Shown in pieces: positions 1 through 64,000 of a stretch of DNA of 64,000 nucleotides. The notes under the pieces were generated by a model that ran no database searches, was not told where the DNA came from, and worked only from the letters and a program-made list of their open reading frames with translations. The stretch lies in the NCBI GenBank assembly GCA_963974055.1, contig CAXBCP010000001.1:191471-255470 (forward strand). Reading direction: 5' to 3'. This DNA comes from an uncultured Rhodospirillaceae bacterium (GTDB lineage Bacteria > Pseudomonadota > Alphaproteobacteria > MPNO01 > UBA830). The position numbers and the translations under genes are program-made. How positions within the stretch are numbered: position 1 is the stretch's first letter; each line of letters begins with the position of its first letter.

Positions 1-2
1 AC

Positions 3-155
3 GATTCCGGGGGGTTCGGAACGTTCCTGATCGTTACCGGCAAAGACTGGGCGACCGCCGAAAAACGCGCCCGGTCGATGACCCGTTTCATGGAAGAAGT
101 CGCACCGCAACTGCGCGACCTCGAACCCGCAGAAGCATCCCTCGCGGCCGAATAA
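3..155 (+). CDS. 3' end of an unidentified protein-coding gene (partial; window starts inside it)
   Basis: An open frame runs from the window edge to TAA at 153-155. It translates to ...FGTFLIVTGKDWATAEKRARSMTRFMEEVAPQLRDLEPAEASLAAE* with non-repetitive composition. No family recognised. Confidence 0.35.
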   Translation, partial: DSGGFGTFLIVTGKDWATAEKRARSMTRFMEEVAPQLRDLEPAEASLAAE

Positions 156-264
156 CGGGTTCGTCGCATTTGCCGCGGCGCGTGAATGATCTAGACTGGA
201 CCGTCGCCGGTTGGCGGCAGCGTATTGCGGGCTTTTCCGCATTCCCTTTCACGGCGGCCATCCA

Positions 265-1140
265 TTGTTCCTGCAAATCTTTTCGGTCATCGCGCCCGTC
301 TTTGTCTGTGCCGGCATCGGGTTCGTCTGGGGACGGGCAGGAAGGCCGTTCGACACCCGTATGGTCGGCGCGCTCGCCCTGAACCTCGGCATGCCCTGCC
401 TGGCGTTTTCGGCCCTGACCAAGCTGAAGGTCAGCCCCGAGGCCTTTGCGGAAATGGCCGGCGCCTATGCCCTGGTCCTCGGGTGTTTCCTGGTAGTCGG
501 ACTGATTTCTATTACGGTCATGCGGCTTCCGGCTCATACGTTCCTGCCGGTTTTTACGTCGTCCAATACCGGCAATATGGGACTGCCGCTTTGCCTGTTC
601 GCTTTTGGCCCCGAGGGCCTGGCGCTCGGCATCTGCGTGTTCGTGTTGTCGTCGCTGTTCAGCTTCACCGTGGGGTGGAGCATCTATGCGGGCCGTGTCG
701 CAGCGGACGTTTTTTACAACAATCCGCTGATCTACGCGGTTGCCATCGCCCTGGTCTTTATGGTCACCGACACGCCGCCACCGGTCTGGCTCGCCAATAC
801 GACGGCGTTGATGGGCGGACTCGCCATTCCCCTGATGCTGATCTCGCTCGGTGTCGCGATCTCCAAAATGCGGGCCGAGGGTGCCGGCCGTATCATCATC
901 ATCTGCACGGTCAAGCTGATCGCGGGCTTTGCAGTCGGATACGGTATTGCCACCCTGCTCGGGCTCGAAGGGGCGGCCCGGGGCGCGCTGATTATCGAAT
1001 CCGCCATGCCGGTTGCGGTACATAACTATATGTTCGCCCAGAAATTCAACCGCAATACTGCTGACACCGCCAGCATGATTCTGGTTTCCACCGCCATTTC
1101 CCTGGCAAGCCTGCCATTGCTGATGCTGATCGTGCTGTAA
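265..1140 (+). CDS. AEC (auxin efflux carrier / MdcF-like) family membrane transporter, paralog 1
   Basis: About 290 aa polytopic membrane protein. The N-terminus (M)FLQIFSVIAPVFVCAGIGFVWGR and C-terminal IIESAMPVAVHNYMFAQKFN are typical of the AEC/Mem_trans family. Start is uncertain: TTG at 265 chosen by alignment with the downstream paralog; the ORF could start at TTG 211. Confidence 0.65.
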   Translation: MFLQIFSVIAPVFVCAGIGFVWGRAGRPFDTRMVGALALNLGMPCLAFSALTKLKVSPEAFAEMAGAYALVLGCFLVVGLISITVMRLPAHTFLPVFTSSNTGNMGLPLCLFAFGPEGLALGICVFVLSSLFSFTVGWSIYAGRVAADVFYNNPLIYAVAIALVFMVTDTPPPVWLANTTALMGGLAIPLMLISLGVAISKMRAEGAGRIIIICTVKLIAGFAVGYGIATLLGLEGAARGALIIESAMPVAVHNYMFAQKFNRNTADTASMILVSTAISLASLPLLMLIVL

Positions 1141-1153
1141 GGCCGTGCCGGGT

Positions 1154-2035
1154 ATGGACATCATTTCCCAGCTTGCCGGCGTGATCGTGCCGGTTTTTAT
1201 CTGCGTCGGTTTCGGCGTGTTGTGGTCGAAGATCGGGACCCCGTTCGATTCAGGGCTGATTACGTCGCTGGTCTACAATGTCGGCGCGCCCTGCCTGATC
1301 CTGGCAACGTTCCAGAAGGTTGAATTATCGCCCGCTGCGATGGGTGAAATCGCCCTTGCGACGCTCGCCTGCTATGCGGCGTTTACGGTGATCGGCTTCG
1401 GGCTGCTCCGATTATTGCGTCTCGATCTGCCGTCCTACCTGCCGTCGCTGATATTTCCGCTGACCGGCAGCATGGGATTGCCGGTTTCGTATTTCGCCTT
1501 TGGCGATGAAGGCCTGGCGCTGGCCATTGTCTATTTCACCTTCGGCGCCATCGGCACGTTCACCATCGGCGCCGCGATCGCCGAAGGAAAGCTGTCCTAT
1601 GCCAAGCTGGCGCGTGCGCCGGTATTGTATGCGGTCGTCATTGCCGTCACGCTGCAACTGACGGGCGGCCGTTTGCCGGAATGGATTTTCAATACGACGG
1701 ACCTTTTGGGCGGCATGGTGATCCCGGCCCAGCTTGTCGCCCTCGGCGTCTCGCTCCTCGATCTTCGGACAGGCGGCGCCACGCGCAGCGCCTTTCTCGG
1801 GGCCTTCCGTCTGGCGATGGGTGTCGCCGTGGGTGTCGCCATCGCCTGGGCTTTCGGGCTTGACGGCCCGGCCCGCGCCATCGTTATCATCCAGAGCGCA
1901 ATGCCGGTTGCAATTTCAAGCTATCTGTTTGCGCAGAAATTCGGCCGCAAGCCTGAAGAAGTCGCCGGTATGGTGGTCTCTTCGACGGCGCTGTCCTTTG
2001 TCACCCTGCCGTTTTTACTGTTGCTTGTACTGTAA
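1154..2035 (+). CDS. AEC family membrane transporter, paralog 2 (tandem duplicate)
   Basis: ATG at 1154 gives MDIISQLAGVIVPVFICVGFGVLW. It is collinear with the upstream paralog throughout (IIQSAMPVAISSYLFAQKFG versus IIESAMPVAVHNYMFAQKFN). It begins 14 nt after the stop of paralog 1. Confidence 0.7.
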   Translation: MDIISQLAGVIVPVFICVGFGVLWSKIGTPFDSGLITSLVYNVGAPCLILATFQKVELSPAAMGEIALATLACYAAFTVIGFGLLRLLRLDLPSYLPSLIFPLTGSMGLPVSYFAFGDEGLALAIVYFTFGAIGTFTIGAAIAEGKLSYAKLARAPVLYAVVIAVTLQLTGGRLPEWIFNTTDLLGGMVIPAQLVALGVSLLDLRTGGATRSAFLGAFRLAMGVAVGVAIAWAFGLDGPARAIVIIQSAMPVAISSYLFAQKFGRKPEEVAGMVVSSTALSFVTLPFLLLLVL

Positions 2036-2104
2036 CCCCGCAACACTACATATTGGTGGCGCCATTCGACTCGCCGCCCCGCCGCTTTCATCTACAGGCT
2101 CTTC

Positions 2105-2731
2105 ATGAATAATTCCCAGTTTTCCCTGCCGCCCGTCGCAATCAAGCTATTGGTTGCGCTTACCGGCGTTCAGGCGGTCCGGGCGATCCTGCCGCCTGAA
2201 TTCGATGCCTATCTGGTCGTGTTCCTGGGATTCGATCTGTTCCGCGGCGGCGAGCTTAACCTCTTCTGGGCCTATGGCGCTGTGACATCGGTCTTCGTCC
2301 ATGGCGGCTGGTTGCACCTGCTGGCGAACGCGACATGGATCGTGGTGCTGTCGCCCCAGATTTCGCCGCATCTTTCGGGCTGGCGCTTCGTGACGTTTTT
2401 CGTCGCCACCGGAACCGCGGGCGCCCTGACCCATGCGCTGATCAACTGGGGCCAAAGCCAGATCCTGGTCGGCGCGTCCGGCGCAGTCTTCGGCCTGCTG
2501 GGGGCCGGTGCCTATGTCATGATCCGCGGCCGCGACGGGTATTCGAAACCGAGTGCGAAGGACTTCGCGCAATACATTCTGGTGATGATGATCGTGAATA
2601 TCGGCTATGCCGTTCTCAGCGACGGGAACGTAAGCTGGGAAGCCCATGCCGGCGGTTTCTTCGCCGGGCTCGTCCTGTTCCCCTTTATGCGCAGCCGTCC
2701 CCCGTCTCCCGGGCTGACGGTCGTCCACTAA
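2105..2731 (+). CDS. rhomboid family intramembrane serine protease
   Basis: 208 aa, about 6 TM. It has the rhomboid catalytic motifs HGGWLHLLANATW, GASGAVFGLLG (Ser) and AHAGGFFAG (His). Confidence 0.75.
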   Translation: MNNSQFSLPPVAIKLLVALTGVQAVRAILPPEFDAYLVVFLGFDLFRGGELNLFWAYGAVTSVFVHGGWLHLLANATWIVVLSPQISPHLSGWRFVTFFVATGTAGALTHALINWGQSQILVGASGAVFGLLGAGAYVMIRGRDGYSKPSAKDFAQYILVMMIVNIGYAVLSDGNVSWEAHAGGFFAGLVLFPFMRSRPPSPGLTVVH

Positions 2732-2866
2732 AGCATATTCCGCTTAAGCGGAATCGCACCGGCCCGGTGCCGCCAAAACAGGAAATACTCTCAGCAACCG
2801 GACCGTATAGAAAAACGGGCGCAGAACCCGGCCTGCGCCCGTTGCTTTTCATAGGTTTTCAGCGCG

Positions 2867-3622
2867 TCAGTGCATTGCCGAGCCGCCATCGACGACCAGG
2901 GTCTGGCCGGTGATGAAATCCGAATCCGACGACGAGAAAAATACCAGGGCACCGATAAGGTCTTCGGGCATCTGTTCGCGTTTGATCGCGCGCGACGCGG
3001 TATTGCCGTCCTTGACCGCCGTCCATTGTGGGTCGTCGACGACCTTTTCGCTCATCGTCAGGCCGGGGGCGATGCAGTTGACCGTAATGCCGTCGTCGCC
3101 GACTTCGCGGGCGAGCGCTCGGGTGAAGGCGATCTGCGCGCCCTTGGAACTGACGTAGTGAAGCAGCATCGGCGTTCCCTTGAACACGGTGCCGGACGCG
3201 ATGTTTACGATCTTGCCGTAACCGTTCCTTTTCATTTCCGGCACGGCGGCCTTGACGCAACTGAACACACCGCGGGTGTTGATCTGCATCACCCGGTCCC
3301 ATTCGGCTTCGTCGATGTCCAGGAACGATCCCTGTTTCAGGTCGGCGAACAGGGCCGCGTTATTCACCAGGATATCGAGTTTGCCGAAGGTTGAAACGGT
3401 CTCTGCGACCATGGCTTTGATATTATCGGGATCGGTAACGTCGCAATGAACGCCGATGGCCTCGCCGCCGGCCTGCTTGATGATGTTGACCGTGGTTTCC
3501 GTATCCACAATGTCGGTGACCGCGACTTTCGCGCCTTCCGCAGCCAGCACCTTGGCGTATTCCACGCCAATGCCGCGTCCCGCGCCGGTGACAACGGCCA
3601 CCTGTCCGTCCAGTCTTCCCAT
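2867..3622 (-). CDS. SDR family NAD(P)-dependent oxidoreductase (3-oxoacyl-ACP reductase-like)
   Basis: The protein has the cofactor motif VVTGAGRGIG, NNAA, and the catalytic YxxxK (HYVSSKGAQ). ATG at 3622 is preceded by AGGGAGAAG; the ORF-track start at 3691 is rejected in favour of it. Last gene of the minus-strand liv-like operon. Confidence 0.85.
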   Translation of the reverse strand: MGRLDGQVAVVTGAGRGIGVEYAKVLAAEGAKVAVTDIVDTETTVNIIKQAGGEAIGVHCDVTDPDNIKAMVAETVSTFGKLDILVNNAALFADLKQGSFLDIDEAEWDRVMQINTRGVFSCVKAAVPEMKRNGYGKIVNIASGTVFKGTPMLLHYVSSKGAQIAFTRALAREVGDDGITVNCIAPGLTMSEKVVDDPQWTAVKDGNTASRAIKREQMPEDLIGALVFFSSSDSDFITGQTLVVDGGSAMH

Positions 3623-3650
3623 TATCTTCTCCCTTGATAGGCTGTTGGCA

Positions 3651-4358
3651 TTATTCCAGTCCGAGGAACTTGTTCGAAAATCCGGGATCATTCAAGAGCG
3701 CGTCTTTTGCACCGTCCAGCACGGTCCGCCCGTTTTCGATGACATAGGCGTGTTCGACGAAATCAAGGGCGCGGTGAATGTTCTGTTCGACCAGAAGCAT
3801 GGTCATGCCGTTGTCTGAAATCCCGCGCAGCGCCTCCATCACTTCGTCGACTAGGATCGGCGCGACCCCGAGGAATGGCTCGTCCAGCAGCAGCAGATCG
3901 GGAGACGACATCAGGGCGCGGCAGATCGCGAGCATCTGTTGCTGGCCACCCGACAGCGTGCCGGCCATGTCGCCGCTTTTCTGACTGAGAATCGGGAACA
4001 GCGAGAAGGCGCGGTCGATGCCGTCGTTCACCCCGGCGCGCGCCGATCTGGTATAGGCGCCCATTTCCAGGTTTTCGCGCACGGTCATTTCACCGAACAG
4101 CCGCCGTCCTTCCGGCACCAGCGCGATGCCGGCTTCGACGTTCTGCGGCGGGGCGACGCCCGCTATCGACTTTCCCTTGAAACCGATATCGCCCTCTGCC
4201 GGCGGATACAGGCCGAGAATTGCGCCGAGCGTGGTCGACTTGCCGGCACCGTTTGCGCCAAGCAGCCCGACCCGGCTGCCCTTTTCGACCTGCAGCGACA
4301 GATCCCAGATTGCACGCAGTTTGCCGTGATCGACGGCAAGGTTCTCGATCGTCAGCAT
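3651..4358 (-). CDS. livF: branched-chain amino acid-type ABC transporter ATP-binding protein (LivF-like)
   Basis: Starts MLTIENLAVDHGKLRAIWDLSL. Walker A is GANGAGKST, the signature is LSGGQQQM, and Walker B is LLLDEP. Its start overlaps the upstream gene by 7 nt. Confidence 0.85.
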   Translation of the reverse strand: MLTIENLAVDHGKLRAIWDLSLQVEKGSRVGLLGANGAGKSTTLGAILGLYPPAEGDIGFKGKSIAGVAPPQNVEAGIALVPEGRRLFGEMTVRENLEMGAYTRSARAGVNDGIDRAFSLFPILSQKSGDMAGTLSGGQQQMLAICRALMSSPDLLLLDEPFLGVAPILVDEVMEALRGISDNGMTMLLVEQNIHRALDFVEHAYVIENGRTVLDGAKDALLNDPGFSNKFLGLE

Positions 4359-6124
4359 CCCGCATCTCCCGGCGCCGCAGACCCGAGAGGCGCCGCAGAC
4401 CCGAGATAGGTGCTGAGCACGCGTTCGTCGCGCACGACCGTGTCGAGCGGGCCGTCGGCGATGATCGATCCCTGTTCGAGCACGATCACGCGATCGACCA
4501 CCTGGGCAAGCGCCGAAAAGATATGTTCGACCCAGATGATGGTGATGCCGTAATCGTCGCGCAGTTCGCGGATGTGGTTGACGAAAGTGCGGACCTCGAC
4601 CGGGGTCAGGCCCGATGCGACCTCGTCCACCAGCAGCAACCTGGGCCGGCATGCCAGCGCCCGCGCCAGTTCCAGCGCTTTCTTCTGTTGCAGGTTCAGT
4701 GAATCCGCGCGGTCCGTCAGGCGGTCCGTCAGGCCCACATAGGCGGCGAACTGTGTCGCCAGACCCAGCGAATCCGCCAGCGTCGCCGATGCGTCGCCGC
4801 GGTTCATCAGCGGCATCGCGATATTTTCGGCGACCGTCAGGTCCGAGAACGGCCGGGGAATCTGATAGGTCCGCCCGATCCCCAGCTTCGACGCCTCGTC
4901 GCGGCGGGCGCCCGCAAGGTCGTGGCCGAGAAAGACGATTTCGCCGGACTTCTGTTCGAACACCTTCGAAATGCAGTTGAACAAAGTCGTCTTGCCCGAC
5001 CCGTTGGTGCCGACAAGCCCCACGATTTCGCCCGCATTGATCGTCAGACTGACATTGTCGACCGCGACATTGCCGCCGAACGCCATGGTGAGGTTACGGC
5101 ATTCGAGCACCGGCGTGCCCGGCGCGACGGCGATTTTCGGCAGCGGCAGGTCGCCGGTATCCGGCGCGCCCGCAGTCGCCGTCACGAAGCGGTCGTGTTC
5201 CCGCCCGAGGAAGCCCGTCCATCGGTTGCCGCGTACGACGGCGCTGCGCAACAGGCCGCCAGGCATGTAGCGTCCGATCAGCAGCAGCAGCAGGCCGAAG
5301 ATAGCGGTCTGCAGGATCGGCAGGCTGACGATCAGCAACTGGTTGAACAGCGACAGAATGATCACGCCGACTACCGCTCCCCAGAGCAGGCCCGATCCGC
5401 CGAGCAGCGCCATCGCGATCGGCACCAGGGCGACGTCGAGGCCGAACACGGTCGTCGGATCGATATAGGAAAGCTGCCAGCCCTGCAGCGCACCGGCAAC
5501 GGACGCAAACCCCGCCGAAAGAATCAGCACTTTGGACTTGGCCGGGAATATACGGATTCCACTGATTTCAGCCGCTTCCTCGTCATTGCGAATCGCCTTG
5601 AGCGCATATCCGAACCGGGTGCGGATCAGCCACACCGTGGCGATCGCGGTCAGCCCCACCAGGCCTATGGCAATATAATAGGCCTCGAACAGCACATAGT
5701 TCGGCGGCAGCACGACACCGTCCGCCCCCCCGGTGAAATCGAAATTGAAGGCGAGCAATTCCGTCAGCGGCAGGATCGCGAGCGTCGCGAAGGCGAAGTA
5801 ATCACCGCTCAGGCGAAACAGCGGGAAGCTGACCACGAAGGCGACCGTTGACGTTACCGCGACGGCGATCGCGAAGCAGAGCGGGATCGGTACGTTGTTC
5901 AGCAGCGACAGGCAGAACGCGTAGGCGCCAATACCGTAAAATGCGAAATGGGCGAGGTTGATATAACCCGCTTCGCCGCCCACCCAGTCCCAGCTCTGCG
6001 CGAGGGCATAGGAGATCAGCATGGTGAAAAGCAGGGTCGTCGTATAGGCGCTGCCTGACGTCGGCACCAGGGCAAGAGCGGCGAGGACCATCCCGCCGCC
6101 GAGCCAGTAGCGGTAGTTGCTCAT
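4352..6124 (-). CDS. fused ABC permease (LivM-like) / ATP-binding (LivG-like) protein
   Basis: The N-terminal ~330 aa are polytopic (MSNYRYWLGGGMVLAALALVP..., LivM-like). The C-terminal ~250 aa carry a full ABC ATPase: GTNGSGKTT, the LSGGQ-type LNLQQKKALELARAL, and LLLVDE. The ATG at 6122-6124 overlaps the LivH stop (ATGA). Confidence 0.8.
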   Translation of the reverse strand: MSNYRYWLGGGMVLAALALVPTSGSAYTTTLLFTMLISYALAQSWDWVGGEAGYINLAHFAFYGIGAYAFCLSLLNNVPIPLCFAIAVAVTSTVAFVVSFPLFRLSGDYFAFATLAILPLTELLAFNFDFTGGADGVVLPPNYVLFEAYYIAIGLVGLTAIATVWLIRTRFGYALKAIRNDEEAAEISGIRIFPAKSKVLILSAGFASVAGALQGWQLSYIDPTTVFGLDVALVPIAMALLGGSGLLWGAVVGVIILSLFNQLLIVSLPILQTAIFGLLLLLIGRYMPGGLLRSAVVRGNRWTGFLGREHDRFVTATAGAPDTGDLPLPKIAVAPGTPVLECRNLTMAFGGNVAVDNVSLTINAGEIVGLVGTNGSGKTTLFNCISKVFEQKSGEIVFLGHDLAGARRDEASKLGIGRTYQIPRPFSDLTVAENIAMPLMNRGDASATLADSLGLATQFAAYVGLTDRLTDRADSLNLQQKKALELARALACRPRLLLVDEVASGLTPVEVRTFVNHIRELRDDYGITIIWVEHIFSALAQVVDRVIVLEQGSIIADGPLDTVVRDERVLSTYLGSAAPLGSAAPGDAGC

Positions 6125-6999
6125 GTCGTTTTCCGCCGCCCGAAGCCCTGCGGGAAGATCACCAGGATCACCAGCAACAGCACGATGGAAATGGCCGGCG
6201 CCCACTGGGTTGCCCAGAAGAACGACGTGAATCCTTCGGCGAGGCCGAGAAAGATTCCGGCCATCAGCGCGCCGATCAGGTTGCCGATCCCACCGAGAAT
6301 AATGATCGTGAACGCCTTTACCGTCAGCGAGAACCCGATATAGGGATCGACCGGGAACAGCATGGCGTAGAGTACGGCGGCGATCCCGACGATGCCGGAT
6401 CCGAAAGCGAAGGTCAGCGCATGCACCCGGTCCGCTTTTACGCCGCAGATCGTGGCGCCCGCATGGTCCTGGGTCACCGCCCGCATGGCGCGCCCGAACC
6501 AGCTTTTCCGGATGTAAAAGTGCAACGCGATGGTGAAGACGACGATGCCCCCCAGTATCCATGCCTGGGTGGTCGACAGGATCACGTTGCCGATTTCGAT
6601 GGCGTCGAAGCGCAGCGGAATATTGCGCGGCGCCGGCCCGGCGATCCAGGCGGCTACATCGGACAGGATCAGCAGCGCGCCGACCGTGACCAGCACCGAT
6701 CCCACCGTGTATTCGAAGTGGTTTCGTTTCGTCAGCGGCTGCAGCAGCTTGTCGTAGAAGACGTAGCCGAACACCGCGAGGACCGGCACCAGCAGGAGCA
6801 TGATGAGAAGCGGATTCCATGCCGTCGCCGCGAAAATACCGCTTGCCGCAACGCCGCCCACGGCAAGTAGCGTGCCATGGGAGAAGTTGAGTATTCGCGC
6901 GACGCCGTAGATCAGCGACAGGCCGAACGCGACCAGCGCATAGAGCCCGCCGATGAGGATACCGCCCAGCGCGATCTGGATGATGATGGAGGCGTCCAT
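6121..6999 (-). CDS. livH: branched-chain amino acid-type ABC transporter permease (LivH-like)
   Basis: Starts MDASIIIQIALGGILIGGLYALVAFGLSLIYGV, a classic LivH N-terminus. About 8 TM. Start chosen at ATG 6997-6999 rather than the TTG-initiated ORF-track start at 7029. Confidence 0.8.
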   Translation of the reverse strand: MDASIIIQIALGGILIGGLYALVAFGLSLIYGVARILNFSHGTLLAVGGVAASGIFAATAWNPLLIMLLLVPVLAVFGYVFYDKLLQPLTKRNHFEYTVGSVLVTVGALLILSDVAAWIAGPAPRNIPLRFDAIEIGNVILSTTQAWILGGIVVFTIALHFYIRKSWFGRAMRAVTQDHAGATICGVKADRVHALTFAFGSGIVGIAAVLYAMLFPVDPYIGFSLTVKAFTIIILGGIGNLIGALMAGIFLGLAEGFTSFFWATQWAPAISIVLLLVILVIFPQGFGRRKTT

Positions 7000-7047
7000 G
7001 GCGGTCAGGCCAGGGACGCCGAACGACAATATCCGTTCATATCGGCA

Positions 7048-8262
7048 CTACTGCCAGCTGGGGGACGGGTACTGATACTTGCCGGTTGCGATTTCCGGCG
7101 GCCACACGATCACCGGCTTGCCATTCTGTATCTGAAGGGTGAACGCGCCGTTCTTGTGTGCATAGCCGGCCTCGTTGAACGAAATCTGGCCGATCGGTGC
7201 GTCGAACACGCCTTTGAACAGGGCTTTCCGGACGGCTTCGCGGTCGACCTTTCCGGCGCGTTCGATCGCCTGCACCATGATCAGGTAGGCCGAAATCCGC
7301 GACATCGTCCACGGGTAATCGAACATGTCGACATTCGCCCGGCCGACCAGCTCTTCGGCGAAATCGCTATAGGGCCCTTTCACGCCGGGATACCAGGGAA
7401 TTTCACCCGTCACGCCGTCCAGATCGTCGCGGACCTGCTTGTACAGCGACCCCGACAGGATCGCATGATGGACGTCCTTCGCCCTGATCTTGAGGCGGCG
7501 CATCTGCTGGATCAGCGGTACGGACGGGCTGTCATAGGCTGAAATGTATACAATATCGGGACGTCGGATGCGCAGTTTGAGGACCAACGACGTGAAATCC
7601 TTCAGTTCTGCCGAAAACAGCTCGTTACCGAGAACGTTAAAGCCGAGCTCTTTTGCCTTCTTGCTCCAGAACCCGGTGATCGCCTTGGTGACCGGGTTGT
7701 CCTGGGTGACGAAATAGATCGTCTTCGGCTGGGGCGTCTGCTTCGACAACATGTCGAAATATCGGGTCGACCAGTTGGGCACGGTCGGCATCGGCGTGCC
7801 CCACATGTATTTCAGGCCACGCTTGAAAATCGGCGGCGCGGCGACATTGGCCATCACCATCGGAATTTTATGCCGCTCGGCGACCGGCGGTACCGGGAAG
7901 CCCATGGCCGACCAGTCCGGCCCGACGAAGAAATCGACCTTGTCGACCGTCGCCATGCGCTCATACAGGCTGACCGCGGTCGCCGGCACGCTCTGGTCGT
8001 CATAAATAACGATCTTCAGGGGAACCTTATTGCCGCAGTCTTTAAGGTTTATCCCGCCCTTTTCATTGATCATCTTGGCGAATTCGATGGTCATGTCGCG
8101 CCATTTGTCGGCCAGGGTCGAATACCTCCCGGTCGACGATATTGTTGTGCCGAACGTCACGGGGTCGGTACAGCTGCCGACCGTCGCCTGTGCCGGCGAT
8201 GTTGCCGAAATCGCGGCGAGTGCCGCGGCCCCGAGTGCGAATGCACCAATCGTATATTTCAT
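7048..8262 (-). CDS. ABC transporter substrate-binding protein (LivK / leucine-binding-protein family)
   Basis: MKYTIGAFALGAAALAAISATSPAQA is a signal peptide. The type-I periplasmic binding fold shows motifs such as IPMVMANVAAPPI and IVYISAYDSPSV. A strong SD (GGAGGAAAC) precedes ATG 8262. First gene of the minus-strand ABC operon. Confidence 0.8.
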   Translation of the reverse strand: MKYTIGAFALGAAALAAISATSPAQATVGSCTDPVTFGTTISSTGRYSTLADKWRDMTIEFAKMINEKGGINLKDCGNKVPLKIVIYDDQSVPATAVSLYERMATVDKVDFFVGPDWSAMGFPVPPVAERHKIPMVMANVAAPPIFKRGLKYMWGTPMPTVPNWSTRYFDMLSKQTPQPKTIYFVTQDNPVTKAITGFWSKKAKELGFNVLGNELFSAELKDFTSLVLKLRIRRPDIVYISAYDSPSVPLIQQMRRLKIRAKDVHHAILSGSLYKQVRDDLDGVTGEIPWYPGVKGPYSDFAEELVGRANVDMFDYPWTMSRISAYLIMVQAIERAGKVDREAVRKALFKGVFDAPIGQISFNEAGYAHKNGAFTLQIQNGKPVIVWPPEIATGKYQYPSPSWQ

Positions 8263-8563
8263 TTTTGTTTCCTCCAGGGCTGCGCGCTTGCGGTTTTTTG
8301 CTTTCCGGCGCAGCGTTGAACACACAGAATAGGGCGCTCCGACCGGAGACCCCGTCGAAGACAACTTACTCAGAAGCGTTTTTTTGAAATTCGAATTCGG
8401 TTGCGTCGTCAATTTCATCGTCCCTTCGCCGGCATTATCCGGTGCAGGTTCCAGGAGTCGTTCGCTTGCCGAACCTCTCAGCCGCATATGGCGGCTCCCC
8501 CCGATGGAAGACCGGATTATGCGCGGGCGGATTTGAGATGACAAGTCAGGAATAAAATTTTCG

Positions 8564-10270
8564 ATGAACGATACGGTTTACGACTACGTCATTGTCGGCG
8601 GCGGCTCCGCCGGGTGCGTGCTGGCCGGACGGTTGAGCGCGCGGTCGTCCAACCGTGTTCTGCTGGTCGAGGCCGGCACCGACTACGCACCCGACAATCT
8701 GCCGGACCAGTTGCAGGACGGCTTTGCCGGTGTTGCCTATAACGACCTGCGGTTCATCTGGGACAAGCTGCGCGTCACGGTTCCGCCGCGCCCGGGCAAT
8801 GCGCCGGATGCCCGCCCTGACAAGCTTTACCAGCAGGGCCGGGTCATGGGCGGCGGCTCGTCGATCAACGGCATGATGGCCAATAGGGGCAGCCCGCAGG
8901 ATTACGACGAATGGGTGGAGCGCGGGGCCGCTGGCTGGTCGTGGGAGGACGTTCTGCCGTTTTTCCTGAAACTGGAATCCGACCGCGATTTCAGCGGCCC
9001 GTATCACGGCATGGACGGCCCCATCGGGATCCGACGCCTCTTTCCCGATGTCTGGCCCGGCTATACGAAGGCCATCATGACGGCAGCGGACGATGCCGGT
9101 TTCGCTTATCTCGAAGACATGAATGCGGATTTCGCCGACGGCTATTTTCCCATTTCCATCTCCAATATCGACGACAAGCGGGTATCGGCGAACGTCGCCT
9201 ACCTGACGATGGACGTCCGCGCCCGGCCCAATTTCGAAATCCTCGACCGGGCGGAGGTACAGCAGCTCGTCTTCGACGGCAGGAAGATTGCAGGCCTTCG
9301 CGTGAAACGGCCCGACGGTATTCGCACGATCCGCGCGAAAGAAGTCATCGTGTCGGGCGGTGCGACCCATTCGCCGGCGATCCTGATGCGGTCCGGCATC
9401 GGGCCGGCTGCGCAACTGTCCCATCTCGGTATCGATATCGTCGCCGATCGGCCCGGGGTCGGCCAGAACCTGATGGAACATCCGGGTGTTTCGATGGCGT
9501 CCTATATGAAACCCGCCGCCCGCCTGCCGCCGGGAATGCGCCGCCAGATGATCGCGGCGATGCGGTTTTCGTCCGGCGTCGAAGGTTGCGGCGACAATGA
9601 TATGTTTATCGTGCCGACGAACAAATCCGTCTGGCACGCGCTCGGCGACCGCATCGGCGCAGTAATGGTGTGGATCAACAAGTCCTATTCGACCGGCGAA
9701 GTGACTCTGAATTCGGCGGACCCGGGGGTTGAACCCCGTGTCGATTTCAACATGTGCTCGGACGAGCGCGACCTGGTGCGCCTGGTCAGGGCGACACGTC
9801 TGCTCGCAAAGCTGCATGAAAACCCCGCCGTGACCGCCGCCGTGCACGATGTCTTTCCCGCCGCCTATTCCGAGCGGGTGCGCAAGGTCGGGGAATTCAA
9901 CAATTCGAACCGGATCAAGACCTGGATTGCGGCGCAATTGATGGATCTCAGCGGGCCGGTGCGGCGCGGTTTCATCAACAACGTGATTCTCGAAGGGCCG
10001 ACACTTGCCGAACTATTGCAGGACGACGACACCATCGCCGACTGGATCCGGAAAACCGTCACCGGCCACTGGCATGCATCCTGCACCTGCCGCATGGGGG
10101 CGGCGGACGACCCGGGCGCGGTGACCGATCCTTCGGCGCAAGTTTACGGGGTCGACGGCCTGCGGGTCTGCGACACCTCGATTATGCCCTGCGTGCCGCG
10201 CGCCAATACCAATATCCCGACCATCATGATGGCGGAGAAGGTAGCGGACACGATCCTGGCGGGGAATTAA
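8564..10270 (+). CDS. GMC family oxidoreductase (choline dehydrogenase-like flavoprotein)
   Basis: The N-terminal FAD motif is DYVIVGGGSAGCVLAGRLS. GMC signatures follow: GGGSSINGMMANRG and a C-terminal TCRMG...VDGLRVCDTSIMP. Confidence 0.85.
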   Translation: MNDTVYDYVIVGGGSAGCVLAGRLSARSSNRVLLVEAGTDYAPDNLPDQLQDGFAGVAYNDLRFIWDKLRVTVPPRPGNAPDARPDKLYQQGRVMGGGSSINGMMANRGSPQDYDEWVERGAAGWSWEDVLPFFLKLESDRDFSGPYHGMDGPIGIRRLFPDVWPGYTKAIMTAADDAGFAYLEDMNADFADGYFPISISNIDDKRVSANVAYLTMDVRARPNFEILDRAEVQQLVFDGRKIAGLRVKRPDGIRTIRAKEVIVSGGATHSPAILMRSGIGPAAQLSHLGIDIVADRPGVGQNLMEHPGVSMASYMKPAARLPPGMRRQMIAAMRFSSGVEGCGDNDMFIVPTNKSVWHALGDRIGAVMVWINKSYSTGEVTLNSADPGVEPRVDFNMCSDERDLVRLVRATRLLAKLHENPAVTAAVHDVFPAAYSERVRKVGEFNNSNRIKTWIAAQLMDLSGPVRRGFINNVILEGPTLAELLQDDDTIADWIRKTVTGHWHASCTCRMGAADDPGAVTDPSAQVYGVDGLRVCDTSIMPCVPRANTNIPTIMMAEKVADTILAGN

Positions 10271-10665
10271 CCGCGCCGCGTCGACGCCGCAATCATTTCC
10301 ACTTCGACCAGCAGGTTGGGGGCGGCGAGTCCGGCGACCACCAGCAGGGTGGATGCCGGGCGGTTCTCGCCGAGAAATTCCTCGCGGATCGCGTTATAGG
10401 CGGGAATATTGGCCGGATCGGTGATGAAATGGTTGATCTTCACCACGTCGCTGATCCGCAGCCGGTTATGTTCCAGGATTGCGATGCAGTTGTTCCACGC
10501 GTTTCGCGCCTGGGTTTCGAAATCGTCGGGGATATTGCCGTCGAAATCCATGCCGATCTGGCCCGCGGTAAAGGTGATCTTGGCGTCCTCGGGAATTTCC
10601 ACGCCATGGGCGTAGGGGCCGCCCGGCAGGGGCATCTTTTCGGGGTAAAAGGCGCGGTTTTCCAT
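10267..10665 (-). CDS. RidA/YjgF/TdcF family reactive-intermediate deaminase-like protein
   Basis: 132 aa from MENRAFYPEK, with the characteristic PGGPYAHGVEI...FTAGQIG motifs. AAGGATG SD precedes ATG 10665. The ORF-track upstream extension is rejected. Confidence 0.8.
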   Translation of the reverse strand: MENRAFYPEKMPLPGGPYAHGVEIPEDAKITFTAGQIGMDFDGNIPDDFETQARNAWNNCIAILEHNRLRISDVVKINHFITDPANIPAYNAIREEFLGENRPASTLLVVAGLAAPNLLVEVEMIAASTRRG

Positions 10666-10842
10666 GAAAGCATCCTTCGTGTTTCGACCGGAATTCGGTC
10701 CCTCTTCTATAGAAAGCCAGGGCCGCCGCGGCAAGGGGTGTGTAAAGCGGGGTTTGCAATAGAGAGCGGAAAGACCCTAAAATGCGCGTTCTGAACGGAT
10801 TTCAGGCGTCCGGAGCGGACGCCTACATATGGGAGAAACTGG

Positions 10843-11910
10843 ATGTTTCTGAAAAATACATGGTACGTCTGTGCCCAGCCGGAGGAAGTCACCCGGACGC
10901 CGATGGCGCGTACGATCTGCAATGAAAACCTGGTTTTCTGGCGCAAGGAAGACGGCACGCCGATCGTGTTCGAAGACCGCTGCTGTCACCGCCGGATGCC
11001 GCTGTCGAAGGCCAATCTCGTCGGCGACCAGATGGAATGCTATTATCACGGCCTGCGCTTCGACGAGGACGGCAAATGCGTTCACGTGCCCGGTCAGACC
11101 ACGATTCCGCCGGGGGCTCAGGTCCAGAAATATCCGATCGTCGAAAAATACAACTGGATGTGGATCTGGATGGGCGATCCGGCCCTCGCAGACGAAGACC
11201 TGATCGTCCCGTTCCCGTGGAAAACCGCGGATGACTGGGGCGACAAGGGCACCTATTTCTATGTCAAAGCCGACTACAGGCTGGTTATCGACAACCTGCT
11301 CGACCTGTCGCATCTCGGTTTCGTGCACCGGTCCACCATCGGCAATGCCGCGGTCGCTGAAGCGGCCCGTATCCGGACGCTGAAGGACGACGATTCCGTC
11401 ACCGTGGCGCGCTGGACCGTGGGGCAGCCCCCCGCGCCGACCTATCAGAAAATGGGCGGCTGGACCGAGGACGATATCGTTGATCGCTGGCAGATCATCG
11501 AATTCCAGATGCCGGGTGCGGTGCGCCTGTTCACCGGGGCGGCACCCGGGGCGGCAGAAGGCAAGGAATTCGGCTTCACCCAGATCGACCGGGAGGTGCC
11601 GAAGGGCGGATTCGGGTTCCACAATCTCAACTTCGTGACTCCGGAAACCGAGAACACGACTCATTATTTCTGGTCCAATGCCTATAACATTCCCGGCAAG
11701 CCGGTCACCCCGGAAATGACGGAATTGCAGTACAAGCAGATTTTCACGGCGTTCCACCAGGACTGGGAAGTCTTCAACAAGCAGCAGGAAAACTGGGACG
11801 ACAAGCCGACCATCGATACCATCCAGGACGCCGGCGCCATCGCCGCGCGCGCCATGATCGACCGCAAGATCGCGGAAGAACAGGGCCAGATGGCGGTCGC
11901 TGCCGAATAA
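10843..11910 (+). CDS. Rieske [2Fe-2S] non-heme iron oxygenase alpha subunit (VanA / phthalate-dioxygenase-like)
   Basis: Rieske motif CCHRRMPLS...CYYHGLRF. The C-terminal catalytic domain has the NLLDLSHLGFVH iron-binding region. Size and order match the VanA-like class IA oxygenases. GGGAGAAAC SD. Confidence 0.8.
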   Translation: MFLKNTWYVCAQPEEVTRTPMARTICNENLVFWRKEDGTPIVFEDRCCHRRMPLSKANLVGDQMECYYHGLRFDEDGKCVHVPGQTTIPPGAQVQKYPIVEKYNWMWIWMGDPALADEDLIVPFPWKTADDWGDKGTYFYVKADYRLVIDNLLDLSHLGFVHRSTIGNAAVAEAARIRTLKDDDSVTVARWTVGQPPAPTYQKMGGWTEDDIVDRWQIIEFQMPGAVRLFTGAAPGAAEGKEFGFTQIDREVPKGGFGFHNLNFVTPETENTTHYFWSNAYNIPGKPVTPEMTELQYKQIFTAFHQDWEVFNKQQENWDDKPTIDTIQDAGAIAARAMIDRKIAEEQGQMAVAAE

Positions 11911-11962
11911 TTTCGATTTCGGCGAAATGACAACGGCGGGCCTGTTCGGGTCCGCCGTTTTT

Positions 11963-12898
11963 CTATTTCGCGTTCAAGATCCGCCGGTAGACCGGCACGG
12001 CCACCAGCGGCAGCAGGTAGATCGGGAACTGGCCGACCACGAAATAGACCAGCAGATCATAGGGCGCGCTTTCGCTCAGCGCTGCCATGACGAGCGCCGT
12101 ATTGGTATTGCCGGTAATCAGGCCGACCGTCACCGCGGCACGGCGGCCGATCCGCCAGAACAGCGCGGCGGCGCATATCTGCAAAGCGATGTTGGTGGCG
12201 AAGGTCGTCGCCGTTACCAGGACCGTATAGGCCGGCTTGGACGCTGCGAAGTCCGGCAGGCCCGACATCAGCGACACCGCCACGCCCACCATGCCGAACA
12301 CCATGATACCGTCCATGCGCGGGGCCTGGGTTTTCAGGAATTCCGCGCTCAGAAAACGCCGCGCGACGAAGGCGATCAGAAAACTGGCCCCGACGATCCG
12401 CCCGAGCCGCCACATCAGTTCGAAAACGGTAACGTCAAGCTCGATGCCCAGCAGCCACAGGGCGAGCGGCGGCAGTGTGAACGGCACCAGCGCATAGGAT
12501 GCGACCGTAACGATCAGCGCCAGTGCCGCATCAAGCCCGAACAATATGCACAACGAAGCGCCCGACATGATCGGTGTCGCCAGGGCGTGAAATACGATCC
12601 CGGCCCCGATCGGCCCGTCGATTCCCGCCGCCCTTGTAAAACCCCACAGAATCAGCGGTGCCACGCCCATCGAAAAGACGAATATCGCGGCGAGCAATGC
12701 CGGGCGGCGGAGATAGTGGCGGAGCGCCGCAGGCTCGATCCGCATCATGGATAGTGACAGGTTCATCACGATCAGGACTTCGAGCCACGGCGCGAAAAAA
12801 TCCGCCAGCGGCTGCCAGGCTATCCCGGCAAAGACACCGCCCGCCAGCACCCAGGTCGTGCGCCGGGCGACGAGTTCGAGGCCCCGGGAAATCATCAT
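11963..12898 (-). CDS. BASS / SBF-like (bile acid:sodium symporter superfamily) membrane transporter, paralog A
   Basis: 312 aa from MMISRGLELVARR, about 10 TM. Motif GLITGNTNTALV. Family assignment rests on size and topology and is tentative. Its ATG overlaps the stop of paralog B (ATGA). Confidence 0.5.
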   Translation of the reverse strand: MMISRGLELVARRTTWVLAGGVFAGIAWQPLADFFAPWLEVLIVMNLSLSMMRIEPAALRHYLRRPALLAAIFVFSMGVAPLILWGFTRAAGIDGPIGAGIVFHALATPIMSGASLCILFGLDAALALIVTVASYALVPFTLPPLALWLLGIELDVTVFELMWRLGRIVGASFLIAFVARRFLSAEFLKTQAPRMDGIMVFGMVGVAVSLMSGLPDFAASKPAYTVLVTATTFATNIALQICAAALFWRIGRRAAVTVGLITGNTNTALVMAALSESAPYDLLVYFVVGQFPIYLLPLVAVPVYRRILNAK

Positions 12899-13827
12899 GT
12901 CCGCATCAGCCGGCGATAGACCGGCAGGGCGACCACCGGCAGGAAATACATCGGGACCTGCCCAAGAACGAAACAGAGCAGCAATTCCGGGGGTGCGGTA
13001 TCGGCAAGCGTCACCAGGACCAGGCCGAGATTGGTATTGCCGGTGATCAGGCCCACCGTCAGCGCTTCGCGGCGGCCCATCCGAAGGAACAGCAGCGCGC
13101 CGAATATCTGAAGGCCGATATTCAGGGCGAACGTGGCGGCCAGCGTCAGCAGCACGTAGTGTGGCCGCTCGATCGCGAAGGCCTGCAATCCGTCGACGAT
13201 ACCAAGACAAAAAACCACCACGAACAGGACGCCGAGTCCGTCGATCGCGCGGCCGTTGCGGACCAGTGTGGCGCGGGGGACCAGCCATATCCGGATTGCG
13301 ACGGCAAGTCCTGCGGCGATCGCGATGGTCGAAAACAGGCGGATAAACAGATCGAAAAACCCGACATTGAGGTCGAGGCCGAGCAGCCAGAGCGCCAGCG
13401 CCGGCAGGGTCAGCGGCACGAGGGCATAGCTGACCACCAGCACGGCGACGCCCAGTGCCGCATCAAGCCCCAGGATCGCCGCAATGGCGATGGCCGAACT
13501 GACCATGGGAGCGGCCGCAATCAGAATAAGCCCCTGTTCGAGGCCCGGGGGCAGGCCCAATGGGGTGACGACCAGCCAGGCGAATACCGGTGCGGCGACG
13601 ATATTGACGACGGTGATGGCGGCGATGAGCACGGGGCGCCGGGCGTAGCGGCGCAGGCGTTCGGTATCGAGCTGCACCATCGCAACCGCCAGGATGACCA
13701 CGATCGCATAGAGTATCCACGGCCGGAAGAATGCGGCGACCGGCTGGAAGATCACGCCGGCGACAAGCGCGCCTGCCATCAGCCAGGTGGCGCGGGTCGC
13801 AACGCCTTCGAGCGCGGTTCGGATCAA
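12895..13827 (-). CDS. BASS / SBF-like membrane transporter, paralog B (tandem duplicate)
   Basis: 310 aa, collinear with paralog A (GLITGNTNLGLV; LLPVVALPVYRRL versus LLPLVAVPVYRRI). TTG start at 13825-13827. Confidence 0.5.
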   Translation of the reverse strand: MIRTALEGVATRATWLMAGALVAGVIFQPVAAFFRPWILYAIVVILAVAMVQLDTERLRRYARRPVLIAAITVVNIVAAPVFAWLVVTPLGLPPGLEQGLILIAAAPMVSSAIAIAAILGLDAALGVAVLVVSYALVPLTLPALALWLLGLDLNVGFFDLFIRLFSTIAIAAGLAVAIRIWLVPRATLVRNGRAIDGLGVLFVVVFCLGIVDGLQAFAIERPHYVLLTLAATFALNIGLQIFGALLFLRMGRREALTVGLITGNTNLGLVLVTLADTAPPELLLCFVLGQVPMYFLPVVALPVYRRLMRT

Positions 13828-14303
13828 TATTGCGTGCCGTCCATACGCCGGAACGACCGTGCGCCGTCCGGTTTTTTTTCCAGCACCATGTCGTTGTCAG
13901 GGTAATGAACCTCTTCAGCTGGCGACCGGGTGCCGACCTCGATAAACCGGACAACGGTGTCAGACCTGTTTTCCAGAACGTGTGCATTTTCCGCTCCGGC
14001 GGGAAAACAGGCGCACATGCCGGGCGCCAGCACCTGTTCGCCCGTCTCGGTCACCAGCGTTGGCGTGCCGTCGGTGATGTAGATGAATTCGTCTTCCGCA
14101 CTATGCCAGTGGCGCAGCGCCGAAACCGCGCCCGGGGCCAGTTCCGTCAGGTTTACCCCGAACTGGGTCAGGCCGTTCGCATCGCCCAGCGCCCGGCGCG
14201 ATTTCCCGTTTAGCGCCGTGTCGTAAGGCGCGGGATATGGATTGCGGACTTCTGCGGGCAGGGTCAGGGGGTCGAATGCTGCGGTAACTTTTGCAGTGGG
14301 CAT
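13824..14303 (-). CDS. cupin domain protein
   Basis: 159 aa. It has a single cupin barrel with the conserved HWHSAEDEFIYITDG...L.PG motif. AGAGGAAC SD before ATG 14303. Confidence 0.65.
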   Translation of the reverse strand: MPTAKVTAAFDPLTLPAEVRNPYPAPYDTALNGKSRRALGDANGLTQFGVNLTELAPGAVSALRHWHSAEDEFIYITDGTPTLVTETGEQVLAPGMCACFPAGAENAHVLENRSDTVVRFIEVGTRSPAEEVHYPDNDMVLEKKPDGARSFRRMDGTQY

Positions 14304-14442
14304 GGCAGGTTCCTCTGATCAGATCGCAATTCGTCCGAACCGGTCGGACCGTTTTCTTCGCTTCTTTTCGGCGCCTCTCTTGGCGCATATTCGGCAAATC
14401 ATGTCATAATCACGCTGACGGCGCTATTGAACGGGGAGAGAT

Positions 14443-15021
14443 ATGTCCGGTACTTCGATCAGAAAAATTGTCACCATCGTTCAGGAAACCCGAACCGAGA
14501 TCGGGCAGAAGGTCGATCCGCCGACACGGCAATGCGCCGCGGTCGCCGTCATCAGGAATCCCTATGCCGGGCGCTATTCCGAGAAACTGCCCGAACTTGA
14601 AGCCGCCGGCGCCGAACTGGGCGACGAACTGGGGCGCCGTGCGATGGCGGCCCTCGGCATCGGTGCCGAGCAGGTTCAGAGTTTCGGCAAGGCGGCGATC
14701 GTCGGCGAAGACGGCGAAAAGGAACACGCCGCCGCCTGCATGCATCCGACCATGGGCAAGCCGCTGCGCGCTGCGGTGGGACCGGCACCATCGATCATCC
14801 CGTCCGCGAAGAAGGTCGGCGGCCCGGGAACTACCATCGATTGTCCGCTTCATCACAAGGAAGACGTCTGGACGTTTTCCCATTTCGACGCGATGGAAGT
14901 GTCGCTGGCGGATGCGCCCCGTGCCGATGAAATCGTGGTGATTGTCGCGATCACCGATTCCGGCCGACCGCTTCACCGCGTCGGCGAAGATAAGAGTTCT
15001 GCGGACGTGATGTCGGACTAG
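14443..15021 (+). CDS. 'amino acid synthesis' family protein (DUF1185)
   Basis: 192 aa. The RNPYAGRYSE...AIVGEDGE...HPTMGKP pattern matches the small alphaproteobacterial Amino_acid_synthesis / DUF1185 family. GGGGAGAG SD. Confidence 0.55.
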   Translation: MSGTSIRKIVTIVQETRTEIGQKVDPPTRQCAAVAVIRNPYAGRYSEKLPELEAAGAELGDELGRRAMAALGIGAEQVQSFGKAAIVGEDGEKEHAAACMHPTMGKPLRAAVGPAPSIIPSAKKVGGPGTTIDCPLHHKEDVWTFSHFDAMEVSLADAPRADEIVVIVAITDSGRPLHRVGEDKSSADVMSD

Positions 15022-15377
15022 CCCTTTATTTCGACGATCCGCTCGGGCGACGAATGTACGCCATAGGTGACCAGCGGGGCGTCGCCGGTGACGCGAAACC
15101 CGTGGGCGGTATTCGGCGGAAACACCATCGTCATGCCGGGGCCGATTTCGATATCGTCGGCTTCGCCGTCGATCCAGGCTTTGCCCGTGCCTTCGAGAAC
15201 GGTGACGATTTCGACATAGGGATGGGCATGGTTCGGCGTGGCGTAACCGGGTGGCGAGGTCTGAATGCCGCAGCGCACCGGCGTCGATCCGGCATCGTCG
15301 CCGACCAGTGTCTGGTAGGTTGCGCCGCCGGGAAATTCCTCCCTGTCGATCGCATCGTGACGGATAACGCTATTCAC
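15018..15377 (-). CDS. cupin domain protein
   Basis: 119 aa with a single cupin: G.P.HAHPYVEIVTVLEGTG ... G....FPPNTAHGF. Confidence 0.7.
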   Translation of the reverse strand: MNSVIRHDAIDREEFPGGATYQTLVGDDAGSTPVRCGIQTSPPGYATPNHAHPYVEIVTVLEGTGKAWIDGEADDIEIGPGMTMVFPPNTAHGFRVTGDAPLVTYGVHSSPERIVEIKG

Positions 15378-16057
15378 ACCGGTACCTCAATGCCGCCAGA
15401 ACGGACATACAGGATAGCACCTTTTTCGGATGTGATCTTGTGGGACGATCCCGGCGGGGAACGGACCCAGGTGCCGGCTGGGTACGTGCCGCACGTGTCC
15501 GAGAATTCCCCGTCGATGACGAAGACCTCTTCGCCGCCGGGATGACTGTGGTGGGGGCTTTCCGCCCCTGGGGCGAGCTTCAGCAGCACGGTCCATTCGC
15601 GGTAGCCGCCCTGCCGGTAAAGCGGTTTGTGCCAGACGCCGTTGTCATTGCGCGCCTGCCAGTCAAGAACACCGGTGTTCATTTCTACCTGTGTGCGCCC
15701 TTCACCCTTGTACTGGCGCAGTTTGACGAACAACGTGCAGCCGTCTTTTGAAAAAGGGGCATGGGACGTGCCGTCCGGGTTCAGCAGATACGTTCCCGCC
15801 GGATAGTCGCCGTGCTCGTCCGAAAACACGCCGTCGAGAACGAATATTTCCTCGCCGTCCGGATGTTGATGGGTCGGAAATGCACTGCCCGCATCGTAGC
15901 GTACGAGCGATGTGACAACCCCCGCTTCCGCCGGGCCGTCGCGGTAGAACCGCTTGCGCCATACCGTCGGGGACGGACTTGGCTGCCAGTCCATGTCGGC
16001 GGCCCGCATAACGACGCGGGTCGACATATCGGCATTCAGGTTTTGGTCGCCGCTCAT
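15374..16057 (-). CDS. bicupin protein (ChrR-like anti-sigma C-terminal cupin type)
   Basis: 227 aa with two repeated cupin units (FPTHQHPDGEEIFVLDG... and SPHHSHPGGEEVFVIDG...). Overlaps the downstream cupin by 4 nt. Confidence 0.65.
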   Translation of the reverse strand: MSGDQNLNADMSTRVVMRAADMDWQPSPSPTVWRKRFYRDGPAEAGVVTSLVRYDAGSAFPTHQHPDGEEIFVLDGVFSDEHGDYPAGTYLLNPDGTSHAPFSKDGCTLFVKLRQYKGEGRTQVEMNTGVLDWQARNDNGVWHKPLYRQGGYREWTVLLKLAPGAESPHHSHPGGEEVFVIDGEFSDTCGTYPAGTWVRSPPGSSHKITSEKGAILYVRSGGIEVPV

Positions 16058-16115
16058 CCGTGACCGTTCATCCGGGGGAAATGGTTTTCCGGTGCGGATG
16101 CGTCACTCCCGGTCC

Positions 16116-18005
16116 CTATTCCGCGGGTGCGACGTCGATCTGTTTGACGCTCCGGGTCACAAGATAGACGATTACCAGGCCTGCCGCTGCAACCACAAGC
16201 GTCAGCGGCGATTCATGGCCGAGCCAGATTGTCGACGACCCGACCGTGAGACAGGCGGCGTACATGCCGATCGACGACAGCCAGCCGGCGAAATTGCCCG
16301 ACCCGAGCACTGTCACCGTATGGGCGAGCAGCATGCCCGCCGACATGCAGGTCGCGATAACGTAGACGATGGCGACTGTCGTTCCTTCCAGCAGCAGGGC
16401 GGGGTTAAAGGCCCACAGATAGGGCAGCAGATACGCGGTTGCGGCAAGCTGAACGCCGACGAAGCCGGTTTTCCACATATCGGCGCCGGCCATCTCGGCG
16501 GCGACCATCGACGCGATGGCGACGGGCGGCGTGAGCATGCTTATCAGGCCGAAGTAGAACAGGAAGAGATGCGCGCCGATGGGCACCAGCCCCATTTTGA
16601 TCAGCGCGGGTCCGATCACCGACACGAGCACGATGTATACCGTCGCCGTCGGCATGCCCATGCCGAGAACGATGCAGATGAGCGACGTCATCAGCAGCAT
16701 CACCATGATGCCGTATTCCTCGCCGAGATGCGCCAGGATCAGGCTGAGCTGGAACGCGAGACCGGTGGAATTCATCACGCCGAGAATGATCCCGGCGGCG
16801 CCGCCGATCAGGATTAGCGGAATGAGAATTTCGCCGCTGCCGAGGAAGAAATTTCTCCAGTGTTCCATCGTGGGCAGACGCCGGTCGCGCACCGTCATCA
16901 GCACGACCATGCTGGCGGCGGAATACAATGCCGCAACGCCCGGCGGATAGCCGAGCCAGAACAGGAAATACATCAGGATGATGATCGGGATAATGAATAT
17001 CCAGCCGACCTTGAGCACGTCGATTATGATCGGCAACTCGGCCTTGGGCAGTCCGCGCAGCCGGAACCGGCGGGCGACCGCATCGACCTGCATGAAAAGG
17101 ACGAGGAAATAGAGGGCCGCCGGCACGGCCGCCGCGATAACGACATCCTGATAGGGAATTTCAAGGAACTCGGCGATGATGAATGCCGTCGCCCCCATTA
17201 CCGGCGGCGCAATCTGGCCGCCATTGGACGCGACCGCTTCGATCGCCCCGGCATATTCCGGTTTGAACCCGGTTTTTTTCATAAGCGGGATCGTCACAAT
17301 ACCGGTCGACATGATGTTGCCGACTGTCGAGCCCGAGATCGTGCCGAACGCGCTGGATGCGATGACCGCAACCTTGGCCGGTCCGCCGCGGCGATGGCCC
17401 ATCCAGCCCATGGCAAGATCGGTGAGGAAGGCGGTACCGCCGCTGACTTCCATCAGCTTGCCGAACAGGATGAAAGCGAGAACCAGGTTGACGATGACCT
17501 GCAGGACGAGGCCGGGAACGCCGTTATTATCCTGGTAGAAATAGGTGATTGTCTTGGTCGGCGGGAAAATCGACGCCTCAAGGGCGCCGGGGAGAATATC
17601 GCCGAAAAACGCATAGAGGATCAGAACCCAGACAAGGCTGGAGATAATTCGTCCGGCCGACTTGCGCAGGCCCTCCATCATTAACACCAGCGCGATAACA
17701 CCGGGTACCCATTTGTCGGGGGTGCGCAAATGCGCGGTGACGATCCAGTCCTCGAAATTGTAGGCCATCCAGAACCAGGACAGGAATGCGGCGAGGGCCA
17801 GAAGACATTCCAGCAATCCCGGTTTTTCGAAATAGGGGTAACGGAGAAGCGCGCCCGCACACGCGATTCCGAGAATAACGCCGACGACCTGCTGGAAGGT
17901 CAGGGCGATGCCAAAATAGTCGGTGAGTGCCAGAATCCAGGCAATCCCGAGTATCGGCATTGAGGCGAGGCAGACACGCAGGAGTATCCCGCTAAATCTT
18001 TCCAT
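16116..18005 (-). CDS. TRAP transporter fused permease subunit (TAXI-type, DctQ/DctM fusion)
   Basis: 629 aa with more than 16 TM. A small N-terminal DctQ-like region is fused to a DctM-like 12-TM domain. It lies immediately downstream of a TAXI solute-binding protein. Confidence 0.8.
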   Translation of the reverse strand: MERFSGILLRVCLASMPILGIAWILALTDYFGIALTFQQVVGVILGIACAGALLRYPYFEKPGLLECLLALAAFLSWFWMAYNFEDWIVTAHLRTPDKWVPGVIALVLMMEGLRKSAGRIISSLVWVLILYAFFGDILPGALEASIFPPTKTITYFYQDNNGVPGLVLQVIVNLVLAFILFGKLMEVSGGTAFLTDLAMGWMGHRRGGPAKVAVIASSAFGTISGSTVGNIMSTGIVTIPLMKKTGFKPEYAGAIEAVASNGGQIAPPVMGATAFIIAEFLEIPYQDVVIAAAVPAALYFLVLFMQVDAVARRFRLRGLPKAELPIIIDVLKVGWIFIIPIIILMYFLFWLGYPPGVAALYSAASMVVLMTVRDRRLPTMEHWRNFFLGSGEILIPLILIGGAAGIILGVMNSTGLAFQLSLILAHLGEEYGIMVMLLMTSLICIVLGMGMPTATVYIVLVSVIGPALIKMGLVPIGAHLFLFYFGLISMLTPPVAIASMVAAEMAGADMWKTGFVGVQLAATAYLLPYLWAFNPALLLEGTTVAIVYVIATCMSAGMLLAHTVTVLGSGNFAGWLSSIGMYAACLTVGSSTIWLGHESPLTLVVAAAGLVIVYLVTRSVKQIDVAPAE

Positions 18006-18047
18006 CGGTTCTACTCCTGCGTGTCAATCGTAATGCTGCGACCTTGC

Positions 18048-19058
18048 CTATTTCGTCAGCACCATGTCGTTCTTCATGTGGGCGTCGGTATAGATGCCGA
18101 CTTCCTTGTAGTATTTCGCCGCACCCGGATGGTAGGGGATCGGGTTGTTGGACGGCGCAATTGCGGATTTTTGCTGGCCGCGGAGCGGGGGATAATCCTT
18201 CTGCATCGCTCCCCAGTTCTCGTAAACCGCCTTGGCCATGGCGTAAGCATCCTCGTCGGATACCTGTGTGCCGGCATTCAGGTAGGAATCGAACGCGGGG
18301 ACCCTGATGTCGCTTTTGACGAAGGGTTTGCGCTTGCTGTTCTTTTCCGCGACCGTATAGAGGCCGGCCATTCCCTTACCCATAAACTCGTCGGTACCCA
18401 TGGGGCCGACCGGGATGATGCGCAGACCGCCGGGGACGGTCGCGTGCGCTTTGCGGAGTTGCGGCATGCCTGTGGCGATGGGCGCTGCGTCCACCCGGTC
18501 CTGAACGACCATGCCGATACTGGCGACGACGCCGCCGGATTCGACCGGGGTGACGTCGTTTTCGGTCAGTCCTGCGGATGCGAGAATGGTCCGGTTGGCC
18601 TGGGCCAGCGAGACGTTGGTCTTGAATTTGACGACGACGCGTTTGCCCTTCAGGTCCGCGAGCGTTTTTATGCCCGAGCTTTCCTTGACCATGTAGGCAT
18701 AGGGCAGAACCCAGATGCGCGCAATCGAGCGGACTTTCTTGGTCGCTGCCTTGTAGGGCGGCGTCGCGCTCCATGCCATACCGGAATCGAGCGACGAATT
18801 GATGCCGAGCGTGATCTCGCCGGCATCCATCAGCGGCAGGTAGACCGACGAGCCGGCATGCGGCTGTGCATTGGACCGCACGCCCAGTTTTTCCTGGAAC
18901 AGTTTGGCGAAACCGCTGCCCAGCAGAAAGTATGTCGAACCCTGCGGGTTGGTGCCGATCGTGATGCGTTTCAGTTTGGCGTCGGCGGTTCCGGCAGTCA
19001 CCGAGAATGCACCAACCGCTGCTGCAAACACAGCGGCTTTCACTACGTGATTTGTCAT
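18048..19058 (-). CDS. TAXI family TRAP transporter solute-binding subunit
   Basis: MTNHVVKAAVFAAAVGAFSVTAGTADA is a signal peptide. The TAXI/Imp-like motifs ITIGTNPQGSTYFLLGSGFAKL are present. Start taken at ATG 19058, 6 codons inside the ORF-track start. Confidence 0.8.
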   Translation of the reverse strand: MTNHVVKAAVFAAAVGAFSVTAGTADAKLKRITIGTNPQGSTYFLLGSGFAKLFQEKLGVRSNAQPHAGSSVYLPLMDAGEITLGINSSLDSGMAWSATPPYKAATKKVRSIARIWVLPYAYMVKESSGIKTLADLKGKRVVVKFKTNVSLAQANRTILASAGLTENDVTPVESGGVVASIGMVVQDRVDAAPIATGMPQLRKAHATVPGGLRIIPVGPMGTDEFMGKGMAGLYTVAEKNSKRKPFVKSDIRVPAFDSYLNAGTQVSDEDAYAMAKAVYENWGAMQKDYPPLRGQQKSAIAPSNNPIPYHPGAAKYYKEVGIYTDAHMKNDMVLTK

Positions 19059-19219
19059 GATTTGCTCCCTAAGCAATATCGTTGTTACAAGCGCATTTTT
19101 TTTTAATACGCGCCTGAATGAACCCTATCAGACGATTTGGTCGCCGTTAAGCGGCAAAATTTCGAATCAACGACGGGTGGGAGCGGCGTGTGCCGCGCCG
19201 AACGGGTTCGGTGGAAGCG

Positions 19220-20716
19220 CTACGGAACGGCCGTGATGCAGGGCTGTTTATCGTCGAGGAGAAACGGCCCTACCTGTGCGTGTTCGGTGGCGTAGTCGCG
19301 ACCGCAGAAGTCTCGTGCTGCATTGGAGATCGGGGTGCCGGAAGACCGGAGCGCCTTTTCATCCGTAACGGCGAGGTTCCCTTCGACGGGTTCGGCGAAA
19401 ACATCGGATGAAACTTTACGGTTCAGCGCGGCGTCAATATTCGAAACGATGTTGCCGCGTTCCGTATAGTTTCCATCGGTGCGCGCGAGGATGCGCCCGT
19501 CGATCACATTGTTCAGGATCGTGGCCGTGGTTTCGGGATACCGGACATCGATGCCGCGCGTGCCCGTCAGGAGATTGTTGTGGATCAGGGTGTCGGCACT
19601 TTTGTTGAGATATACGCCGACATCGTTCGGGCAATTCATCACGATATTGTTCCGCATAATGCCCCGGATGTGCTCGTCCCGGCATTTTCCGTCGCGGCAG
19701 GACCCTCGATCGGTGCCGCCGCCGCCGAATGAGAATCCGATCCGCGTTCCGCCGCGCTGGCGCCATTCGCAGCGCACCAGGTTGCGTTCGAATATATTAT
19801 CCTCGCCGGCGCCCTTGAAAAATGCGCCGTAGCTGATGCGGTCGCCCTGCGCCTTGGCGAAATCGGCAATGAAATTAGCCTCCACGACCCAGTTGCTGGC
19901 GGCGACGATGTCCAGCATTGTGACCGGGTTCGATGTTTGGCGGGGCCGATCGTTGATAAAAACGTTGTGCGCCACGGTGCCGCCGTCGGGAAACCGGCCG
20001 CTGGCGCCATTTACCTTCAACGACGCGTTGAAATTGGAAATCCAGTTGTTTCGAATGACTGTCGAGTGGGCGTTTCCGACGACATGAAAGGCGTGTTCAC
20101 ACCAGGAATCGCTGGAACATACCCCGTCTATAATCAGGTTCTCGAATATCCAGTTCGCGCCCCGAACGTGAAAGCCTTCCTGCAGATCGAATCGCAGCGT
20201 AACTGTCCCGAAAGCCTTCGCGCGGACGCTGATTGGCGCAGTATCTGTGCCGTTTGCAGCGACATCGATGGATTTTCCCGAAAATGTATACGTGCCCGGG
20301 GCGATGGTGATAACGTCTCCGGGTTCGGCGTTTCCGATTGCCGTAACAACGTCCGTCGCCGAGTTTACGACCGTGCGATTGTGCATGGGACTGTCGTTGG
20401 CGGGATTGGGCCCGGTTTGCGGTCCGATCGCGAAAACCGGCCAGTCCGCCGGACGTGCAGCGGCGGCCCTGCCGGAGACGGGTGCAAAAACATTCCGCGG
20501 ATCCGTTCTCCAGAACAGGTATTCGGCAATATCGAAACCGGGCTTCAGCGATGGATATTTGTTCTTTTGCCAAATGAATTCGGGGTGAAGCAACCGGGCC
20601 CATGAAACATGGAATGCTTCCTGAAATATGTACTGCGTGTAAAGCGCCCCTCCTGAAATTCCCAAAACGAATATCAGGAATACCACCCCTGCCAACCGAC
20701 CAATTTTTCGCCGCAT
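19220..20716 (-). CDS. membrane-anchored right-handed parallel beta-helix (pectin-lyase-fold) protein
   Basis: 498 aa. The N-terminus MRRKIGRLAGVVFLIFVLGISGGALY is a signal anchor. Repeated beta-helix coils follow (NNWISNF, HNVFIND, NNIVMNC, HNNLLTG, NNVIDG). AAGGAAAAG SD precedes ATG 20716. Confidence 0.7.
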   Translation of the reverse strand: MRRKIGRLAGVVFLIFVLGISGGALYTQYIFQEAFHVSWARLLHPEFIWQKNKYPSLKPGFDIAEYLFWRTDPRNVFAPVSGRAAAARPADWPVFAIGPQTGPNPANDSPMHNRTVVNSATDVVTAIGNAEPGDVITIAPGTYTFSGKSIDVAANGTDTAPISVRAKAFGTVTLRFDLQEGFHVRGANWIFENLIIDGVCSSDSWCEHAFHVVGNAHSTVIRNNWISNFNASLKVNGASGRFPDGGTVAHNVFINDRPRQTSNPVTMLDIVAASNWVVEANFIADFAKAQGDRISYGAFFKGAGEDNIFERNLVRCEWRQRGGTRIGFSFGGGGTDRGSCRDGKCRDEHIRGIMRNNIVMNCPNDVGVYLNKSADTLIHNNLLTGTRGIDVRYPETTATILNNVIDGRILARTDGNYTERGNIVSNIDAALNRKVSSDVFAEPVEGNLAVTDEKALRSSGTPISNAARDFCGRDYATEHAQVGPFLLDDKQPCITAVP

Positions 20717-20796
20717 CTTTTCCTTACGCACTCTTTCTGTCGACGGGATCAAAGAGCCTTTCTTTTAAAAAAACGCAGTCCACGCCGACGCTACCA

Positions 20797-20928
20797 TTTA
20801 ACCACCGGAAGGTTCTTCAGAAACCGGATTGTGCATGACCCCTTTGCTATCGTCACAGTTGATACCATACCCGGCCAGCGCCGACAGAATATTAATTGCC
20901 AGCGCCTGATCCGCTTCGGTTATCGGGG
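20797..20928 (-). repeat. orphan copy of the marR 3' end (left direct repeat of the low-GC island)
   Basis: This stretch is about 80% identical at the nucleotide level to 25419-25554. On the minus strand it encodes ...AINILSALAGYGINCDDSKGVMHNPVSEEPSGG*. The intact MarR ends ...AINILSALAGYEINPHDNKSVSCNPASEEISRD*. An in-frame TAA upstream truncates this copy. Confidence 0.75.
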
Positions 20929-21244
20929 ATTAATTCCGTGATATTGCATGATCGCCATGAGCCGAGACTCTTGGAGTGACTACCGAACTCCTCTTGGCTA
21001 CGCTCAATCATGTCGAGGGGACCCAGTATGGTGTGATTTGTATGGGATTATTTTCGCGAGACACTGTAATAATGCACAATAAACTGTCTAATGATTGATT
21101 GTGAATCGTCCTATCTGGACGACAGGGGCAGGGTCTTCGCAGGCTTGGTATCGCCCGCATGTGGACGTCATTTGTACCTCAGACGGATTGCCGCACTATT
21201 GTAAGTCACCATCGGAAGGCGGCTTCTGCAGGACAAAGAAAATT

Positions 21245-22870
21245 ATGAAAATTGATTACAACCTGAACGGCGAGGGTGCAAAATCCGTATTTTTTGTAAT
21301 TTGTGCTTTGGTCTTTTTCGCGTTCTTTGAGTTCTACTACAAAATTAATGCGGCTTACCCGTCGGCTCTTCCCCTCGGTTATATCTTGACGGTATTTGCA
21401 GGCATTGTTTTCTCGCGAGTGAAGTATGAAGATTTTTCACCTGCGTTTAAAATCTGCTTCCGGGGGCTTGCTGTCCTTATCGGGCTGTATGCCGCGTTCG
21501 TGTTTCCCGATTATCCGATCGTTGTTGATAAATATGGCGGTACCGAAGGCGCCATCGTGCTTGGCGGCTGGTTTTTGGGCGTCTTATGTTCCCTGCTAAC
21601 GCTATGGCGCCCTTCCTTTCTTCTCGCGAGCGGGTTCTATCTCTGGTGGAGCAAACAGATCGCTGGAACTGTTACCGGATTCCCGTATCACACCCTGCTC
21701 GACATTTTACCTGCAATTGAAATCTCCGCCTTTATGTCGACAGCCTTGTTTTTGCTCGTGCTGATGGGACAGCCTTGGGTTCTCTTGGGCAACAACCGGT
21801 TCGTTTCAGATATTCGCTCGTTCTTTACACAGCGCCGGCGGTATCTCGGCGACTTGATAGTATTCGTGGCAATTTCCATGCAGCTGGCTAATTATTTTAC
21901 GTCGGGCTTAGGTAAAGCCAGCTTGAATGGCGGCGTATTGTCGTGGTCGCTTGAAAATAACCTGGCCGATATTTTCGACGTAGCTGTCATAAACGGACAA
22001 CTTTTCTGGCAGGATTATCCATTCGCCGTTTCGACGTTTTCCGCGATCTTCGACTATCTGAAACACCCGATGTCGATTGGAGTGCTTGTATTTCAGCTTT
22101 TTGCAATCATCGCATTCCGCTCCAGAAATCTTCTGGTGTTTCTATTTCTCGTATTCGATCTGATGCATTTCGGCATTTTTGTTTCGGTCGGTGCGAATTT
22201 CGGACCCTGGTTCATCCTCAACCTGGTAATCTTGGCTGCCGCTGCGAGGCTTGACGATCGTTTCTTTTCGGTAACGGCGGCGAGCGCATCGGCTGCGTTG
22301 GTCATTATATTCGCCTTTGCGTCGCCGCCATTTTGGTCGGCTTGGTTGCGCTGGTACGATACGCCAGCCATCAACACCACGTATTTTGTTGCCGAAGACG
22401 TAACCGGAACGCAAACACGTGTTCCGGTCACCTATTTCGGATTTTACTCCTATCCGATTGCACATATGAGCTTCGGACTTCCGCCTGGGCAGTATCTGCC
22501 GGTGGGAACGAATGGCGGGGTGCTTGACTACAAAATCATGGTCAAGGCGCGGACTTGCGCCTTCACGGACGCCGATATGGTTTCTTCGCAGCACGCCGAG
22601 CGATGGTCGAACAGCGATATTCCCGAATTCATCAGGCATTATCACCGCCAGATGGTAACAAAGTACGGTCCGGGGCAGTCCCGTAATTTCAATATATACC
22701 CCCATCATTTCTGGACGCGTCCCAAGATTTCTAACGCTTTTCGCAGACTTGATAAGCGCAAGATCGTCGCCTATGTAATGAAAACAGATTCCCTCTGCCT
22801 GCGACGTAGTCCTACTGGCGTTGAATCCCGCCTCGTAGCCCACAATGAGATTCGTATAGATGTACGATGA
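21245..22870 (+). CDS. large polytopic integral membrane protein of unknown function (island cargo)
   Basis: Starts at ATG 21245 (MKIDYNLNG...). At least 10 predicted TM helices, then a soluble ~150 aa C-terminal domain. Low GC relative to the flanks. No motif recognised with confidence. Its ORF overlaps the DCC gene by 11 nt. Confidence 0.5.
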   Translation: MKIDYNLNGEGAKSVFFVICALVFFAFFEFYYKINAAYPSALPLGYILTVFAGIVFSRVKYEDFSPAFKICFRGLAVLIGLYAAFVFPDYPIVVDKYGGTEGAIVLGGWFLGVLCSLLTLWRPSFLLASGFYLWWSKQIAGTVTGFPYHTLLDILPAIEISAFMSTALFLLVLMGQPWVLLGNNRFVSDIRSFFTQRRRYLGDLIVFVAISMQLANYFTSGLGKASLNGGVLSWSLENNLADIFDVAVINGQLFWQDYPFAVSTFSAIFDYLKHPMSIGVLVFQLFAIIAFRSRNLLVFLFLVFDLMHFGIFVSVGANFGPWFILNLVILAAAARLDDRFFSVTAASASAALVIIFAFASPPFWSAWLRWYDTPAINTTYFVAEDVTGTQTRVPVTYFGFYSYPIAHMSFGLPPGQYLPVGTNGGVLDYKIMVKARTCAFTDADMVSSQHAERWSNSDIPEFIRHYHRQMVTKYGPGQSRNFNIYPHHFWTRPKISNAFRRLDKRKIVAYVMKTDSLCLRRSPTGVESRLVAHNEIRIDVR

Positions 22871-23282
22871 CGATCAGACCCCGCATAAAGGTATTTTCGT
22901 CGTTTACGATGGTGAATGTCCATTCTGCTCGCGATACGTTGCGATGCTCCGGCTCCGTGAAGCGGCTGGGTATGTTGAACTCATCGATGCTCGGTCGTCT
23001 CACCCGATGGTCGATGAAGTAGTGAGCTACGGCTTCGACCTCGACGATGGCATGGTTGCGAAAATTGGAGACGCCTATTACGCGGGTGCGGATTGCGTCA
23101 ACGTTCTAAGTCTTCTGAGCACCCGAACGAACGGGTTCAATCGCCTGAACTACTGGATGTTCCGGTCCCGGGCATTTTCGCGATTGCTTTACCCTGTTCT
23201 GCGTTTCGGCCGGAACCTCGTTCTGCGTTTGCTCGGCAGATCAAAGATTGGGAAGACATCTAAACCTAATAAGGCCGCCTGA
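22860..23282 (+). CDS. DCC1-like thiol-disulfide oxidoreductase family protein (DUF393)
   Basis: 140 aa. The N-terminal VVYDGECPFCSRYV motif is the defining CxxC signature of the DUF393/DCC family. Confidence 0.7.
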   Translation: MYDDDQTPHKGIFVVYDGECPFCSRYVAMLRLREAAGYVELIDARSSHPMVDEVVSYGFDLDDGMVAKIGDAYYAGADCVNVLSLLSTRTNGFNRLNYWMFRSRAFSRLLYPVLRFGRNLVLRLLGRSKIGKTSKPNKAA

Positions 23283-23378
23283 TCGGCGCGTATGCCCTCA
23301 CGGTCGGGGGAACTCGTTCGCATGAATTAATCATATATTTTGCGTCACAATTATCCGCCATCCGTTAAGAAGACTGCT

Positions 23379-25394
23379 ATGAAAAAATTCCTGGTACCGG
23401 GGTATAATGGATACCGTCCTGACGTAGATGGTCTCCGGGCCGTGGCGGTCCTCTCTGTAATTCTTTTTCATATCGACGAAACTCTCGTTCCAGGCGGATT
23501 TGTGGGAGTAGACATTTTTTTTGTCATCTCCGGATTCCTGATTTCGCGCAACATCATACAAGATATTCAGCAAGACCGGTTCACAATCCTGGACTTTTAC
23601 CGGCGGCGGATTAAGCGCATCGTGCCGCCGATGCTGCTTGTGGTCGCTGCGACCGTTGTCATTGCCCAGATTATTTTGTTGCCGTTGGATGCCGAATGGG
23701 TCGCGGATTCCGCCTTATGGTCACTCGCGTCACTGGCAAACGTCTATTTCTGGCAATTTCAGGATCTCAGTTACTTCGCGGCCGACAGTAAGGAACTTCC
23801 ACTTCTTCATTTGTGGTCGCTTGGTGTCGAAGAACAGTTTTATTTCATATGGCCGCTTCTGTTGCTCATGATCGGTGCGCTCCGTCGTCCGCGGCTTCTG
23901 ATCGTATGCATCGCCGCCATTATAGTTGGTTCGTTTGTCCTGGGTGAATTGATCTTCGAGCGATCTCCCATGTTTGCCTATTACATGCTGCCGTCGCGGG
24001 CCGGAGAATTGCTGTTTGGCGCTCTGGTGGCAGTTGCGATAATCAAGAATGTCGACCGATATATTTCAAAAATTGCTGCGTTCACGATAGCCTGGTCCGG
24101 TGTGGCACTTCTGATATGGAGTTTGTTCGCGCTATCGGAAATGGACCGGTTTCCTGGGTTTAATGCGATTCCGCCCACTCTTGGGACCGCCCTTATTATT
24201 TTTGCCGGGCATTGCCAGCGCGGCATTCTTTTCCAAGCCTTGTCGGTGCGGCCTGTAGTCTGGGTTGGGCTAGTGTCCTACTCGGCGTACCTTTGGCATT
24301 GGCCGCTTCTCGCTTTCGTTAGATATGGATTTGGCGAAGTCACGCCAATTTTTGGCTTGCTTGCCTTTCTTGCGACTTTTTTGCTCGCATGGATCACCTA
24401 TCGATATGTTGAACAGCCTGCGCGGCGCATAAACGCGGCGTTTGGACGGGTTCTTACTACTCAATATTTGATACCCGCCGGCGCTCTCGGCATGGTGTGT
24501 ATGATGGCAATGTACATTGACGGATACGGCTTCCGCAATCTGATCGGGGACTACAGGCAACGACTTGAAGACAGCAAGCGACTGACGCCTTCCACGTTTA
24601 CGTTCGATTTCGTCTGCCAAAAACAACGGATTGGCGCAAAAGATCTTCTGAACGGTAGTTGCGTCGTTGGGGCGCCATCGTCCGACCCGGCAAAGTTTAT
24701 AATGTGGGGCGATTCTAATTCCAGTCATTATGTCGGCATGGTGCGCCAGTTCGCCGAGCGGGGTGGGTTTAAAGTCAGGAACGTTGCTGTCGGCGCCTGT
24801 CCGCCGATCGATGACGACCCGGAACCATTCGTAAAGTCTAAACGCCTTGCGGACTGCAGGACGTCGCTTCGCGTTATTCGGTCGGTGATCGACAAATATC
24901 CGGCGGTCATAATGGCCGCGTCCTATCCGAGTTATCGCAGTAACCCGGAGTTTCTTGAATCGTTTATGAAAACTGCGGCTCGTCTGGCACGATCGGGTAA
25001 ACCAGTGATTGTTCTCGGAAAGGTTCCGTTACTTCACCGCTTCGATCATCTGTGCCAGCAAAAATCTATCAGTTTTCCGATGCTTGTTTGTGCAAACACC
25101 AGCAATGCAATCGATCCCGACGTCGCAAGGATTAATTCCAAGCTTAAGGAATTTGCCGGCCGAACGGACGTTGTCGAGTATTTCGATGCAAATGATTTGA
25201 TTTGTCCCCGCGGTATATGTTCTGCATACGCTTCAGACGGTAAACAAATTTATCACGACGGTGACCATATCACGATGAGCGCTTCTCAGGACGTCGGGCG
25301 CAAAGTGTTTGAAACCCAAGGTCTTCCAGCTCCGTTTGGCCAAGCACTGGATTATCTGTCACGTGCGACACGCCCCGCCGTCGAGGGGGGCTGA
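23379..25394 (+). CDS. acyltransferase family 3 O-acyltransferase with C-terminal SGNH/GDSL hydrolase-like domain (OatA-like)
   Basis: 671 aa. An N-terminal ~350 aa 10-TM acyltransferase_3 domain (RPDVDGLRAVAVLSVILFH...FFVISGFLISR) is followed by a periplasmic domain with a MWGDSNSSHYV SGNH-type block. Confidence 0.8.
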   Translation: MKKFLVPGYNGYRPDVDGLRAVAVLSVILFHIDETLVPGGFVGVDIFFVISGFLISRNIIQDIQQDRFTILDFYRRRIKRIVPPMLLVVAATVVIAQIILLPLDAEWVADSALWSLASLANVYFWQFQDLSYFAADSKELPLLHLWSLGVEEQFYFIWPLLLLMIGALRRPRLLIVCIAAIIVGSFVLGELIFERSPMFAYYMLPSRAGELLFGALVAVAIIKNVDRYISKIAAFTIAWSGVALLIWSLFALSEMDRFPGFNAIPPTLGTALIIFAGHCQRGILFQALSVRPVVWVGLVSYSAYLWHWPLLAFVRYGFGEVTPIFGLLAFLATFLLAWITYRYVEQPARRINAAFGRVLTTQYLIPAGALGMVCMMAMYIDGYGFRNLIGDYRQRLEDSKRLTPSTFTFDFVCQKQRIGAKDLLNGSCVVGAPSSDPAKFIMWGDSNSSHYVGMVRQFAERGGFKVRNVAVGACPPIDDDPEPFVKSKRLADCRTSLRVIRSVIDKYPAVIMAASYPSYRSNPEFLESFMKTAARLARSGKPVIVLGKVPLLHRFDHLCQQKSISFPMLVCANTSNAIDPDVARINSKLKEFAGRTDVVEYFDANDLICPRGICSAYASDGKQIYHDGDHITMSASQDVGRKVFETQGLPAPFGQALDYLSRATRPAVEGG

Positions 25395-25418
25395 GCGGTA
25401 ACTCCTCGGACTGGCGTT

Positions 25419-25554
25419 ACCAATTAATCGCGGGAAATTTCTTCAGAAGCCGGATTGCACGAGACACTTTTGTTATCGTGAGGGTTGATTTCATATCCGG
25501 CCAGTGCCGACAGAATATTAATTGCTGTGGCGCGGTCCGCTTCCGGTACCGGGG
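25419..25554 (-). repeat. right direct repeat of the island (native 3' end of marR)
   Basis: Partner of 20797-20928; see that entry. Continuous with the intact MarR CDS. Confidence 0.75.
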
Positions 25555-25912
25555 CCAGTATCCGGCGTTGGGCCCGATCGGCGGCCTCGAACGCTGATTC
25601 GAGTGCCAGGCGTCCCTCCTCGGTCAGGAACAGGGCGTTGGCGCGCTGGTCCGCCGGGGTTCGCGACCTGGATATCATCCCCCGGTCGACCATGCGGCGA
25701 AGAACTTCAGTCAGAGTGCTGCGGTCTATCCCGCTTGCTTCCACCAGGGCGGTCTGGCTCAGTCCCGGATTCTGAAAGACGCTGATCAGGACCGCAAATT
25801 GTCGTGGGTTCGGACCGTTTTCACCGACTTCTTCACAGAACAGATCGACCGCCCGCTGCTGGCACCGTCGTATCAAGTGGCCGGCGACCGAATCGAGCTC
25901 AAAGTTCTTCAT
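25424..25912 (-). CDS. MarR family transcriptional regulator
   Basis: 162 aa from MKNFELDSVAGHLIRRCQQRA. The winged-HTH core is FAVLISVFQNPGLSQTALVEASGIDRSTLTEVLRRM. Divergent from the LLM monooxygenase gene. The ORF-track 276-aa extension is rejected. Confidence 0.8.
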   Translation of the reverse strand: MKNFELDSVAGHLIRRCQQRAVDLFCEEVGENGPNPRQFAVLISVFQNPGLSQTALVEASGIDRSTLTEVLRRMVDRGMISRSRTPADQRANALFLTEEGRLALESAFEAADRAQRRILAPVPEADRATAINILSALAGYEINPHDNKSVSCNPASEEISRD

Positions 25913-26151
25913 GGATTGTTCGAGCGTATCGGCCAAGGCGGGACCACCTGATTTCTGACGGCTGCAAATTCTGTTTCGAGAGTCTATGGGAATGCATTTC
26001 ATCTGTACACGGATTAGTCGTCGGTGTAGGGTCGCGCCCCTCTGGAACAACGATTCCGGGCGGACGTTTTCGAGCGTGGGACATAACCTGGAGCCCGCCG
26101 GCATAGCCCGAAAGCTGCGCACATACGGGCAATAATTACGGGGAGAGCGAC

Positions 26152-27207
26152 ATGGAATTCGGACTGCAATACTTTCCCTGTGTCGGTCCCGACCAGAAAT
26201 CGGGTCAGCAATATTTTGATGAGTGTCTGCGGCTGACCGAATACGCCGATACATACGGTTATTCGCATGTCCGCACGGTCGAACACTATTTTCACCCTTA
26301 TGGCGGATACAGCCCGAACCCCATTGTCTTCCTGTCGGCGTTGTCCCAGCGCACGCAGAAGGCCCGGATCGTGACAGGCGCGATTCTGCCGGTCTTTAAC
26401 AATCCGCTGAAACTTGCCGGTGAGATCGGCATGCTCGACGCGATCTGCGGCGGCCGTGCCGAGATCGGTTTCGCCCGCGCGTTCCTGCCCCATGAATACG
26501 AGCGCTTCAATATAGACCTCGATGAGAGCGTTGCGCGTTTCGATGAAGGCATGGAGCAGATCGACCTGCTTCTGACCGGCGAAAATGTCTCTCACGACGG
26601 AGAATTTCACAGCTTCAGGAACGTGACGTCACTGCCCCGGCCGACCCAGCAGCCGCGTCCGAAGTTCTGGACCGCCGCATTCACCACCCCGGAATCGTTT
26701 GAAAAGGCGGGCCGGGTCGGCAACTACATTATGGCGATTCCCATTGGCGGCTCGCAGATGGCAGAACTGATCGGCATATACCGCGAAGCATGGAAATCGG
26801 CAGGTCATGGAGGCGAGGGGCGAATTATGCTCGCTTTTCAGATGTATTGTCACGAGGACGGCGCCGAGGCTGCGCGGATCGCCCGCGGGCCGGTCAATCG
26901 CTATCTCAAGTCCCTTGTAGATGCGGCGAAGGACTGGGTCGACGGCGCCACGTCCGACAACTACAAAGGCTATGGCAAGATGATCGAGGCGCTCGATCGC
27001 GAGACGTTCGAAAGCCAGGTAGAAAAAGGTGCCGCCTGGGTCGGAACGCCCGAGGAACTGGTCGAACGGATTCGGACTTACGATCAGGAAATCGGCGGCT
27101 TTGACGATGCCTCCCTGCAGGTCAATTTTAATGATCTGTCCTATGATGAGGCCGAACGTTCCGTGAAGCTGTTCGGTGAAAAGGTAATGCCGTCCTTTGC
27201 GGACTGA
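26152..27207 (+). CDS. LLM class (luciferase-like) flavin-dependent monooxygenase
   Basis: 351 aa with a TIM-barrel LLM pattern (MEFGLQYFP..., LDAICGGRAEIGFARAF, FWTAAFTTPESFEKAG). Confidence 0.8.
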   Translation: MEFGLQYFPCVGPDQKSGQQYFDECLRLTEYADTYGYSHVRTVEHYFHPYGGYSPNPIVFLSALSQRTQKARIVTGAILPVFNNPLKLAGEIGMLDAICGGRAEIGFARAFLPHEYERFNIDLDESVARFDEGMEQIDLLLTGENVSHDGEFHSFRNVTSLPRPTQQPRPKFWTAAFTTPESFEKAGRVGNYIMAIPIGGSQMAELIGIYREAWKSAGHGGEGRIMLAFQMYCHEDGAEAARIARGPVNRYLKSLVDAAKDWVDGATSDNYKGYGKMIEALDRETFESQVEKGAAWVGTPEELVERIRTYDQEIGGFDDASLQVNFNDLSYDEAERSVKLFGEKVMPSFAD

Positions 27208-27290
27208 CCCGGCGGCACATCGTGGGTAGACAAACGGACGGTCTGACGCGACAACACCCTGAGATGGGACATGCTTAATAGGGAAGTGTC

Positions 27291-28721
27291 GTGAAGGTAA
27301 CGTTTGTCGGACACGCTTCGATCCTTGTAGAAGCTGGCGGTCTGAACATTTTGTCGGATCCTTGGTGGGCCGGTTCCTGCTTCGGTACTCAATGGTGGCC
27401 TTACCCCAAACCCGCTGTAGATGCCGTCGATCCGGAGCGGCTCGACTATATTTATATTTCGCACGGACATGCCGATCATTTGCATAACGGGACGCTCAGC
27501 CGGTTGCCGAAGACGGCGGTCTGCCTTGTCGCGCAGGAACTGAACCTGTCTGAACCGCTAAAGGGGCTCGGTTTCGAGGTAATCGAGGTCGCACCGAAAA
27601 CCGACTATGCGCTGAACGAAAAGGTGACGATTGAAATTACGCCGACGGTAAGCGGGGACAGCTTTTCGGTTATCCGTGATGATCGGCAGATATGCATGAA
27701 CATGAACGACGCGCTTCATGCGGCGCCGCGGGATATACAGACGCAAATGATCGGTTACCTGAACGCCAAGTACGGGCAGGCGGATTATATGTTCTGCGGC
27801 TTCGGCATCGCTTCGCATTTTCCGATATGTATTGAGGTCCCCGGGCGCGATCGCGATCGCACGGCGGCGGAGCGCCAGAAACATTTTAACCGGGAATGGG
27901 CGTACATCGTTCACGGGCTTGGCCCCAAATACGCCTTTCCGTTTGCTGCAGATGTCATCTTTCTCGATGAAAATATTCGCTGGGCGAATTCCGCAGTTCA
28001 TAACGGCGAACGCCCCGTCGACGTGCTGACCGGCCCGTTTGCGACGCCGCAAACCAAAGCAATCGACATATATCCGGGCTTTTCGATAGACGGGGACAAT
28101 ATAGTTGTCGACGCTCGTCATCGGCCGGTCGTCGCGGCGGAGATCGACGCCGCATTCGAGTCCGAAACCAGGATGGCCAACCGGTCGACCGCCGTTAGCG
28201 CAGACGGGGTCGAAGATCTGGTTGTCCGTCTCCGTGAGAACCTTGAGACGTGCCGGCAGTATCTGTGCGAGATTGACAACAACTACCGGTTTCTCATCGA
28301 GTTCATCGGCAATGATGCCGGCATTGAAATTTGTAAAACAGGCAACCGGCTCGATGCTTTCAGTATCAAAATTTCGGATATCGACAAGACTGACTATGCC
28401 GTCGTATTTCTGACGAAATATTCATATCTGCGGCGGTCGTTGTCCGATGAGTTCGGTCACGAAGTTCTTTCGGTGGGCTCGGGAGGTGTATTCAGATACC
28501 GCAGCCGCGCCGAAGCGGATGCCAACCTTCATGGCGAATTAATGCTTGTTCTGCGGACCCATACCGCAGCGCCGCCCAGTCGTTTTGGGGATCAGTCAAA
28601 ACTTAGGTATCAGATGAAAACCCTGGTCAAGAAGGCGCTGCGGGTTGCACTTCGCCGCCCGGCAGCGGTCGATCTATACGATAACCGGCACTGGATCAGA
28701 TATGAAGATCATAATGGCTAA
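27291..28721 (+). CDS. MBL-fold metallo-hydrolase with extended C-terminal domain
   Basis: GTG start preceded by AGGGAAG. N-terminal beta-lactamase-fold motifs: HASILVEAGG, YIYISHGHADH. A ~250 aa C-terminal extension of unknown function follows. Confidence 0.65.
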   Translation: MKVTFVGHASILVEAGGLNILSDPWWAGSCFGTQWWPYPKPAVDAVDPERLDYIYISHGHADHLHNGTLSRLPKTAVCLVAQELNLSEPLKGLGFEVIEVAPKTDYALNEKVTIEITPTVSGDSFSVIRDDRQICMNMNDALHAAPRDIQTQMIGYLNAKYGQADYMFCGFGIASHFPICIEVPGRDRDRTAAERQKHFNREWAYIVHGLGPKYAFPFAADVIFLDENIRWANSAVHNGERPVDVLTGPFATPQTKAIDIYPGFSIDGDNIVVDARHRPVVAAEIDAAFESETRMANRSTAVSADGVEDLVVRLRENLETCRQYLCEIDNNYRFLIEFIGNDAGIEICKTGNRLDAFSIKISDIDKTDYAVVFLTKYSYLRRSLSDEFGHEVLSVGSGGVFRYRSRAEADANLHGELMLVLRTHTAAPPSRFGDQSKLRYQMKTLVKKALRVALRRPAAVDLYDNRHWIRYEDHNG

Positions 28722-28736
28722 ACCGGTCGTGCCTAT

Positions 28737-29324
28737 TTACTCCCCGCCGGTTTGATATTCGACCAGATAACTGGCGTAATACTTTTGAGGGCCGGGAGCC
28801 TGCCATCTGAAGCCCTTTGCTGTCGGTAGGTAATAAACCGGCATCCATTTGAAGTTATTGGTCGAGCATTTATATTTCGTGCGGTACCATTTCTTGGCCC
28901 AGACTTTAAACGCATTTCTTGGGTGCACTTCACCGTTCACCCATACGAGTTTACGAACACTGCAAAAGAATCGAAGGCCAATCCACACTTCTTCCTTGGC
29001 CTCGAAATTTGCTTTCAGAAAACTGTGGGTTTCAATGTCCTTGACTACTGCCAGGCGCCCCCGGACCCCCTTAAATATTCGCGTGCGCGCATATTTATTA
29101 GCTGTTGACCAATTCGGCGGCATTGGCAGATCGACCCGCAGTTCAAAGTAGCTCTTGGTGTGGGGATTATAAATCGGCTTAACTGGAACGGCCGAAGAAC
29201 CGGTCCTGTGATACGCCTCGCCGGTTTCGGCGGCGAGGGCCATCCTAGCTGTCGATGAGAGAAGCAAATATGCGACTGCTACGATGACGATCTTGAGTAG
29301 GGGCGCTCGAATAGGACTGAACAT
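28737..29324 (-). CDS. secreted C-type lectin-like domain protein (low-GC orphan gene)
   Basis: 195 aa from MFSPIRAPLLKIVIVAVAYLLLSSTARMALAAE, a signal peptide. CTLD-like blocks: WSTANKY...GRLAVVKDIETHSFL and EVWIGLRFF...WVNGE. The gene is conspicuously AT-rich compared with its neighbours. Confidence 0.5.
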   Translation of the reverse strand: MFSPIRAPLLKIVIVAVAYLLLSSTARMALAAETGEAYHRTGSSAVPVKPIYNPHTKSYFELRVDLPMPPNWSTANKYARTRIFKGVRGRLAVVKDIETHSFLKANFEAKEEVWIGLRFFCSVRKLVWVNGEVHPRNAFKVWAKKWYRTKYKCSTNNFKWMPVYYLPTAKGFRWQAPGPQKYYASYLVEYQTGGE

Positions 29325-29442
29325 CAGTTCTTCTGCGGTTAGCACGATGTCTCTAAGACAGAGTATATAACGCCACCCGAAATATGTTAAGAACGGAGTA
29401 GGAGTGTATATTGCAGTTTGATTTTGTCGGGACGCCCAATTT

Positions 29443-30423
29443 ATGAAAACGCTTGTCACCGGAGCCGCGGGATTTATCGGTTACCATACCGCAACCCGTT
29501 TGCTCGACCGGGGCGACGAGGTCGTTGGTATCGATATTGTGAACGACTATTACAGCGTGGCGCTTAAAAACGCCCGGCTGGAACGGCTGAAACAGAGAGA
29601 CGGGTTTACGTTCCACAAGCTCGATCTTTCCGACCGGCAGGCCTTCGACGAAACTCGTTCGGCGATCCGTGGCGTCACCCGTGCTGTGCATCTCGCGGCG
29701 CAGGCGGGCGTCCGGCATTCGATCGAGCGGCCGTTCGACTATGTCGATGCGAACCTGGTCGCCCATATGACCGTTCTGGAATTATGCCGTCATCAGCCGG
29801 ATTTCGAACATCTGGTTTATGCCAGTTCAAGTTCGGTCTATGGCGGGAACACCAAGCTTCCATTTGCCGTCGAAGACCGCGTCGATGCGCCGGTATCGCT
29901 CTATGCGGCGACCAAGCTGGCCAATGAACATATGAGTTACAGTTATAGCCACCTTTACGGTCTTGCGCAGACGGGCCTGCGGTTTTTCACCGTCTACGGA
30001 CCTTGGGGGCGGCCGGATATGGCGCTGTATATATTCGCGGATGCCATCCTCAAAGGGCGGCCTATCGAGGTTTTCAATCATGGCGACATGAAGCGCGATT
30101 TTACCTATGTCGACGATATTGTGACGGGGGTCGTGGCGGCGCACGACAATCCGCCCTCCGCCGACCCGGGGCCGCCCCACAGGGTCTACAATATCGGAAA
30201 CAACCAATCGGAACCGTTGCTCCGCCTCATCAGCGTGCTCGAAGAGTGCCTCGGGAAAAAAGCGGAAACGATCATGAAGCCGATGCAACTGGGCGATGTG
30301 AAAGAGAGCTTCGCAGATATCGAAGCGATCCGGCGCGATCTCGGATTCGAGCCGACAACCCCGATCGATGTCGGCGTGCCGAAATTCGTCGAATGGCTCA
30401 GATCCTATAACGGGAATTACTGA
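29443..30423 (+). CDS. NAD-dependent epimerase/dehydratase (UDP-glucuronate 4-epimerase-like)
   Basis: Starts MKTLVTGAAGFIGYH, a Rossmann fold. Catalytic YAATK is present. The overall pattern matches the UDP-GlcA/UDP-GalA 4-epimerase (Cap1J/LpsL) subfamily. Confidence 0.85.
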   Translation: MKTLVTGAAGFIGYHTATRLLDRGDEVVGIDIVNDYYSVALKNARLERLKQRDGFTFHKLDLSDRQAFDETRSAIRGVTRAVHLAAQAGVRHSIERPFDYVDANLVAHMTVLELCRHQPDFEHLVYASSSSVYGGNTKLPFAVEDRVDAPVSLYAATKLANEHMSYSYSHLYGLAQTGLRFFTVYGPWGRPDMALYIFADAILKGRPIEVFNHGDMKRDFTYVDDIVTGVVAAHDNPPSADPGPPHRVYNIGNNQSEPLLRLISVLEECLGKKAETIMKPMQLGDVKESFADIEAIRRDLGFEPTTPIDVGVPKFVEWLRSYNGNY

Positions 30424-30465
30424 AGACCACCGAAGTCTGTGCCGGCCGACACTCCGCCCTGTGCG

Positions 30466-31845
30466 TCAGCCCCGCTTGATCAGATACCCGGACGAACCCC
30501 CAAGGGCGGGATGTTGCCGATCCGTATTTTTTGCAGGGTTCCCGGGAGCCGCGGGGTCGGGATTCGCAACGTCTGAATCTGCAGCGTCCGGCATCGTCGT
30601 ACGCTCTTTCGCAAGCTCCTGGCCTACCATCCATCGCGTAACCACGATAATCGCCAGCACGTGGTAATACAGGTCAAAGGTGGCGACATTCAGAAACACG
30701 CCGGCGGTGGCATACCCGACAAGGCTGACCTGCGTCATCTTCGACAGGTCGCGGGCCCATTTCAAATTCGGGCTGCCGCGCGCGAGATGGTTCGTTCGCG
30801 AACACGTGAAGAAAGCGACCGTTCCCAGCATTAGAAACAGGGTAAGACCGGGATAACCGTGTTCGCCCAGGACTTCGAAATAGATGCTGTGCGGCGCCCT
30901 GACAACCGGGGATTCCGGGTTGTAGATCGGCCACAAACGTTCCTGCGTATTGACCTTGAAACCGCCTCCCAGAAGGCGGTCGTTAGCTAGATTGATCGCG
31001 AAAAGCCATGCATCGAAACGGCCGGAGGCGGATTCGTCTTCTTCGTAGGAATCGATCGTATCCATCCTGTCGAACCACTTTTGCGGCATGAACGACAATA
31101 CGCCGACAATACAGACCGCAGCGGCAAAGGCCACCGGCAGTTTTTTGCTCGATCTGAGCCACAGGAAAAAGCCCATGGTTGAAAGCGCAAGCAGCGCCCC
31201 GCGGGAATATGTCCCGATAATGGCGGCCAGCGTCAGAAGAATCATGACGCTCAACATGTGTCGCACCCACTTGTTGGTGGCCACCAGTTGCAGATAATGC
31301 ATCAGCGGCATCGTCATGATCAGCGTCAGCGCAAGCTGGTTGTTGTCCTCGAAAAAGCTGCCGGGAGGTCCCCAGACCCGGTAGTTGCCGCCCGTCATTA
31401 TCGAAAACAGACCGCCCCGGACACCGTAAAAACCGATCGAAAACACAATCATAGCGATTAGCCAATTCAGGCGGACCTTGGTTTTGATCATTGCCAGCGT
31501 CAGAATCGTCATGATCTGGATTTTGCCGAATTCAATAAAACGCGTTTCGGCACGATCCGGCGCGAGTGCGGTAATTGTTGTTATCGCGGTCCAGGTAACA
31601 AAGAGAAACAGTACCACCGATACGGGTGATATCGGTATTCTCTTGTTCTCCCGGCTGATGGTGAACGCGATAATGGTGACAACGGCCGCAATCAGCGCGA
31701 ACTGGAAACTATAGGCGAACCCATAAGTCAGCCGATGCGGGTTCATATAGGATATCCACGAGAACAGCAGAATCCCGGTCCACGGCTGCTTGAATATCAG
31801 AGGGATCGAGCCGAAAACGATAAGCGTAATCAGGATATCGCGCAT
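30466..31845 (-). CDS. O-antigen ligase / Wzy-like polymerase family protein (exosortase A-associated O-glycosylation ligase type)
   Basis: 459 aa, about 12 TM, with a periplasmic loop (YSRGALLALSTMGFF..., IYFEVLGEHGYPG). Architecture is as in the XrtA-locus ligase family. Divergent from the glycosyltransferase at 32028. Confidence 0.7.
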   Translation of the reverse strand: MRDILITLIVFGSIPLIFKQPWTGILLFSWISYMNPHRLTYGFAYSFQFALIAAVVTIIAFTISRENKRIPISPVSVVLFLFVTWTAITTITALAPDRAETRFIEFGKIQIMTILTLAMIKTKVRLNWLIAMIVFSIGFYGVRGGLFSIMTGGNYRVWGPPGSFFEDNNQLALTLIMTMPLMHYLQLVATNKWVRHMLSVMILLTLAAIIGTYSRGALLALSTMGFFLWLRSSKKLPVAFAAAVCIVGVLSFMPQKWFDRMDTIDSYEEDESASGRFDAWLFAINLANDRLLGGGFKVNTQERLWPIYNPESPVVRAPHSIYFEVLGEHGYPGLTLFLMLGTVAFFTCSRTNHLARGSPNLKWARDLSKMTQVSLVGYATAGVFLNVATFDLYYHVLAIIVVTRWMVGQELAKERTTMPDAADSDVANPDPAAPGNPAKNTDRQHPALGGSSGYLIKRG

Positions 31846-32027
31846 CGGTCAGTCGGTCTTTCCTGCAGGTTGACATGCGGAAAAAAGCCGTCGCGTTTCC
31901 GCTTTCATCCAAACGTCAGTTCCACTAAAGATAACGGGTTCCGCCAAAAATGTGTAATCGTTCGGAATTATATCGCTGATCCAGCTGTATATTATCACCA
32001 GTACGTATTGAATATGAATATCCTCGC

Positions 32028-33374
32028 ATGAAGATATTATTAGTCTCCTGGTATTTCCCTCCCTGCAGTACCATGGGTGCTCTTCGTGTCGGGAAATTCG
32101 CGAAATACCTCGTCGGCGAAGGACACGACGTCCGCATCGTCTGCGCCAAAGACCAGCCTTACGCGATGGATCATCCCGTCGAGGTTCCGGAAGATTTCAT
32201 TTACCGGACGATCTGGCGCGATATCAACTGGTTGCCCGCCAGCATCCAGCGGGTACGCGCAGGCATCAAGTCTTTACTTTCCGGGAAAACCCGCGCGCCT
32301 GGCGTCGGGGCGCAGGATGCACCGCCGGCTGCGGCAAACACGCCGCACCAACCGAATGGCATTCTCCGCCTGATTCTGAATTTCTATCAGAACCTGACGA
32401 ACATTCCCGACGGTATGATTGGCTGGCTGTTACCAGCCTTGCGGGCGGGGCGCAAGGCGACGAAGGGCTGGAAGCCGGATGTCGTTTTTGCCAGCGCGCC
32501 GCCATTCACGACCCTGATCGCAGGGCGTATTATTGCCAAACGCGCAAAGGCGCCGCTTGTGATCGAATATCGCGACCGGTGGATCGAAGATCCCTACGGT
32601 CTCGAAGACCCGAAATTCCGCCAGTGGCTCGATCGCAGAATCGAAGAATGGTGCGCCCGTCCGGCCGTCGGCGTGGTGACGGTCTCCGATCCCTGGGCGG
32701 AGGATTACCGCCAGCGGTGGGGAAAGCCCGTTGCGGTTGCGTATAACGGCTTCGATCCGGACGATGTTGCCAAACTCGACGACGTGCCGCCTTCAGGATC
32801 CGACAAACTGAAAATTCTGTATACGGGTATCATATACCCCGAGCGCCGTGACCCGACCCCTTTATTCGAGGCACTGTCCAGACTGGGCGCCCGGCGTGAC
32901 GAGATTTCCGTAGATTTTTACGGGGCAAATGTCGGCCGGCTCGAGGGGGCGGTTGCCGGACATGCGCAGCAGGACATCGTGTCGCTGCGGCCCGGCATAC
33001 CGTTTGCGGAGGCCCTGAAACTGCAGCGTCAGGCCGACGTTCTTCTGCTGTTGCAATGGAACGACCCGCTCGAAGCAGGGAATGTGCCGGGGAAACTGTT
33101 CGAATACCTGGCCGCCCGGCGTCCCGTGCTGGGTATTGGTTTCGAGCAGGGCGTACCGGCGCGTATTCTTAGGGAACGCAATGCCGGGCGTGTTCTAAAC
33201 GATCCCGATCAGATTGCCGCTTACCTTACCGAGCTTCTCGACCAGAAAAAACGGAATGGCAGCATAGACCTGCTGCCGGCCGATGTATCCGCCGGTCTTT
33301 CCCGGCCGGAGCAATACAGGCATATCGAACGCATGCTTGGAGACGCCGGCCAGTTACGCGCCGACGCGCGCTGA
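32028..33374 (+). CDS. glycosyltransferase (GT-B fold, GT4-like)
   Basis: Starts MKILLVSWYFPPCSTMGALRVGKFAKYL. The C-terminal sugar-donor half has the E..KLFEYLAARRPVLG motif. Confidence 0.7.
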   Translation: MKILLVSWYFPPCSTMGALRVGKFAKYLVGEGHDVRIVCAKDQPYAMDHPVEVPEDFIYRTIWRDINWLPASIQRVRAGIKSLLSGKTRAPGVGAQDAPPAAANTPHQPNGILRLILNFYQNLTNIPDGMIGWLLPALRAGRKATKGWKPDVVFASAPPFTTLIAGRIIAKRAKAPLVIEYRDRWIEDPYGLEDPKFRQWLDRRIEEWCARPAVGVVTVSDPWAEDYRQRWGKPVAVAYNGFDPDDVAKLDDVPPSGSDKLKILYTGIIYPERRDPTPLFEALSRLGARRDEISVDFYGANVGRLEGAVAGHAQQDIVSLRPGIPFAEALKLQRQADVLLLLQWNDPLEAGNVPGKLFEYLAARRPVLGIGFEQGVPARILRERNAGRVLNDPDQIAAYLTELLDQKKRNGSIDLLPADVSAGLSRPEQYRHIERMLGDAGQLRADAR

Positions 33375-33428
33375 TGTTGCGTATTTCCGCCGAATTGGGG
33401 GCGAACGTGACAGTTCCGGCGCAATAAA

Positions 33429-34880
33429 ATGAGTGTCCGGAAATCGCTGCTGATATCGTTCGGTGAAAAATACACCGTCCTTCTGATCTCGATCGCCTCG
33501 ACGATGATTCTGGCGCGCCTTTTGTCGCCGGCTGAAATCGGGATTTTTTCGGTCAGCGTGGCGGTTGTAGGCATAGCCCAGATGGTCCGCGACTTCGGCG
33601 TCACCCAGTATCTGATTGTCGAACGGGATTTGACGCGGGACCGAATCCGCGCGGCGTTCGGCATTACCATCGTTATTTCATGGTCGCTGGCGGCGGTGCT
33701 TTACTTTGGTCGCGACACCCTTGCTGATTTCTATTCGGAACCGAAGCTTCATACTGCGCTGTCCGTGCTGTGTTTCAATTTCATCCTGATTCCGTTCGGC
33801 AATCCCGTCCTTTCGCTGTTGCGCCGGGACATGGCGTTTGGAACGCTCTTCCGGATCAACACCCTGACGGCGATTATCCGGGAATCCACGGCGGTGGGTC
33901 TGGCATTTGGCGGTTTCGGGTTTATGAGTCTCGTTTGGGGTTCGTTTGCCGGGGTCGCCGCGACCGCCGCACTGGCGACACTCGCCCGGCCTTCCCAGGC
34001 CTGGGTGATGCCGGGGTTCCGGGAGTGGCGCCGGGTACTGAAATTCGGGCTCCCGGCCAGCGCCACCGCCTTCGTTTCGGAAATCGGCGCGAGCACGGCG
34101 GACCTGGCGCTTGGACGTATTCAGGGTTTCGCCGAAGTGGGCCTGTACAGCCGGGCCATGGGGCTGGTGAACCTGTTTCACCAGAACATCATGAGTGCGG
34201 TCAGGTGGGTATCTCTGCCGGCGTTTGCCGCCGACGAGCGCGACGGCAAGGCGCTTGAGGAAAATTATCTGAAGTCGGTCGGTTATGTTACCGCCGTGGC
34301 CTGGCCGTTCTACGGATTCCTCTGTCTGATGGCGTTTCCGATCATCCGGATTTTGTTCGGCGATCAATGGGATGAAAGTGTGCCGCTCGTCAGAATTCTG
34401 GCAATCGCCGGTATGATCGGCGCGACATGGAATCTCGCCGGGCAGGTGTTACTCGTGATCGGACTGGTCCGGAAAGTGTTCTGGGCGGAAGTGATTATCC
34501 AGAGCGCCCGCGTCCTGTTAATTATCGCGGCGGCGTTTCACAGTCTGGAACTCGTGGCGTGGGCGCAGGTCGTTACGTATTCAGTCGGTTTTTCCATCTA
34601 CCAGTTTTATCTGGGCCGCAATTTCAATATTACGCTGGTCGATGTGTTTCGAGCGGTCTGGAAGAGCCTGCTGGCGGCGATCTTCTCCGTGGTCGGCCCG
34701 GCGCTTGTCGTCCTGGCCTGGGGATTGACGCCGGACAATCTTTTTCTGTCGCTATTCGCCGCGTCCCTCGCCGCTGCGGTTGGCTGGCTGGCCGGGCTCT
34801 TCATCGTCAATCATCCGATGCGTATTGAAATACAATCGCTTATCATGCGGAAAACCAAATCCAGCCAAGGGGTCGATTAA
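33429..34880 (+). CDS. Wzx-type oligosaccharide flippase (MOP superfamily polysaccharide biosynthesis protein)
   Basis: 483 aa, about 12-14 TM, with a Wzx-like N-terminus (KYTVLLISIASTMILARLLSPAEIGIFSV). Confidence 0.75.
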   Translation: MSVRKSLLISFGEKYTVLLISIASTMILARLLSPAEIGIFSVSVAVVGIAQMVRDFGVTQYLIVERDLTRDRIRAAFGITIVISWSLAAVLYFGRDTLADFYSEPKLHTALSVLCFNFILIPFGNPVLSLLRRDMAFGTLFRINTLTAIIRESTAVGLAFGGFGFMSLVWGSFAGVAATAALATLARPSQAWVMPGFREWRRVLKFGLPASATAFVSEIGASTADLALGRIQGFAEVGLYSRAMGLVNLFHQNIMSAVRWVSLPAFAADERDGKALEENYLKSVGYVTAVAWPFYGFLCLMAFPIIRILFGDQWDESVPLVRILAIAGMIGATWNLAGQVLLVIGLVRKVFWAEVIIQSARVLLIIAAAFHSLELVAWAQVVTYSVGFSIYQFYLGRNFNITLVDVFRAVWKSLLAAIFSVVGPALVVLAWGLTPDNLFLSLFAASLAAAVGWLAGLFIVNHPMRIEIQSLIMRKTKSSQGVD

Positions 34881-34882
34881 CA

Positions 34883-35659
34883 GTGTTACCGCCAGTATTG
34901 GGATATGTCATCGGCTTTGCTCTGTTGGCCGTTCTTGTGTTGCTTTTATATGTGCTCTGGAAAGTCAGAGCAGTGCATTTAAAAGTCTATGACGTCATGG
35001 ATGCCGTTCGGCAAACTCAGGACAGAGACCTGGTAAATCATTTTCAGCAGTCCCAGCTGGTGCGTATTCTGGAGCATGAACTGGATCTGGACAGACCGCT
35101 GCCCGCATTGCGCGGGTGGGCGGCCTCTCCGGACTTTCTACTTGTCATAACACGGCATGCACGCGACCGGCGCCCGAAGATTGTCGTCGAATGCAGCTCA
35201 GGGGTTTCGACAATCGTTCTTGCGCGTGTCGCGCAACTCAACGGCCAAGGGCACGTTTATAGCCTGGAACACGATCCCGTTTTCGGTGCGCAGACCCGGC
35301 AGGAACTGCATGCCCGGGGCTTGGCGGAATGGGCGACGGTGATCGACGCTCCCCTTACGGAACATCGTATCGATGGCGATGCATGGCCGTGGTACAGCCT
35401 CGAAAATCTTCCCGTCGACGAAATCGATCAGATCGTCATTGACGGCCCACCCTACTCGGTAGGACCGCTCGCGCGCTATCCGGCCGGGCCGCTATTGTTC
35501 GGTAAGGTGCGAGAGGATGGCGCGGCGTTTCTGGATGATGCCGACCGGGTCGAGGAAACCGAAATTTCCGAACGCTGGGTGCGGGAATTGTCCGGGTGGA
35601 AAATGAACACGGAGTATTGCGAGAAAGGGTGCAGGCGGTTTACCCGGAGAGGCGATTAA
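34883..35659 (+). CDS. membrane-anchored class I SAM-dependent methyltransferase (Methyltransf_24-like)
   Basis: GTG start. An N-terminal TM helix (VLGYVIGFALLAVLVLLLYVLW). The MTase core is IVVECSSGVSTIVLARV...GHVYSLEHDP. Overlaps the next gene by 1 nt (TAATG). Confidence 0.55.
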   Translation: MLPPVLGYVIGFALLAVLVLLLYVLWKVRAVHLKVYDVMDAVRQTQDRDLVNHFQQSQLVRILEHELDLDRPLPALRGWAASPDFLLVITRHARDRRPKIVVECSSGVSTIVLARVAQLNGQGHVYSLEHDPVFGAQTRQELHARGLAEWATVIDAPLTEHRIDGDAWPWYSLENLPVDEIDQIVIDGPPYSVGPLARYPAGPLLFGKVREDGAAFLDDADRVEETEISERWVRELSGWKMNTEYCEKGCRRFTRRGD

Positions 35660-36612
35660 TGCCAGCAAGCTCTCCAGCAAAGGTTTCCGTCGTTATCCCG
35701 TGTTTCAATGACGGTGCCTATCTGGCGGAATCTGTCGGGTCCGTCCTGGCGCAACAGGGCGGTTTCGAACTGTGCGAGGTGCTTGTCGTCGACGACGGCA
35801 GCGACGATCCGCAGACGCTGGAGGCTCTTACCGAAATCGCAAAGCATCCAAAGGTAATAACAGCACCCAACGAAGAGCAGAAAGGCCCTGGAGGCGCCCG
35901 CAATACCGGAGTCAGACGCGCGACCGGCGACTGGATCGTATTTCTGGATTCCGACGACATCCTGTGCGACGGCAGTATCGATGCGCGACTGCGCGCCGCC
36001 GCCGGTTTTCCGGGGAGCCGTTGGGTGGGCGGGGATTTCATCATCCTGAACGAAGATGGCATCCTTGAATCGGAAACGTTTTTCAGAAGCCGCCCACAGC
36101 CGCGCAGGGTGGTGAACGCTGCATTCGAAACCGGCGCCCCGATACTGCTGTCTCGACCTGTGCGGGAATTCATTGAGAACCCGCCTACGAACATGTGTTG
36201 TACGATGGCGAAAAAAGACCTGATCGAGGCTGTTGGCGGGTTCGACCCGACGCAGCGCTTGCAGCAGGATTTTCATCTGTTTATTCGAATGGCGTATTAC
36301 GCTGATTTTGTCTTCGTCCCGCAGTCGGTGATGCATTACCGGCTGCACTCCGGAAATTCGACCCGGTCGTCACTGAATACGCTGCGCTGGCGGGAAACAG
36401 CCTGCCGGAAATTGCTGGCGGATGCGACGTTCGCGACATATGCGGCCGCGCTTAAACGAAAAATTTCGGAGGTTAACCGCGAGATCTCGGTTGAGCTTGC
36501 TGTCAGCGGATCGCAATGGTCGTCAATGCAGGCGGCCCTGCGGTCCCTTGTGGCCTGCCCGGAAAATATGGCGGGCTGGAAAAGGCTGGCAGCCAGCCTG
36601 ATTTTCAGATGA
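35659..36612 (+). CDS. glycosyltransferase family 2
   Basis: Starts VSVVIPCFNDGAYLAESVGSV. GT-A DxD-containing blocks are VVDDGSDD and IVFLDSDD. Confidence 0.8.
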   Translation: MPASSPAKVSVVIPCFNDGAYLAESVGSVLAQQGGFELCEVLVVDDGSDDPQTLEALTEIAKHPKVITAPNEEQKGPGGARNTGVRRATGDWIVFLDSDDILCDGSIDARLRAAAGFPGSRWVGGDFIILNEDGILESETFFRSRPQPRRVVNAAFETGAPILLSRPVREFIENPPTNMCCTMAKKDLIEAVGGFDPTQRLQQDFHLFIRMAYYADFVFVPQSVMHYRLHSGNSTRSSLNTLRWRETACRKLLADATFATYAAALKRKISEVNREISVELAVSGSQWSSMQAALRSLVACPENMAGWKRLAASLIFR

Positions 36613-36667
36613 TTGCCGGTTTTACGGCGGGGAATCTGCCTTTGTTAATGTTCTCGGGGTTTAGCCA

Positions 36668-37708
36668 ATGCGTGTAGCTTTCATTTCCTATCCAATGCTG
36701 CTCCAGCGTTATGGCGGGTTGCAGGTCCAGATGATCGAGAGCATGAACGCGCTCAACGGGATGGGGTTCGATGTATCGCTGTTCGACTGGCGGACCGAAA
36801 AGATAGAGGATTACGATCTTCTCCATATCTTTTCCGCGCTCAACAGCAATCACCGGATGGTCGAAGCCGCCAAGGCGGTTGGCGTGCCGGTGGTGATGTC
36901 GACTGTTGTGCATCCCCCGTTTCCGGCGCGTTACCGGCTGGCGTCGGAGATGCTCGGCAAAATCCTCGGTAAATTGACCAACTATTCGGTGACGACGACC
37001 TATCACCAGATCCGTGCCGGCGTCAGCACGTCAGACCAGATCATCGTCAACGGCGATATGGAGCTCGACATGATGGTCGGGCAGTTCGGCGCCTCCGCCG
37101 ACCGGGTATCGATTATTCCGAATGCCGTGGGGCAGCGTTTCTTCGATGCGACACCCGACCTGTTCGACACCCGGTTCGGCATTCCCCATCCGTTCGTCGT
37201 CTGCTCCGCCTCTGTGTCGCCGCACAAGAATCAGCTCGCGATCGCCAAGGCCCTGAAGGGAACCGACATCGGCATCGTCCTCGTCGGTAACTGCCACAAG
37301 CAGTATGAATCCTATCTTGAAGAGTGCAGATCCGTCGCCGGGGAAAACCTCCACTATCTTGGCGGCTTCGCGTTCGACGACCCTGTGCTGCCGTCGCTGT
37401 ATGCGGCCGCGGACGCGCTGGTTCTGCCCAGCCTGTCCGAAGTGATGCCGTTTGCCATGCTCGAATGTCTTGCGTCGGGTACGCCGGCGATCATTACCCG
37501 TCATCAAAGCGTCGATCTTGCCCAGACGCCCAATCTTTTCGAGGAAATCGATCCGCATGATTTTACCGGCCTGCGGGACATGACCGAGCGTTTCGTTGCG
37601 AACCCCGCCACCGTCCAGGCGTGCCGCGATTTCGTTGCGAGCTATACGTGGGAAAACGTCGCGCTGCAGATTCGCGAGGTCTACCGGCGGATCAATCCGG
37701 ACATCTGA
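36668..37708 (+). CDS. glycosyltransferase family 4 (GT-B)
   Basis: 346 aa. The C-terminal donor-binding region (LVLPSLSEVMPFAMLECLASGTPAI) is typical of GT4/RfaG-like enzymes. Confidence 0.75.
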   Translation: MRVAFISYPMLLQRYGGLQVQMIESMNALNGMGFDVSLFDWRTEKIEDYDLLHIFSALNSNHRMVEAAKAVGVPVVMSTVVHPPFPARYRLASEMLGKILGKLTNYSVTTTYHQIRAGVSTSDQIIVNGDMELDMMVGQFGASADRVSIIPNAVGQRFFDATPDLFDTRFGIPHPFVVCSASVSPHKNQLAIAKALKGTDIGIVLVGNCHKQYESYLEECRSVAGENLHYLGGFAFDDPVLPSLYAAADALVLPSLSEVMPFAMLECLASGTPAIITRHQSVDLAQTPNLFEEIDPHDFTGLRDMTERFVANPATVQACRDFVASYTWENVALQIREVYRRINPDI

Positions 37709-37753
37709 CCGGTTGCCCGATACGCCGGATATACGTTGCGGGCGCCCGGCGTT

Positions 37754-38848
37754 TCAGCCGAGCCGACGTTTCAGGTCGGCGACGATGCGGCCGGCGGTCT
37801 GGCCGTCCCAGAGATCCGGGCGCACGCCGCTCGGCCATTTGCCGTCGAGAATCTCCCCGACGAATCCGGGCAGGTCTGGAATTTTCGCGAGCCGGTTCGT
37901 GCCCTCGGTAACGGTGATGGGCCGTTCGGTGTTGTCGCGCAGGGTGATGCACGGAATATCGAGATAGGTGGTTTCTTCCTGGATGCCGCCTGAATCGGTG
38001 ATCACCAGGGCGGCTTCCCGCACCAGCCCCATGAACCGGATGTAATTGATCGGCTCGGCGACATGCACCCCGGGCGAGGTCAGGAAATCGTCCAGCAATC
38101 CGTGGGTTTCCAGGTTCTTGCGGGTGCGCGGGTGCAGCGGAAACAACAGCGGAATCCGCGAGGCTGCGGTTTTCAGCGCCTCGACCAGGGGGGCGAGCGT
38201 TTCTTTGCGGTCCACGTTGCTCGGCCGGTGCAGCGTGACGATCCCGTATCCGTTTCGGTCGAGCCCGAATGCCTCGCGCGGGCTGTCTGCCTCGATCCGC
38301 GGGCGCATCAATTCGTATGAATCCATCATCACGTTGCCGACGCGCGTAATGCGTTCCTTGGCGACGCCTTCGTTCAGAAGGTTTTCGTCGCCGTCGGGCG
38401 ACGGCGTCCACAGGATGTCCGAGATGGAATCGGTCACCAGCCGGTTGATTTCTTCAGGCATTTCCCAGTCGCGGCTGCGCAGGCCGGCTTCGAGATGGGC
38501 GACCGTCAGGCACAGTTTTTTGGCCGCCAGCGTGCAGGCGATCGTGGAATTGACATCGCCGACCACGATCGTCGCATCGGGCGGCGTGTCCATCAGGATT
38601 TTTTCATAGGCGATCATGACGGCGCCGGTTTGCTGCGCATGGGTGCCGCTGCCGACTTCGAGATTGTAATCCGGCTTCGGCAGGCGCAGGTCCTCGAAAA
38701 AACTGTCCGACATGTTTGCGTCGTAATGCTGGCCGGTATGGATGATAACCGGTTCGCACCAATCTGCGGCCTTCATGGCATGGTAGACCGGCGCGATCTT
38801 CATGAAATTGGGGCGCGCGGCGGCGATAAGATGGAATGTTCGGGTCAT
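37754..38848 (-). CDS. wecB: UDP-N-acetylglucosamine 2-epimerase (non-hydrolysing)
   Basis: 364 aa: MTRTFHLIAAARPNFMKIAPV...HTGQHYD...DSGGIQEE, the conserved WecB/MnaA pattern. Confidence 0.85.
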   Translation of the reverse strand: MTRTFHLIAAARPNFMKIAPVYHAMKAADWCEPVIIHTGQHYDANMSDSFFEDLRLPKPDYNLEVGSGTHAQQTGAVMIAYEKILMDTPPDATIVVGDVNSTIACTLAAKKLCLTVAHLEAGLRSRDWEMPEEINRLVTDSISDILWTPSPDGDENLLNEGVAKERITRVGNVMMDSYELMRPRIEADSPREAFGLDRNGYGIVTLHRPSNVDRKETLAPLVEALKTAASRIPLLFPLHPRTRKNLETHGLLDDFLTSPGVHVAEPINYIRFMGLVREAALVITDSGGIQEETTYLDIPCITLRDNTERPITVTEGTNRLAKIPDLPGFVGEILDGKWPSGVRPDLWDGQTAGRIVADLKRRLG

Positions 38849-38985
38849 ACTGTATTCCGGCTGGGATCGGATGAGTGTTGGAATAGGTCAGAAAACCTCG
38901 TGACGCAACGTCCGACGTCCTGATAACTGGTCGGGCCGTATATAGTTGGACTTGCATCCAGTGAACTTGGGTAGGAGAAAAGGCC

Positions 38986-40683
38986 ATGAAAACTTTGCCT
39001 GATCTGTGGCGTACCGTAATGCCGTTCGCGGCAATGCTGTTTGCCGTCCTTGCCGTCATTTTTTTCGGATCAGGTACCTCGGCCGATATGAGGGTGAAGC
39101 TCAAGGATGGGCGCGTCCTGAATTTGCCGGTCACGCCCGACCAGATCGATTCCGTGACCTTCGGTTCCGGTCCAGCCGGGCCGGTCCCGGCAGAATCGGG
39201 CGCAATGCGCCGGAAACAGCCGGTCGGCCGGGCGGCGGCTCAGATCAAGGCAGACGAAAAAAGTATCCGGACATCGCGGGATGCCGAAAAGCGGGCACTG
39301 GACGCGGCGAAGGCAGCCGGCGCGGCAGCCGATACCGCCCGCGCCGCCGCCGCCCTGGCGGAACGGGAAGCGGCGGCCGCCACAGCGGCGCGGAAATCGG
39401 CGGAAGAGGCAGCGCGCGCCGGCCCCGCTGCAACCCCCGGCCCGGCATCGGCCTTGAATTCGTCGCCGCCGGTTCGCCGCAGTACCGGTAAGCCGGTCAG
39501 GGCGGCGGGGCGTGTCCTGAATATCGGCCCCGGAAAAAAGTACAAACGCCCCAGCGACGCGGCCGGCGCGGCGCAGGACGGAGACACGGTTGAAATCGCC
39601 GCCGGCACCTATAAGGGAGATGTCGCGCAATGGACCGCCAGCAACCTGACGATCCGCGGCGTCGGCGGCCGCGTGCACCTGGATGCGGATGGCCGGTGTC
39701 AGGCGGGCAAGGCAATATGGGTTATCAGCGGCAATGACACCGCAGTCGACAATATCGAGTTTTCGAATTGCCGTGTTCCCGACCGGACCGGTGCCGGCCT
39801 TCTCTTTGAAGGCCGCAATCTGGCGGTGCGCAACAGTTTCTTTCACGACAACGATATGGGGCTTGTGACCGGCAACCGGCAGAAAGGCGACGTGCTGGTC
39901 GAAGGGTCCGAATTCGCCCGCAACATGGCGCCGGATAAAAATGGGCTCGGCCACAATATCTATATCGGCCGCGAGCGCAGCTTTATCCTGCGCAACAGCT
40001 ATGTACACGGAGCGGTCCGGGGCCATGACATCAAATCGCGCGCCCGCGAAAACCGGATATTGTATAACCGCATCGTCGATGGGCCGGCCGGCGCGGCGGG
40101 TTACCTGGTCGATATTGCCGAAGGCGGCCGCGCCTGGCTGGTGGGTAATGTGTTTCACAAGAGCGCCCGGGCGGGCAACCGTCCCGTGGTCAGCTTCGCC
40201 GCGGAGCGGCGGGCCGCCGCCGACCGGATCGCGCTGATCAACAATACGCTCGCCAACGAATTCGACGGCGGCGTCTTTATACAGAACAGGGGTGGCGCGG
40301 CGGCCATACTGATCAACAATATTCTGGCCGGTCCCGTCGATCCCGCAACGGGCCCGGCCGAACTCCGTAACAATCTGATCGTCCGCAACAATCCGATGAT
40401 CCGTCCGCCAACGGCATCGGGCGGCCAGCCGGTAAAGGCATCGGCCGGGAAAGGCCCGCTGTCGGGGAATTTCATCGCGCCCGAGGCGGGTTTCACGAAC
40501 CCCGGTCAAATGGACTTTTCTCTGTCCCGCCGCTCGCCGGCGCGCAATACCGGTGCGGAACCGGGGCTGGTAAATCGGTGGCCGGCGCGCCCGTCCGCGC
40601 ACTATCTTCATCCGCGCCGCCAGGCGCCGCGGCCGAATGACGGCAGGATCGATATCGGCGCCTATGAATATTCGGCCCCGTAG
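38986..40683 (+). CDS. secreted/membrane-anchored right-handed parallel beta-helix protein with Ala-rich coiled linker
   Basis: AGGAGA SD before the ATG. An N-terminal TM/signal (MPFAAMLFAVLAVIFFGSG) is followed by an Ala/Glu-rich ~100 aa segment, then beta-helix coils (NIEFSNC, RNSFFHDN, RNSYVHG, NNTLANE, NNILAG, RNNLIVRNN). The terminal IDIGAYEY motif is common in this fold. Confidence 0.7.
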   Translation: MKTLPDLWRTVMPFAAMLFAVLAVIFFGSGTSADMRVKLKDGRVLNLPVTPDQIDSVTFGSGPAGPVPAESGAMRRKQPVGRAAAQIKADEKSIRTSRDAEKRALDAAKAAGAAADTARAAAALAEREAAAATAARKSAEEAARAGPAATPGPASALNSSPPVRRSTGKPVRAAGRVLNIGPGKKYKRPSDAAGAAQDGDTVEIAAGTYKGDVAQWTASNLTIRGVGGRVHLDADGRCQAGKAIWVISGNDTAVDNIEFSNCRVPDRTGAGLLFEGRNLAVRNSFFHDNDMGLVTGNRQKGDVLVEGSEFARNMAPDKNGLGHNIYIGRERSFILRNSYVHGAVRGHDIKSRARENRILYNRIVDGPAGAAGYLVDIAEGGRAWLVGNVFHKSARAGNRPVVSFAAERRAAADRIALINNTLANEFDGGVFIQNRGGAAAILINNILAGPVDPATGPAELRNNLIVRNNPMIRPPTASGGQPVKASAGKGPLSGNFIAPEAGFTNPGQMDFSLSRRSPARNTGAEPGLVNRWPARPSAHYLHPRRQAPRPNDGRIDIGAYEYSAP

Positions 40684-40686
40684 AAC

Positions 40687-41532
40687 CTAACTGCCGAGAG
40701 TGTCGACCCAGTCGATCGTCAGCGTCGCAACCTCGTCGCGCCAGGCGCGGCGGGAAAACGTGTGGTCGGCGGCAGGCATGTCGCGCCGGGTCAGCCGGTG
40801 GGCGGCGACGAGCCTGCGCCACCGCGGCGAGGCCTTTACGGCGTCGTCGAATTCCCGCGCCGTCAGATCGTTTCCGCTCATGATCAGCAGGACCGGCTGC
40901 GCGAATTTTTCGAGCCCGTCCGCCATCCGGTCCGCCAGGGGGTTTCTGGCGGCGGTATCGGCGCCGCTTTCCGCATGTGCGGCTTTCACTGTGCCCATCA
41001 ACGAACCCGCCGAGCCCGTCAGGTCGAACCGTCCGCGAAGAATCTTGCCCCATAGCGCCCGGCTGAAAATCCGGCTGAGGTAATAGTGGCGAAGCTGGGT
41101 TTTGGCATACCCGCTTTCGCTGCGGACCCAGGGATTCAGCAGCACCGATCCTGCGATGCGACGATCGGCATGGGCGTAGAACAGGATCGCGGACGCGGCA
41201 TCGCACAGCCCCCACAATACGATTTCCTGTATCTCCGGGAGCGCGGCGGTAAAAGCATCCGCCGCGGCGCGAATGTCGTCGTCGATGTTTTCGAATCCGG
41301 CGAACGTGCCGCCGCTGTCGCCGAGCCCGCGATAGTCAAACCGCATTGCCGCAATGCCGTTCTCCGCCAGGGCGCGTGCGAGCAGCAGGAACTGGCGATG
41401 GCTGCCGGTTCGGTATTGCGGGCCGCCGACGACGATCAGCACACCGCGTTTGGCGGGCCGGCCGGGCCGGTGCACGATACCGACAAGGTCGGCATCGCGG
41501 CATTTGAAGGAAACCGGTATTTCTTCGGTCAT
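40687..41532 (-). CDS. alpha/beta hydrolase (exosortase A system-associated hydrolase type)
   Basis: 281 aa from MTEEIPVSFKC. Nucleophile elbow GLCDAAS; HTF near the C-terminus. Its start overlaps the stop of the upstream hydrolase by 4 nt. Confidence 0.7.
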   Translation of the reverse strand: MTEEIPVSFKCRDADLVGIVHRPGRPAKRGVLIVVGGPQYRTGSHRQFLLLARALAENGIAAMRFDYRGLGDSGGTFAGFENIDDDIRAAADAFTAALPEIQEIVLWGLCDAASAILFYAHADRRIAGSVLLNPWVRSESGYAKTQLRHYYLSRIFSRALWGKILRGRFDLTGSAGSLMGTVKAAHAESGADTAARNPLADRMADGLEKFAQPVLLIMSGNDLTAREFDDAVKASPRWRRLVAAHRLTRRDMPAADHTFSRRAWRDEVATLTIDWVDTLGS

Positions 41533-42344
41533 AGCTGCTGCAACGCCTGAAGCGTCCGGTCGATCATCTCCGGCGCCGTGGTGGTTTCCTGAATCGTCCA
41601 GAACGGTTCGCCGGGGCACAGCCGGATATCGATACGGATACCGCTTTCGGTCCAGGCGTCGATGATACGCTGGCTTGCCGGCATGGGCCCGCGTTCCGCG
41701 TCGCCGGTCTCTATCCAGATGACGGTGCTGCCCGGCCGGGGCGTCATATCCGCCAGCCGCAACACATCCAGATCCGCTGCCAGATCGGGATGAATTTCAT
41801 ACCCGGCGACCTCGACGCTTTCGCCTGCCTGCCACATTGCGCGCAGGTCCCTGGTGGTTTCTTTCGCACCGCTGCCCGCCGGACCGCCCGTCAGGCCGGC
41901 GGCCATACGGATGCGCAGGAACTGGTTCAGCATTGTTTCGCCATTGCCCACCGGCTGCCACAGGATCAGCGGTTGGGCCCGGTTGAGGCTCGCGGCGAGT
42001 AGCGCGCCTGCCCGCAGCCCGAAGGAAACCGGCATCTGTCCGGTTTTCTCGGCCAGCCAGAGACCCGCTGAACGGGCGTCTTCCTGCCAGGTTTGCCAGC
42101 GGGCGTCGTAGAAATCGCCGCTGCTGTCGCCGGTGCCCGTCAGGTCGAGCGCCAGGACGCCGTAGCCTGCACCCGCCAGAGCACGCCCGGTCAGATAGGT
42201 CATCCGCCGCGACATGTTCATTTCTTCGGCAAAGGGCGGCAGCAACAGGACGCTGCCCCGGGCCTCATTCTGAGCGGGGTGGTACAGCGCGAACAGCCGT
42301 CGGTCGCCGATCTCGATAAACAGGGGTTGGGGCGCTGCGGTCAT
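41529..42344 (-). CDS. alpha/beta hydrolase (exosortase A system-associated hydrolase type), second paralog
   Basis: 271 aa: LLLPPFAEEMNMSRR...GTGDSSGDF... Minimal alpha/beta hydrolase fold. Co-oriented downstream of the ACP gene. Confidence 0.7.
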   Translation of the reverse strand: MTAAPQPLFIEIGDRRLFALYHPAQNEARGSVLLLPPFAEEMNMSRRMTYLTGRALAGAGYGVLALDLTGTGDSSGDFYDARWQTWQEDARSAGLWLAEKTGQMPVSFGLRAGALLAASLNRAQPLILWQPVGNGETMLNQFLRIRMAAGLTGGPAGSGAKETTRDLRAMWQAGESVEVAGYEIHPDLAADLDVLRLADMTPRPGSTVIWIETGDAERGPMPASQRIIDAWTESGIRIDIRLCPGEPFWTIQETTTAPEMIDRTLQALQQL

Positions 42345-42378
42345 GGTGCAACCGGTATTACCGTTTGCCGCGCAGATG

Positions 42379-42630
42379 TCACGCGGCCAGCTTCTGGTCC
42401 ACGAATTCGGTCAGGCTGCCGACGGATTCAAATGATTCGGCCGAAATTTCGTCGTCTTCGACGAATATATCGAATTGTTCTTCCAGCGCCGTGATCACCG
42501 TGACGACGGCCATCGAGTCGAGTTCGGCTATACTGCCGAGCAGCGGCGTGGATGCCGTGAAATTGTCGACCCTGTCTCCGAGTTGAAGGGTTTCCCCCAA
42601 CACCTGCTTCACGACGTCGATAGTTGCCAT
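42379..42630 (-). CDS. acyl carrier protein
   Basis: 83 aa. The phosphopantetheine attachment motif is LGSIAELDSMAVV (DSM variant of DSL). Four-helix ACP-like composition. Confidence 0.75.
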   Translation of the reverse strand: MATIDVVKQVLGETLQLGDRVDNFTASTPLLGSIAELDSMAVVTVITALEEQFDIFVEDDEISAESFESVGSLTEFVDQKLAA

Positions 42631-42753
42631 TACATTTGCCCCGTACGCATAAATTCATCATTTCAATCAGGTCTTTATATTCCACGCGCGGCGTCTGGAC
42701 AAAGACCAATCGTGGTATCCTTACCGTTATCGGAGCGATCATCGGGAACTTTC

Positions 42754-43461
42754 ATGCGCGTCATTCGTAAATTCAGGGGGTTGGCCGCCGAGTTCGGCTT
42801 TGGCAATGCAGTGCTCTACGTCTTCGGGCTGGCGCTGCGGGGGATATGCCCCGGTGCATCCGTTTATCGCTATTACATCGTTGCGCAGCCGGTGCCGGAC
42901 AAAAACCTGCTGCCGGCCCGGCGCGGCAAGGCGATTGCGGTCCGCGAGCTGAAACCCGGCGATCCGGCGTTTTCGGCCCTGCCGCTCGATCAGGACGTTC
43001 TGGCCTACCGCTTTGCCCAGAACGTGGTCTGTCTCGGCGCGTTCCAGAACGAAAAGCCGATCGGCTGTCTGTGGATGTGTTTCGATTCCTATGACGAAGA
43101 CGAAATCAGGTGCACTTTCCGCCTCGCTCCCGTCGGGCGTGTCTCCTGGGATTTCGACGTTTATCTGCACCCCGACGCGCGGCTCGGTTTTGCCTTTCTG
43201 CGGCTATGGGACGAAGCGAACGCGATTTTGCGCGACCGGGGTATCGCCTGGTCGCTCAGCCGTATTTCCGGCTTCAACCCGGGGTCGATGGCGTCCCATG
43301 CCCGCATGGGGGCGGTTCGCGTGGGAAGTCTGATTGCGCTGAAAGGCCCGAAAAGGCAGCTCGTCTGGAGCACTTATTCGCCCGTTTTCAGCTTCCGGCG
43401 GCTCGACGGAAACCTGCCTTCCTATACCGTTTCTCCGCCCGGGCATGCGGAGACGCGTTGA
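42754..43461 (+). CDS. GNAT-fold acyltransferase-like protein (candidate N-acyl amino acid synthase type)
   Basis: 235 aa from MRVIRKF. Size and position match the small acyltransferase found with ACP and ligase genes in exosortase loci. No strong motif was seen, so the assignment is tentative. Confidence 0.45.
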   Translation: MRVIRKFRGLAAEFGFGNAVLYVFGLALRGICPGASVYRYYIVAQPVPDKNLLPARRGKAIAVRELKPGDPAFSALPLDQDVLAYRFAQNVVCLGAFQNEKPIGCLWMCFDSYDEDEIRCTFRLAPVGRVSWDFDVYLHPDARLGFAFLRLWDEANAILRDRGIAWSLSRISGFNPGSMASHARMGAVRVGSLIALKGPKRQLVWSTYSPVFSFRRLDGNLPSYTVSPPGHAETR

Positions 43462-43519
43462 TCCTGCCGCCATTTCTGCTATTCCCTACGCTGAGTCCAC
43501 TGCGTAAACGGCGCTGCCG

Positions 43520-45091
43520 ATGCTGCTACATGAACTAATCCGAGATTCCGCCCGGCGGACGCCGTCGGCCGACGCGTTGCAGTTCCGCGACGACGTGTGG
43601 AGTTATGGCCGCCTGCACGACGAAGTTCAGCGCTTCGCCGGGTGTCTGGCGGGCCTGGGCGTCGCGCGGTCCGACCGGGTGGCGGTGTTTCTCGACAAAC
43701 GTTTCGAGACGGTCGTCGGCACGTTCGGTGCGGCGGCGGCAGGCGCCGTGTTCGTGCCGGTCAATCCGATCCTCAAGCCGGCCCAGGTCGGCCATATCCT
43801 GACCGACTGCAATGTCCGGGTACTGGTGACCTCTGCGGCGCGCCTGACCGCGCTGGTGGAAACGCTCGGCGACTGCCCCGATCTCCGACACGTTATTCTG
43901 ACCGACGGCACGCCGGCCGATCACAGGGTCGCAGGCGTGGCAATTCACGGCTGGGACGATCTGAATCCCGGCGGCGTGCCCCATGCGGTGATCGACGACG
44001 ATATGGTGTCGATCCTGTATACGTCCGGCAGCACCGGGCGGCCCAAGGGCGTGGTGCTGTCGCACCGGAACATGGTGGCCGGCGCGGTCAGCGTCAGCAC
44101 CTATCTGGAGAACGTACCCGAAGACCGGATTCTCTGTGTCCTGCCGTTCAGTTTCGACGCCGGCTACAGCCAGCTGACGACCGCGTTCCGCGTGGGTGCC
44201 TGCGCCGTGCTGATGAACTACCTGTTGCCCAACGACGTGGTAAAAACCGCGGCGGCGCAGCGCATAACCGGGATCGGCGGCGTGCCGCCGCTCTGGAACC
44301 AGCTCGCCGGGCTGACCTGGCCCGAAGACGCGGTTGCGACCATGCGCTATTTCACCAATACCGGCGGCCACATGCCGCGCGCGACCCTTGACCGTCTGCG
44401 CGGGTCCCTCGTCAACGCGAAACCCTATCTGATGTACGGGCTGACCGAAGCGTTCCGGTCGACCTATCTGCCCCCGGAAGAGGTCGACAACCGGCCGGAT
44501 TCCATGGGCAAGGCGATCCCCAATGCCGAAATCCAGGTCGTCAACGAAAAGGGCGAAATCTGCGGCGCCGACGAGCCCGGCGAACTGGTGCATCGCGGCG
44601 CGCTTGTCTCGCTCGGCTACTGGAACGACCCGGAGCGCACCGCCGAACGGTTCAAGCCCGCACCGGGCCAGTTATCGGGTCTGCCGATGACCGAGTTCGC
44701 GGTCTGGTCCGGCGATACCGTCCGCAAGGATGCCGACGGCTTCCTCTATTTCGTCGGCCGCCGCGACGAGATGATCAAAAGTTCCGGTTACCGGATCAGT
44801 CCGACCGAGCTCGAAGAGGTGGTTTATTCCTCCGGTGCGGTCAGCGAAGCGGTGGCGCTGGGGCTGCCGCATCCGATGATCGGCCAGGGCATCGTGATTG
44901 TGGCGACCCCGCCGCCGGACGGTGCGCTGGATGCCGAGGCCGTCCTGAAAGCCTGCCGCGCGGACCTGCCGCAATTCATGGTGCCGCATGCGGTTGTCGA
45001 ACGGGCCTCGCTCGACAGGAACCCCAACGGTAAGATTGACCGCAAGAAGCTGTCCGAAGAACTGGCCGGCTTTTTCGAGGAGGAAGTGTGA
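43520..45091 (+). CDS. AMP-dependent acyl-CoA/acyl-ACP ligase (adenylate-forming enzyme)
   Basis: AMP-binding signature ILYTSGSTGRPKGVVLSH. Also YGLTE and the C-terminal GDTVRKDADGFLYFVGRRDEMIKSSGYRISPTELE. Confidence 0.85.
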   Translation: MLLHELIRDSARRTPSADALQFRDDVWSYGRLHDEVQRFAGCLAGLGVARSDRVAVFLDKRFETVVGTFGAAAAGAVFVPVNPILKPAQVGHILTDCNVRVLVTSAARLTALVETLGDCPDLRHVILTDGTPADHRVAGVAIHGWDDLNPGGVPHAVIDDDMVSILYTSGSTGRPKGVVLSHRNMVAGAVSVSTYLENVPEDRILCVLPFSFDAGYSQLTTAFRVGACAVLMNYLLPNDVVKTAAAQRITGIGGVPPLWNQLAGLTWPEDAVATMRYFTNTGGHMPRATLDRLRGSLVNAKPYLMYGLTEAFRSTYLPPEEVDNRPDSMGKAIPNAEIQVVNEKGEICGADEPGELVHRGALVSLGYWNDPERTAERFKPAPGQLSGLPMTEFAVWSGDTVRKDADGFLYFVGRRDEMIKSSGYRISPTELEEVVYSSGAVSEAVALGLPHPMIGQGIVIVATPPPDGALDAEAVLKACRADLPQFMVPHAVVERASLDRNPNGKIDRKKLSEELAGFFEEEV

Positions 45092-46353
45092 GCGACGCTC
45101 CCGAAGCCAGGAAACGCGAAAAACCGAAACCGGTCACGGCGCCGATAGAACAGTTCCCGGTCGAGAACGGGGACCTTGTCATCGGCGGCGTGCCGTTATC
45201 CCGTCTGGCCCGTCAGATCGGGGCGACGCCGTTTTTCGCCTATGACCGCGATCTGATCTCGCAACGGATCGCCCATCTGCGCGAAATCCTGCCCGATGGC
45301 GTGAACCTGAATTTCGCGATGAAGGCGAACCCCATGCCGGCCGTCGTGCAGCATGCCGCGGGACTGGTCGACGGAATTGACGTCGCCTCCGCCCTCGAAA
45401 TGAACGTGGCGCTCGACACCACCATGCCGCGCCATCGCATCAGTTTCGCCGGGCCCGGCAAGACCGAGGCGGAGATCGCGCGCGCCGTAGCGGCGGGGAT
45501 CGTGCTCAATCTTGAATCCGCGAACGAAATGGAAATCGTTGCCCGCCACGCCGCGGAACAGGGTGTCGTGGCGCCGGTCGCCGTTCGGGTGAATCCGGAT
45601 TTCGAACTCAAGACGTCCGGCATGAGGATGAGCGGCGGGCCGAAGCAGTTCGGTGTCGATGCCGAATGCGTGCCCGACATGCTCCGGCGCATGGGCGAAC
45701 TGCCGACCCTGGAATTTCATGGCTTTCATATATTCAGCGGTTCGCAGAATCTGCGGGCGGAAGCGCTGATCGAAGCCCAGACGAACACGGTCGATCTTGC
45801 AATCGCGCTGGCGGCCGTTGCGCCCGGACCCGTAAGACACCTCAATATCGGCGGCGGGTTCGGCATCCCGTATTTCCCCGGCGACACGCCGCTCGACCTC
45901 ACGCCGGTTGCCGAGAATCTCGACGGATTGATGGCGCGGATCAAAACCGAGCTGGGCGATGTCCGCGTCGTTATCGAACTCGGACGCTATATCGTCGGCG
46001 AGGCCGGCATCTATGTCAGCCGGATCGTCGACCGCAAGGAATCGCGCGGAAAGGTATTCCTGATCACCGATGGCGGGCTGCATCATCAGCTCGCTGCATC
46101 GGGCAATTTCGGGCAGGTGATCCGGAAGAACTATCCCGTCGCGATCGGCAATCGCATGGACGAGCCGGCGACCGAAACCGCGGACATCGTCGGCTGTTTG
46201 TGCACGCCGCTCGATCTTCTCGGCGACAAGGTGGACATACCGGCGGCCGCGGTCGGCGACCTTGTGGTGCTGTTTCAGTCGGGCGCCTATGGGCTGACGG
46301 CCAGTCCCACGGCTTTTCTCAGCCATCCGGTGCCGCTCGAGGTGCTGGTTTGA
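45088..46353 (+). CDS. PLP-dependent decarboxylase, Orn/DAP/Arg decarboxylase fold-III family
   Basis: GTG start overlaps the ligase stop (GTGA). Motifs as in diaminopimelate decarboxylase: NFAMKANP with the PLP-lysine, GGGFGIPY, and the C-terminal CTPLD. Confidence 0.85.
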   Translation: MSDAPEARKREKPKPVTAPIEQFPVENGDLVIGGVPLSRLARQIGATPFFAYDRDLISQRIAHLREILPDGVNLNFAMKANPMPAVVQHAAGLVDGIDVASALEMNVALDTTMPRHRISFAGPGKTEAEIARAVAAGIVLNLESANEMEIVARHAAEQGVVAPVAVRVNPDFELKTSGMRMSGGPKQFGVDAECVPDMLRRMGELPTLEFHGFHIFSGSQNLRAEALIEAQTNTVDLAIALAAVAPGPVRHLNIGGGFGIPYFPGDTPLDLTPVAENLDGLMARIKTELGDVRVVIELGRYIVGEAGIYVSRIVDRKESRGKVFLITDGGLHHQLAASGNFGQVIRKNYPVAIGNRMDEPATETADIVGCLCTPLDLLGDKVDIPAAAVGDLVVLFQSGAYGLTASPTAFLSHPVPLEVLV

Positions 46354-48233
46354 CGGGACTCGTCGGATGGGCCGGCGCGGGTCGGTCGGGCGACCACGTT
46401 TACGAGCTTTCTTCCCCCGATATCGTCGCCCGGATGCTCGATGCCGGACATGCGCATGAAGGATCGGCACGGCAGTCGGAAGCGGTTGCCGCTGCCGGTA
46501 TCGGCGCGCAGGGCTGGTCGTCCGACGTTTCCGTGCACAGCGCCGGGGATATCCTTGCCGTCGTTTACGGCCGGGCGCGGTGGCGCGGCGAAAAATACAG
46601 GCAGCGTGCGGTCGCGCAGGGCGGCGCAGCGGCCCTTATCGAAGCCTGGCGCGACAAGGGAATATCGCTGTTCGATATTGTCGGCGGTCCGGCGTCTTTT
46701 GCGATCGTCGATTCCGCCCGGCATGAAGCGCTGGTCGCTATCGATCGTATCGGTGTCCAGCAGATGTCGTTTGCAACAACCCCTGCCGGGGCATTTGTCT
46801 TTGCATCCGATGCGCGGGCTGTCTGCAGTCATCCGGCGCTCAACCCGGATATTTCCCGTCAGGCATTGTTCAATTATCTCTATTTTTATATCAGCCCGGG
46901 ACCGGCAACGGTTTTCGAGGATATCGAAAAGCTCCAGCCCGGACAGTATGCCCATTTCCGCAACGGCGCGGTGTCGCGGTCGTTCTATTGGCAGCCCGCA
47001 TATACCGAATTCTCCGACCGCGATGACGGGGCCTGTGCCGAGCAGGTGCGCGACAGCCTGAGGGACGGTGTCGGGGCGGCGGTGGCCGCGGTTCCCGGTG
47101 CAGAGCCGGGCGCCTTTCTGAGCGGCGGGCTCGACAGCACGTCGGTTGCGGGTTATCTGGCCGGCCACCGGCCCGGGGCGAAGGGTTTCACGATCGCCTT
47201 CCCGGAAGAAAAATACAACGAACTGCCCTGGGCGGAGGCGGGTGCCCGGCGGTTCGGCATTGATCATGTCACACATGTGCTGACGCCGGCGGAAACGGTG
47301 GACGCGATTCCGGGAATCGTCGAGGCGCATGACGAACCCTATGGCAACTCGTCGTCCGTGCCGGCTTATATCTGTGCGCGGGTGGCGCGGGATAACGGGG
47401 TCGGGCTTCTGCTTGCCGGCGACGGCGGCGACGAAATATTCGCCGGAAACGAGCGCTACGTCGAGCAGCGCCGCTACGATGCATGGCGCCGTATCCCGTC
47501 ACCGTTCCGCAGGTTACTGCACGGACTGCTGCTCAACGGGGCCGGCCGCAATACGGGCGACGGCGTGCTGGCGCGGGCCACCGCCTATGCAAACCGGGCG
47601 GAGACACCGCTGCCCGACAGGCTGCAGGCTTACAACATCATCGCGACATCTGGATTGTCGCGTCTGTTCCATCCCGATTTCCTGGCGGCGATCGACCCCG
47701 GAGAGCCGCTGCGGATCGCGCGCGAGATCTATCACCGGCCCGACGGCGCTACGGAGCTGAAACGTATGCAGTTTCTCGATCTCCACATAACGCTTGCGGA
47801 TAACGATCTGAGGAAGGTCAACAGGGCGTGCGAGCTCGCCGGCGTCCGCGTCGCCTATCCGATGCTTGACGAAGACCTCGTTTCGTTTGCGGCGGCGATC
47901 CCGTCGGCAACGTTGTTGCCCCAGCGCCGGCTGCGCGGCTTCTACAAGGACACGATGGCAGGGTTTTTGCCGCCGGAAATTCTGAGCAAACAAAAGCACG
48001 GCTTCGGCATGCCGTTTTCCGAATGGACCCGCGCGCCGGGCGATCTTCGCGATATGGCCGAAGAGGGGCTTCGGGCTTTTGCGACCCGCGATATTCTTGC
48101 GGACGGGATTATCGACGAGATCCGGTCCGATCTGACCGGCGTCCGAGAAAGCCGGTTCGGCGGGCTGATCTGGGACGTCATGATGCTGGAATTGTGGCTG
48201 TCGCGTCATTCAGATATTGCGACACTACATTGA
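46350..48233 (+). CDS. asparagine synthase (AsnB) family protein lacking the N-terminal catalytic cysteine
   Basis: TTG start overlaps the decarboxylase stop (TTGA). The N-terminus is (M)TGLVGWAG; canonical AsnB begins MCGIAGW. The C-terminal synthetase domain is intact (FLSGGLDSTSV PP-loop, ELPWAE..., YKDTMAGFLPPEIL). The 855-aa ORF-track frame is the same reading frame read through the preceding gene. Confidence 0.7.
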   Translation: MTGLVGWAGAGRSGDHVYELSSPDIVARMLDAGHAHEGSARQSEAVAAAGIGAQGWSSDVSVHSAGDILAVVYGRARWRGEKYRQRAVAQGGAAALIEAWRDKGISLFDIVGGPASFAIVDSARHEALVAIDRIGVQQMSFATTPAGAFVFASDARAVCSHPALNPDISRQALFNYLYFYISPGPATVFEDIEKLQPGQYAHFRNGAVSRSFYWQPAYTEFSDRDDGACAEQVRDSLRDGVGAAVAAVPGAEPGAFLSGGLDSTSVAGYLAGHRPGAKGFTIAFPEEKYNELPWAEAGARRFGIDHVTHVLTPAETVDAIPGIVEAHDEPYGNSSSVPAYICARVARDNGVGLLLAGDGGDEIFAGNERYVEQRRYDAWRRIPSPFRRLLHGLLLNGAGRNTGDGVLARATAYANRAETPLPDRLQAYNIIATSGLSRLFHPDFLAAIDPGEPLRIAREIYHRPDGATELKRMQFLDLHITLADNDLRKVNRACELAGVRVAYPMLDEDLVSFAAAIPSATLLPQRRLRGFYKDTMAGFLPPEILSKQKHGFGMPFSEWTRAPGDLRDMAEEGLRAFATRDILADGIIDEIRSDLTGVRESRFGGLIWDVMMLELWLSRHSDIATLH

Positions 48234-48299
48234 TCGTTTGCTTTTTGGGGCTATTATGCAGCCCGACATTTGGTGAGTTACGTTTGGTCGCGACAAAAA

Positions 48300-48935
48300 A
48301 TGGTGGGCGAAATGTTGTGGAATAGGTTTGGCGGAGCGCTGATGGTGCTGTGCGTGGCGGCTCTGGCAGGCTGTTCCTCGCTTGAGGAACTTCCGACGGC
48401 AAAGCCCGTTTCCGAGACGGAAGAGCTCGAGACCGAATACCGGATCGGCTCCGACGATTCGCTTCAGATATTCGTCTGGCGGAACCCGGAACTGTCGAAC
48501 AGCGTTGCGGTGCGTCCCGACGGCAAGATAACTATTCCGTTGATCGAGGACCTGCCTGCGACCGGCAAGACGCCGACCGAGCTGGCCCGCGATATCGAGA
48601 AACAGCTCAGCGTTTATATTCAGGACCCCATCGTCACCGTCATTATGCGGGGATTTGTCGGTCTGCCGAAGGACAGGGTCCGGGTCGTCGGCGAAGCGGC
48701 GCAGCCCCAGGCGCTGCCATACCGGTCGACGATGACGTTGCTCGATATCATGATCTCCGTCGGCGGGCTTACCGATTTTGCCGATGGCAACCGCGCCACC
48801 ATATCGCGGCTGGTCGACGAGGACTTGAAGCAGTTCCGGGTGCGGATCGACGACCTGCTTCGCGCCGGCGACATGTCGGCGAATGTCCGGATCATGCCGG
48901 GCGACGTTATCGTTATCCCCGAAGCGTGGTTCTGA
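48300..48935 (+). CDS. polysaccharide export outer-membrane lipoprotein (Wza/EpsE-like, PEP-CTERM-locus type)
   Basis: Lipoprotein signal ...VLCVAALAGC. Poly_export motif YRIGSDDSLQIFVW...PDGKITIPLI. A SLBB domain follows. Start could be ATG 48300 or 48312. Confidence 0.8.
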   Translation: MVGEMLWNRFGGALMVLCVAALAGCSSLEELPTAKPVSETEELETEYRIGSDDSLQIFVWRNPELSNSVAVRPDGKITIPLIEDLPATGKTPTELARDIEKQLSVYIQDPIVTVIMRGFVGLPKDRVRVVGEAAQPQALPYRSTMTLLDIMISVGGLTDFADGNRATISRLVDEDLKQFRVRIDDLLRAGDMSANVRIMPGDVIVIPEAWF

Positions 48936-49428
48936 TCCGACAGGACGGTGCCGTTGGCTGCAAAAATGTTGCAGTTTGTTGCAGCGATATCCATCTCCCA
49001 TTCTGCGCGGCTTTCCGTTTGCATATATATTACATGATTGGAAATTGTGTCCTGACGGTGAAAGTTGCATAAGCTGTTGATAAACAACAATATTCTGGGG
49101 CTGTTGGCTACCGCCCCGGCGCGGCGTTCCGGCCGGCCGCGGGGGCGACCGTCTCTCTTCATGGTTAACGGCGGCCCGATCATGTTATTGAATTTGTAGA
49201 GAATTGTTGCTAGTTTACGAATTGTAGGGTGATAGTGGGTTAGATGTGGACAGCTATCTATCTAGGTGAACTGGGCGCTGGCTGAATATCGGCGGCGCTC
49301 GCGTATTTGAGTAGGCAATGTGGTGTGTAGAGTGTCTGGGATCCGCGTATTGCGAATGAATGGGCCACGGAAGCAAGGCGTCCGTCGGTCGGCAGTTGTC
49401 TTAAGCCGTAAGTGGGGGGGGCACGTAG
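48936..49428. promoter_or_regulatory. 493-bp AT-rich intergenic region upstream of epsF with direct repeats (candidate regulatory region)
   Basis: GTTGCAG occurs twice, 3 nt apart, at 48964-48980. A TTGCATATATATTACATGA element lies at 49017-49035. Direct repeats GAATTTGTAGAG and GAATTGTAGGG occur at 49190-49201 and 49219-49229. A G8 tract precedes the epsF ATG. Confidence 0.3.
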
Positions 49429-51051
49429 ATGAGTGAATTATACGTACAAATCCTCGCTTATCTTACGTCTATCTGGCGCAGGCGGTGGTATGCGCTCGCA
49501 ATTTCTTGGCTGGTCTGCGGTGCCGGCTGGACAATGGTTGCCGGCCTTCCCGACAAGTATGAATCCCAGGCCCGTGTTTATGTCGACATGGATACGATGC
49601 TTGGCCCGCTGATGAAGGGCATCGCGGTCCAGGTCAACATGTTCCAGCAGATCGACATCATGCAGCGTACGCTGCTGAGCCGCCCCAATCTTGAAAAGGT
49701 CATTCTGATGACCGACCTCGACCTCAAGATAAAATCGGAAGGCGAGAAAGAAGCGCTGATCGAGAAACTCGCGAATTCGATTTCGATTCGCCAGCAGGGT
49801 CGCAACCTGTTCCGGGTCGCCTATGACGACCGTGAGCCCGCGATCACAAAGCGCGTCGTTCAGGCGGTGTTGCAGATTTTCGTCGAGAGTAATCTGGGGT
49901 CCAGCCGAAAGGATATGGATTCCACGCGGCGTTTCCTGTCCGACCAGATCAAGGATTACGAACGCCAGCTCGAACTTGCGGAAAACAAACTCGCGACCTT
50001 CAAACGCAAAAATCTCGGCATGCTCCCCGGCGAGGGAAACTATTATTCGCACATGCAGGCCATGCGGGCGCAGCACAAGCGTACCGAAGCCCAGATTGCG
50101 GAGGCATCGACCGTTCGCGACGAACTGAAGCAGCAACTGACTTCTGTGCCGCAGTTTCTCGAACTCGCGGGCGGCATGCCCGATATCGCGCTTGCGTCCT
50201 CTGCGGGGGAAGGTCCCGAATCGGATACCCAGATCAGGATCTTCGAGTTGCAGAAGGTCGTCGACAATCTGTTGACGCGCTACACCGACAAACATCCCGA
50301 TGTGGCAACCACGATCAAGCGGCTTGAGGTTCTCAAGAAAGAGCTTGCCGACGAACGCAAGGCCGAATTCGGCCCGACCGATCAGGCGCCCGTCGAACAG
50401 GCGGCTGAAGCCGGCAAGAACGTGGTGCCCAATCCGGTCTACGAACAGGTCAAGATACAGCTCGTCCAGCAGGAGGCGGCGATTGCCGCGTTCAAGCGGC
50501 GCGCCGAAAAGGAAGGCGTCGACGTTAAAAAGTGGGAACAGCTGGCCGGCCGCGTGCCGCAGGTCGAGGCCGAGCTTTCCCGGCTCTCGCGCGATTACGA
50601 AATCGTCAAGAGAGGTTACGAGGAATTGCGCCAGCGGCAGGAATCTGCCCGGCTTGCTTCGGACATGGAAACAAAGGCGCAAAAGGTCCAGTTCCGCATT
50701 GTCGATCCGCCCAAGCTTCCGCTTAAGCCCAGCGGTCCCAACCGGCCTCTTTTCATGGCCGTGGTCCTTGTTGCCGGACTCGGCGCCGGACTGGCATTTG
50801 CCTTCCTGCTGGGACAGGTCAATTCGACCTTCCAGACGGTGCAGCGCCTGCGCCTGACCTTCGCTCTGCCGGTGCTGGGTTGTGTGACCGCAATTACGTC
50901 GGTCGGCGAACGCCGCCGCCGGCGTCGCGAGTTGCTCGGTTTCGGGCTGGTTGCGGCAAGCTTGATCGTTGCTTTCGGTGGGCTCCTCATGGTTGAAGTT
51001 ATGGGGGCAAATGGCTTGCTAGCGACCGTCAAGGGGCTTAGCATCGTCTAA
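49429..51051 (+). CDS. polysaccharide chain length determinant protein (Wzz/EpsF-like, PEP-CTERM locus subfamily)
   Basis: 540 aa. An N-terminal TM (WYALAISWLVCGAGWTMVAGL) is followed by a long coiled-coil periplasmic region and a C-terminal TM (LFMAVVLVAGLGAGLAFAFLLG). Confidence 0.8.
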   Translation: MSELYVQILAYLTSIWRRRWYALAISWLVCGAGWTMVAGLPDKYESQARVYVDMDTMLGPLMKGIAVQVNMFQQIDIMQRTLLSRPNLEKVILMTDLDLKIKSEGEKEALIEKLANSISIRQQGRNLFRVAYDDREPAITKRVVQAVLQIFVESNLGSSRKDMDSTRRFLSDQIKDYERQLELAENKLATFKRKNLGMLPGEGNYYSHMQAMRAQHKRTEAQIAEASTVRDELKQQLTSVPQFLELAGGMPDIALASSAGEGPESDTQIRIFELQKVVDNLLTRYTDKHPDVATTIKRLEVLKKELADERKAEFGPTDQAPVEQAAEAGKNVVPNPVYEQVKIQLVQQEAAIAAFKRRAEKEGVDVKKWEQLAGRVPQVEAELSRLSRDYEIVKRGYEELRQRQESARLASDMETKAQKVQFRIVDPPKLPLKPSGPNRPLFMAVVLVAGLGAGLAFAFLLGQVNSTFQTVQRLRLTFALPVLGCVTAITSVGERRRRRRELLGFGLVAASLIVAFGGLLMVEVMGANGLLATVKGLSIV

Positions 51052-51066
51052 CTTCGGGGTAGGCGA

Positions 51067-52905
51067 TTGACCGATAATGATTCACCGCGTCGCGGGGCGA
51101 CCGAGGGCGGAAATTCTTCTTCGCCCCCATCTTCGTCTGTTGAAAAAGCGGCCGAACGGATGACCCGTGATCCCGGGGCAGACCGGAAAACAGGCGTTGG
51201 GAACGACTCTCCTCCGCAACGGCAGAACCCGGCGAGCAGCATAGAGCGTTTTCTGGATACGGCTGACGGCGGCGTCGCCGACGAGGGGCCCTCCGGCCCG
51301 GCCCGGTTCCAGGATCCCGGCGCCGACTCGGATGTGCCCGCCCGGAACACCCACATTCCGCAGGACGAGCCCGGACCCGGTTTGGATGCCGATTCAGCAT
51401 GGCGTGGTCCTGCCGCCGCCCCGCCTCCGCCACAGGGGCTTCCGGAGCATGGACAGCCGCCGCAATATGCGCCGCCGCCCGGGGCGGGAGATTCGTCTTA
51501 TCCGCAACCCAATCCGGAATCGGTGGAGGGGCCGCCTCCCGGTGCCCGGCCTGACGAGACGCCGCCTGCCGCTCCCGATTACCCCGAACATGCTCCGGCG
51601 CAGTCACCGGTAACGGATCCCGCGGCCGCTGCCGCGGCAGCGATGACCCCCGCCGTAAAACGGAAAGGACTGCTCAGGCGTCGGAGGAAAGCGACGAAGC
51701 CCTGGCATCGCGATCATGCCGCCGACGCGGCTTCAGCGGATGAGGCCGTCGGCAGCGTCCCGCCCGGCGATCCGCGCGATGTGGCACGTTCCGGCAACCC
51801 TGCCGCTGCTGCCGCTCCGCGCCGTCGTGGGATATTCGGTCTGTTCTGGGCCATGATCCGTTTTCTTCTGATCGGTAAAAAGCGCTTAAATGCGCCCAGG
51901 CCGGCCACACCCCGCGGCACGCCGCGTCTTCCGAAATTGGGGCGGCTCCCGGGGTTGTCGCGGCTCAGGGGCATGGGTATTCCCGTTTTGGCTCTTGCGG
52001 GGCGGGTGCCCGGATTCGGAAAGTTAAGACGATCCGCGGCTTCCGCTGTTTCCGCGGTATCAGACAGCGCGTCCGGAAACCCGCGTCCCGCGCCCGTCGA
52101 AACGGCAATGCAGATCCGGCGAAACGCGGCCGGGTCGCATATTCATCGGCCGCTCGATATGAGCCGGCGCGTTGGCCGGTCGGTCGAAATCGACCTCGAA
52201 AAGATCCAGGCGGCCGGCATGGTCACGCCGTTCGGCGAACGCACGCATATCGCGGAGGAATTCCGCCTTATCAAGCGCCCGCTCCTGCTGAACGCCTTCG
52301 AAAAAGGACCCAACGCCATCCGCAACGGGAATGTCATCATGGTCGCGAGTTCGCGTTCCGGTGAAGGCAAGACGTTCATGGCGGTGAACCTCGCCATGAG
52401 CATTGCTTCTGAACGCGATCTGACGGTTCTGTTGATCGACGCCGACGTTGCGAAACCCGATATTCCGAACGTTCTCGGGTTCGAAGCCGATCTCGGCCTA
52501 GTCGATCTGATTGCCGATGACCGCATCGATATGTCCGATGTGATCATGCGAACCAATATCGAGAATCTCAGCGTGATGCCGGCCGGCCGGCCACATCACC
52601 TCGCGACGGAACTGCTGGCCAGCGAACGGATGGGCAATCTGGTATCGGAGCTTTCCCTCCGGTATCCCGAGCGTGTCGTCATTATGGATTCCCCGCCCGC
52701 ATTGCTCAGCAGCGTGGCGGGAGTTTTGGCGCTCAATGTCGGCCAGACGTTGTTCGTCGTCGAGGCCGAGCGGACCTCCCAAACGGCGGTCGATAGTGCG
52801 ATAGGTCTTGTTAGTGCTTGCAAAAACATCAACCTCTTGCTCAATAAGAGTCGCCCGCTTGGGGGCGGCGAACGTTTTGGGTCCTATCAGAACAGCTACT
52901 ATTGA
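51067..52905 (+). CDS. BY-kinase-type P-loop ATPase (EpsG-like tyrosine autokinase) with ~330-aa proline-rich insert
   Basis: TTG start with a GGGGTAGG SD. N-terminal SSVEKAAERM motif. A proline-rich low-complexity region spans roughly aa 40-370. The C-terminal kinase has Walker A SRSGEGKTF, A' VLLIDADV, Walker B VIMDSPP, and a terminal Tyr cluster YQNSYY. Confidence 0.7.
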   Translation: MTDNDSPRRGATEGGNSSSPPSSSVEKAAERMTRDPGADRKTGVGNDSPPQRQNPASSIERFLDTADGGVADEGPSGPARFQDPGADSDVPARNTHIPQDEPGPGLDADSAWRGPAAAPPPPQGLPEHGQPPQYAPPPGAGDSSYPQPNPESVEGPPPGARPDETPPAAPDYPEHAPAQSPVTDPAAAAAAAMTPAVKRKGLLRRRRKATKPWHRDHAADAASADEAVGSVPPGDPRDVARSGNPAAAAAPRRRGIFGLFWAMIRFLLIGKKRLNAPRPATPRGTPRLPKLGRLPGLSRLRGMGIPVLALAGRVPGFGKLRRSAASAVSAVSDSASGNPRPAPVETAMQIRRNAAGSHIHRPLDMSRRVGRSVEIDLEKIQAAGMVTPFGERTHIAEEFRLIKRPLLLNAFEKGPNAIRNGNVIMVASSRSGEGKTFMAVNLAMSIASERDLTVLLIDADVAKPDIPNVLGFEADLGLVDLIADDRIDMSDVIMRTNIENLSVMPAGRPHHLATELLASERMGNLVSELSLRYPERVVIMDSPPALLSSVAGVLALNVGQTLFVVEAERTSQTAVDSAIGLVSACKNINLLLNKSRPLGGGERFGSYQNSYY

Positions 52906-52932
52906 CCCGTAGCGGTTCGGGCGGAGGGTCGG

Positions 52933-54429
52933 TTGGGCGACGACGGCAAGGGATATAACAGAATCGGCACGGTCGCCTGCAGCGCCGTTGCAGTCCCTGT
53001 GCTGTTCGCAGTTTCGCTGTTGCCGACGATTTTTGCGGCGGCGCCGGCCCATGCAGGCGATTGGTCCATATCCCCTGCAATCGGCACAACGGGCACCTTT
53101 TCCGATAACGCAAATGGCGCGACGGACAGGGAAGACCGGAATTCGGATCAGCTATTTACCGTTTCGCCGGCAATCAATGTCCGGGGCAGCGGCGGGCGGG
53201 TATCGCTGAACCTCGCCTATAGCCATAACCGCTTTTATTCCCGCCAGGATACGGCGCAGGGCTCGTCGACAAACAACCTCAGTGCAAACGGCCAGGCGGA
53301 AATTTGGGAGCGCTCTGCATTCGTGAACGTGACGTCGTCGATCACCCGCCAGGTTGTCGATCCGGCAGAGTCGGTGTCGACAACGGATACCGGGTCCGAC
53401 GCGAACAGGACGACGGTCCGGACGGTGTCGATCCAGCCGTTTTTCCTGCATCATTTCGGCAACTGGCTGGAGACGGAATCGCGGACGTCGTTCAATTTCA
53501 CGCAGAGCGAATCCGATGAGATCACGAATACCGAGTCTCTCGGCGAAACATTTACCGTCAATAGCGGAAACCGGTTCACGCTGTTCACGTTCGGCGGTTC
53601 GCTGAACCGCCAGAAAGAAATACGTGCAAACGGCGAACCGCGGTCGATTTCGACCACGCTGAATACGAATTACCGGTACCAGGTCAGCCGCAAGCTGTCG
53701 TTGATCAGTTCGGTCGGCTGGGAAACCATCGACGATCCCGCGCTCAGCGAGGAGCCCAACGGCATTATCTGGGAAGTCGGGTTCTCCGCGCAGCCCAGTT
53801 CGCGGTCGTCGCTGGAATTCACGGTCGGCGACCGATTCGAAACCACGACCTACGGGTTGAGCGCAAGCTATCGCCTTTCGGTCCGTTCCAACGTTTCCGC
53901 GTCCTATAACGAATCGATCACGACGTCCCAGGAACAACTGAACGAAGACCTCAGTTTTATCGGTACCGATGCCAATGGGCAGCAGATCGACCTGCGGACA
54001 TTGCAGCCATTCGACGCGTCGGCCAGCGAACTCGGTTTCCAGACGTCCCTTTTCCGCCAGAAGGTTCTGTCGGTCGATTTCAACACAACCCGGCGCCGCG
54101 GCAGCTATTCGGCGGGATTTAACTGGGAAAGGCGGACGACCGATTCCACGGGTGTCCTCGAAAGGGTGCTGGGGATGAACCTGTCGGCATCCCGGACGCT
54201 GTCTTCACGCCTGTCGACATCGGTTTCGACCGCGCTCCGTTTTATCGACCGCGGCACCCCGGACCAGCGTGAGGATATCACCCACAGTTTAACTGGTTCC
54301 TTGACTTACCGGTTGATGGAAAATACCAATGCTGCGTTAAGTTACGCACGCAGCCAGACAAGATCGACCGAAGGCAGCAATAACTTTCGGGACAATACGG
54401 TTACAATAAACCTTACCCGCAATTTTTGA
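52933..54429 (+). CDS. outer-membrane beta-barrel protein (PEP-CTERM-locus uncharacterised porin-like family)
   Basis: TTG start with a GGAGGG SD. Signal peptide ...PTIFAAAPAHA. Amphipathic alternating beta-strand pattern rich in S/T/N. C-terminal aromatic ...INLTRNF. Confidence 0.6.
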   Translation: MGDDGKGYNRIGTVACSAVAVPVLFAVSLLPTIFAAAPAHAGDWSISPAIGTTGTFSDNANGATDREDRNSDQLFTVSPAINVRGSGGRVSLNLAYSHNRFYSRQDTAQGSSTNNLSANGQAEIWERSAFVNVTSSITRQVVDPAESVSTTDTGSDANRTTVRTVSIQPFFLHHFGNWLETESRTSFNFTQSESDEITNTESLGETFTVNSGNRFTLFTFGGSLNRQKEIRANGEPRSISTTLNTNYRYQVSRKLSLISSVGWETIDDPALSEEPNGIIWEVGFSAQPSSRSSLEFTVGDRFETTTYGLSASYRLSVRSNVSASYNESITTSQEQLNEDLSFIGTDANGQQIDLRTLQPFDASASELGFQTSLFRQKVLSVDFNTTRRRGSYSAGFNWERRTTDSTGVLERVLGMNLSASRTLSSRLSTSVSTALRFIDRGTPDQREDITHSLTGSLTYRLMENTNAALSYARSQTRSTEGSNNFRDNTVTINLTRNF

Positions 54430-54439
54430 GCGCCAGTAC

Positions 54440-55375
54440 ATGTACGCATCGCATTACAACCTTCGAGGACGGCCGTTTCAGCTAAGCCCTGATCACCGGT
54501 TCTATTATCCGAGCCGGGGCCACAAAAAAGCGATGGCCTATCTGACCTATGGCATGAACGAGCGCGACGGTTTTATCGTTATCACGGGCCATGTCGGCGC
54601 CGGCAAGACGACGATCGTCGGCCAGCTTCTGAGCCAGATCGACCAGAGCAAATTCGTGTCCGCGAATATTGTCACCACCCAGTTGGGATCCGACGATACA
54701 TTGCGCATGGTCGCGCGGGCATTCGGCCTGCCTGCCGAAAGCCGAGACAAGGCGTCGATCCTGAAAGACATTGAGGGGTTTCTTGCCGCCCGGCGCGGAG
54801 AGGGCAAGCACGTCGTGCTGGTTATCGACGAAGTCCAGAACATGCCGCTCGAGGCGATCGAAGAATTGCGGATGCTGTCGAATTTCCAGATGGACAACCG
54901 GCCGCTGGTGCAATGTTTCCTGCTCGGACAACCCGAATTCCGGGAAAAACTGGCCCGCCCCGAGATGGAGCAGATTCGACAGCGCGTTATTGCGACCTGC
55001 CATCTCGAACCCCTCGCCGCCGATGAGACAAAGGGCTATATCGAACATCGCCTGAAGCTGGTCGGCTGGGAAGGCGATCCGGAATTCACCGACGAGGCGT
55101 TCGATCGTATTCACCGGGTGACCAATGGCGTGCCGCGCCGGATCAACTCGCTCTGCGGCCGCCTGCTTTTGTATGGTTCCCTCGAAAATACGCATGTGAT
55201 CGACGATGCCGTCGTCCAGGACGTCGCGCGCGAAATCTCTGAAGAAGCCGGAACCGGTTCCGGTTATCGCCCCGCCCCTGCGCCCGGCGCATTGATAGAG
55301 GATTTCGATCCCGATGGCGGAGAATCTCTTGCCGATCTCGACCGCAGGGTTGCCGTTCTTCGCGGCGCCGGTTGA
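54440..55375 (+). CDS. ExeA-like AAA ATPase (XrtA/PEP-CTERM system-associated secretion ATPase type)
   Basis: MYASHYNLRGRPFQLSPDHRFYYPSRGHKKAMAYL...ITGHVGAGKTT (Walker A); Walker B VVLVIDEVQ. Confidence 0.8.
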   Translation: MYASHYNLRGRPFQLSPDHRFYYPSRGHKKAMAYLTYGMNERDGFIVITGHVGAGKTTIVGQLLSQIDQSKFVSANIVTTQLGSDDTLRMVARAFGLPAESRDKASILKDIEGFLAARRGEGKHVVLVIDEVQNMPLEAIEELRMLSNFQMDNRPLVQCFLLGQPEFREKLARPEMEQIRQRVIATCHLEPLAADETKGYIEHRLKLVGWEGDPEFTDEAFDRIHRVTNGVPRRINSLCGRLLLYGSLENTHVIDDAVVQDVAREISEEAGTGSGYRPAPAPGALIEDFDPDGGESLADLDRRVAVLRGAG

Positions 55376-55422
55376 GCCGGGCAGGGAACCGGCAGATAAC
55401 CTTGGCAGATCGTTCGAACGCC

Positions 55423-56241
55423 ATGACGGTCGACGTGGAAGATTATTTCCAGGTCAGCGCCTTTTCAGCCCGCATTTCGCGTGACGACTGGGGAAACCTG
55501 CCCTGTCGTGTCGAACAGAACACCAACCGGGTTCTCGACATCTTCGCCGAAGGCGGCGCCAAGGCGACTTTTTTTACACTCGGCTGGGTGGCGGAGCGCT
55601 ATCCGCAGTTGATCCGCCGTATCGCGGACGAAGGTCATGAAGTGGCAAGCCATGGAATGGCGCATTTCCGGGTTGGAGACCAGACGCCTGACCAGTTCCT
55701 TGAGGATATCTCCAAAACCCGCAAAATCCTGCAGGATGTAAGTGGCCAGCCCGTCATCGGATACCGGGCGGCCAGTTTCTCGATCGGTGTGGACACCCTG
55801 TGGGCGCATGACGTCCTGGCGGAAGCGGGGTACTCCTACAGCTCCAGCGTTTATCCGGTACGCCACGATCATTACGGGATTCCGGATGCGCCGCGGTTTC
55901 GGTATGTCCCGAATGCCGGCACGGCGCTCACCGAACTGCCGATGACTACGGTCAAGCTGTTCAACCGGAACCTGCCCTGCTCGGGCGGCGGTTTTTTCCG
56001 GCTGCTGCCCTATGGGTATTTCCGCTGGGCAATCGGCAAGGTGAACCGCGAAGAACAGCAATCGACAATATTTTATTTTCACCCCTGGGAAATCGATACC
56101 GACCAGCCGCGCCAGGACGGCCTCAGCGCGAAAACCCGTTTCCGGCATTATGTGAATATCAGCCGGATGGCACCGCGGCTGCGCAGGATGCTGAAGGATT
56201 TTTCCTGGGACCGTATGGACAGGGTCTTTGACGTCGCCTGA
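55423..56241 (+). CDS. polysaccharide deacetylase (NodB-fold, XrtA-associated type)
   Basis: Starts MTVDVEDYFQV. NodB motifs: TFFTLGWVAERYP, HEVASHGMAHF. An alternative GTG start lies at 55372. Confidence 0.8.
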   Translation: MTVDVEDYFQVSAFSARISRDDWGNLPCRVEQNTNRVLDIFAEGGAKATFFTLGWVAERYPQLIRRIADEGHEVASHGMAHFRVGDQTPDQFLEDISKTRKILQDVSGQPVIGYRAASFSIGVDTLWAHDVLAEAGYSYSSSVYPVRHDHYGIPDAPRFRYVPNAGTALTELPMTTVKLFNRNLPCSGGGFFRLLPYGYFRWAIGKVNREEQQSTIFYFHPWEIDTDQPRQDGLSAKTRFRHYVNISRMAPRLRRMLKDFSWDRMDRVFDVA

Positions 56242-56246
56242 AATGC

Positions 56247-57284
56247 ATGAGTGATTCGCTGACCGTCAAGGAACTCGACCCCGCCGGAATCGCGGCCTGG
56301 GATGCGTTCGTCGAGTCCTGTCCCGATGCGACTTTCTATCATCGCGCCGGCTGGAAAGAGGTCATCGAGAAGACGTTCGGCCACCGGTGCTATTTCCTCC
56401 AGGCGGAACGGGACGGAGAGATCAGGGGCGTGCTGCCGCTGGTGCTGGCGAAAAGCCTAATTTTCGGGAAAAGCCTTGTCTCGACCGGGTTTACCGTCGG
56501 CGGCGGTCCCGCGGTGCTCGACCGCGAGGCGCTGGCGGCGCTCGATGACAGGGCGATAGAGATTGCCGAGACCCATAATATCGATGCCATCGAATATCGC
56601 GGGAAGACGCCGCTGCACGACGACTGGGCACACAAGACCGGCCTGTATGCCGGGTTCCGGCGCGAGATCGAAAGCGACGCCGAGAAGAACATGCTCGCGA
56701 TCCCGCGCAAGCAGCGGGCGATGGTGCGCAAGGGCATAAAGACCGGGCTGGAAAGCGAAATCGAGACCGATCCCGCCCGGCTCTACCATATCTACGCGGT
56801 TAGCGTGCGGAACCTCGGCACGCCGGTATACCCGCGTCGCTATTTCGACCATTTGATGCGGGTCTTTGGCGACGTGCTCGACATCGTGACCATCACCAAG
56901 GACGGGCGTGCCGTCGCGAGTGTCCTGAATTTTTACTTCCGCGACGAAGTGCTGCCCTATTACGGCGGCGGGCTGACCGAAGCGCGTGCCCTGGCGGCGA
57001 ACGATTTCATGTACTGGGAGGTGATGCGCCGGGCCGGCGAACGCGGGTATCGCTGGTTCGATTTCGGCCGCAGCAAGGAAGGCACCGGCGCCTATTCCTT
57101 CAAGAAAAACTGGGGATTCGAGCCGGAACCGTGGACGTACGAATATTATCTCCGCACCGGCGGGGAAATTCCCGAAATCAATCCGCTGAATCCCAAATAC
57201 CGGTATTTCATTGCGGCGTGGAAGAAAATGCCTGTCGGGCTGGCCAAGCGGCTGGGACCGCTGATCGTTCGCGGAATCAGCTGA
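56247..57284 (+). CDS. FemAB-family (GNAT-fold) protein, PEP-CTERM system-associated type
   Basis: 345 aa: MSDSLTVKELDPAGIAAWDAFVESCPDATFYHRAGWKEVIEKTF... This is the characteristic FemAB-related N-terminus. Confidence 0.75.
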   Translation: MSDSLTVKELDPAGIAAWDAFVESCPDATFYHRAGWKEVIEKTFGHRCYFLQAERDGEIRGVLPLVLAKSLIFGKSLVSTGFTVGGGPAVLDREALAALDDRAIEIAETHNIDAIEYRGKTPLHDDWAHKTGLYAGFRREIESDAEKNMLAIPRKQRAMVRKGIKTGLESEIETDPARLYHIYAVSVRNLGTPVYPRRYFDHLMRVFGDVLDIVTITKDGRAVASVLNFYFRDEVLPYYGGGLTEARALAANDFMYWEVMRRAGERGYRWFDFGRSKEGTGAYSFKKNWGFEPEPWTYEYYLRTGGEIPEINPLNPKYRYFIAAWKKMPVGLAKRLGPLIVRGIS

Positions 57285-57288
57285 CCGC

Positions 57289-58527
57289 ATGCAGGATCTT
57301 CTCTTCCTTGTGCACCGGATTCCCTTTCCGCCCAATAAAGGCGACAAGATACGGTCGTGGAATATTCTCGAATATCTGGCCGGTCGGTATCGCGTTCATG
57401 TCGGCTGTTTCGTGGACGATCCGCATGACTGGCAGTTTACCGGCCGTATCGAGGATATCGCGGCGTCGACATTCTTCAGAAAACTGGACCGCCGGCGCGG
57501 GCTGGTCCGGTCTTTCGCAAACCTGCTGACCGGCGATCCACTGACCTGCGGGTATTATCGCGATCGCGCGATGGCATGCTGGGTCGATGAGACGGTGAAG
57601 CAGAACAGGATTTCACGCGTCTTCGTGTATTCGTCGTCCATGGCGCAGTATATTCCCGACAACCCGGCTGCGGACGCGCGCGTTGTCGTCGATTTCGTCG
57701 ATATCGATTCCGACAAGTGGCGGCAATATGCCGAACGGAAACCGTGGCCGATGAAACAGGTCTATGCGCGTGAAGCACGGACCCTGTTCACGGTCGAAAA
57801 ACGGGTTGCTGCCGCTGCGGATGCGGCTGTGTTCGTGTCGGAAGACGAAGCGGCTCTTTTCAGGACCATGTCGCCTGATACCGCGGCAAACGTTCATGGA
57901 ATCGCCAACGGTGTCGATTGTGTGTTTTTCGATCCCGCTTGCGGTTCCGGGTCACCCTATGATCCGGGCCAGACGACCCTCGTCTTTACAGGGGCGATGG
58001 ATTACTGGGCGAATGTCGATGCGGTCTGCTGGTTTGCAGATGATGTCTTTCCACGAATCCGCGCTGCCCTTCCGGCGTGTGAATTCGTAATTGTCGGTGC
58101 CAATCCCACGCCCGATGTCGTGAAATTGGGTACCCGGGCCGGGATTACAGTCACCGGGCGCGTCGCCGATGTCCGTCCCTATATCGTCCATGCGACAATA
58201 TCGGTCGCCCCGCTTCGGGTGGCGCGTGGTATACAGAACAAAGTACTGGAGGCGATGGCCCTTGAAAAGGCCGTCGTCGCAACGCTCCAGGCCATGGAAG
58301 GCATCGATGCGACGGATGGCGAAGAAGTCTTCGTCGCCGAAGATGCAGCCGAATTTGCTGACACCGTGCTGTCGCTGGCGGCGGCGTCAGATCGACATAT
58401 TGCCGGTGGTCGCGCGCGGCGGCGTGTGCTCGAATCCTATGGCTGGTTAACCAGTCTTCAGAAATTCGAGAGTATTTTGGAGGGTAACGCGTCGGGTGAT
58501 AAGCTCTCCGGCGTTTCAGGGAATTAG
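57289..58527 (+). CDS. GT4 glycosyltransferase (sugar transferase, PEP-CTERM/EpsH1 system-associated type)
   Basis: Starts MQDLLFLVHRIPFPPNKGDKIRSWNILEYL, characteristic of this subfamily. C-terminal donor-binding GT-B half is present. Confidence 0.8.
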   Translation: MQDLLFLVHRIPFPPNKGDKIRSWNILEYLAGRYRVHVGCFVDDPHDWQFTGRIEDIAASTFFRKLDRRRGLVRSFANLLTGDPLTCGYYRDRAMACWVDETVKQNRISRVFVYSSSMAQYIPDNPAADARVVVDFVDIDSDKWRQYAERKPWPMKQVYAREARTLFTVEKRVAAAADAAVFVSEDEAALFRTMSPDTAANVHGIANGVDCVFFDPACGSGSPYDPGQTTLVFTGAMDYWANVDAVCWFADDVFPRIRAALPACEFVIVGANPTPDVVKLGTRAGITVTGRVADVRPYIVHATISVAPLRVARGIQNKVLEAMALEKAVVATLQAMEGIDATDGEEVFVAEDAAEFADTVLSLAAASDRHIAGGRARRRVLESYGWLTSLQKFESILEGNASGDKLSGVSGN

Positions 58528-58540
58528 TAGAGTGAGTCAA

Positions 58541-60124
58541 ATGCAGTCCGGCACCGATGGCGAAGACGTCGAAGCGACCGCTTCGGCAACGGCGTCGCCT
58601 GTCAGCGATATGGCCGTTTCGGAACGATGGCGCTTGGCATTGATCGCCGTGTCGGTCGCGATCGTCGGATTGTGCGCCGTCTTCTGGGGCACCGCCAGCC
58701 AGATGGTCGAAACGTGGTACGAATCCGCGACGTTCAACCATGGCTTCATGATCGTTCCGATATGCGGCTGGCTTATCTGGGAGCGCCGGGAGGCGATCGT
58801 GAAATATGTCCCGAAACCCGATTTCCGGGGTCTTGGGATTATTGCGGTCTGCATGGTCATATGGACCGTCGCGGATGCGGCAAGCGTTCAGTCCATCATG
58901 CAGTTCGCGCTGGTCGGAATGATCCAGGGGGCCGTACTGACCGTGCTCGGCTGGCGCCTGGTCCGGGCGATGCTGTTTCCGCTCGTGTTCCTGTTTTTTG
59001 CCGTTCCGTTCGGCGACTTTCTGATTCCGACATTGCAGGACGTGACCGCGGCGATGGTCGTCGAGGGTCTGCGGATAATCGACATCCCGGTCTTTATCGA
59101 CGGCGTTTTTCTGTCGATTCCAAGCGGCAACTTCGAAGTCGCCGAGGCCTGTTCCGGGGTGCGTTTCCTTATCGCGACGATCGCGCTGGGCTGTCTGTTT
59201 GCCAATCTCAGCTTCCGCACCCCGCTGCGCAGGTCGATCATCCTGTTTCTCGCCGTCCTTGTGCCGATTGTCGCCAACGGGATTCGCGCCTTCGGCATCG
59301 TTTATATCGCACACATCACCGATCATACGGTTGCCGTCGGGGTCGATCACCTGGTGTACGGGTGGATATTCTTCGCGTTCGTCACGATCGTATTGCTGGC
59401 GATCGGGATGACGTTTCGCGAAACCGATGGCGACAATGAAATTTACATGCCGACCGACGATGACCGCGTTGCCGGCCGGTTCAGCAATCCGAAAGGGCTG
59501 ATCGCCGGTGCGGTAGCGTCTCTGGCAATTGCGGTGGTCGGTCCGGCCTATGCCGGTGTGATGCTTGAACGCGGCGTGGTAAGGGTTATTGCGCCGCTGG
59601 CGGCGCCCGCCGTCGGGAACGGCTGGGAGCCGGTCGGCAAGGCGGAGACTGCGTGGCGGCCGAAATTTATCGGCGCAGATGCCGAACTGATGACGTCGTA
59701 CCGGAAGTCGGGCGCGCGGGTGCATCTGTATATGGCCTATTACACCCATCAACGGCAGGGCGCGGAGCTCGTCAATTTCGCCAATACATCCGTCGATCGG
59801 AACTGGCAGCGGTCGGGAAGCGGATTCACCCCGGTCCAGATCGGCAGTACCGACCAGGTGGTGAAATCGACCCGGTTGCTGGGGCGCAACAGTCGTCGTC
59901 TGGTCTGGGAATGGTACTGGATCGGCGGGAATTTCACCTCGGACCGGTATTTTGCGAAGGTTTACGAAGCGATTGCCAAACTTTTCGGTCGGCACAAGGA
60001 AGCCGCGGCCATCGTCGTGGCTGCCGATTTCGACGAAAGCGTCGCCGACGCCGACCGAACCCTGCGGGACTTTCTCGCCAATCTCGGCAGCATCGAAGAG
60101 ACGCTGCATAAATCAACGCGATGA
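58541..60124 (+). CDS. xrtA: exosortase A (XrtA) fused to EpsI domain
   Basis: 8-TM exosortase domain with the conserved ATFNHGF block, the catalytic Cys motif EACSGVRFLI and Arg motif ANGIRAFG. C-terminal ~220 aa: EpsI/DUF3485-like periplasmic domain. Start ambiguous (GTG 58496 or ATG 58541). Confidence 0.8.
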   Translation: MQSGTDGEDVEATASATASPVSDMAVSERWRLALIAVSVAIVGLCAVFWGTASQMVETWYESATFNHGFMIVPICGWLIWERREAIVKYVPKPDFRGLGIIAVCMVIWTVADAASVQSIMQFALVGMIQGAVLTVLGWRLVRAMLFPLVFLFFAVPFGDFLIPTLQDVTAAMVVEGLRIIDIPVFIDGVFLSIPSGNFEVAEACSGVRFLIATIALGCLFANLSFRTPLRRSIILFLAVLVPIVANGIRAFGIVYIAHITDHTVAVGVDHLVYGWIFFAFVTIVLLAIGMTFRETDGDNEIYMPTDDDRVAGRFSNPKGLIAGAVASLAIAVVGPAYAGVMLERGVVRVIAPLAAPAVGNGWEPVGKAETAWRPKFIGADAELMTSYRKSGARVHLYMAYYTHQRQGAELVNFANTSVDRNWQRSGSGFTPVQIGSTDQVVKSTRLLGRNSRRLVWEWYWIGGNFTSDRYFAKVYEAIAKLFGRHKEAAAIVVAADFDESVADADRTLRDFLANLGSIEETLHKSTR

Positions 60125-60177
60125 TGACCGCCGGGCCGGATAGCCGCCTATCCCGCGGCAATGGAGACAAATTGTAA

Positions 60178-62112
60178 ATGTGCGGAATTACAGGCCTGTT
60201 CGACACCGTCGGTCGCAGCGAGATCGATCGCGGTTTGTTGACGCGCATGAATGACAGCCATCGTCACAGGGGCCCGGACGGAGACGGTGTGTTCCTGGAC
60301 GACGGTATCGGCCTGGGACACCGCCGGCTTTCGATTATCGACCTTTCGGGCGGCGCGCAGCCGTTGTTCAACGAAGACGAATCCGTCGTCGTCGTCTTTA
60401 ACGGCGAGATCTATAATTTTCAGGAGCTTTCCAAGGAGCTGATCGAAGCCGGTCACCGGTTCCGGACCCACAGCGACACCGAAGTCATCGTGCATGCCTG
60501 GGAAGAATGGGGACAGGCCTGCGTCGACCGTTTCCGCGGCATGTTCGCCTTTGCGCTTTGGGACCGGAAGAAAGAAACGCTGTTCCTGGTGCGCGACCGT
60601 CTCGGGATCAAGCCCCTGTATTATGCGGTCCTCCCCAACGGGACCCTTATTTTCGGTTCCGAGCTGAAATCGCTGCTGCTGCATCCGGCCTTCGAGCGGA
60701 AACTGGACCCGACCGCGGTCGAGGAGTATTTCGCCTATGGATACGTTCCCGACCCGAAAACCATCTATGCCGGCGCGCACAAGCTTGCTCCCGGCCATCT
60801 GATCAAGTGGCGCCGGGGCGACAGCCGCCCGCGGCCGCAAAAGTACTGGGATATCAGCTTCGATCCGTCGGACCACCGGGACGAAGGCGAAATCTGCGAA
60901 GACCTGATCGAACAGATGCGCGAAGCGGTAAAACTGCGGATGATCGCCGATGTGCCGCTCGGCGCGTTCCTGTCCGGCGGGGTGGATTCCAGCGCCGTTG
61001 TCGCGATGATGGCGGGCGAGGACAGCGATCCGGTGAATTCCTGCTCGATATCCTTCGCAGACCCGAAGTTCGACGAATCCCGATATGCCCAGACGGTGGC
61101 CGACCGGTACGGAACGGATCATTTCGTCGACCAGGTCGATCCCGACGCCTTCGATCTCGTAGACCGTCTGGCGAATATGTATGACGAACCGTTCGCGGAT
61201 TCATCCGCGATGCCGACTTACCGGGTATGCGAACTGGCCCGCAAACGGGTTACCGTCGCCCTTTCCGGCGATGGCGGCGACGAAATCTTCGCCGGTTACC
61301 GCCGCTACCGATGGCATGATTATGAGGAACGGGTCAGAGGGATTTTACCCGATGCGATCCGCAAGCCGCTCTTCGGGTTTCTCGGCGCCGCCTATCCGAA
61401 AATGGATTGGGCGCCGAAACCGCTGCGGGCGAAATCGACCCTTCAGGCGATCGGGCGCGATACGGTAGGCGGTTTTTTCCACAGCGTGTCCGTGTTGTAC
61501 GACGGCGTCCGGCAGCCCATCTACAGCGATGCGTTTCGCAACGATCTCCAAGGGTACCACGCGCGGGAGGTGCTCGATAACGTCATGGCAGATGCGCCGG
61601 CCGACGACCATACGTCCCGCGTGCAATACGCCGATCTCAAGACCTATTTGCCGGGCGATATTCTGACCAAGGTCGACCGGGCGAGCATGGCACATTCGCT
61701 GGAAGTGCGTGTGCCGTTGCTCGATCACAAATTCGTCGAATGGTCGGCGCGGCTTCCGTCCGCGCTCAAGCTGCGTGGCCGCGAAGGGAAGTATATTTTC
61801 AAGAAAGCGCTGGAACCGCATCTCGGCAATGACATCCTCTACCGTTCCAAGATGGGATTTTCCGTACCGCTGGGCACCTGGTTCAGGGGACCGCTCAGGG
61901 AACGGGTCGAGACGGCGCTGTGCGGAGAGACACTGGCGGATACGGGCATGTTCGACGTAAACCAGTTGAAGACAATCGTTTCCGAGCACCAGTCGGGCGT
62001 GCGCGAACATTCTGCGGTCATGTGGGCGCTGCTGATGTTTGAGAGTTTTCTCCGGCAGGTGCACAATGAGGCTGGAATACCGGAAAATGTTTCGAACCCG
62101 GCGGATGCCTGA
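60178..62112 (+). CDS. asnB: asparagine synthase (glutamine-hydrolysing), XrtA/PEP-CTERM system amidotransferase type
   Basis: Starts MCGITGLFD with the Cys2 nucleophile. PP-loop FLSGGVDSSAV. 644 aa. Confidence 0.9.
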   Translation: MCGITGLFDTVGRSEIDRGLLTRMNDSHRHRGPDGDGVFLDDGIGLGHRRLSIIDLSGGAQPLFNEDESVVVVFNGEIYNFQELSKELIEAGHRFRTHSDTEVIVHAWEEWGQACVDRFRGMFAFALWDRKKETLFLVRDRLGIKPLYYAVLPNGTLIFGSELKSLLLHPAFERKLDPTAVEEYFAYGYVPDPKTIYAGAHKLAPGHLIKWRRGDSRPRPQKYWDISFDPSDHRDEGEICEDLIEQMREAVKLRMIADVPLGAFLSGGVDSSAVVAMMAGEDSDPVNSCSISFADPKFDESRYAQTVADRYGTDHFVDQVDPDAFDLVDRLANMYDEPFADSSAMPTYRVCELARKRVTVALSGDGGDEIFAGYRRYRWHDYEERVRGILPDAIRKPLFGFLGAAYPKMDWAPKPLRAKSTLQAIGRDTVGGFFHSVSVLYDGVRQPIYSDAFRNDLQGYHAREVLDNVMADAPADDHTSRVQYADLKTYLPGDILTKVDRASMAHSLEVRVPLLDHKFVEWSARLPSALKLRGREGKYIFKKALEPHLGNDILYRSKMGFSVPLGTWFRGPLRERVETALCGETLADTGMFDVNQLKTIVSEHQSGVREHSAVMWALLMFESFLRQVHNEAGIPENVSNPADA

Positions 62113-62967
62113 ATGACCCAAGAACTTTTCGCCACTGTTTACCGCATGTATGCGCCGTCGGCATGTCGCGCGGCGAAACTTCTTCGCCAGGTGTTGGCGG
62201 GAGCGGCGACCTGTTTGTGCATTTTGGTCGCTTCGGGGGCGCCGGTTGCCGCTGACGACGCGCTGGTGGATACGATCGTGCAGATCAAACCGAGCATTGT
62301 GGGTGTCGGCACTTTCCAGGAAATCCGCCGTCCGCCGTCCAATCTGCTTGGCACCGGTTTCAACGTGATCGACGACCGGCACATCCTGACGAATTCCCAT
62401 GTTCTGCCCAAATCGATTAAAAATTCCCGGCGCGAATATTACTGCATTTTCGTTGGCACTGGCCGAAGCGCGAAAATCGTGCGGGTCAGCGTTGTCATGC
62501 GCGACGAGGCGCATGACCTTGCGCTGCTGCGGGCGGACCGGCCCCTTACGTCCAAACCGCTCCGGTTGCGGTCGGCGGTCAACGCCAGGGAAGGGATGTC
62601 CGTGGCGTTTACCGGCTTTCCGATCGGGGCGGTGCTCGGTCTTTATCCGGTAACCCACCGCGGCATGATTTCGGCGAAAACCCCCATTGCGATTCCGCAG
62701 GCATCGCCAAAGCGGCTCGATCCCAAAATGATAAAGCGGCTGCGGGGCAGTTTCGAGGTCTTTCAACTCGACGCGACCGCCTATCCCGGCAATAGCGGCA
62801 GCCCGTTATACGACCCGAACAATGGCGACGTCGTGGGCATCGTCAGCAGCGTTTTTGTAAAGTCTTCCAAGGAAAAGGCGCTGTCCGATCCCAGCGGCAT
62901 AACCTATGCCATCCCGTCGGACGTCGCTATTCAGCTCCTGCAAAGAGCAGGTTTGCTCAAACCCTGA
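62113..62967 (+). CDS. trypsin-like (S1 family) serine protease, catalytic domain only
   Basis: Signal peptide LAGAATCLCILVASGAPVAA. Catalytic triad contexts: TNSHV (His), DLALL (Asp), GNSGSP (Ser). No PDZ domain. The ATG abuts the asnB stop. Confidence 0.75.
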   Translation: MTQELFATVYRMYAPSACRAAKLLRQVLAGAATCLCILVASGAPVAADDALVDTIVQIKPSIVGVGTFQEIRRPPSNLLGTGFNVIDDRHILTNSHVLPKSIKNSRREYYCIFVGTGRSAKIVRVSVVMRDEAHDLALLRADRPLTSKPLRLRSAVNAREGMSVAFTGFPIGAVLGLYPVTHRGMISAKTPIAIPQASPKRLDPKMIKRLRGSFEVFQLDATAYPGNSGSPLYDPNNGDVVGIVSSVFVKSSKEKALSDPSGITYAIPSDVAIQLLQRAGLLKP

Positions 62968-63010
62968 AGCATTGCGGGGCTGCCGGCCAATCGTCCAGTT
63001 CGAACCGGTA

Positions 63011-63964
63011 TCAGGCCTGTGCACTCAGCCGCCAGATAATCCAGATGATCGAAAACAGACCGAGCGCTGCCAGTGTAATCGGCGACTGGATGAACGGCAG
63101 TATGTTGTCTTCCAGAAAGGCGATGACGCGTTGCAGCGCGTTCGATTTTCCGCCGAGCTGTTTCGGCGGTTCTTTACCGCCGGCGCCGCCGGTTGTCCGC
63201 TGGACTGTGCCGGAGGGCCTCAGGGGCTGATCGCCCTGGGCGAATTTGATCGCAGTGCCCCCGTTCAGGTCTACGACGAAGAAGCTGTTATTTTCCTGCA
63301 GGTGCAACAGCGCGAAATCGCCGAATCCGGCGATCGAAAAGGTCACCATGCCGTCAGTCGTCTGTTCAGGGTTGAGAAGCGTGACGACCAGGTCGGTCAC
63401 CGTCGCATCGATCACCGAAGCGATCAGCCCGCCGCTGGCGCTTTGCCCGCCCCCGCTTTCGCCGCCCGGTGCGGCTTCGCCGGGCACGGAATTTACAAGT
63501 GCGCGCACGATATCTGCCGTCGAGCCGGTCGATTCCCCGGCCGTTGCACCGGTATTTTCCCGGGGGTCGGAAAGCGCCTGGTTTTCCGCGCCGCCGGTCA
63601 GTTCGTCACGGACCGTCCGCGTCAGGTCATTGTCCTCGGCCCCCTGCAGTCCGCTCGTGCCCTGATCGCCGATAATCGTGAAGCCGGAACCGGCCGCCCC
63701 GCCGATTTCCGTATTATTCGAGATTTCGGGCGGTGTGGCGCCCAGGCTTCCGGCGGGCGGCACCCGTGGGGCCGTCAGCGGGGCCTGAAGACCCGGTTGC
63801 GCCGATTGCAGGATTGTGGGTCCGGACAGGACGGTATTCTGAACTGCCGTAAGCATCATCGATACTGCGATCGCCTGCAGCGGGAGGATCAAACCCCGCA
63901 CCTTTAGTTTCAGCTCATTGAAAATGGCTGTAGCTGTTATTTTCGACTGGTTGTCTTGGCGCAT
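63011..63964 (-). CDS. secreted Gly/Thr/Ala-rich protein with degenerate PEP-CTERM-like C-terminal anchor (candidate exosortase substrate)
   Basis: N-terminal signal-like segment (KLKVRGLILPLQAIAVSMMLTA). Long G/T/A/S-rich low-complexity middle. C-terminus ...PFIQSPITLAALGLFSIIWIIWRLSAQA: a Pro-containing turn, a ~16-residue hydrophobic helix, then a short polar tail with a single Arg. Confidence 0.45.
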   Translation of the reverse strand: MRQDNQSKITATAIFNELKLKVRGLILPLQAIAVSMMLTAVQNTVLSGPTILQSAQPGLQAPLTAPRVPPAGSLGATPPEISNNTEIGGAAGSGFTIIGDQGTSGLQGAEDNDLTRTVRDELTGGAENQALSDPRENTGATAGESTGSTADIVRALVNSVPGEAAPGGESGGGQSASGGLIASVIDATVTDLVVTLLNPEQTTDGMVTFSIAGFGDFALLHLQENNSFFVVDLNGGTAIKFAQGDQPLRPSGTVQRTTGGAGGKEPPKQLGGKSNALQRVIAFLEDNILPFIQSPITLAALGLFSIIWIIWRLSAQA

Positions 63965-64000
63965 TTTGATAGGAATTCGTGATCCTGTAATTTTTACAGC

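Follow-up and report, generated by a model that had tools for sequence, protein, structure and literature searches.

An exosortase A (XrtA/PEP-CTERM) exopolysaccharide locus of the textbook type in an uncultured pelagic marine alphaproteobacterium

The window analysed here, a stretch of 64,000 nucleotides, comes from an uncultured pelagic marine alphaproteobacterium. Families were called with NCBIfam models, whose bit scores are given below against their curated cutoffs, and with Pfam as a supplement. Ten core genes lie between 48.3 and 62.1 kb, all on the forward strand (+). They encode a short OPX (Wza-like) polysaccharide export protein (48342-48935; TIGR03027, 234 vs 180), an XrtA-system chain-length determinant or PCP (49429-51051; TIGR03007, 539 vs 279), an XrtA-associated tyrosine autokinase (51067-52905; TIGR03018, 252 vs 231, residues 386-593), a PEP-CTERM-system outer-membrane beta-barrel protein (52933-54429; TIGR03016, 171 vs 91), an ExeA-like AAA ATPase of the XrtA/PEP-CTERM system (54440-55375; TIGR03015, 376 vs 325), an XrtA-system polysaccharide deacetylase called at 272 aa (55423-56241; TIGR03006, 448 vs 276), a FemAB-family XrtA-associated protein (56247-57284; TIGR03019, 474 vs 260), the glycosyltransferase stp1 (57289-58527; TIGR03087, 536 vs 317), exosortase A fused to an EpsI domain (58541-60124; TIGR03109, 332 vs 208, and TIGR02914, 125 vs 43) and an AsnB-like XrtA/PEP-CTERM-system amidotransferase that starts MCGI (60178-62112; TIGR03108, 1068 vs 817). 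All ten score above XrtA/PEP-CTERM-specific cutoffs and stand in the order the original prediction had given, including the three on which it had been staked: XrtA/EpsI, the locus kinase and the locus ATPase. It had also called this order a conserved one, and the arrangement Wza-ChnLen-Kin-OMP-ATPase-Deac-FemAB-stp1-XrtA-AsnB does recur across alpha-, beta- and gammaproteobacteria, at about 50 of the 63 related loci.

The names EpsE, EpsF and EpsG, which had been attached to the first three core genes, are wrong because the models for them fail (TIGR03028, 66 vs 263; TIGR03017, 45 vs 423; TIGR03029, 65 vs 314). These labels belong to another system, the XrtB-type system of Methylobacillus. One could still argue for a Methylobacillus-type, methanolan-like system here from the shared broad functional classes (OPX, PCP, BY-kinase) and the weak matches to those models. 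The XrtA-type models all pass instead, and the XrtB model itself, TIGR03113, reaches 73 against 275. We regard an XrtB-type system as refuted and give it practically no chance. The eps cluster of Methylobacillus sp. 12S (EpsE/F/G/H/I, with another exosortase type) has functional classes and an EpsI homologue in common with our locus, but its EpsI is a separate gene, whereas ours is fused to the exosortase and the 12S-specific models fail.

Models for other exosortase subtypes all fall below cutoff (XrtW, 276 vs 425; XrtD, 181 vs 400; XrtB, 73 vs 275). The protein has nine predicted TM segments, with the EpsI domain at residues 371-532 (TIGR02914), and its nearest genome relatives have an XrtA identity of 72-75%. 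Residues C204, R208, R249 and H270 are invariant in an alignment of 15 proteins whose members are 32-73% identical to the one in the window. Cys, Arg and His form the conserved triad that Haft et al. described for exosortases (2006, PMC1569441). The OPX call is 197 aa long, with PF02563 and SLBB domains and a weak match to EpsY (101 bits). The kinase clears its cutoff by a narrow margin. Its length is probably 612 aa, against 248 aa from gene callers; the frame can be followed upstream without interruption to the chain-length stop codon in almost all of the roughly 50 related loci tested. A conserved N-terminal motif is followed by a linker rich in Pro and Ala (about 360 aa) and the kinase domain; Walker motifs are present, and the C-terminus has a cluster of Tyr residues (…SYQNSYY).

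Just upstream of the core lies a module that the original prediction had not described. Two XrtA-associated hydrolases are encoded on the reverse strand (-), the first with an alpha/beta fold and called at 281 aa (40687-41532; TIGR03100, 357 vs 168), the second at 41529-42344 (TIGR03101, 249 vs 203). An acyl carrier protein follows on the same strand (42379-42630, -), which matches ACP models below their cutoffs (E 1e-8) and has the serine motif LDSM. On the forward strand (+) are an XrtA-associated AMP-forming acyl-CoA ligase (43520-45091; TIGR03098, 763 vs 592) and an XrtA-associated PLP-dependent decarboxylase (45088-46353; TIGR03099, 602 vs 478). Between ACP and ligase is an unannotated gene (42754-43461, +) whose product has no direct family match in NCBIfam or Pfam. 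We assign it as a divergent GNAT-fold acyltransferase from its homologues, 11 of 26 of which match PF00583, and from its three best PDB profile matches, all of them GNATs, though weak. It is conserved with the ACP/ligase module and sits between ACP and ligase in the related loci L079 and L080 too. The module is followed by a second asparagine-synthase-like gene of 627 aa (46350-48233, +), whose TTG start overlaps the decarboxylase stop (TTGA) and whose product is below cutoff (TIGR03108, 254 vs 817). Its residue 2 is Thr, and therefore it has no N-terminal Cys nucleophile; homologues carry Ser at this position. The ACP, the GNAT and the second AsnB-like protein were absent from the original prediction, as were the two hydrolases, the ligase and the decarboxylase. 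With the O-antigen-ligase-like family described next, which that prediction had not recognised as XrtA-associated, the last four make five further XrtA-associated families at 30-46 kb.

The genes for the repeat unit and its transport lie farther upstream. An NAD-dependent sugar-nucleotide epimerase/dehydratase (29443-30423, +; Pfam Epimerase) reaches the cutoff of no specific model (GalE, 129 vs 262; RmlB, 132 vs 365), so it is assigned at family level only. An XrtA-associated O-antigen-ligase/Wzy-like membrane protein (30466-31845, -; TIGR03097, 521 vs 188; PF04932 Wzy_C) is the probable polymerase. Then come a GT4 glycosyltransferase (32028-33374, +; Pfam Glyco_trans_4_4 and Glyco_transf_4, weak WcaI/stp3 matches), a Wzx-type MOP flippase (33429-34880, +; PF01943, PF13440; NF007773 at 186 bits, below its cutoff of 273), a methyltransferase (34883-35659, +; PF13578, 29.5 bits), a GT2 glycosyltransferase called at 317 aa (35659-36612, +; PF00535, with GT2-type NCBIfam matches), a second GT4 glycosyltransferase (36695-37708, +; PF00534, PF13692) and the UDP-GlcNAc 2-epimerase WecB (37754-38848, -; TIGR00236, 278 vs 210). 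The original prediction had placed epimerases, glycosyltransferases, a Wzx flippase, an O-antigen-ligase-like protein and a methyltransferase upstream of the core, and such genes are there: the epimerase/dehydratase, WecB, three glycosyltransferases, Wzx, the TIGR03097 gene and the methyltransferase. A secreted right-handed beta-helix protein (38986-40683, +; PF13229, 41 bits; N-terminal signal/TM segment) is possibly a glycanase or lyase. Toward the other end are an AT3 + SGNH protein (23379-25394, +; PF01757, 119 bits; PF19040, 111 bits), probably a polysaccharide O-acetyltransferase, and a 541-aa membrane protein with at least 8 TM helices (21245-22870, +), which has no family match in NCBIfam or Pfam and whose membership in the locus is uncertain. 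Membership is also uncertain for a membrane-anchored beta-helix protein resembling Pel9A and chondroitinase B (19220-20752, -; Pfam PF14592, 26 bits; NosD), which has one N-terminal TM helix and whose corresponding gene call on L156 carries PF22842. The GC dip starts at this gene, and the polysaccharide region possibly has its upstream limit here. The locus may start near 19-23 kb.

Between 20 and 38 kb the GC content is 0.51-0.59; most of the core and the opening 20 kb have 0.59-0.65. The dip at 20-32 kb could reflect a separate origin of the upstream part. This raises the question of whether two loci are simply juxtaposed here. In that case the low-GC stretch between about 20 and 38 kb, which encodes the acyltransferase, the epimerase, the Wzy-like protein, glycosyltransferases, Wzx, the methyltransferase and WecB, would be a horizontally acquired O-antigen or capsule cluster that does not feed the XrtA core. 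Besides the GC difference, the glycosyltransferases point this way, none of those at 20-38 kb being above an XrtA-specific cutoff, and so does the position of these genes outside the conserved order of relatives. We nevertheless think two loci unlikely. The low-GC stretch includes a Wzy-like gene of the XrtA-specific family TIGR03097, the core itself lacks both a flippase and a polymerase, and XrtA-associated hydrolase and ligase genes sit between that stretch and the core. Variable glycosyltransferase blocks of lower GC are normal in polysaccharide loci, which also counts against this explanation. We prefer a single locus.

The claim that most genes are joined by overlaps of 0-4 nt does not survive a count, since junctions of 4 nt or less account for only 7-8 of 20 same-strand junctions, and gaps of 493, 108, 82, 58, 54 and 53 nt are also present. 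The largest, the spacer preceding the chain-length gene (48936-49428), is a probable promoter region. An Rfam search of it matched no family. The proteobacterial 'PEP-CTERM box', as tested, consists of a motif ending in TTTACA, a spacer of about 63 nt and a sigma-54 -24/-12 site. Its definition comes from the regions ahead of PEP-CTERM genes; the region considered here precedes the chain-length gene. It contains TGCTAGTTTACG at 49208-49219, in common with L009 and 59 nt ahead of TGGCTGAATATCGGCG. The latter has the right GG/GC spacing, but it is a poor match and is not kept in L009. Matches to the sigma-54 consensus are not enriched (19 observed vs 23 expected), and we see no convincing sigma-54 promoter.

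Downstream of the core, a secreted S1 (trypsin-like) serine protease (62113-62967, +; PF00089, PF13365, with DegP-type matches below cutoff) abuts AsnB (TGAATG). Its place is the same in 12 related loci, and in two more it directly follows XrtA. A 317-aa membrane protein (63011-63964, -) with TM helices near both ends has no family match in profile searches; homologues 28-41% identical occur in L008-L010, conserved beside the protease in the closest relatives. PrsK, PrsR, PrsT and the priming transferase are absent from the window in profile searches, and the guess that they lie beyond 64 kb proved right. The window is 100% identical to the 430-kb Tara Oceans scaffold_40 over the 34.3 kb that were compared, in two stretches, and Tara scaffold_90, which differs from it by 3 mismatches in 13.8 kb, continues past the window end with PGT-PrsK-PrsR-PrsT-deacetylase-like-stp2 (window-equivalent 64.5-74 kb). 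The phosphoglycosyl transferase is at window-equivalent 64493-65881 (TIGR03013, 589 vs 393), and PrsK, PrsR and PrsT are at 65883-72256 (776 vs 300, 701 vs 503 and 793 vs 312). The stp2 glycosyltransferase is below cutoff, cut at the locus end. One Tara assembly carries prsK split into 600 + 111 aa. Over the whole locus, the ten core proteins, 5 further XrtA-associated families and 4 downstream genes are above curated cutoffs. The locus is at least 45 kb long and reaches at least about 74.5 kb, beyond the window end; calling it complete at 35 kb was wrong.

A pattern search found no gene for a PEP-CTERM protein in the window plus 10 kb on each side (about 84 kb). The same search finds genuine PEP-CTERM genes in merely 2 of 63 related XrtA loci (L021, L027), so this absence is expected and uninformative. 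It could be taken instead, together with the split prsK of one assembly, as a sign of a degenerate or repurposed locus, in which the polysaccharide machinery works and XrtA has no PEP-CTERM clients in a planktonic marine genome. Haft et al. noted degenerate systems, found the system mostly in organisms of sediment, soil and biofilms, and used a threshold of more than 2 PEP-CTERM (TIGR02595) proteins per genome (2006, PMC1569441). We consider degeneration quite improbable, as the catalytic residues of XrtA are intact, scaffold_90 carries intact copies of PrsK, PrsR and PrsT, and the local absence is what the related loci lead one to expect.

We believe with high confidence that the second half of the window carries the greater part of an XrtA/PEP-CTERM exopolysaccharide locus, probably a Wzx/Wzy-dependent pathway coupled to an exosortase. 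The cluster is of the textbook exosortase A type and ordinary for its known class, the XrtA (EpsH-type 1)/PEP-CTERM system (Haft et al. 2006, PMC1569441; TIGR030xx 'XrtA-associated' models): all marker families are above cutoff, EpsI is fused to XrtA, PrsK/PrsR/PrsT are adjacent, and the Cys/Arg/His residues and core order are kept. It differs from the systems of that survey in being a single uninterrupted block, at least 45 kb long, that includes regulators and priming transferase, whereas prsK/R adjoin epsH in just 3 of 13 genomes there (PMC1569441). The genetically tested examples are the floc clusters of the betaproteobacteria Aquincola tertiaricarbonis RN12 and Zoogloea resiniphila MMB, which share the order epsB2 (TIGR03013)-prsK-prsR and also have prsT and a large EPS cluster. 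There the large EPS cluster, epsB2-prsK-prsR and pepA-prsT are described as separate loci (PMC9850573). Their PEP-CTERM gene pepA lies upstream of prsT, whereas on scaffold_90 just 81 nt separate prsR from prsT and no PEP-CTERM gene lies between them. In Aquincola, flocs were lost when a transposon had inserted into epsB2, prsK or prsT; complementation confirmed epsB2 and prsT and failed for prsK (PMC9850573).

The locus can also be set beside generic Wzx/Wzy pathways, with which it shares a flippase, a Wzy-like polymerase, a PCP, a separate kinase and a short OPX. Beyond these it has the exosortase, the AAA ATPase, the FemAB-like protein, the amidotransferase and the ACP/ligase/decarboxylase module. 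Among generic capsule and EPS pathways of this kind are some in which PCP and BY-kinase are split and a short OPX is paired with a distinct outer-membrane barrel, for example Myxococcus EpsY.

The analysis demonstrates family membership and gene order for this locus, the conservation of its catalytic residues and the position of the missing genes. The Wzx/Wzy parts are identified by family (PF01943, PF04932, TIGR03007, TIGR03027, TIGR03013), and from family function we infer how the system would work. The TIGR03013 transferase, outside the window, would prime undecaprenyl phosphate. GT4, GT2, stp1 and stp2 transferases would assemble the repeat unit from precursors provided by WecB and the epimerase/dehydratase, and the methyltransferase, AT3-SGNH acyltransferase, deacetylase, FemAB-like protein and AsnB amidotransferase would modify it. 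The ACP/ligase/decarboxylase/GNAT/hydrolase module probably attaches a further substituent. Wzx would flip the unit, the TIGR03097 Wzy-like protein would polymerise it, and the split chain-length protein and BY-kinase pair would set polymer length before export through the short OPX protein and the TIGR03016 barrel. PrsK/PrsR, a sigma-54-type two-component pair, and the TPR lipoprotein PrsT would provide regulation. XrtA-EpsI is a putative inner-membrane Cys/Arg/His enzyme cleaving the C-terminal PEP-CTERM anchor of secreted proteins, and this cleavage would let those proteins join the matrix.

The locus is a genuine, unusually contiguous and canonical XrtA/PEP-CTERM locus, and the original prediction is supported with some corrections. 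We tested its gene series with an ORF map and three NCBIfam scans at curated cutoffs. The series is as predicted, and all ten core proteins exceed the cutoffs of models specific to XrtA/PEP-CTERM systems. These are the OPX exporter (48342-48935; TIGR03027, 234 bits against a cutoff of 180), the chain-length determinant (49429-51051; TIGR03007, 539 against 279), the tyrosine autokinase (51067-52905; TIGR03018, 252 against 231), the outer-membrane barrel (52933-54429; TIGR03016, 171 against 91), the ATPase (54440-55375; TIGR03015, 376 against 325), the deacetylase (55423-56241; TIGR03006, 448 against 276), the FemAB-like protein (56247-57284; TIGR03019, 474 against 260), the glycosyltransferase stp1 (57289-58527; TIGR03087, 536 against 317), XrtA with EpsI (58541-60124; TIGR03109, 332 against 208, and TIGR02914, 125 against 43) and the amidotransferase (60178-62112; TIGR03108, 1068 against 817). 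The exosortase falls below the cutoff of every other subtype model tested, XrtW, XrtD and XrtB included. Residues C204, R208, R249 and H270 of XrtA are invariant in a 15-sequence alignment; Haft et al. (2006, PMC1569441) pointed to the Cys/Arg/His set of exosortases as a sortase-like triad.

Two details of the prediction have to be changed. EpsE, EpsF and EpsG are names from the Methylobacillus-type system, and their models fail here (66 against 263, 45 against 423 and 65 against 314). Most genes were said to be joined by 0-4 nt; GTGA, two TTGA and TGAATG junctions are indeed present, but independent gene calls put only 7-8 of 20 same-strand junctions at 4 nt or less. The others measure 10-108 nt, apart from a single gap of 493 nt.

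The locus is also larger than was claimed. It had been called complete at 29443-64000, but it spans at least 45 kb, from 29.4 to about 74.5 kb. The Tara Oceans scaffold_40 (SAMEA4397489, 430 kb) has no mismatches to the window over 21.6 kb and 12.7 kb, and scaffold_90 (SAMEA4397536, 228 kb) differs from it at 3 bases in 13.8 kb. Downstream positions were read on scaffold_90 as window-equivalent coordinates. There we find the priming phosphoglycosyl transferase (64493-65881; TIGR03013, 589 against 393), PrsK (65883-68009; TIGR02916, 776 against 300), PrsR (68006-69364; TIGR02915, 701 against 503) and PrsT (69446-72256; TIGR02917, 793 against 312), all above cutoff; the prediction that these four lay beyond 64 kb was therefore correct. 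None of the three Prs proteins is found among the ABC/TRAP transporter and oxidoreductase genes of the first 19 kb. On scaffold_90, PrsT is followed by a 329-aa protein (72278-73267, minus strand; 698-1687 of locus L006; weak PF01522) and by the glycosyltransferase stp2 (73383 onward; TIGR03088, partial), which is cut at the locus end. An exact 60-nt search of JGI metagenomes to extend the scaffold gave no match.

Two observations on these downstream genes stand apart. The prsK gene is intact on scaffold_90 (708 aa) and split into calls of 600 and 111 aa on Tara scaffold_1360 (L001/L005, window-equivalent about 65.9-68.0 kb); the split is a frameshift carried by part of the natural population or an artefact of assembly. 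The 329-aa deacetylase-like protein has 332 metagenome relatives and recurs beside stp2/PrsT, the ligase/decarboxylase module or XrtA in eight loci (L074, L075, L077, L079, L080, L093, L100 and L128), and it probably represents a further XrtA-associated family for which there is no model.

At the other end, the locus may start upstream of 29.4 kb. A lower-GC stretch from about 20 kb holds an AT3-SGNH acyltransferase (23379-25394), two beta-helix proteins and a multi-TM protein of no family. Unrelated transport and redox genes occupy the window up to 19 kb and the preceding 10 kb. GC is 0.51-0.57 at 20000-32000, stays below 0.59 up to 38 kb and is 0.59-0.65 through most of the rest; the genes at 20000-32000 include the acyltransferase, MarR, a luciferase-like monooxygenase, MBL-fold and C-type-lectin-like proteins, an epimerase and the Wzy-like gene. 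This fall in GC suggests a horizontally exchanged variable block. Among the transport genes is a Liv-type ABC transporter operon headed by a Peripla_BP_6 substrate-binding gene (called 7048-8262, minus strand), with a TPP riboswitch (RF00059, 8404-8511, minus strand; 74 bits against a gathering threshold of 54) about 140 nt upstream of that gene. That cargo class is unusual for a thiamine riboswitch, and the transporter may carry a thiamine precursor.

A scan of one genome per species turned up a relative of this XrtA at 63 loci, the closest being those of uncultured Alphaproteobacteria MAGs (75% identity under the label Paracoccaceae, 72% under Rhodospirillaceae). The order Wza, chain-length determinant, kinase, barrel, ATPase, deacetylase, FemAB, stp1, XrtA, AsnB recurs in about 50 of the 63, across Alpha-, Beta- and Gammaproteobacteria. 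Divergence along the core is uneven. Against the two closest relatives, L008 and L009, the barrel (52933-54429) is 65-67% identical, stp1 (57289-58527) 72-73% and XrtA (58541-60124) 72-75%, and the genes that neighbour them are far less diverged, at 85-97%.

The upstream genes named in the prediction are present: the epimerase/dehydratase, WecB, three glycosyltransferases, Wzx, a methyltransferase and the O-antigen-ligase-like protein. Beyond the ten core proteins, five families annotated as associated with the exosortase A system score above cutoff inside 29443-64000, which the prediction missed. The matches are a Wzy/O-ligase-like protein (30466-31845, minus strand; TIGR03097, 521 against 188), hydrolase 1 (40687-41532, minus; TIGR03100, 357 against 168), hydrolase 2 (41529-42344, minus; TIGR03101, 249 against 203), an acyl-CoA ligase (43520-45091; TIGR03098, 763 against 592) and a PLP decarboxylase (45088-46353; TIGR03099, 602 against 478). 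Beside the hydrolase, ligase and decarboxylase genes lies an 83-aa acyl carrier protein (42379-42630, minus).

Two more genes sit among these. The first encodes a 235-aa protein (42754-43461, plus strand, trimmed from an ORF at 42475-43461) that matches no model directly. We assign its homologues to the GNAT acyltransferases, since PF00583 is matched by 11 of 26 and GNATs take the first three places, albeit weakly, among the PDB profile matches. The family, one of divergent GNAT acyltransferases, has at least 124 sequences, and in the window as in L079 and L080 the gene lies between the acyl carrier protein and the XrtA-associated ligase. The second is an AsnB-like gene (46350-48233, plus strand, trimmed from 45666-48233) that scores far below the TIGR03108 cutoff (254 against 817). 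Its product begins M-T-G-L-V-G-W where the true amidotransferase begins M-C-G-I, and two homologues have Ser at that position. Since Thr takes the place of Cys at position 2, the protein lacks the Cys nucleophile and so, judging from its sequence, probably does not hydrolyse glutamine. It lies between the decarboxylase and the exporter, as it does in three other loci (L011, L022 and L023). The divergent GNAT and the Cys-less AsnB paralogue may complete an ACP/ligase/decarboxylase module that would make an acyl or aminoacyl decoration.

The kinase gene needs a longer argument. Metagenome gene callers give it 248 aa and leave the preceding 1.1 kb (51067-52158, plus strand) uncalled. The frame is free of stops for 364 more codons, back to 15 nt after the stop of the chain-length gene, which by our own rough base-composition calculation (not tool output) has a chance of about 5e-5 at this GC. 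In nearly all of about 50 related loci tested it is open to within tens of nt of the chain-length stop and in several it extends beyond it, with distances of 43 to 376 codons. The long ORF opens with a conserved motif, MTD..PRRG…SSSVEKAAERL, shared by the window and its three closest relatives (L008, L009 and L010), and two gammaproteobacteria have the counterparts SLIERFMEKL and SLIDRLMEKK. The start codon is ATG in L008 and L009 and TTG in the window. Between motif and kinase domain lies a stretch rich in Pro, Ala, Gly and Arg; its codon-position GC is consistent with that composition. Genomes that share 95-97% identity in the kinase domain share only 30-33% in this stretch. Walker motifs and a terminal Tyr cluster are present in the kinase domain. 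From the open frame, its maintenance in relatives and the conserved motif we conclude that the kinase is probably 612 aa long and that a long disordered linker joins its conserved N-terminal motif to a BY-kinase domain at the C terminus. The motif may be a regulatory or docking element overlooked by gene callers and by the domain-only TIGR03018, and the linker that tethers it may range in length between a few dozen and about 370 residues.

The core is followed by a gene pair that no XrtA-specific model covers. A secreted S1 protease that lacks a PDZ domain (62113-62967, plus strand) abuts the amidotransferase gene, and a 317-aa membrane protein of no family (63011-63964, minus) separates it from the priming transferase. 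We dropped a plus-strand ORF at 62906-63907 in favour of the membrane-protein ORF, which gene finders call, which has homologues in relatives and which follows the expected order GC3 > GC1 > GC2. The protease directly follows AsnB in 12 related loci, mostly alphaproteobacterial, and directly follows XrtA in two more; the membrane protein is kept only in the three closest relatives. Either PEP-CTERM proteins or the matrix may be the target of this pair.

PEP-CTERM-like tails were found by pattern search on no ORF of the window or of the 10 kb on either side. Strict and loose patterns were run on all stop-to-stop ORFs of the window and of locus L002, and a later, looser one on the upstream and downstream loci; all returned only out-of-frame artefacts. 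The looser pattern does recover genuine tails (…IPEPGTLGLLGVGLVALAGLSRRRRKA in L021, …IPEPSSLALLGLGLIGAGIASRRKAKKTA in L027). Such tails occur in only 2 of the 63 related loci, so it is normal to find none near the locus, and this carries no information on the genome. A rhomboid-family protease (2105-2731, plus strand) was considered as a rhombosortase or second C-terminal sorting enzyme and rejected (40.5 against a cutoff of 84).

PEP-CTERM genes have been reported to follow a motif whose last bases are TTTACA and which precedes a sigma-54 site by about 63 nt (Haft 2006, PMC1569441). The 493-nt spacer before the chain-length gene (48936-49428) contains TGCTAGTTTACG at 49208-49219, its sole match in the window, and so does L009; it lies 59 nt upstream of a weak GG/GC-spaced element that is not conserved. 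Aligned across 8 relatives, the spacer has nothing conserved beyond a short block common to the window and L009. That block, around TTGCTAGTTTACG, resembles the published PrsR-box motif. In most alphaproteobacterial relatives 179-648 nt lie between exporter and chain-length gene, against 5-93 nt in most other loci, sphingomonads included. Sigma-54 sites are not enriched, since the consensus TGGCACN5TTGCW with 2 mismatches gives 19 matches against 23 expected. A sigma-70 and terminator scan of 47.8-53.2 kb yielded nothing decisive, and Rfam at gathering thresholds found no family in the spacer or elsewhere in the locus.

From the functions of its families, the locus would encode a Wzx/Wzy-dependent exopolysaccharide pathway coupled to an exosortase. 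In Aquincola and Zoogloea such a cluster is required for flocs: transposon insertions in epsB2 (TIGR03013), prsK and prsT abolish them, complementation confirmed epsB2 and prsT, and the PEP-CTERM gene pepA, whose transcription depends on RpoN1, is also involved (PMC9850573). The order epsB2-prsK-prsR is the same on scaffold_90, and no pepA-like gene precedes prsT there.

We regard as possible, though rather doubtful, the idea that the XrtA system has unrecognised parts in the alphaproteobacterial lineage, namely the kinase motif, the protease/membrane-protein pair and the GNAT with the Cys-less AsnB. What is mildly new is at the level of annotation only: the long kinase, the GNAT family, the Cys-less paralogue, the pair and the 329-aa family. 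Curators may find use in a 612-aa kinase for the 248-aa call, a GNAT family without a name in current models and a protease/membrane-protein pair conserved in alphaproteobacterial loci. Knowledge of exosortases is unchanged and no long-standing question is opened. The work contributes one XrtA/PEP-CTERM locus that is well resolved and fully contiguous; it comes from an uncultured alphaproteobacterium of the open ocean, and its presence there hints at a particle-attached or aggregate-forming lifestyle of the host.

Follow-up and report, generated by a model that had tools for sequence, protein, structure and literature searches.

The exosortase A/PEP-CTERM locus analyzed here raises the question of what the seven genes embedded in it make and by which chemistry. 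All seven ORFs of the module are present, on the strands noted before, in the window (the whole stretch of DNA analyzed, 64,000 nt), and the surrounding locus is of the canonical XrtA type (Table 1). Four of the seven proteins (the ligase, the decarboxylase, hydrolase 1, and hydrolase 2) exceeded the cut-offs of NCBIfam families named "exosortase A system-associated"; therefore, the co-occurrence of the gene set with exosortase A is already known, and what is new is the specific chemical reading. Homology of the encoded proteins makes it fairly probable that the module is a carrier-protein ('thiotemplated') pathway that supplies the exosortase A polysaccharide system with a beta- or gamma-amino acyl unit, which offers testable chemistry for a gene set so far known by association alone.

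The seven gene identities given in the preliminary description were all borne out, 'GNAT-like' and 'Cys-less AsnB' included, as were its placement of the module inside the XrtA locus and of the export genes directly downstream (start at 48270). The NCBIfam names agree with its statement that the association was known from comparative genomics, and no paper establishing the product, which it had called not established, was found. The module lies between glycosyltransferase/flippase genes on one side and export genes on the other, and these flanks are repeated in distant relatives. Start and stop codons overlap between ligase and decarboxylase (4 nt), decarboxylase and AsnB-like gene, and hydrolase 2 and hydrolase 1. 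The gap between the two divergent gene groups measures 123 bp rather than the 124 bp first given; scanning this gap revealed no sigma-70 consensus site and, for sigma-54, a sole match with two mismatches, which is not above chance. Therefore, although the divergent layout stands, the 'divergent promoter' claimed earlier is read from gene layout only.

Table 1. Features of the module and of its exosortase A context in the window
Feature	Coordinates	Strand	Model match or remark
Hydrolase 1 (TIGR03100), alpha/beta fold, Cys nucleophile	40687..41532	-	TIGR03100 357 bits vs cut-off 168
Hydrolase 2 (TIGR03101), alpha/beta-fold paralogue	41529..42344	-	TIGR03101 249 bits vs cut-off 203
Stand-alone carrier protein (ACP), 83 aa	42379..42630	-	PF00550 24.7 bits vs 20.8
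Gap separating the two divergent gene groups	42631..42753		123 bp
GNAT-fold acyltransferase, 235 aa	42754..43461	+	GNAT fold, family without Pfam or NCBIfam model
Ligase: putative stand-alone adenylation enzyme, VinN-like (TIGR03098 'acyl-CoA ligase')	43520..45091	+	763 bits vs 592
PLP decarboxylase (TIGR03099), BtrK-like	45088..46353	+	TIGR03099 602 bits vs 478
AsnB-like, predicted ATP-dependent amide synthetase, dead glutaminase domain	46350..48233	+	Asn_synthase Pfam 219 bits
XrtA-system deacetylase (outside module)	55372-56241	+	NCBIfam above cut-off
FemAB-like (outside module)	56247-57284	+	NCBIfam above cut-off
stp1 glycosyltransferase (outside module)	57289-58527	+	NCBIfam above cut-off
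XrtA-EpsI fusion, xrtA (outside module)	58496-60124	+	NCBIfam above cut-off
True TIGR03108 amidotransferase (outside module)	60178-62112	+	NCBIfam above cut-off

The protein named "acyl-CoA ligase" resembles amino-acid adenylation enzymes of the stand-alone type. Among single-domain solved proteins, VinN (3wvn, 225 bits) was the best full-length match, the 260 bits of LgrA being the sum of two adenylation domains; in the pocket region, VinN (3wv4/3wvn) reached 82 bits (E 3e-22) at a modest identity of 33%, and the next solved protein 43 bits. VinN recognizes its substrates, 3-methylaspartate and L-aspartate, as beta-amino acids, by means of D230, K330, and R331 on a beta13-beta14 loop shorter by one residue than that of alpha-amino-acid domains (PMC11253843). 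In the A4 motif of the ligase (FSFD213AG), D213 is the amine-binding Asp opposite VinN D230, and R313 lies opposite R331; the loop aligned without gaps to VinN, being of the same length, and with a 2-residue gap to LgrA A2. Across 41 orthologues, D213, N280, G282, M305, F312, R313, and K505 were invariant. VinN K330 is replaced by an invariant Phe and F231 by Ala, and the substrate of the ligase may therefore differ from aspartate.

These residues bear on the 'acyl-activation' product proposed in the preliminary description, an N-acyl-polyamine-like or lipid-like substituent, for which the ligase would charge the ACP with a fatty acid, the decarboxylase would convert DAP, lysine, or ornithine into a free di- or polyamine, the GNAT would N-acylate this amine, and the AsnB-like enzyme would amidate the product. 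Such a fatty-acyl module, which we regard as highly unlikely, would accord with the name of the ligase, although its 302 bits on the long-chain fatty-acid-CoA ligase model lie under the cut-off of 476. N-acyl amino acid synthases were reportedly tied to exosortase systems by Craig et al. in 2011, which also counts in its favor, as does the DAP/ornithine decarboxylase fold of the decarboxylase. However, the ligase has VinN as its best match and keeps the Asp of the FD motif, which binds the substrate amine, and its invariant pocket Arg fits a carboxylate, not an alkyl chain.

The decarboxylase argues in the same direction. Pfam recognized PLP-binding and C-terminal domains of the Orn/DAP/Arg decarboxylase family, and the usual motifs of the fold were read by eye (AMKAN, GGGFG, ELGR, CTPLD, and SGAYG). 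Among solved structures, a set that contains BtrK and lacks VinO, FlvO, and CtaF, the nearest was BtrK (2j66/7ru7; 243 bits, with a modest 36% identity over 374 aa), compared with at most 162 bits for DAP decarboxylases. The BtrK clade comprises decarboxylases unrelated to polyamine synthesis (PMC7857480), which also speaks against a polyamine-derived product. A reading as a free-substrate DAP, ornithine, or lysine decarboxylase is not supported, the closest protein, BtrK, acting on a carrier-bound amino acid. Overall, the preliminary interpretation is partly supported: 'amino-acid-derived and decarboxylated' holds, whereas the lipid- or polyamine-like product does not.

The carrier itself would be provided by the ACP, whose phosphopantetheine serine is Ser39 (in L-D-S-M), D38 and S39 being conserved in at least 95% of 55 aligned sequences. 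No specific NCBIfam model reached its cut-off for this protein (the best weak matches were AsbD, OlsHI-ACP, and AmcB), and its top solved match was 2lki, a 'putative uncharacterized protein' (88 bits). For the acyltransferase, the GNAT fold was confirmed and the active-site strands are invariant; it matched no NCBIfam model, the exosortase-associated acyltransferase family included, which is a further point against the fatty-acyl module, and it is a new family.

The arrangement of these genes was further examined in 37 related loci in which the sequence extends 8 kb or more beyond the GNAT gene in both directions. It is not due to chance, because in 34 of the 37 the GNAT gene has further members of the set within 10 kb. 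Gene order and content differ from locus to locus (within 10 kb, AsnB-like in 17/37, hydrolases in 21-23/37, ligase in 26/37, and ACP in 25/37), and the GNAT gene stands apart from the module in three genomes of Nitrosospira multiformis. Markers of the XrtA system were detected within 10 kb in 11/37 loci, a count that reflects limited flanks and BLAST-only detection. One other locus has the same seven-gene order adjoining xrtA, with a GNAT homologue that is 49-55% identical depending on the alignment. In addition, 14 loci contain a sister module in which a GNAT gene of the same family precedes those for an ACP, a paralogous ligase, a MutS-like protein, methylaspartate mutase E (TIGR01503, 426 bits vs 390), MutL, and a paralogous decarboxylase. 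Judged by its predicted proteins, this is the VinH/I, VinN, VinL, and VinO gene set, that is, vicenistatin gene logic. The glutamate mutase enclosed in the sister module therefore indicates an amino-acid pathway, again contrary to fatty-acyl loading.

The same loci help in judging whether the annotated names should be taken literally, with an acyl-CoA ligase and a DAP-type decarboxylase acting on free substrates and supplying lysine, cadaverine, or acyl-CoA for polysaccharide decoration, and the ACP and hydrolases engaged in an unrelated O-acylation. Besides the NCBIfam names as such and the 241 bits of the decarboxylase on the LysA model, this explanation could draw on the position of the ACP and hydrolase genes, which lie on the strand opposite to the ligase-decarboxylase pair and at times apart from it. 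Nevertheless, it appears quite unlikely: the LysA score is under its cut-off of 298 bits, BtrK is ahead of every DAP decarboxylase by ~80 bits, the ACP occurs near the GNAT gene in the 25 loci counted above, and it accompanies ligase and decarboxylase in both module types, its gene in the second type being immediately flanked by those of the GNAT and the ligase.

The two small hydrolases differ from ordinary serine hydrolases at the nucleophile position, where Cys is invariant in hydrolase 1 and Arg in hydrolase 2. The elbow of hydrolase 2 reads G-L-R111-x-G, with Arg in 46/46 homologues, and hhalign (98% probability) placed R111 opposite Cys139 of hydrolase 1. Fusions of hydrolase 2 to hydrolase 1 (580-670 aa) were found at least nine times among the best 150 representative clusters. 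These features suggest that hydrolase 2 is probably a non-catalytic partner of hydrolase 1. Although the ORF of hydrolase 1 extends to 41619 (40687-41619, minus strand), the true start is likely the ATG at 41532, which overlaps the stop of hydrolase 2 (ATGA) and is also the start of an identical 281-aa database protein (P0241).

The AsnB-like protein starts at TTG 46350, overlapping the decarboxylase stop (TTGA), and its N-terminus (M-T-G-L-V-G-W) has the same start in an identical Tara protein (P0121). It scored below the cut-offs of TIGR03108 (256 bits vs 817) and TIGR01536 (205 vs 267). Cys was present at position 2 in none of the 120 best homologues; an alignment of the protein with 12 homologues showed the loss of Cys1, the segment R49-I52, N74/E76, and D98 in all of them and the retention of SGGxDS (PP-loop), D351, and K449. 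By these residues, the protein is predicted to be an amide ligase that has lost its glutaminase site and cannot use glutamine. Glutaminase-less AsnB homologues (lasso-peptide and macrolactam cyclases, beta-lactam synthetase, and 7ylz) similarly have an intact PP-loop synthetase domain without the glutamine-hydrolyzing nucleophile. The hydroxyamidotransferase 7ylz was the top solved match (83 bits), and the protein fell far under the lasso cyclase (85 vs 525) and macrolactam cyclase (72 vs 300) models.

Taken together, the proposed carrier-bound pathway would begin with two steps that homology supports. In the first, the VinN-like enzyme may activate an acidic amino acid via its side-chain carboxyl and load it on Ser39 of the ACP. 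No mutase was found in the window, and the substrate would therefore be aspartate or glutamate rather than 3-methylaspartate, L-aspartate being the most likely and L-glutamate less likely. The BtrK/VinO-like decarboxylase would then strip the free alpha-carboxyl on the carrier, yielding beta-alanyl-S-ACP (or GABA-S-ACP). In the vicenistatin pathway, the substrate of VinO is 3-MeAsp-VinL, and decarboxylation requires that the thioester be formed first (PMC11284099); similarly, BtrJ/I/K, FlvN/L/O, and CtaD/E/F yield GABA- or beta-alanyl-ACP (PMC11350588). The following roles are assigned by analogy. The GNAT could take the pantetheine-bound unit and either acylate an amine acceptor, most plausibly a sugar in the lipid-linked repeat that has lost its N-acetyl group, or cap the new amine. 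The hydrolase 2/hydrolase 1 pair might form a heterodimer that carries an acyl thioester on Cys139 of hydrolase 1 and has transacylase or editing thioesterase activity, and the AsnB-like enzyme might adenylate a carboxylate and join it to an amine other than glutamine-derived ammonia, possibly that made by the decarboxylase.

It is also conceivable, though unlikely, that loading and decarboxylation proceed in this way and yield a small metabolite, diffusible or membrane-bound, such as a beta-alanine-containing amide, which is merely co-regulated with the polysaccharide and attached neither to the polymer nor to PEP-CTERM proteins. The characterized relatives (vicenistatin, fluvirucin, butirosin, and closthioamide) are all small-molecule pathways, and the variable module and the separate GNAT gene of Nitrosospira multiformis would be consistent with such a metabolite. 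However, neither the window nor the loci examined showed a PKS, an NRPS condensation domain, or another assembly enzyme, the module sits between glycosyltransferase/flippase and export genes also in distant relatives, and association with exosortase A defines four of its families.

Among known systems, the families TIGR03098, TIGR03099, TIGR03100, and TIGR03101 cover four window proteins above curated cut-offs, with xrtA and other system genes in the locus; they rest on co-occurrence, and their generic names ('acyl-CoA ligase', 'hydrolase 1/2') give no chemistry. No dedicated NCBIfam model was matched by the ACP, GNAT, or AsnB-like protein. CmaE and SyrC have an alpha/beta-hydrolase fold with a Cys nucleophile, and hydrolase 1, which also has a Cys nucleophile, is likened to them by description; it differs in being paired with an Arg-containing paralogue, to which it is fused in some genomes. 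Such CmaE/SyrC-type shuttles are free-standing transferases that take aminoacyl groups off carrier-protein thioesters (PMC8748450).

The butirosin side-chain pathway (BtrI ACP, BtrJ, BtrK, BtrH, and BtrG) contains the closest solved structure to the decarboxylase. BtrK is an L-glutamyl-[BtrI ACP] decarboxylase, glutamate being decarboxylated only on the carrier protein. Butirosin biosynthesis eventually places the amino-acyl unit carried by the ACP on a sugar amine, the kind of acceptor proposed for the module in the window. The loading enzyme of the window belongs to the ANL superfamily of adenylation enzymes, whereas BtrJ is an ATP-grasp ligase; homologues of BtrH, BtrG, and the monooxygenase were not seen, and the substrate is probably aspartate instead of glutamate.

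In the vicenistatin and fluvirucin systems, a stand-alone adenylation enzyme (VinN/FlvN), a stand-alone ACP (VinL/FlvL), and a PLP decarboxylase (VinO/FlvO) are encoded together, as here. VinN D230, R331, and the shortened loop are common to the ligase pocket, K330 and F231 being Phe and Ala there, and the glutamate mutase VinH/VinI has its counterpart in the sister module of the 14 related loci. In contrast to these actinomycete antibiotic clusters, the window is a Gram-negative exopolysaccharide/exosortase locus without a polyketide synthase, in which VinM, VinK, and VinJ homologues were not recognized and the trio is accompanied by a GNAT, the Cys/Arg hydrolase pair, and an AsnB-like protein with a dead glutaminase domain.

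In the T9SS Wbp/Vim pathway, a sortase-like enzyme joins protein C-termini to an amine provided by an amino-uronic sugar that carries an amino acid; among the linking-sugar genes VimE, VimA, and PGN_1234, VimA was linked to TIGR03019 and PGN_1234 to TIGR03108 (PMC7468200). That paper does not mention the seven-gene module (PMC7468200). Both families occur downstream in the window, and we infer that a beta-alanyl-type unit may be the exosortase acceptor.

The module comprises seven genes in two divergent groups, an arrangement that had been read from the sequence and was borne out by ORF listing and family scans. Genes are tightly packed within both groups. The ligase and decarboxylase genes overlap by 4 nt, and the TTG start of the AsnB-like gene overlaps the decarboxylase stop codon (gTTGA); an identical 627-aa Tara Oceans protein starts at the same TTG, and the 855-aa ORF listed from 45666, which also overlaps the decarboxylase gene, is not the AsnB-like gene. 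For hydrolase 1, the most likely start is ATG 41532, which overlaps the stop codon of the adjacent hydrolase 2 gene as ATGA, and an identical 281-aa database protein matches hydrolase 1 from this ATG.

Module genes and neighboring features of the exosortase A locus, with family scores in bits
Feature	Position (nt)	Strand	Family assignment or remark
Right-handed beta-helix protein, 565 aa	38986-40683	+	converges on hydrolase 1
Hydrolase 1	ORF 40687-41619	-	TIGR03100, 357 vs. cut-off 168
Hydrolase 2	41529-42344	-	TIGR03101, 249 vs. cut-off 203
ACP	42379-42630	-	PF00550, 24.7 vs. 20.8
GNAT-like protein, 235 aa	ATG 42754 to 43461	+	GNAT fold
Ligase	43520-45091	+	TIGR03098, 763 vs. cut-off 592
Decarboxylase	45088-46353	+	TIGR03099, 602 vs. 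cut-off 478
AsnB-like protein	TTG 46350 to 48233	+	PF00733, 219
XrtA-EpsI fusion, 542 aa	58496-60124	+	above NCBIfam cut-off
True TIGR03108 amidotransferase	60178-62112	+	1068 vs. cut-off 817
Trypsin-like peptidase gene	62113-62967	+	directly after the TIGR03108 amidotransferase

The gap between the two groups measures 123 bp, not the 124 bp of the preliminary description, which also placed a shared divergent promoter there. The divergent layout stands but a promoter consensus does not: searches for sigma-70 sites (across 40400-48500) and for the sigma-54 pattern revealed nothing beyond chance in the gap, and it is from the gene layout that we infer a divergent promoter. An Rfam scan detected no RNA element in the module region; the whole window gave a single match, a TPP riboswitch at 8404-8511 on the reverse strand (74 bits, gathering score 54). 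A perfect sigma-54 -24/-12 consensus (TGGCAC-N5-TTGC) is located at 6863-6877 on the same strand, just upstream of a gene for an 822-aa branched-chain amino-acid ABC permease-ATPase fusion (4352-6820, reverse strand).

The decarboxylase belongs to TIGR03099. Its identification as the diaminopimelate (DAP) decarboxylase LysA can be rejected, as it scores only 241 bits against the LysA model (TIGR01048, cut-off 298) and matches BtrK better than any solved DAP decarboxylase (243 bits and 36% identity in an almost full-length alignment, compared with at most 162 bits). BtrK, its best solved match, is deposited as 'L-glutamyl-[BtrI acyl-carrier protein] decarboxylase' and falls in a DAP-decarboxylase-related clade of enzymes outside polyamine synthesis (PMC7857480). 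In such systems, of which BtrJ/I/K, CtaD/E/F, and FlvN/L/O have been named, glutamate or aspartate is adenylated and tethered by its side-chain carboxyl to an ACP, where alpha-decarboxylation yields GABA or beta-alanine (PMC11350588). VinO requires 3-methylaspartate as a thioester on VinL before decarboxylation (PMC11284099). By homology the window's decarboxylase is BtrK-like, and the module also encodes an ACP. This ACP carries its D-S-x serine as Ser39 in LDSM, with D38 and S39 conserved at 95% or more across 55 aligned sequences. Its nearest solved relative is the NMR structure 2lki (88 bits), deposited as 'putative uncharacterized protein'; thus, a structure of the carrier family exists without a functional label.

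The ligase (TIGR03098) adjoins the decarboxylase gene in a locus that also contains xrtA. Its top solved match, LgrA, owes a score of 260 bits to the sum of two adenylation domains (118 and 134 bits), and the best single-domain match is 3wvn (225 bits). When the pocket region alone was used as query, 3wv4/3wvn scored 82 bits (E 3e-22; 33% identity) and the next proteins 43 bits. Both structures represent VinN, which binds 3-methylaspartate and L-aspartate as beta-amino acids via the side-chain carboxyl; its pocket contains D230, K330, and R331, with the bulkier F231 and S299 opposite a beta13-beta14 loop that carries K330 and R331 and is one residue shorter than in alpha-amino-acid domains (PMC11253843). 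In the ligase, D213 aligns with D230, the Asp for the beta-amino group, and is invariant in 41 of 41 orthologs, as are N280, G282, M305, F312, R313, and K505. The loop has the VinN length without gaps, whereas HMMER alignment with the LgrA A2 domain leaves a two-residue gap there. R313 occupies the position of R331, and an invariant Phe that of K330. S299 aligns with T281 and F231 with A214 in the window, the F231 position being Tyr in 8 of the 41 type-1 sequences (from modules of the window's kind) and in 12 of 13 type-2 sequences (from the sister module described below). An invariant Asp and an invariant Arg in the pocket would fit an amino acid with a second carboxylate, and the ligase is predicted to be an amino-acid adenylation enzyme of the VinN kind. 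Our reading of the module suggests that the NCBIfam names 'acyl-CoA ligase' and 'hydrolase 1/2' are misleading. The proposal that the module builds an acylated, decarboxylated/amidated amino-acid-derived moiety is only partly supported: its fatty-acyl or polyamine component is rejected in view of the ligase pocket and the similarities to BtrK and VinN.

A paralogous sister module provides a further line of evidence. In 14 of the fetched related loci (L040, at 10001-17100, and L028, L032, L034, L037, L043, L048, L052, L056, L057, L067, L074, L076, and L077), a member of the same GNAT family precedes a divergent ACP, which BLAST detected in only four of ten loci examined, and a paralogous ligase (35-38% identity; 507 bits with TIGR03098, under the cut-off). 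The order continues with a small ORF, read only in L040, that bears the B12-binding DxHxxG motif; then with methylaspartate mutase subunit E (TIGR01503, 426 bits vs. 390) and a MutL/GlmL-like protein; and finally with a paralog of the decarboxylase (423 bits with TIGR03099, under the cut-off). Four loci contain both module types. Glutamate mutase, adenylation enzyme, ACP, and decarboxylase are exactly the set that makes 3-aminoisobutyryl-ACP in the vicenistatin route (PMC11284099), which predicts this product for the sister module.

Taken together, three independent lines, namely homology of the ligase pocket, homology of the decarboxylase, and a sister module that includes a mutase, make it fairly probable that the module loads an acidic amino acid on its ACP and decarboxylates it there. 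As no mutase gene is present in the window, aspartate (giving beta-alanyl-ACP) or glutamate (giving GABA-ACP) is the likelier substrate. Aspartate is favored because the loading enzyme resembles VinN and FlvN, although we give it only about an even chance; a different amino acid appears less likely, and glutamate is the least likely of the three.

The remaining proteins may act on the carrier-bound unit. The GNAT-like protein belongs to the GNAT superfamily by its fold, including the beta4-alpha3 pyrophosphate-binding loop, and its best matches are N-acetyltransferases for mycothiol, glucosamine, polyamines, and aminoglycosides. The invariant residues are placed along beta4, the pyrophosphate loop, beta5, and alpha4, which suggests an active transferase that binds a pantetheine arm.

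Both hydrolases exceed their family cut-offs, and hydrolase 2 is a paralog of hydrolase 1 (hhalign probability 98%). Neither is a serine alpha/beta hydrolase: the Ser of G-x-S-x-G is absent and replaced by Cys in hydrolase 1 and Arg in hydrolase 2, each invariant among 46 sequences. The elbow of hydrolase 1 reads W-G-L-C-D-A-A, with Cys in 46 of 46 locus homologs and the motif in 115 of 120 database homologs; the Cys lies at a strand-turn-helix elbow in the AF2 model and aligns with the catalytic Ser of solved esterases, and the segment DHTF with their His. The corresponding elbow of hydrolase 2 is G-L-R-x-G. Natural hydrolase 2-hydrolase 1 fusions with both motifs occur in at least nine representative clusters among the best 150. 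Eight database proteins of 580-670 aa (P0385, P0391, P0399, P0405, P0437, P0466, P0476, and P0501) combine GLRxG with WGLCD[AG], P0396 was assigned by domain matches only, and P0487 is a more divergent fusion, with 36% identity in the hydrolase 1 part and no Cys motif there. As the stop and start codons overlap, some of these fusions could have arisen artificially in gene calling. Because such fusions exist, the two hydrolases are probably partners in a heterodimer that has a single catalytic Cys. An acyl-enzyme thioester on hydrolase 1 would suit a transacylase or an editing thioesterase, and CmaE/SyrC-type shuttles are a functional precedent. In addition, two hydrolase 2 homologs, P0373 (647 aa) and P0375 (708 aa), have N-terminal extensions of 370-430 aa, that of P0375 giving only a weak ATP-grasp hint in Pfam.

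The AsnB-like protein is distinct from the XrtA/PEP-CTERM amidotransferase TIGR03108, against which it scores 256 bits (cut-off 817). It has a conserved FLSGGLDS PP-loop (SGGxDS) and keeps D351 and K449. Its glutaminase site is lost: Thr stands in place of the Cys nucleophile, other residues occupy the positions of N74 and E76, and both D98 and the R49-I52 segment have been deleted (E. coli AsnB numbering). E. coli AsnB and the TIGR03108 protein of the window were the two references, and the same losses were found in 12 aligned family members. A class II (Ntn) glutamine amidotransferase can be excluded, as the nucleophile and the glutamine-binding residues are all gone. Many distant homologs begin with M-S-G-I-C-G-W, which raised the idea of a hidden propeptide whose cleavage exposes Cys5; this was rejected because R49-I52, N74, E76, and D98 are missing in the same homologs. 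The protein is predicted to be able to adenylate a carboxylate and unable to draw ammonia from glutamine, and the combination of a kept PP-loop and a lost glutaminase points to an amide ligase for another amine. Judging from fold, active-site state, and gene coupling, the GNAT-like protein might transfer or cap the ACP-bound unit, the Cys hydrolase pair transacylate or edit it, and the AsnB-like enzyme ligate an amide.

The GNAT-like family (~230-245 aa, well conserved) has no Pfam or NCBIfam model, and this protein was chosen as the search probe because no existing model covers it. It retrieved 266 relatives in species-representative genomes, and 80 of these loci were fetched; the hosts belong to Alpha-, Beta-, and Gammaproteobacteria and Acidobacteriota. 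Flanks of 8 kb or more on each side were available for 37 loci, and in 34 of these other module genes were found within 10 kb (decarboxylase in 27, ligase in 26, ACP in 25, hydrolase 1 in 23, hydrolase 2 in 21, and AsnB-like in 17). One locus, whose GNAT homolog is 49-55% identical to the window's, the value varying with the alignment, repeats the whole order from hydrolase 1, hydrolase 2, and ACP through the divergent GNAT, ligase, decarboxylase, and AsnB-like genes to the export gene and xrtA. The 34 loci and this repeated order therefore confirm the gene set noticed in the preliminary description, and its synteny with xrtA recurs in a related genome. Three Nitrosospira multiformis loci (L045, L062, and L063) have a GNAT homolog (at ~10000) apart from the other module genes. 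The scan covered L045 among these three, and there the neighbors of the homolog are a TPMT-like methyltransferase, an FGE-sulfatase/DinB/methyltransferase fusion that looks ergothioneine-like, an aminotransferase, and an EamA transporter.

Exosortase A systems are common among environmental and wastewater floc-forming bacteria. In the window, a full XrtA/PEP-CTERM set lies downstream of the module at 48270-62112, each gene above its NCBIfam cut-off; besides XrtA and TIGR03108, it comprises the export protein, chain-length determinant, tyrosine kinase, outer-membrane protein, ATPase, deacetylase, FemAB-like protein, and stp1 glycosyltransferase. Upstream are a TIGR03097 O-antigen-ligase-like gene, glycosyltransferases, a flippase, wecB, and the beta-helix protein, which matches no NCBIfam model and has homologs adjoining the module in the fetched loci L002, L003, L007, L021, L031, L052, and L053 and in that of the database protein P0024. 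No PEP-CTERM-tailed ORF was found in the whole window. The closest genome locus belongs to an uncultured Rhodospirillaceae MAG, with 60-93% protein identity for shared genes. At the variable end of the polysaccharide locus is a stretch of lower GC (20000-32000, GC 0.51-0.56 vs. ~0.59-0.65 in most of the remaining window). Two of its ORFs, at 21095-22870 and 23340-25394, are large, and it also encodes a luciferase-like monooxygenase (26152-27207) and a protein of the metallo-beta-lactamase fold (27291-28721).

Cargo of the T9SS is attached to an amino-uronic sugar that bears a seryl or glycyl residue, and it has been speculated that an analogous sugar with an amino-acid modification is made by the FemAB-like, deacetylase, and TIGR03108 genes of XrtA systems (PMC7468200). 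A beta-alanyl-type amine from the module could be part of a linker of that kind. It is even conceivable, if improbable, that the module makes the missing exosortase A acceptor, a beta-alanyl unit that is assembled on the ACP and moved to a de-N-acetylated sugar within the lipid-linked polysaccharide, where its free amine serves as the XrtA nucleophile. XrtA would then join the cleaved PEP-CTERM C-terminus to the free primary amine of this unit (3-aminoisobutyryl in the sister loci), with the linker installed or edited by the glutaminase-dead AsnB-like ligase and the Cys/Arg hydrolase pair. Such an acceptor, if real, would be the counterpart of the sortase/lipid II cross-bridge and the T9SS linking sugar.

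The gene set itself is already known by association with exosortase A, as the curated families to which the ligase, decarboxylase, and two hydrolases belong have NCBIfam names that state this co-occurrence. Literature searches, run without the Btr and Vin names, found no link between the XrtA ligase, decarboxylase, or ACP and Btr/Vin-type carrier chemistry, and from these negative results we infer that none has been published; the 2006 PEP-CTERM paper does not mention these module genes. What the present analysis offers for these generically named genes is a concrete prediction, an aspartate- or glutamate-derived beta- or gamma-amino acyl unit made on a carrier and placed in or on the polysaccharide. 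It also flags three uncharacterized enzyme types: a new GNAT family, a putative Cys/Arg alpha/beta-hydrolase heterodimer, and a glutaminase-less AsnB-like ligase. A vicenistatin-like macrolactam cluster was rejected because no polyketide synthase occurs among the window genes scanned (27-62 kb); no homolog of VinM, VinK, VinJ, BtrH, or BtrG was recognized either (for VinM, VinK, and VinJ without direct sequence comparison). The module's partners differ from those of the Vin, Flv, Btr, and Cta clusters. Outside those antibiotic clusters, the module would nevertheless work like their carrier-bound decarboxylation pathways, which would extend this chemistry from antibiotic pathways to the biosynthesis of cell-surface polymers.

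Follow-up and report, generated by a model that had tools for sequence, protein, structure and literature searches.

A glutaminase-dead branch of the asparagine synthetase B superfamily in XrtA/PEP-CTERM exopolysaccharide loci, predicted to form amides without glutamine

Beta-lactam synthetase (BLS) and carbapenam synthetase are asparagine synthetase B (AsnB) homologues that adenylate a carboxylate and make an amide even though they lack the N-terminal Cys nucleophile, and they provide a mechanistic precedent for a Cys-less, amide-forming AsnB fold; both act in antibiotic pathways by intramolecular ring closure, and BLS uses a catalytic Tyr/Glu dyad. Another AsnB-family enzyme, LtsA/AsnB1, is responsible for meso-DAP amidation in a cell-wall pathway. 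The hydroxyamidotransferase TsnB9 amidates a non-aspartate carboxylate in natural-product biosynthesis, and both TsnB9 and FzmA are able to use gamma-glutamyl donors other than glutamine (PMC6133997); in canonical asparagine synthetases, according to the work on TsnB9, the N-terminal Cys is critical. For AsnB homologues of glycan loci, amidation of uronic-acid or DAP carboxylates has been proposed or shown (PMC7468200, PMC2615507), and these enzymes (WbpS/PGN_1234 and WbmC/I/Z) are described or treated as glutamine-dependent in the cited papers. In addition, a conserved floc-formation gene cluster is reported to carry two asparagine synthetase genes (PMC9012009). The 2006 paper of Haft (PMC1569441) contains no mention of asparagine, amidotransferase, decarboxylase, acyl carrier or ligase.

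The window, i.e., the whole stretch of 64,000 nucleotides analysed here, contains an exosortase A (XrtA) exopolysaccharide (EPS) locus with an AsnB paralog, and related loci carry the same gene types. The features are as follows.

40687-41619, minus strand: alpha/beta hydrolase 1, exosortase A system-associated (TIGR03100, curated model match)
41529-42344, minus strand: alpha/beta hydrolase 2, exosortase A system-associated (TIGR03101, curated model match); the two hydrolase genes together span 40687..42344
42379..42630, minus strand: acyl carrier protein (ACP), 83 aa, with an ELDSM motif (open reading frame; the ortholog in L081 has a weak PF00550 match)
42754..43461, plus strand: 235-aa conserved cassette protein, probably GNAT-like (homolog names; syntenic in L001, L081 and L082)
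43520..45091, plus strand: AMP-forming acyl-CoA/ACP ligase, exosortase A system-associated (TIGR03098, 763 bits vs cutoff 592)
45088..46353, plus strand: PLP-dependent decarboxylase, exosortase A system-associated (TIGR03099, 601.6 bits vs cutoff 478)
46339..46353, plus strand: gene junction, with a Shine-Dalgarno-like GAGG, a 7-nt spacer and a TTG start on the TGA stop of the decarboxylase gene
46350..48233, plus strand: glutaminase-dead AsnB-family paralog, 627 aa plus stop codon (open reading frame and translation)
46350..46376, plus strand: N-terminal motif (M)TGLVGWAG, in register with canonical MCGIxG, Thr replacing the Cys nucleophile
46350..46934, plus strand: degenerate Ntn/class-II glutaminase-like domain (residues ~1-195), fold kept, catalytic and glutamine-binding residues lost
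46566..46583, plus strand: YGRARW in place of the canonical oxyanion-hole/glutamine-binding motif NGEIYN, only the Gly and an aromatic residue kept
47046..48203, plus strand: asparagine-synthase (ATP pyrophosphatase) domain, residues 233-618 (PF00733, 8.7e-65)
47121..47138, plus strand: PP-loop SGGLDS, residues 258-263, for ATP binding and adenylation
47415..47435, plus strand: AGDGGDE motif, aligning with SGEGSDE of E. coli AsnB
47988..48008, plus strand: KQKHGFG motif, containing the conserved Lys that aligns with K449 of E. coli AsnB
60178..62112, plus strand: canonical Cys-bearing paralog, XrtA/PEP-CTERM system amidotransferase (TIGR03108, 1068 bits vs cutoff 817), starting MCGITG

The stretch between the two AsnB genes (48270-60124) encodes XrtA, the TIGR03087 glycosyltransferase, FemAB, a deacetylase, an ATPase, the TIGR03016 outer-membrane protein, a tyrosine kinase, a chain-length determinant and export genes. 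No Pfam or NCBIfam match was obtained for the 235-aa cassette protein of the window, and some of its homologs are named N-acetyltransferase or GNAT in their sources, with PF00583 recorded for two of them. The ACP gene is conserved in 19 of the 63 loci of the AsnB-paralog family.

The main departure from known AsnB enzymes lies in the N-terminal domain. AsnB HMMs match the window protein only from residues 87-113 onward; the match to TIGR01536 begins at residue 103 and does not reach the cutoff (204.7 vs 267.1 bits), and that to GATase_7 (PF13537) is marginal (25.4 bits vs a cutoff of 25). A multiple sequence alignment was made of 56 family members and 16 canonical sequences, with the E. coli AsnB reference numbering verified against 1CT9. 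The initial annotation had read the N-terminus as the canonical motif with Thr in the place of Cys at position 2, and this register is borne out by the conservation of G3 (50/56), Leu or Ile at position 4 (51/56), G6 (56/56) and W7 (54/56). Replacement of the Cys is also conserved in orthologs: position 2 is occupied by Thr in 32 of the aligned members, by Ser in 14, by Ala in four and by Gly in two, and by Cys in none (16/16 in the canonical sequences), while Cys appears in only 1 of 77 cluster representatives. The second AsnB gene of the locus, as had been noted, does keep its MCGITG. Beyond position 2, the equivalent of R49 is substituted (mostly by Gly) and the neighbouring L50-I52-D54 segment is deleted, N74 is replaced by Tyr or Glu and E76 by Arg, D98 is deleted, and RGPD is lost. 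All of these, together with Cys1, are altered or absent in 56/56 members and invariant in 16/16 canonical sequences, and G75 of the oxyanion hole, which is invariant, is the sole retained residue of the glutamine-binding and oxyanion set. As the Cys is replaced and the R49, N74, E76 and D98 equivalents are lost, the use of glutamine by the window protein appears very unlikely on sequence grounds, so the earlier proposal of a glutamine-independent enzyme is strengthened, and the Ntn-type domain most likely survives as a structural domain only. The extent of the change had been understated at first, in that the whole glutaminase site is gone and not the Cys alone.

By contrast, the synthetase domain, described initially as intact together with its PP-loop, proved to be so across the family. 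Its match to PF00733 (Asn_synthase) reaches 220 bits against a gathering score of 21, and 88 of its 398 columns are at least 90% conserved (22%, vs 12% in the N-domain). Five motifs are invariant in the family (SGGLDS, DEPxGNSS, AGDGGDE, LADNDLRKV and KxKHGFG), including S258, G259, G260, D262 and S263 of the PP-loop in 56 members, as well as K547, K549, G551, F552 and G553; the position of E. coli AsnB E348 is Asp in the window protein, as in the TIGR03108-type paralog. The AlphaFold (AF2) model is of high confidence (pLDDT 92.1, pTM 0.91), in the N-domain with the exception of residues 13-16, and keeps the two-domain AsnB fold. In Foldseek, the two domains together aligned over about 640-660 columns (E-values between 3e-26 and 2e-15) with TsnB9, AsnB of E. 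coli, human ASNS and the beta-lactam and carbapenam synthetases.

Among these relatives, TsnB9 (7YLZ) is the closest solved structure by sequence (82.7 bits, and 152 bits with the family profile) and also by fold (TMq 0.70, TMt 0.76), whereas the window protein has neither its Cys nucleophile nor its pocket, and TsnB9 is not encoded in EPS loci. E. coli AsnB (1CT9) and human ASNS share the fold (TMt about 0.7), the PP-loop, the K449-aligned Lys and an acidic residue at position 348, but the window protein lacks their glutaminase residues and carries a ~90-residue insertion typical of the long AsnB clade. The TIGR03108 proteins resemble it in this two-domain 'long' architecture, in the kind of locus, in the set of synthetase motifs and in the Asp at the E348 position. 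They keep Cys1, RGPD, R49, N74, E76 and D98, however, all of which are missing from the glutaminase-dead family; the window protein scores far below the TIGR03108 cutoff (255.8 vs 816.9 bits, over residues 91-619 only), and with the TIGR03108 paralog of the window it shares no more than 20% identical residues over the N-domain and 26% over the synthetase domain.

The window gene is a member of a branch of the AsnB superfamily specific to XrtA/PEP-CTERM EPS loci, and every family locus examined carries XrtA-type EPS genes. The family is large (304 clusters at 50% identity) and has no NCBIfam model of its own; its members are labelled 'asparagine synthase (glutamine-hydrolysing)' or 'asparagine synthase-related' in public databases, and no characterised member was found in literature searches. 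The type of enzyme was already known.

It had also been suggested initially that the gene serves an amide-forming step in the acyl module. Within the window's own clade this association holds, as the AsnB paralog is always directly 3' of the ligase-decarboxylase pair; it directly follows the decarboxylase gene in the window, L001, L014, L026, L030, L053, L081 and L082. Across the family it is looser, with a decarboxylase within 10 kb in only 14 of 63 loci. In the opposite direction, the AsnB paralog is directly downstream in 14 of 55 independently retrieved decarboxylase loci and nearby in 20 of them. Family-wide, only some quarter to third of loci show linkage to the pair. The idea that the gene is an obligate part of the acyl cassette is rejected in both directions of the test, and the safer statement is that the family is one of XrtA/PEP-CTERM EPS loci whose link to the cassette is real and frequent but facultative. 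An AsnB-like gene directly 3' of the decarboxylase is always of the glutaminase-dead type, and no Cys-bearing AsnB directly adjoining the decarboxylase was seen among the loci compared; in L084, a Cys-bearing AsnB lies 8.9 kb upstream of the decarboxylase and a family member directly downstream.

Taken as a whole, these features are best explained by a glutamine-independent, ATP-dependent amide synthetase with a role in the EPS locus, a reading that we consider reasonably probable on the sequence and structural comparisons above. The intact PP-loop domain would activate a putative carboxylate as an acyl-adenylate with ATP, and the adenylate would be resolved by a nitrogen nucleophile with some origin other than glutamine hydrolysis by the protein itself; the candidates are ammonia, either free or provided by a second protein, and an organic amine. 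The window gene is apparently coupled in translation to a DAP-decarboxylase-like PLP enzyme and lies beside the ACP, the AMP-ligase, the GNAT-like protein and the two hydrolases, and the amide bond may be formed on a precursor, either a small molecule or a sugar, that serves to decorate or link the EPS. This would bear on the chemistry of the XrtA/PEP-CTERM system, in particular on the attachment partner of the sorted proteins and on the decoration of the EPS. The analysis also defines a widespread family in which glutamine use is very unlikely and ATP-dependent amide formation is predicted to be probable, corrects a common mis-annotation as glutamine-hydrolysing asparagine synthase, and assigns different functions to the two 'asparagine synthetase' genes that floc and biofilm clusters contain. 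As a single soluble enzyme with screenable carboxylate and amine substrates, the protein offers a biochemical entry point.

The alternative that survives best, possible though on balance unlikely, is an ammonia-dependent amidotransferase that converts a carboxylate (e.g., an EPS uronic acid) to a primary amide, using NH3 that is either free or provided in trans by the TIGR03108 paralog, the two proteins then forming a hetero-oligomer. The canonical, glutamine-using paralog of the same locus could indeed supply ammonia in this way, and a canonical paralog lies within 10 kb in about 12 family loci. The intact synthetase site, TIGR03108 as the best curated match, the pair of asparagine synthetase genes in the floc-formation cluster (PMC9012009) and the uronamide synthesis proposed for TIGR03108/PGN_1234-type enzymes (PMC7468200, PMC2615507) are all consistent with such a role. 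However, the canonical paralog could suffice for a plain primary amide, and the retention of the dead copy over hundreds of lineages thus suggests a different reaction; moreover, motifs lining the site differ consistently from those of TIGR03108 (DEPxGNSS vs DEPFADSS and LADNDLRKV vs LPGDILTKV).

A more specific form of the preferred amide-synthetase reading, which we regard as doubtful, is that the synthetase, the ACP, the AMP-ligase, the GNAT-like protein, the DAP-decarboxylase-like enzyme and the two hydrolases together build an amine-bearing acceptor to which exosortase A transfers PEP-CTERM proteins. The acceptor would be a linker on the EPS or a lipid. Its synthesis would include the joining of an amino compound to a carboxylate by the synthetase and the unmasking or generation of the free amine by the decarboxylase. 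Since the link to the cassette is facultative, any cassette-based idea of the substrate may hold in some lineages only.

Ring closure, in which the adenylated carboxylate would be attacked by an amine of the same molecule as in beta-lactam synthetase, carbapenam synthetase or lasso cyclases, is improbable. The two synthetases have also lost the Cys nucleophile and kept the adenylating domain, and they are recovered by Foldseek (1JGT/1MC1 and 1Q15/1Q19, TMt 0.65-0.72), but they resemble the family very little in sequence (a family-profile score of 44.5 bits, in the PP-loop region only), and TIGR03108 and TsnB9 are far nearer to it than BLS or CarA. Weak matches to the NCBIfam lasso and macrolactam cyclase models (NF033535 and NF033561; 84.5 and 71.6 bits) fall far under the cutoffs of 525 and 300. 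The annotated 27-64 kb part of the window showed no genes for a lasso precursor or B-protein and none of clavam, carbapenem or other beta-lactam pathways, and the context is one of polysaccharide export and assembly.

Still less credible is a working Ntn nucleophile formed by the Thr or Ser exposed after Met removal, with the N-domain hydrolysing a non-glutamine donor and passing the amine to the synthetase site. Thr or Ser occupies position 2 in 46 of the 56 aligned members and 56 of the 77 cluster representatives, i.e., in 73-82% of the family, which leaves a small possibility that the N-domain keeps a nucleophile-dependent function; the invariant G75 and the alternative donors of TsnB9 and FzmA point in the same direction. 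However, TsnB9 and FzmA keep their Cys, whereas N74, R49, E76 and D98 are lost here; position 2 is Ala, Gly, Asp, Arg, Asn or yet another residue in about 20-25% of members, and some have no N-terminal motif altogether. A buried Cys would also find its closest small substitutes simply in Ser and Thr. Conservation in the N-domain is low, being mostly limited to Gly, Trp, core positions and a GRxRW that is kept in part, and gives no support for a newly evolved active site. A shifted register, in which the frequent Cys5 (as in MSGICGW) would become the nucleophile after removal of a four-residue propeptide, was also rejected: the in-register alignment fits G3, Ile or Leu at 4, G6 and an aromatic residue at 7, canonical enzymes also have Cys5 (MCGICG in L071 and L075), this position is Val or Ala in the window clade, and members with Cys5 lack the glutaminase pocket as well.

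Finally, an artefactual origin, whether from a misassigned start codon, an error in sequencing or the decay of a pseudogene, is close to negligible, for although TTG is a rare start and the frame is open upstream to 45666, the reading frame is full length, with invariant catalytic motifs, and an identical protein (P0001, 100%) is present in the independent Tara Oceans data. The open upstream stretch overlaps the full-length TIGR03099 decarboxylase gene and has an Arg-rich translation, and several orthologs have in-frame stops 0-18 codons 5' of the same start; the upstream Cys-supplying start envisaged in the initial annotation is therefore rejected, as is a sequencing error, the same N-terminus being kept in hundreds of orthologs, among them those at 40-79% identity. 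Orthologs are 619-630 aa long, and the window gene ends with a stop codon at 48231-48233. At its other end, GAGG (46339-46342) lies 7 nt 5' of the TTG, which shares TTGA (46350-46353) with the TGA stop of the decarboxylase gene; in L081, L082, L083, L026 and L030 the two genes likewise overlap by 4 nt, as GTGA or ATGA. The start is thus secured by the in-frame stops of the orthologs, the upstream TIGR03099 coding sequence and this overlap, which is conserved within the window's clade.

Judged by its sequence, the AsnB-family paralog with Thr at the position of the Cys nucleophile has lost its entire glutaminase active site, a change that goes beyond one substitution. The window from ~27 kb on is an XrtA/PEP-CTERM EPS locus, with glycosyltransferases, a Wzx-like flippase, a Wzy/O-antigen-ligase-like protein and an epimerase, in which the Thr-bearing gene comes after an 'exosortase A system-associated' cassette of hydrolase 1, hydrolase 2, ACP, a 235-aa GNAT-like protein, TIGR03098 ligase and TIGR03099 decarboxylase. 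Listed after it are an export protein, a chain-length determinant, a tyrosine kinase, a TIGR03016 outer-membrane protein, an ATPase, a deacetylase, a FemAB-like protein, a TIGR03087 glycosyltransferase, XrtA-EpsI and the canonical, Cys-bearing TIGR03108 paralog. Identical gene order was found in a Kiloniellaceae MAG (L001) and around the metagenomic orthologs L081 and L082 (59% and 71% identity).

Features of the window referred to in the text (window positions, strand where given)
37754-38848, epimerase
38986-40683, beta-helix protein
42379-42630 (-), ACP of 83 aa with an ELDSM motif (Met for the usual Leu following Ser)
42754-43461 (+), conserved 235-aa GNAT-like cassette protein
46350-48233 (+), Thr-bearing AsnB paralog, 627 residues, N-terminus L(M)TGLVGWAG
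47121-47138, PP-loop SGGLDS of this paralog (residues 258-263)
51067-52905 (+), tyrosine kinase, ORF of 612 aa
60178-62112 (+), canonical TIGR03108 paralog
62113-62967 (+), trypsin/DegP-like serine protease

Translation of 46350-48233 bore out the Thr-for-Cys N-terminus described in the initial annotation, as well as the retention of MCGITG in the second AsnB, which scores 1068 bits against TIGR03108 (cutoff 817). The TTG start of the Thr-bearing gene shares bases with the TGA stop of the preceding gene (TTGA, 46350-46353), and GAGG lies 7 nt upstream. Its frame is open upstream as far as 45666; this stretch has an Arg-rich translation and overlaps, in another frame, the full-length TIGR03099 decarboxylase (601.6 bits, matched to the last position of the model). 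Orthologs with 40-79% identity have lengths of 619-630 aa and the same start site, and in other species an in-frame stop occurs 0-18 codons before the homologous start (L050, L048, L040, L003, L004, L039, L008, L014, L053, L001). An upstream start supplying a Cys is excluded both by these stops and by the upstream DNA being the decarboxylase gene in another frame. A sequencing error, which retention of Cys by all orthologs would have indicated, is excluded as well, since T, S, A or G occupies the Cys1 position across the 56 aligned family members; a Tara Oceans protein is 100% identical to the window's protein. The 4-nt start/stop overlap is kept in the window's clade as GTGA (L081-L083) and recurs in two betaproteobacterial loci (L026 and L030); it is specific to that clade and these two loci, the gap between decarboxylase and family gene being 10-340 nt in most lineages.

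The AsnB models of NCBIfam and Pfam begin matching the protein only at residues 87-113, and its GATase_7 score (25.4 bits) is right at threshold. The 56 family members were aligned with 16 canonical sequences, namely the window paralog, 14 Cys-bearing genes from genomes and E. coli AsnB, the reference sequence of which is identical to PDB 1CT9 residues 2-553. The N-terminal register proposed initially was right, the family xG[LI]xGW aligning with MCGIxG[FWI]. Cys1, RGPD, R49, L50, D54, N74, G75, E76 and D98 are present in all 16 canonical sequences and I52 in 15 (Val in the other). In the family, R49 is substituted, mostly by Gly, with the neighbouring L50-I52-D54 segment deleted; N74 gives way to Y or E and E76 to R or some other residue, while D98 has been deleted and RGPD lost, so that G75 and an aromatic residue at position 78 are the only remnants of the site. 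The single Cys-to-Thr change first reported is thus present, but that description was too narrow, as the whole active site is gone. On this alignment, canonical-type glutamine binding or hydrolysis would not be possible for the enzyme.

A Cys at position 5 occurs in 55 of 77 family representatives, outside the window's clade mostly as MSGICGW or MTGLCGW (P0028-P0120; L001-L061). As a shifted nucleophile this Cys5 was ruled out, because it can also occur in canonical enzymes (L071 and L075, with MCGICG), Val or Ala stands at this position in the window clade, and the pocket is missing in Cys5 members as well.

By motif content, the synthetase domain has everything required for ATP-dependent carboxylate adenylation. 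It scores 220 bits against PF00733, and the PP-loop, correctly called intact from the start, is invariant in the 56 members (S258, G259, G260, D262, S263), as are D358, G359, G360, D361, E362, D484, D486, R488, K489, K547, K549 and G551-G553. The Lys aligned to E. coli K449 is retained, and Asp stands at the E348 equivalent, as in the TIGR03108-type paralog. Columns conserved at 90% or more make up 22% of the synthetase domain versus 12% of the N-terminal domain, where conservation falls mostly on Gly, Trp and core residues. An AlphaFold model built from the family alignment was confident (pLDDT 92.1, pTM 0.91); in Foldseek, TsnB9 (TMq 0.70), E. coli AsnB, human ASNS and the beta-lactam and carbapenam synthetases all aligned with it over both domains. 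Among solved structures, AsnB and TsnB9 came nearest in sequence, the latter scoring 82.7 bits, or 152 bits when the family profile was used. TsnB9, the nearest structural relative, and the related FzmA use gamma-glutamyl-bound donors and require the N-terminal Cys (PMC6133997), and hence offer no mechanistic model for the N-terminal domain studied here. The mechanism has precedents in beta-lactam synthetase and carbapenam synthetase, AsnB-fold enzymes that likewise lack the Cys.

The enzyme would form an amide with a nitrogen nucleophile from a source other than its own N-terminal domain, and that nucleophile could be an organic amine, ammonia delivered by the canonical paralog, or free ammonia. 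The coupled PLP decarboxylase and the neighbouring ACP, ligase and GNAT-like genes make an organic amine the favoured candidate. Inspection of the N-terminus revealed no signal peptide, so the enzyme would act on a cytoplasmic precursor. AsnB homologues in glycan loci have been proposed to amidate uronic acids (PMC7468200; PMC2615507). The main rival to an organic amine is primary amidation with ammonia, for which the enzyme might form a complex with the canonical paralog; the conserved gene cluster for floc formation in Zoogloea and Aquincola is noted to hold 'two asparagine synthetase genes' (PMC9012009), which fit a putative pair of canonical and Cys-less enzymes. A role as a cyclase is unlikely given the EPS gene context and the sub-threshold scores of lasso and macrolactam models. 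That Thr or Ser at position 2 acts as an Ntn nucleophile has a low probability: these residues occur in 73-82% of members, but the pocket is lost and some members have Ala, Gly, Asp, Arg or Asn instead. It also seems rather improbable that the enzyme and the cassette build an amine acceptor for exosortase-mediated protein attachment.

EPS genes were the common neighbours of the family across 63 loci surveyed at +/-9-10 kb: GT1 glycosyltransferases (40 loci), deacetylase-like (29) and O-antigen-ligase-like (23) genes, ACP (19), hydrolases (18), Wzx (17), decarboxylase (14) and ligase (13). In the reverse direction, 80 metagenomic loci were retrieved by alignment to the decarboxylase, and those that extended at least 2.5 kb downstream (55) were counted; a family member lay immediately downstream on the same strand in 14, elsewhere in the locus in six, and was lacking in 35. 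No Cys-bearing AsnB directly adjoined the decarboxylase in the loci examined; in L084, one lies 8.9 kb upstream and a family member directly downstream. The suggested membership of an acyl module therefore holds as a real link that recurs across classes, but a facultative one (14/63 and 20/55 loci). Duplicated hydrolase 1/hydrolase 2 pairs stand beside the Cys-less AsnB gene in two loci (L015, 11674-16572; L055, 984-6026).

An N-domain-only HMMER search of all 1.84 billion cluster representatives placed 304 clusters in the family at E <= 1e-10. Members are known from Alpha-, Beta- and Gammaproteobacteria, Acidobacteriota and one Nitrospirae MAG. Position 2 in the 77 motif-bearing representatives among the matches listed was S in 42, T in 14, A in six, D in four, G in three, Cys in one and other residues in a few. 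The enzyme type is already known: AsnB-superfamily proteins whose glutaminase domain is dead while the adenylating domain stays live. NCBIfam offers no dedicated model for the family, none of its models reaches cutoff with the window's protein (best TIGR03108, 255.8 versus 816.9 bits), and literature searches found no paper characterising a member. Its public names are generic or, often, wrong: 'asparagine synthase (glutamine-hydrolysing)', 'asparagine synthase-related protein' and 'asparagine synthase C-terminal domain-containing protein'.

Several further observations concern other genes of the window. The ACP gene is flanked by hydrolase 2 on one side and, on the other, by the operon of GNAT-like protein, ligase and decarboxylase, which is transcribed divergently. 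The 235-aa protein, shorter than its mechanical ORF (42475-43461), has no Pfam or NCBIfam match and more than 120 homologs, called GNAT/N-acetyltransferase in a few sources and matching PF00583 in two. In the tyrosine kinase, the TIGR03018 XrtA-associated autokinase domain covers only residues 386-593; orthologs in L081 and L082 are also 610-649 aa long, so the ~380-residue unannotated N-terminal region appears real. The serine protease gene starts immediately 3' of the canonical TIGR03108 stop codon, which suggests co-translation. In L081 (837-2567, -) and L082 (707-2488, -), a 576-593-aa gene without Pfam match separates UDP-GlcNAc 2-epimerase from the beta-helix protein; this gene is absent from the window, where the other two are adjacent (gap 38849-38985). 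The first ~23-27 kb (1-27000) bear no relation to the EPS locus; encoded there are ABC and TRAP transporters, a luciferase-like monooxygenase and a protein of 684 aa with an N-terminal half that is SucT-acyltransferase-like, well below cutoff.
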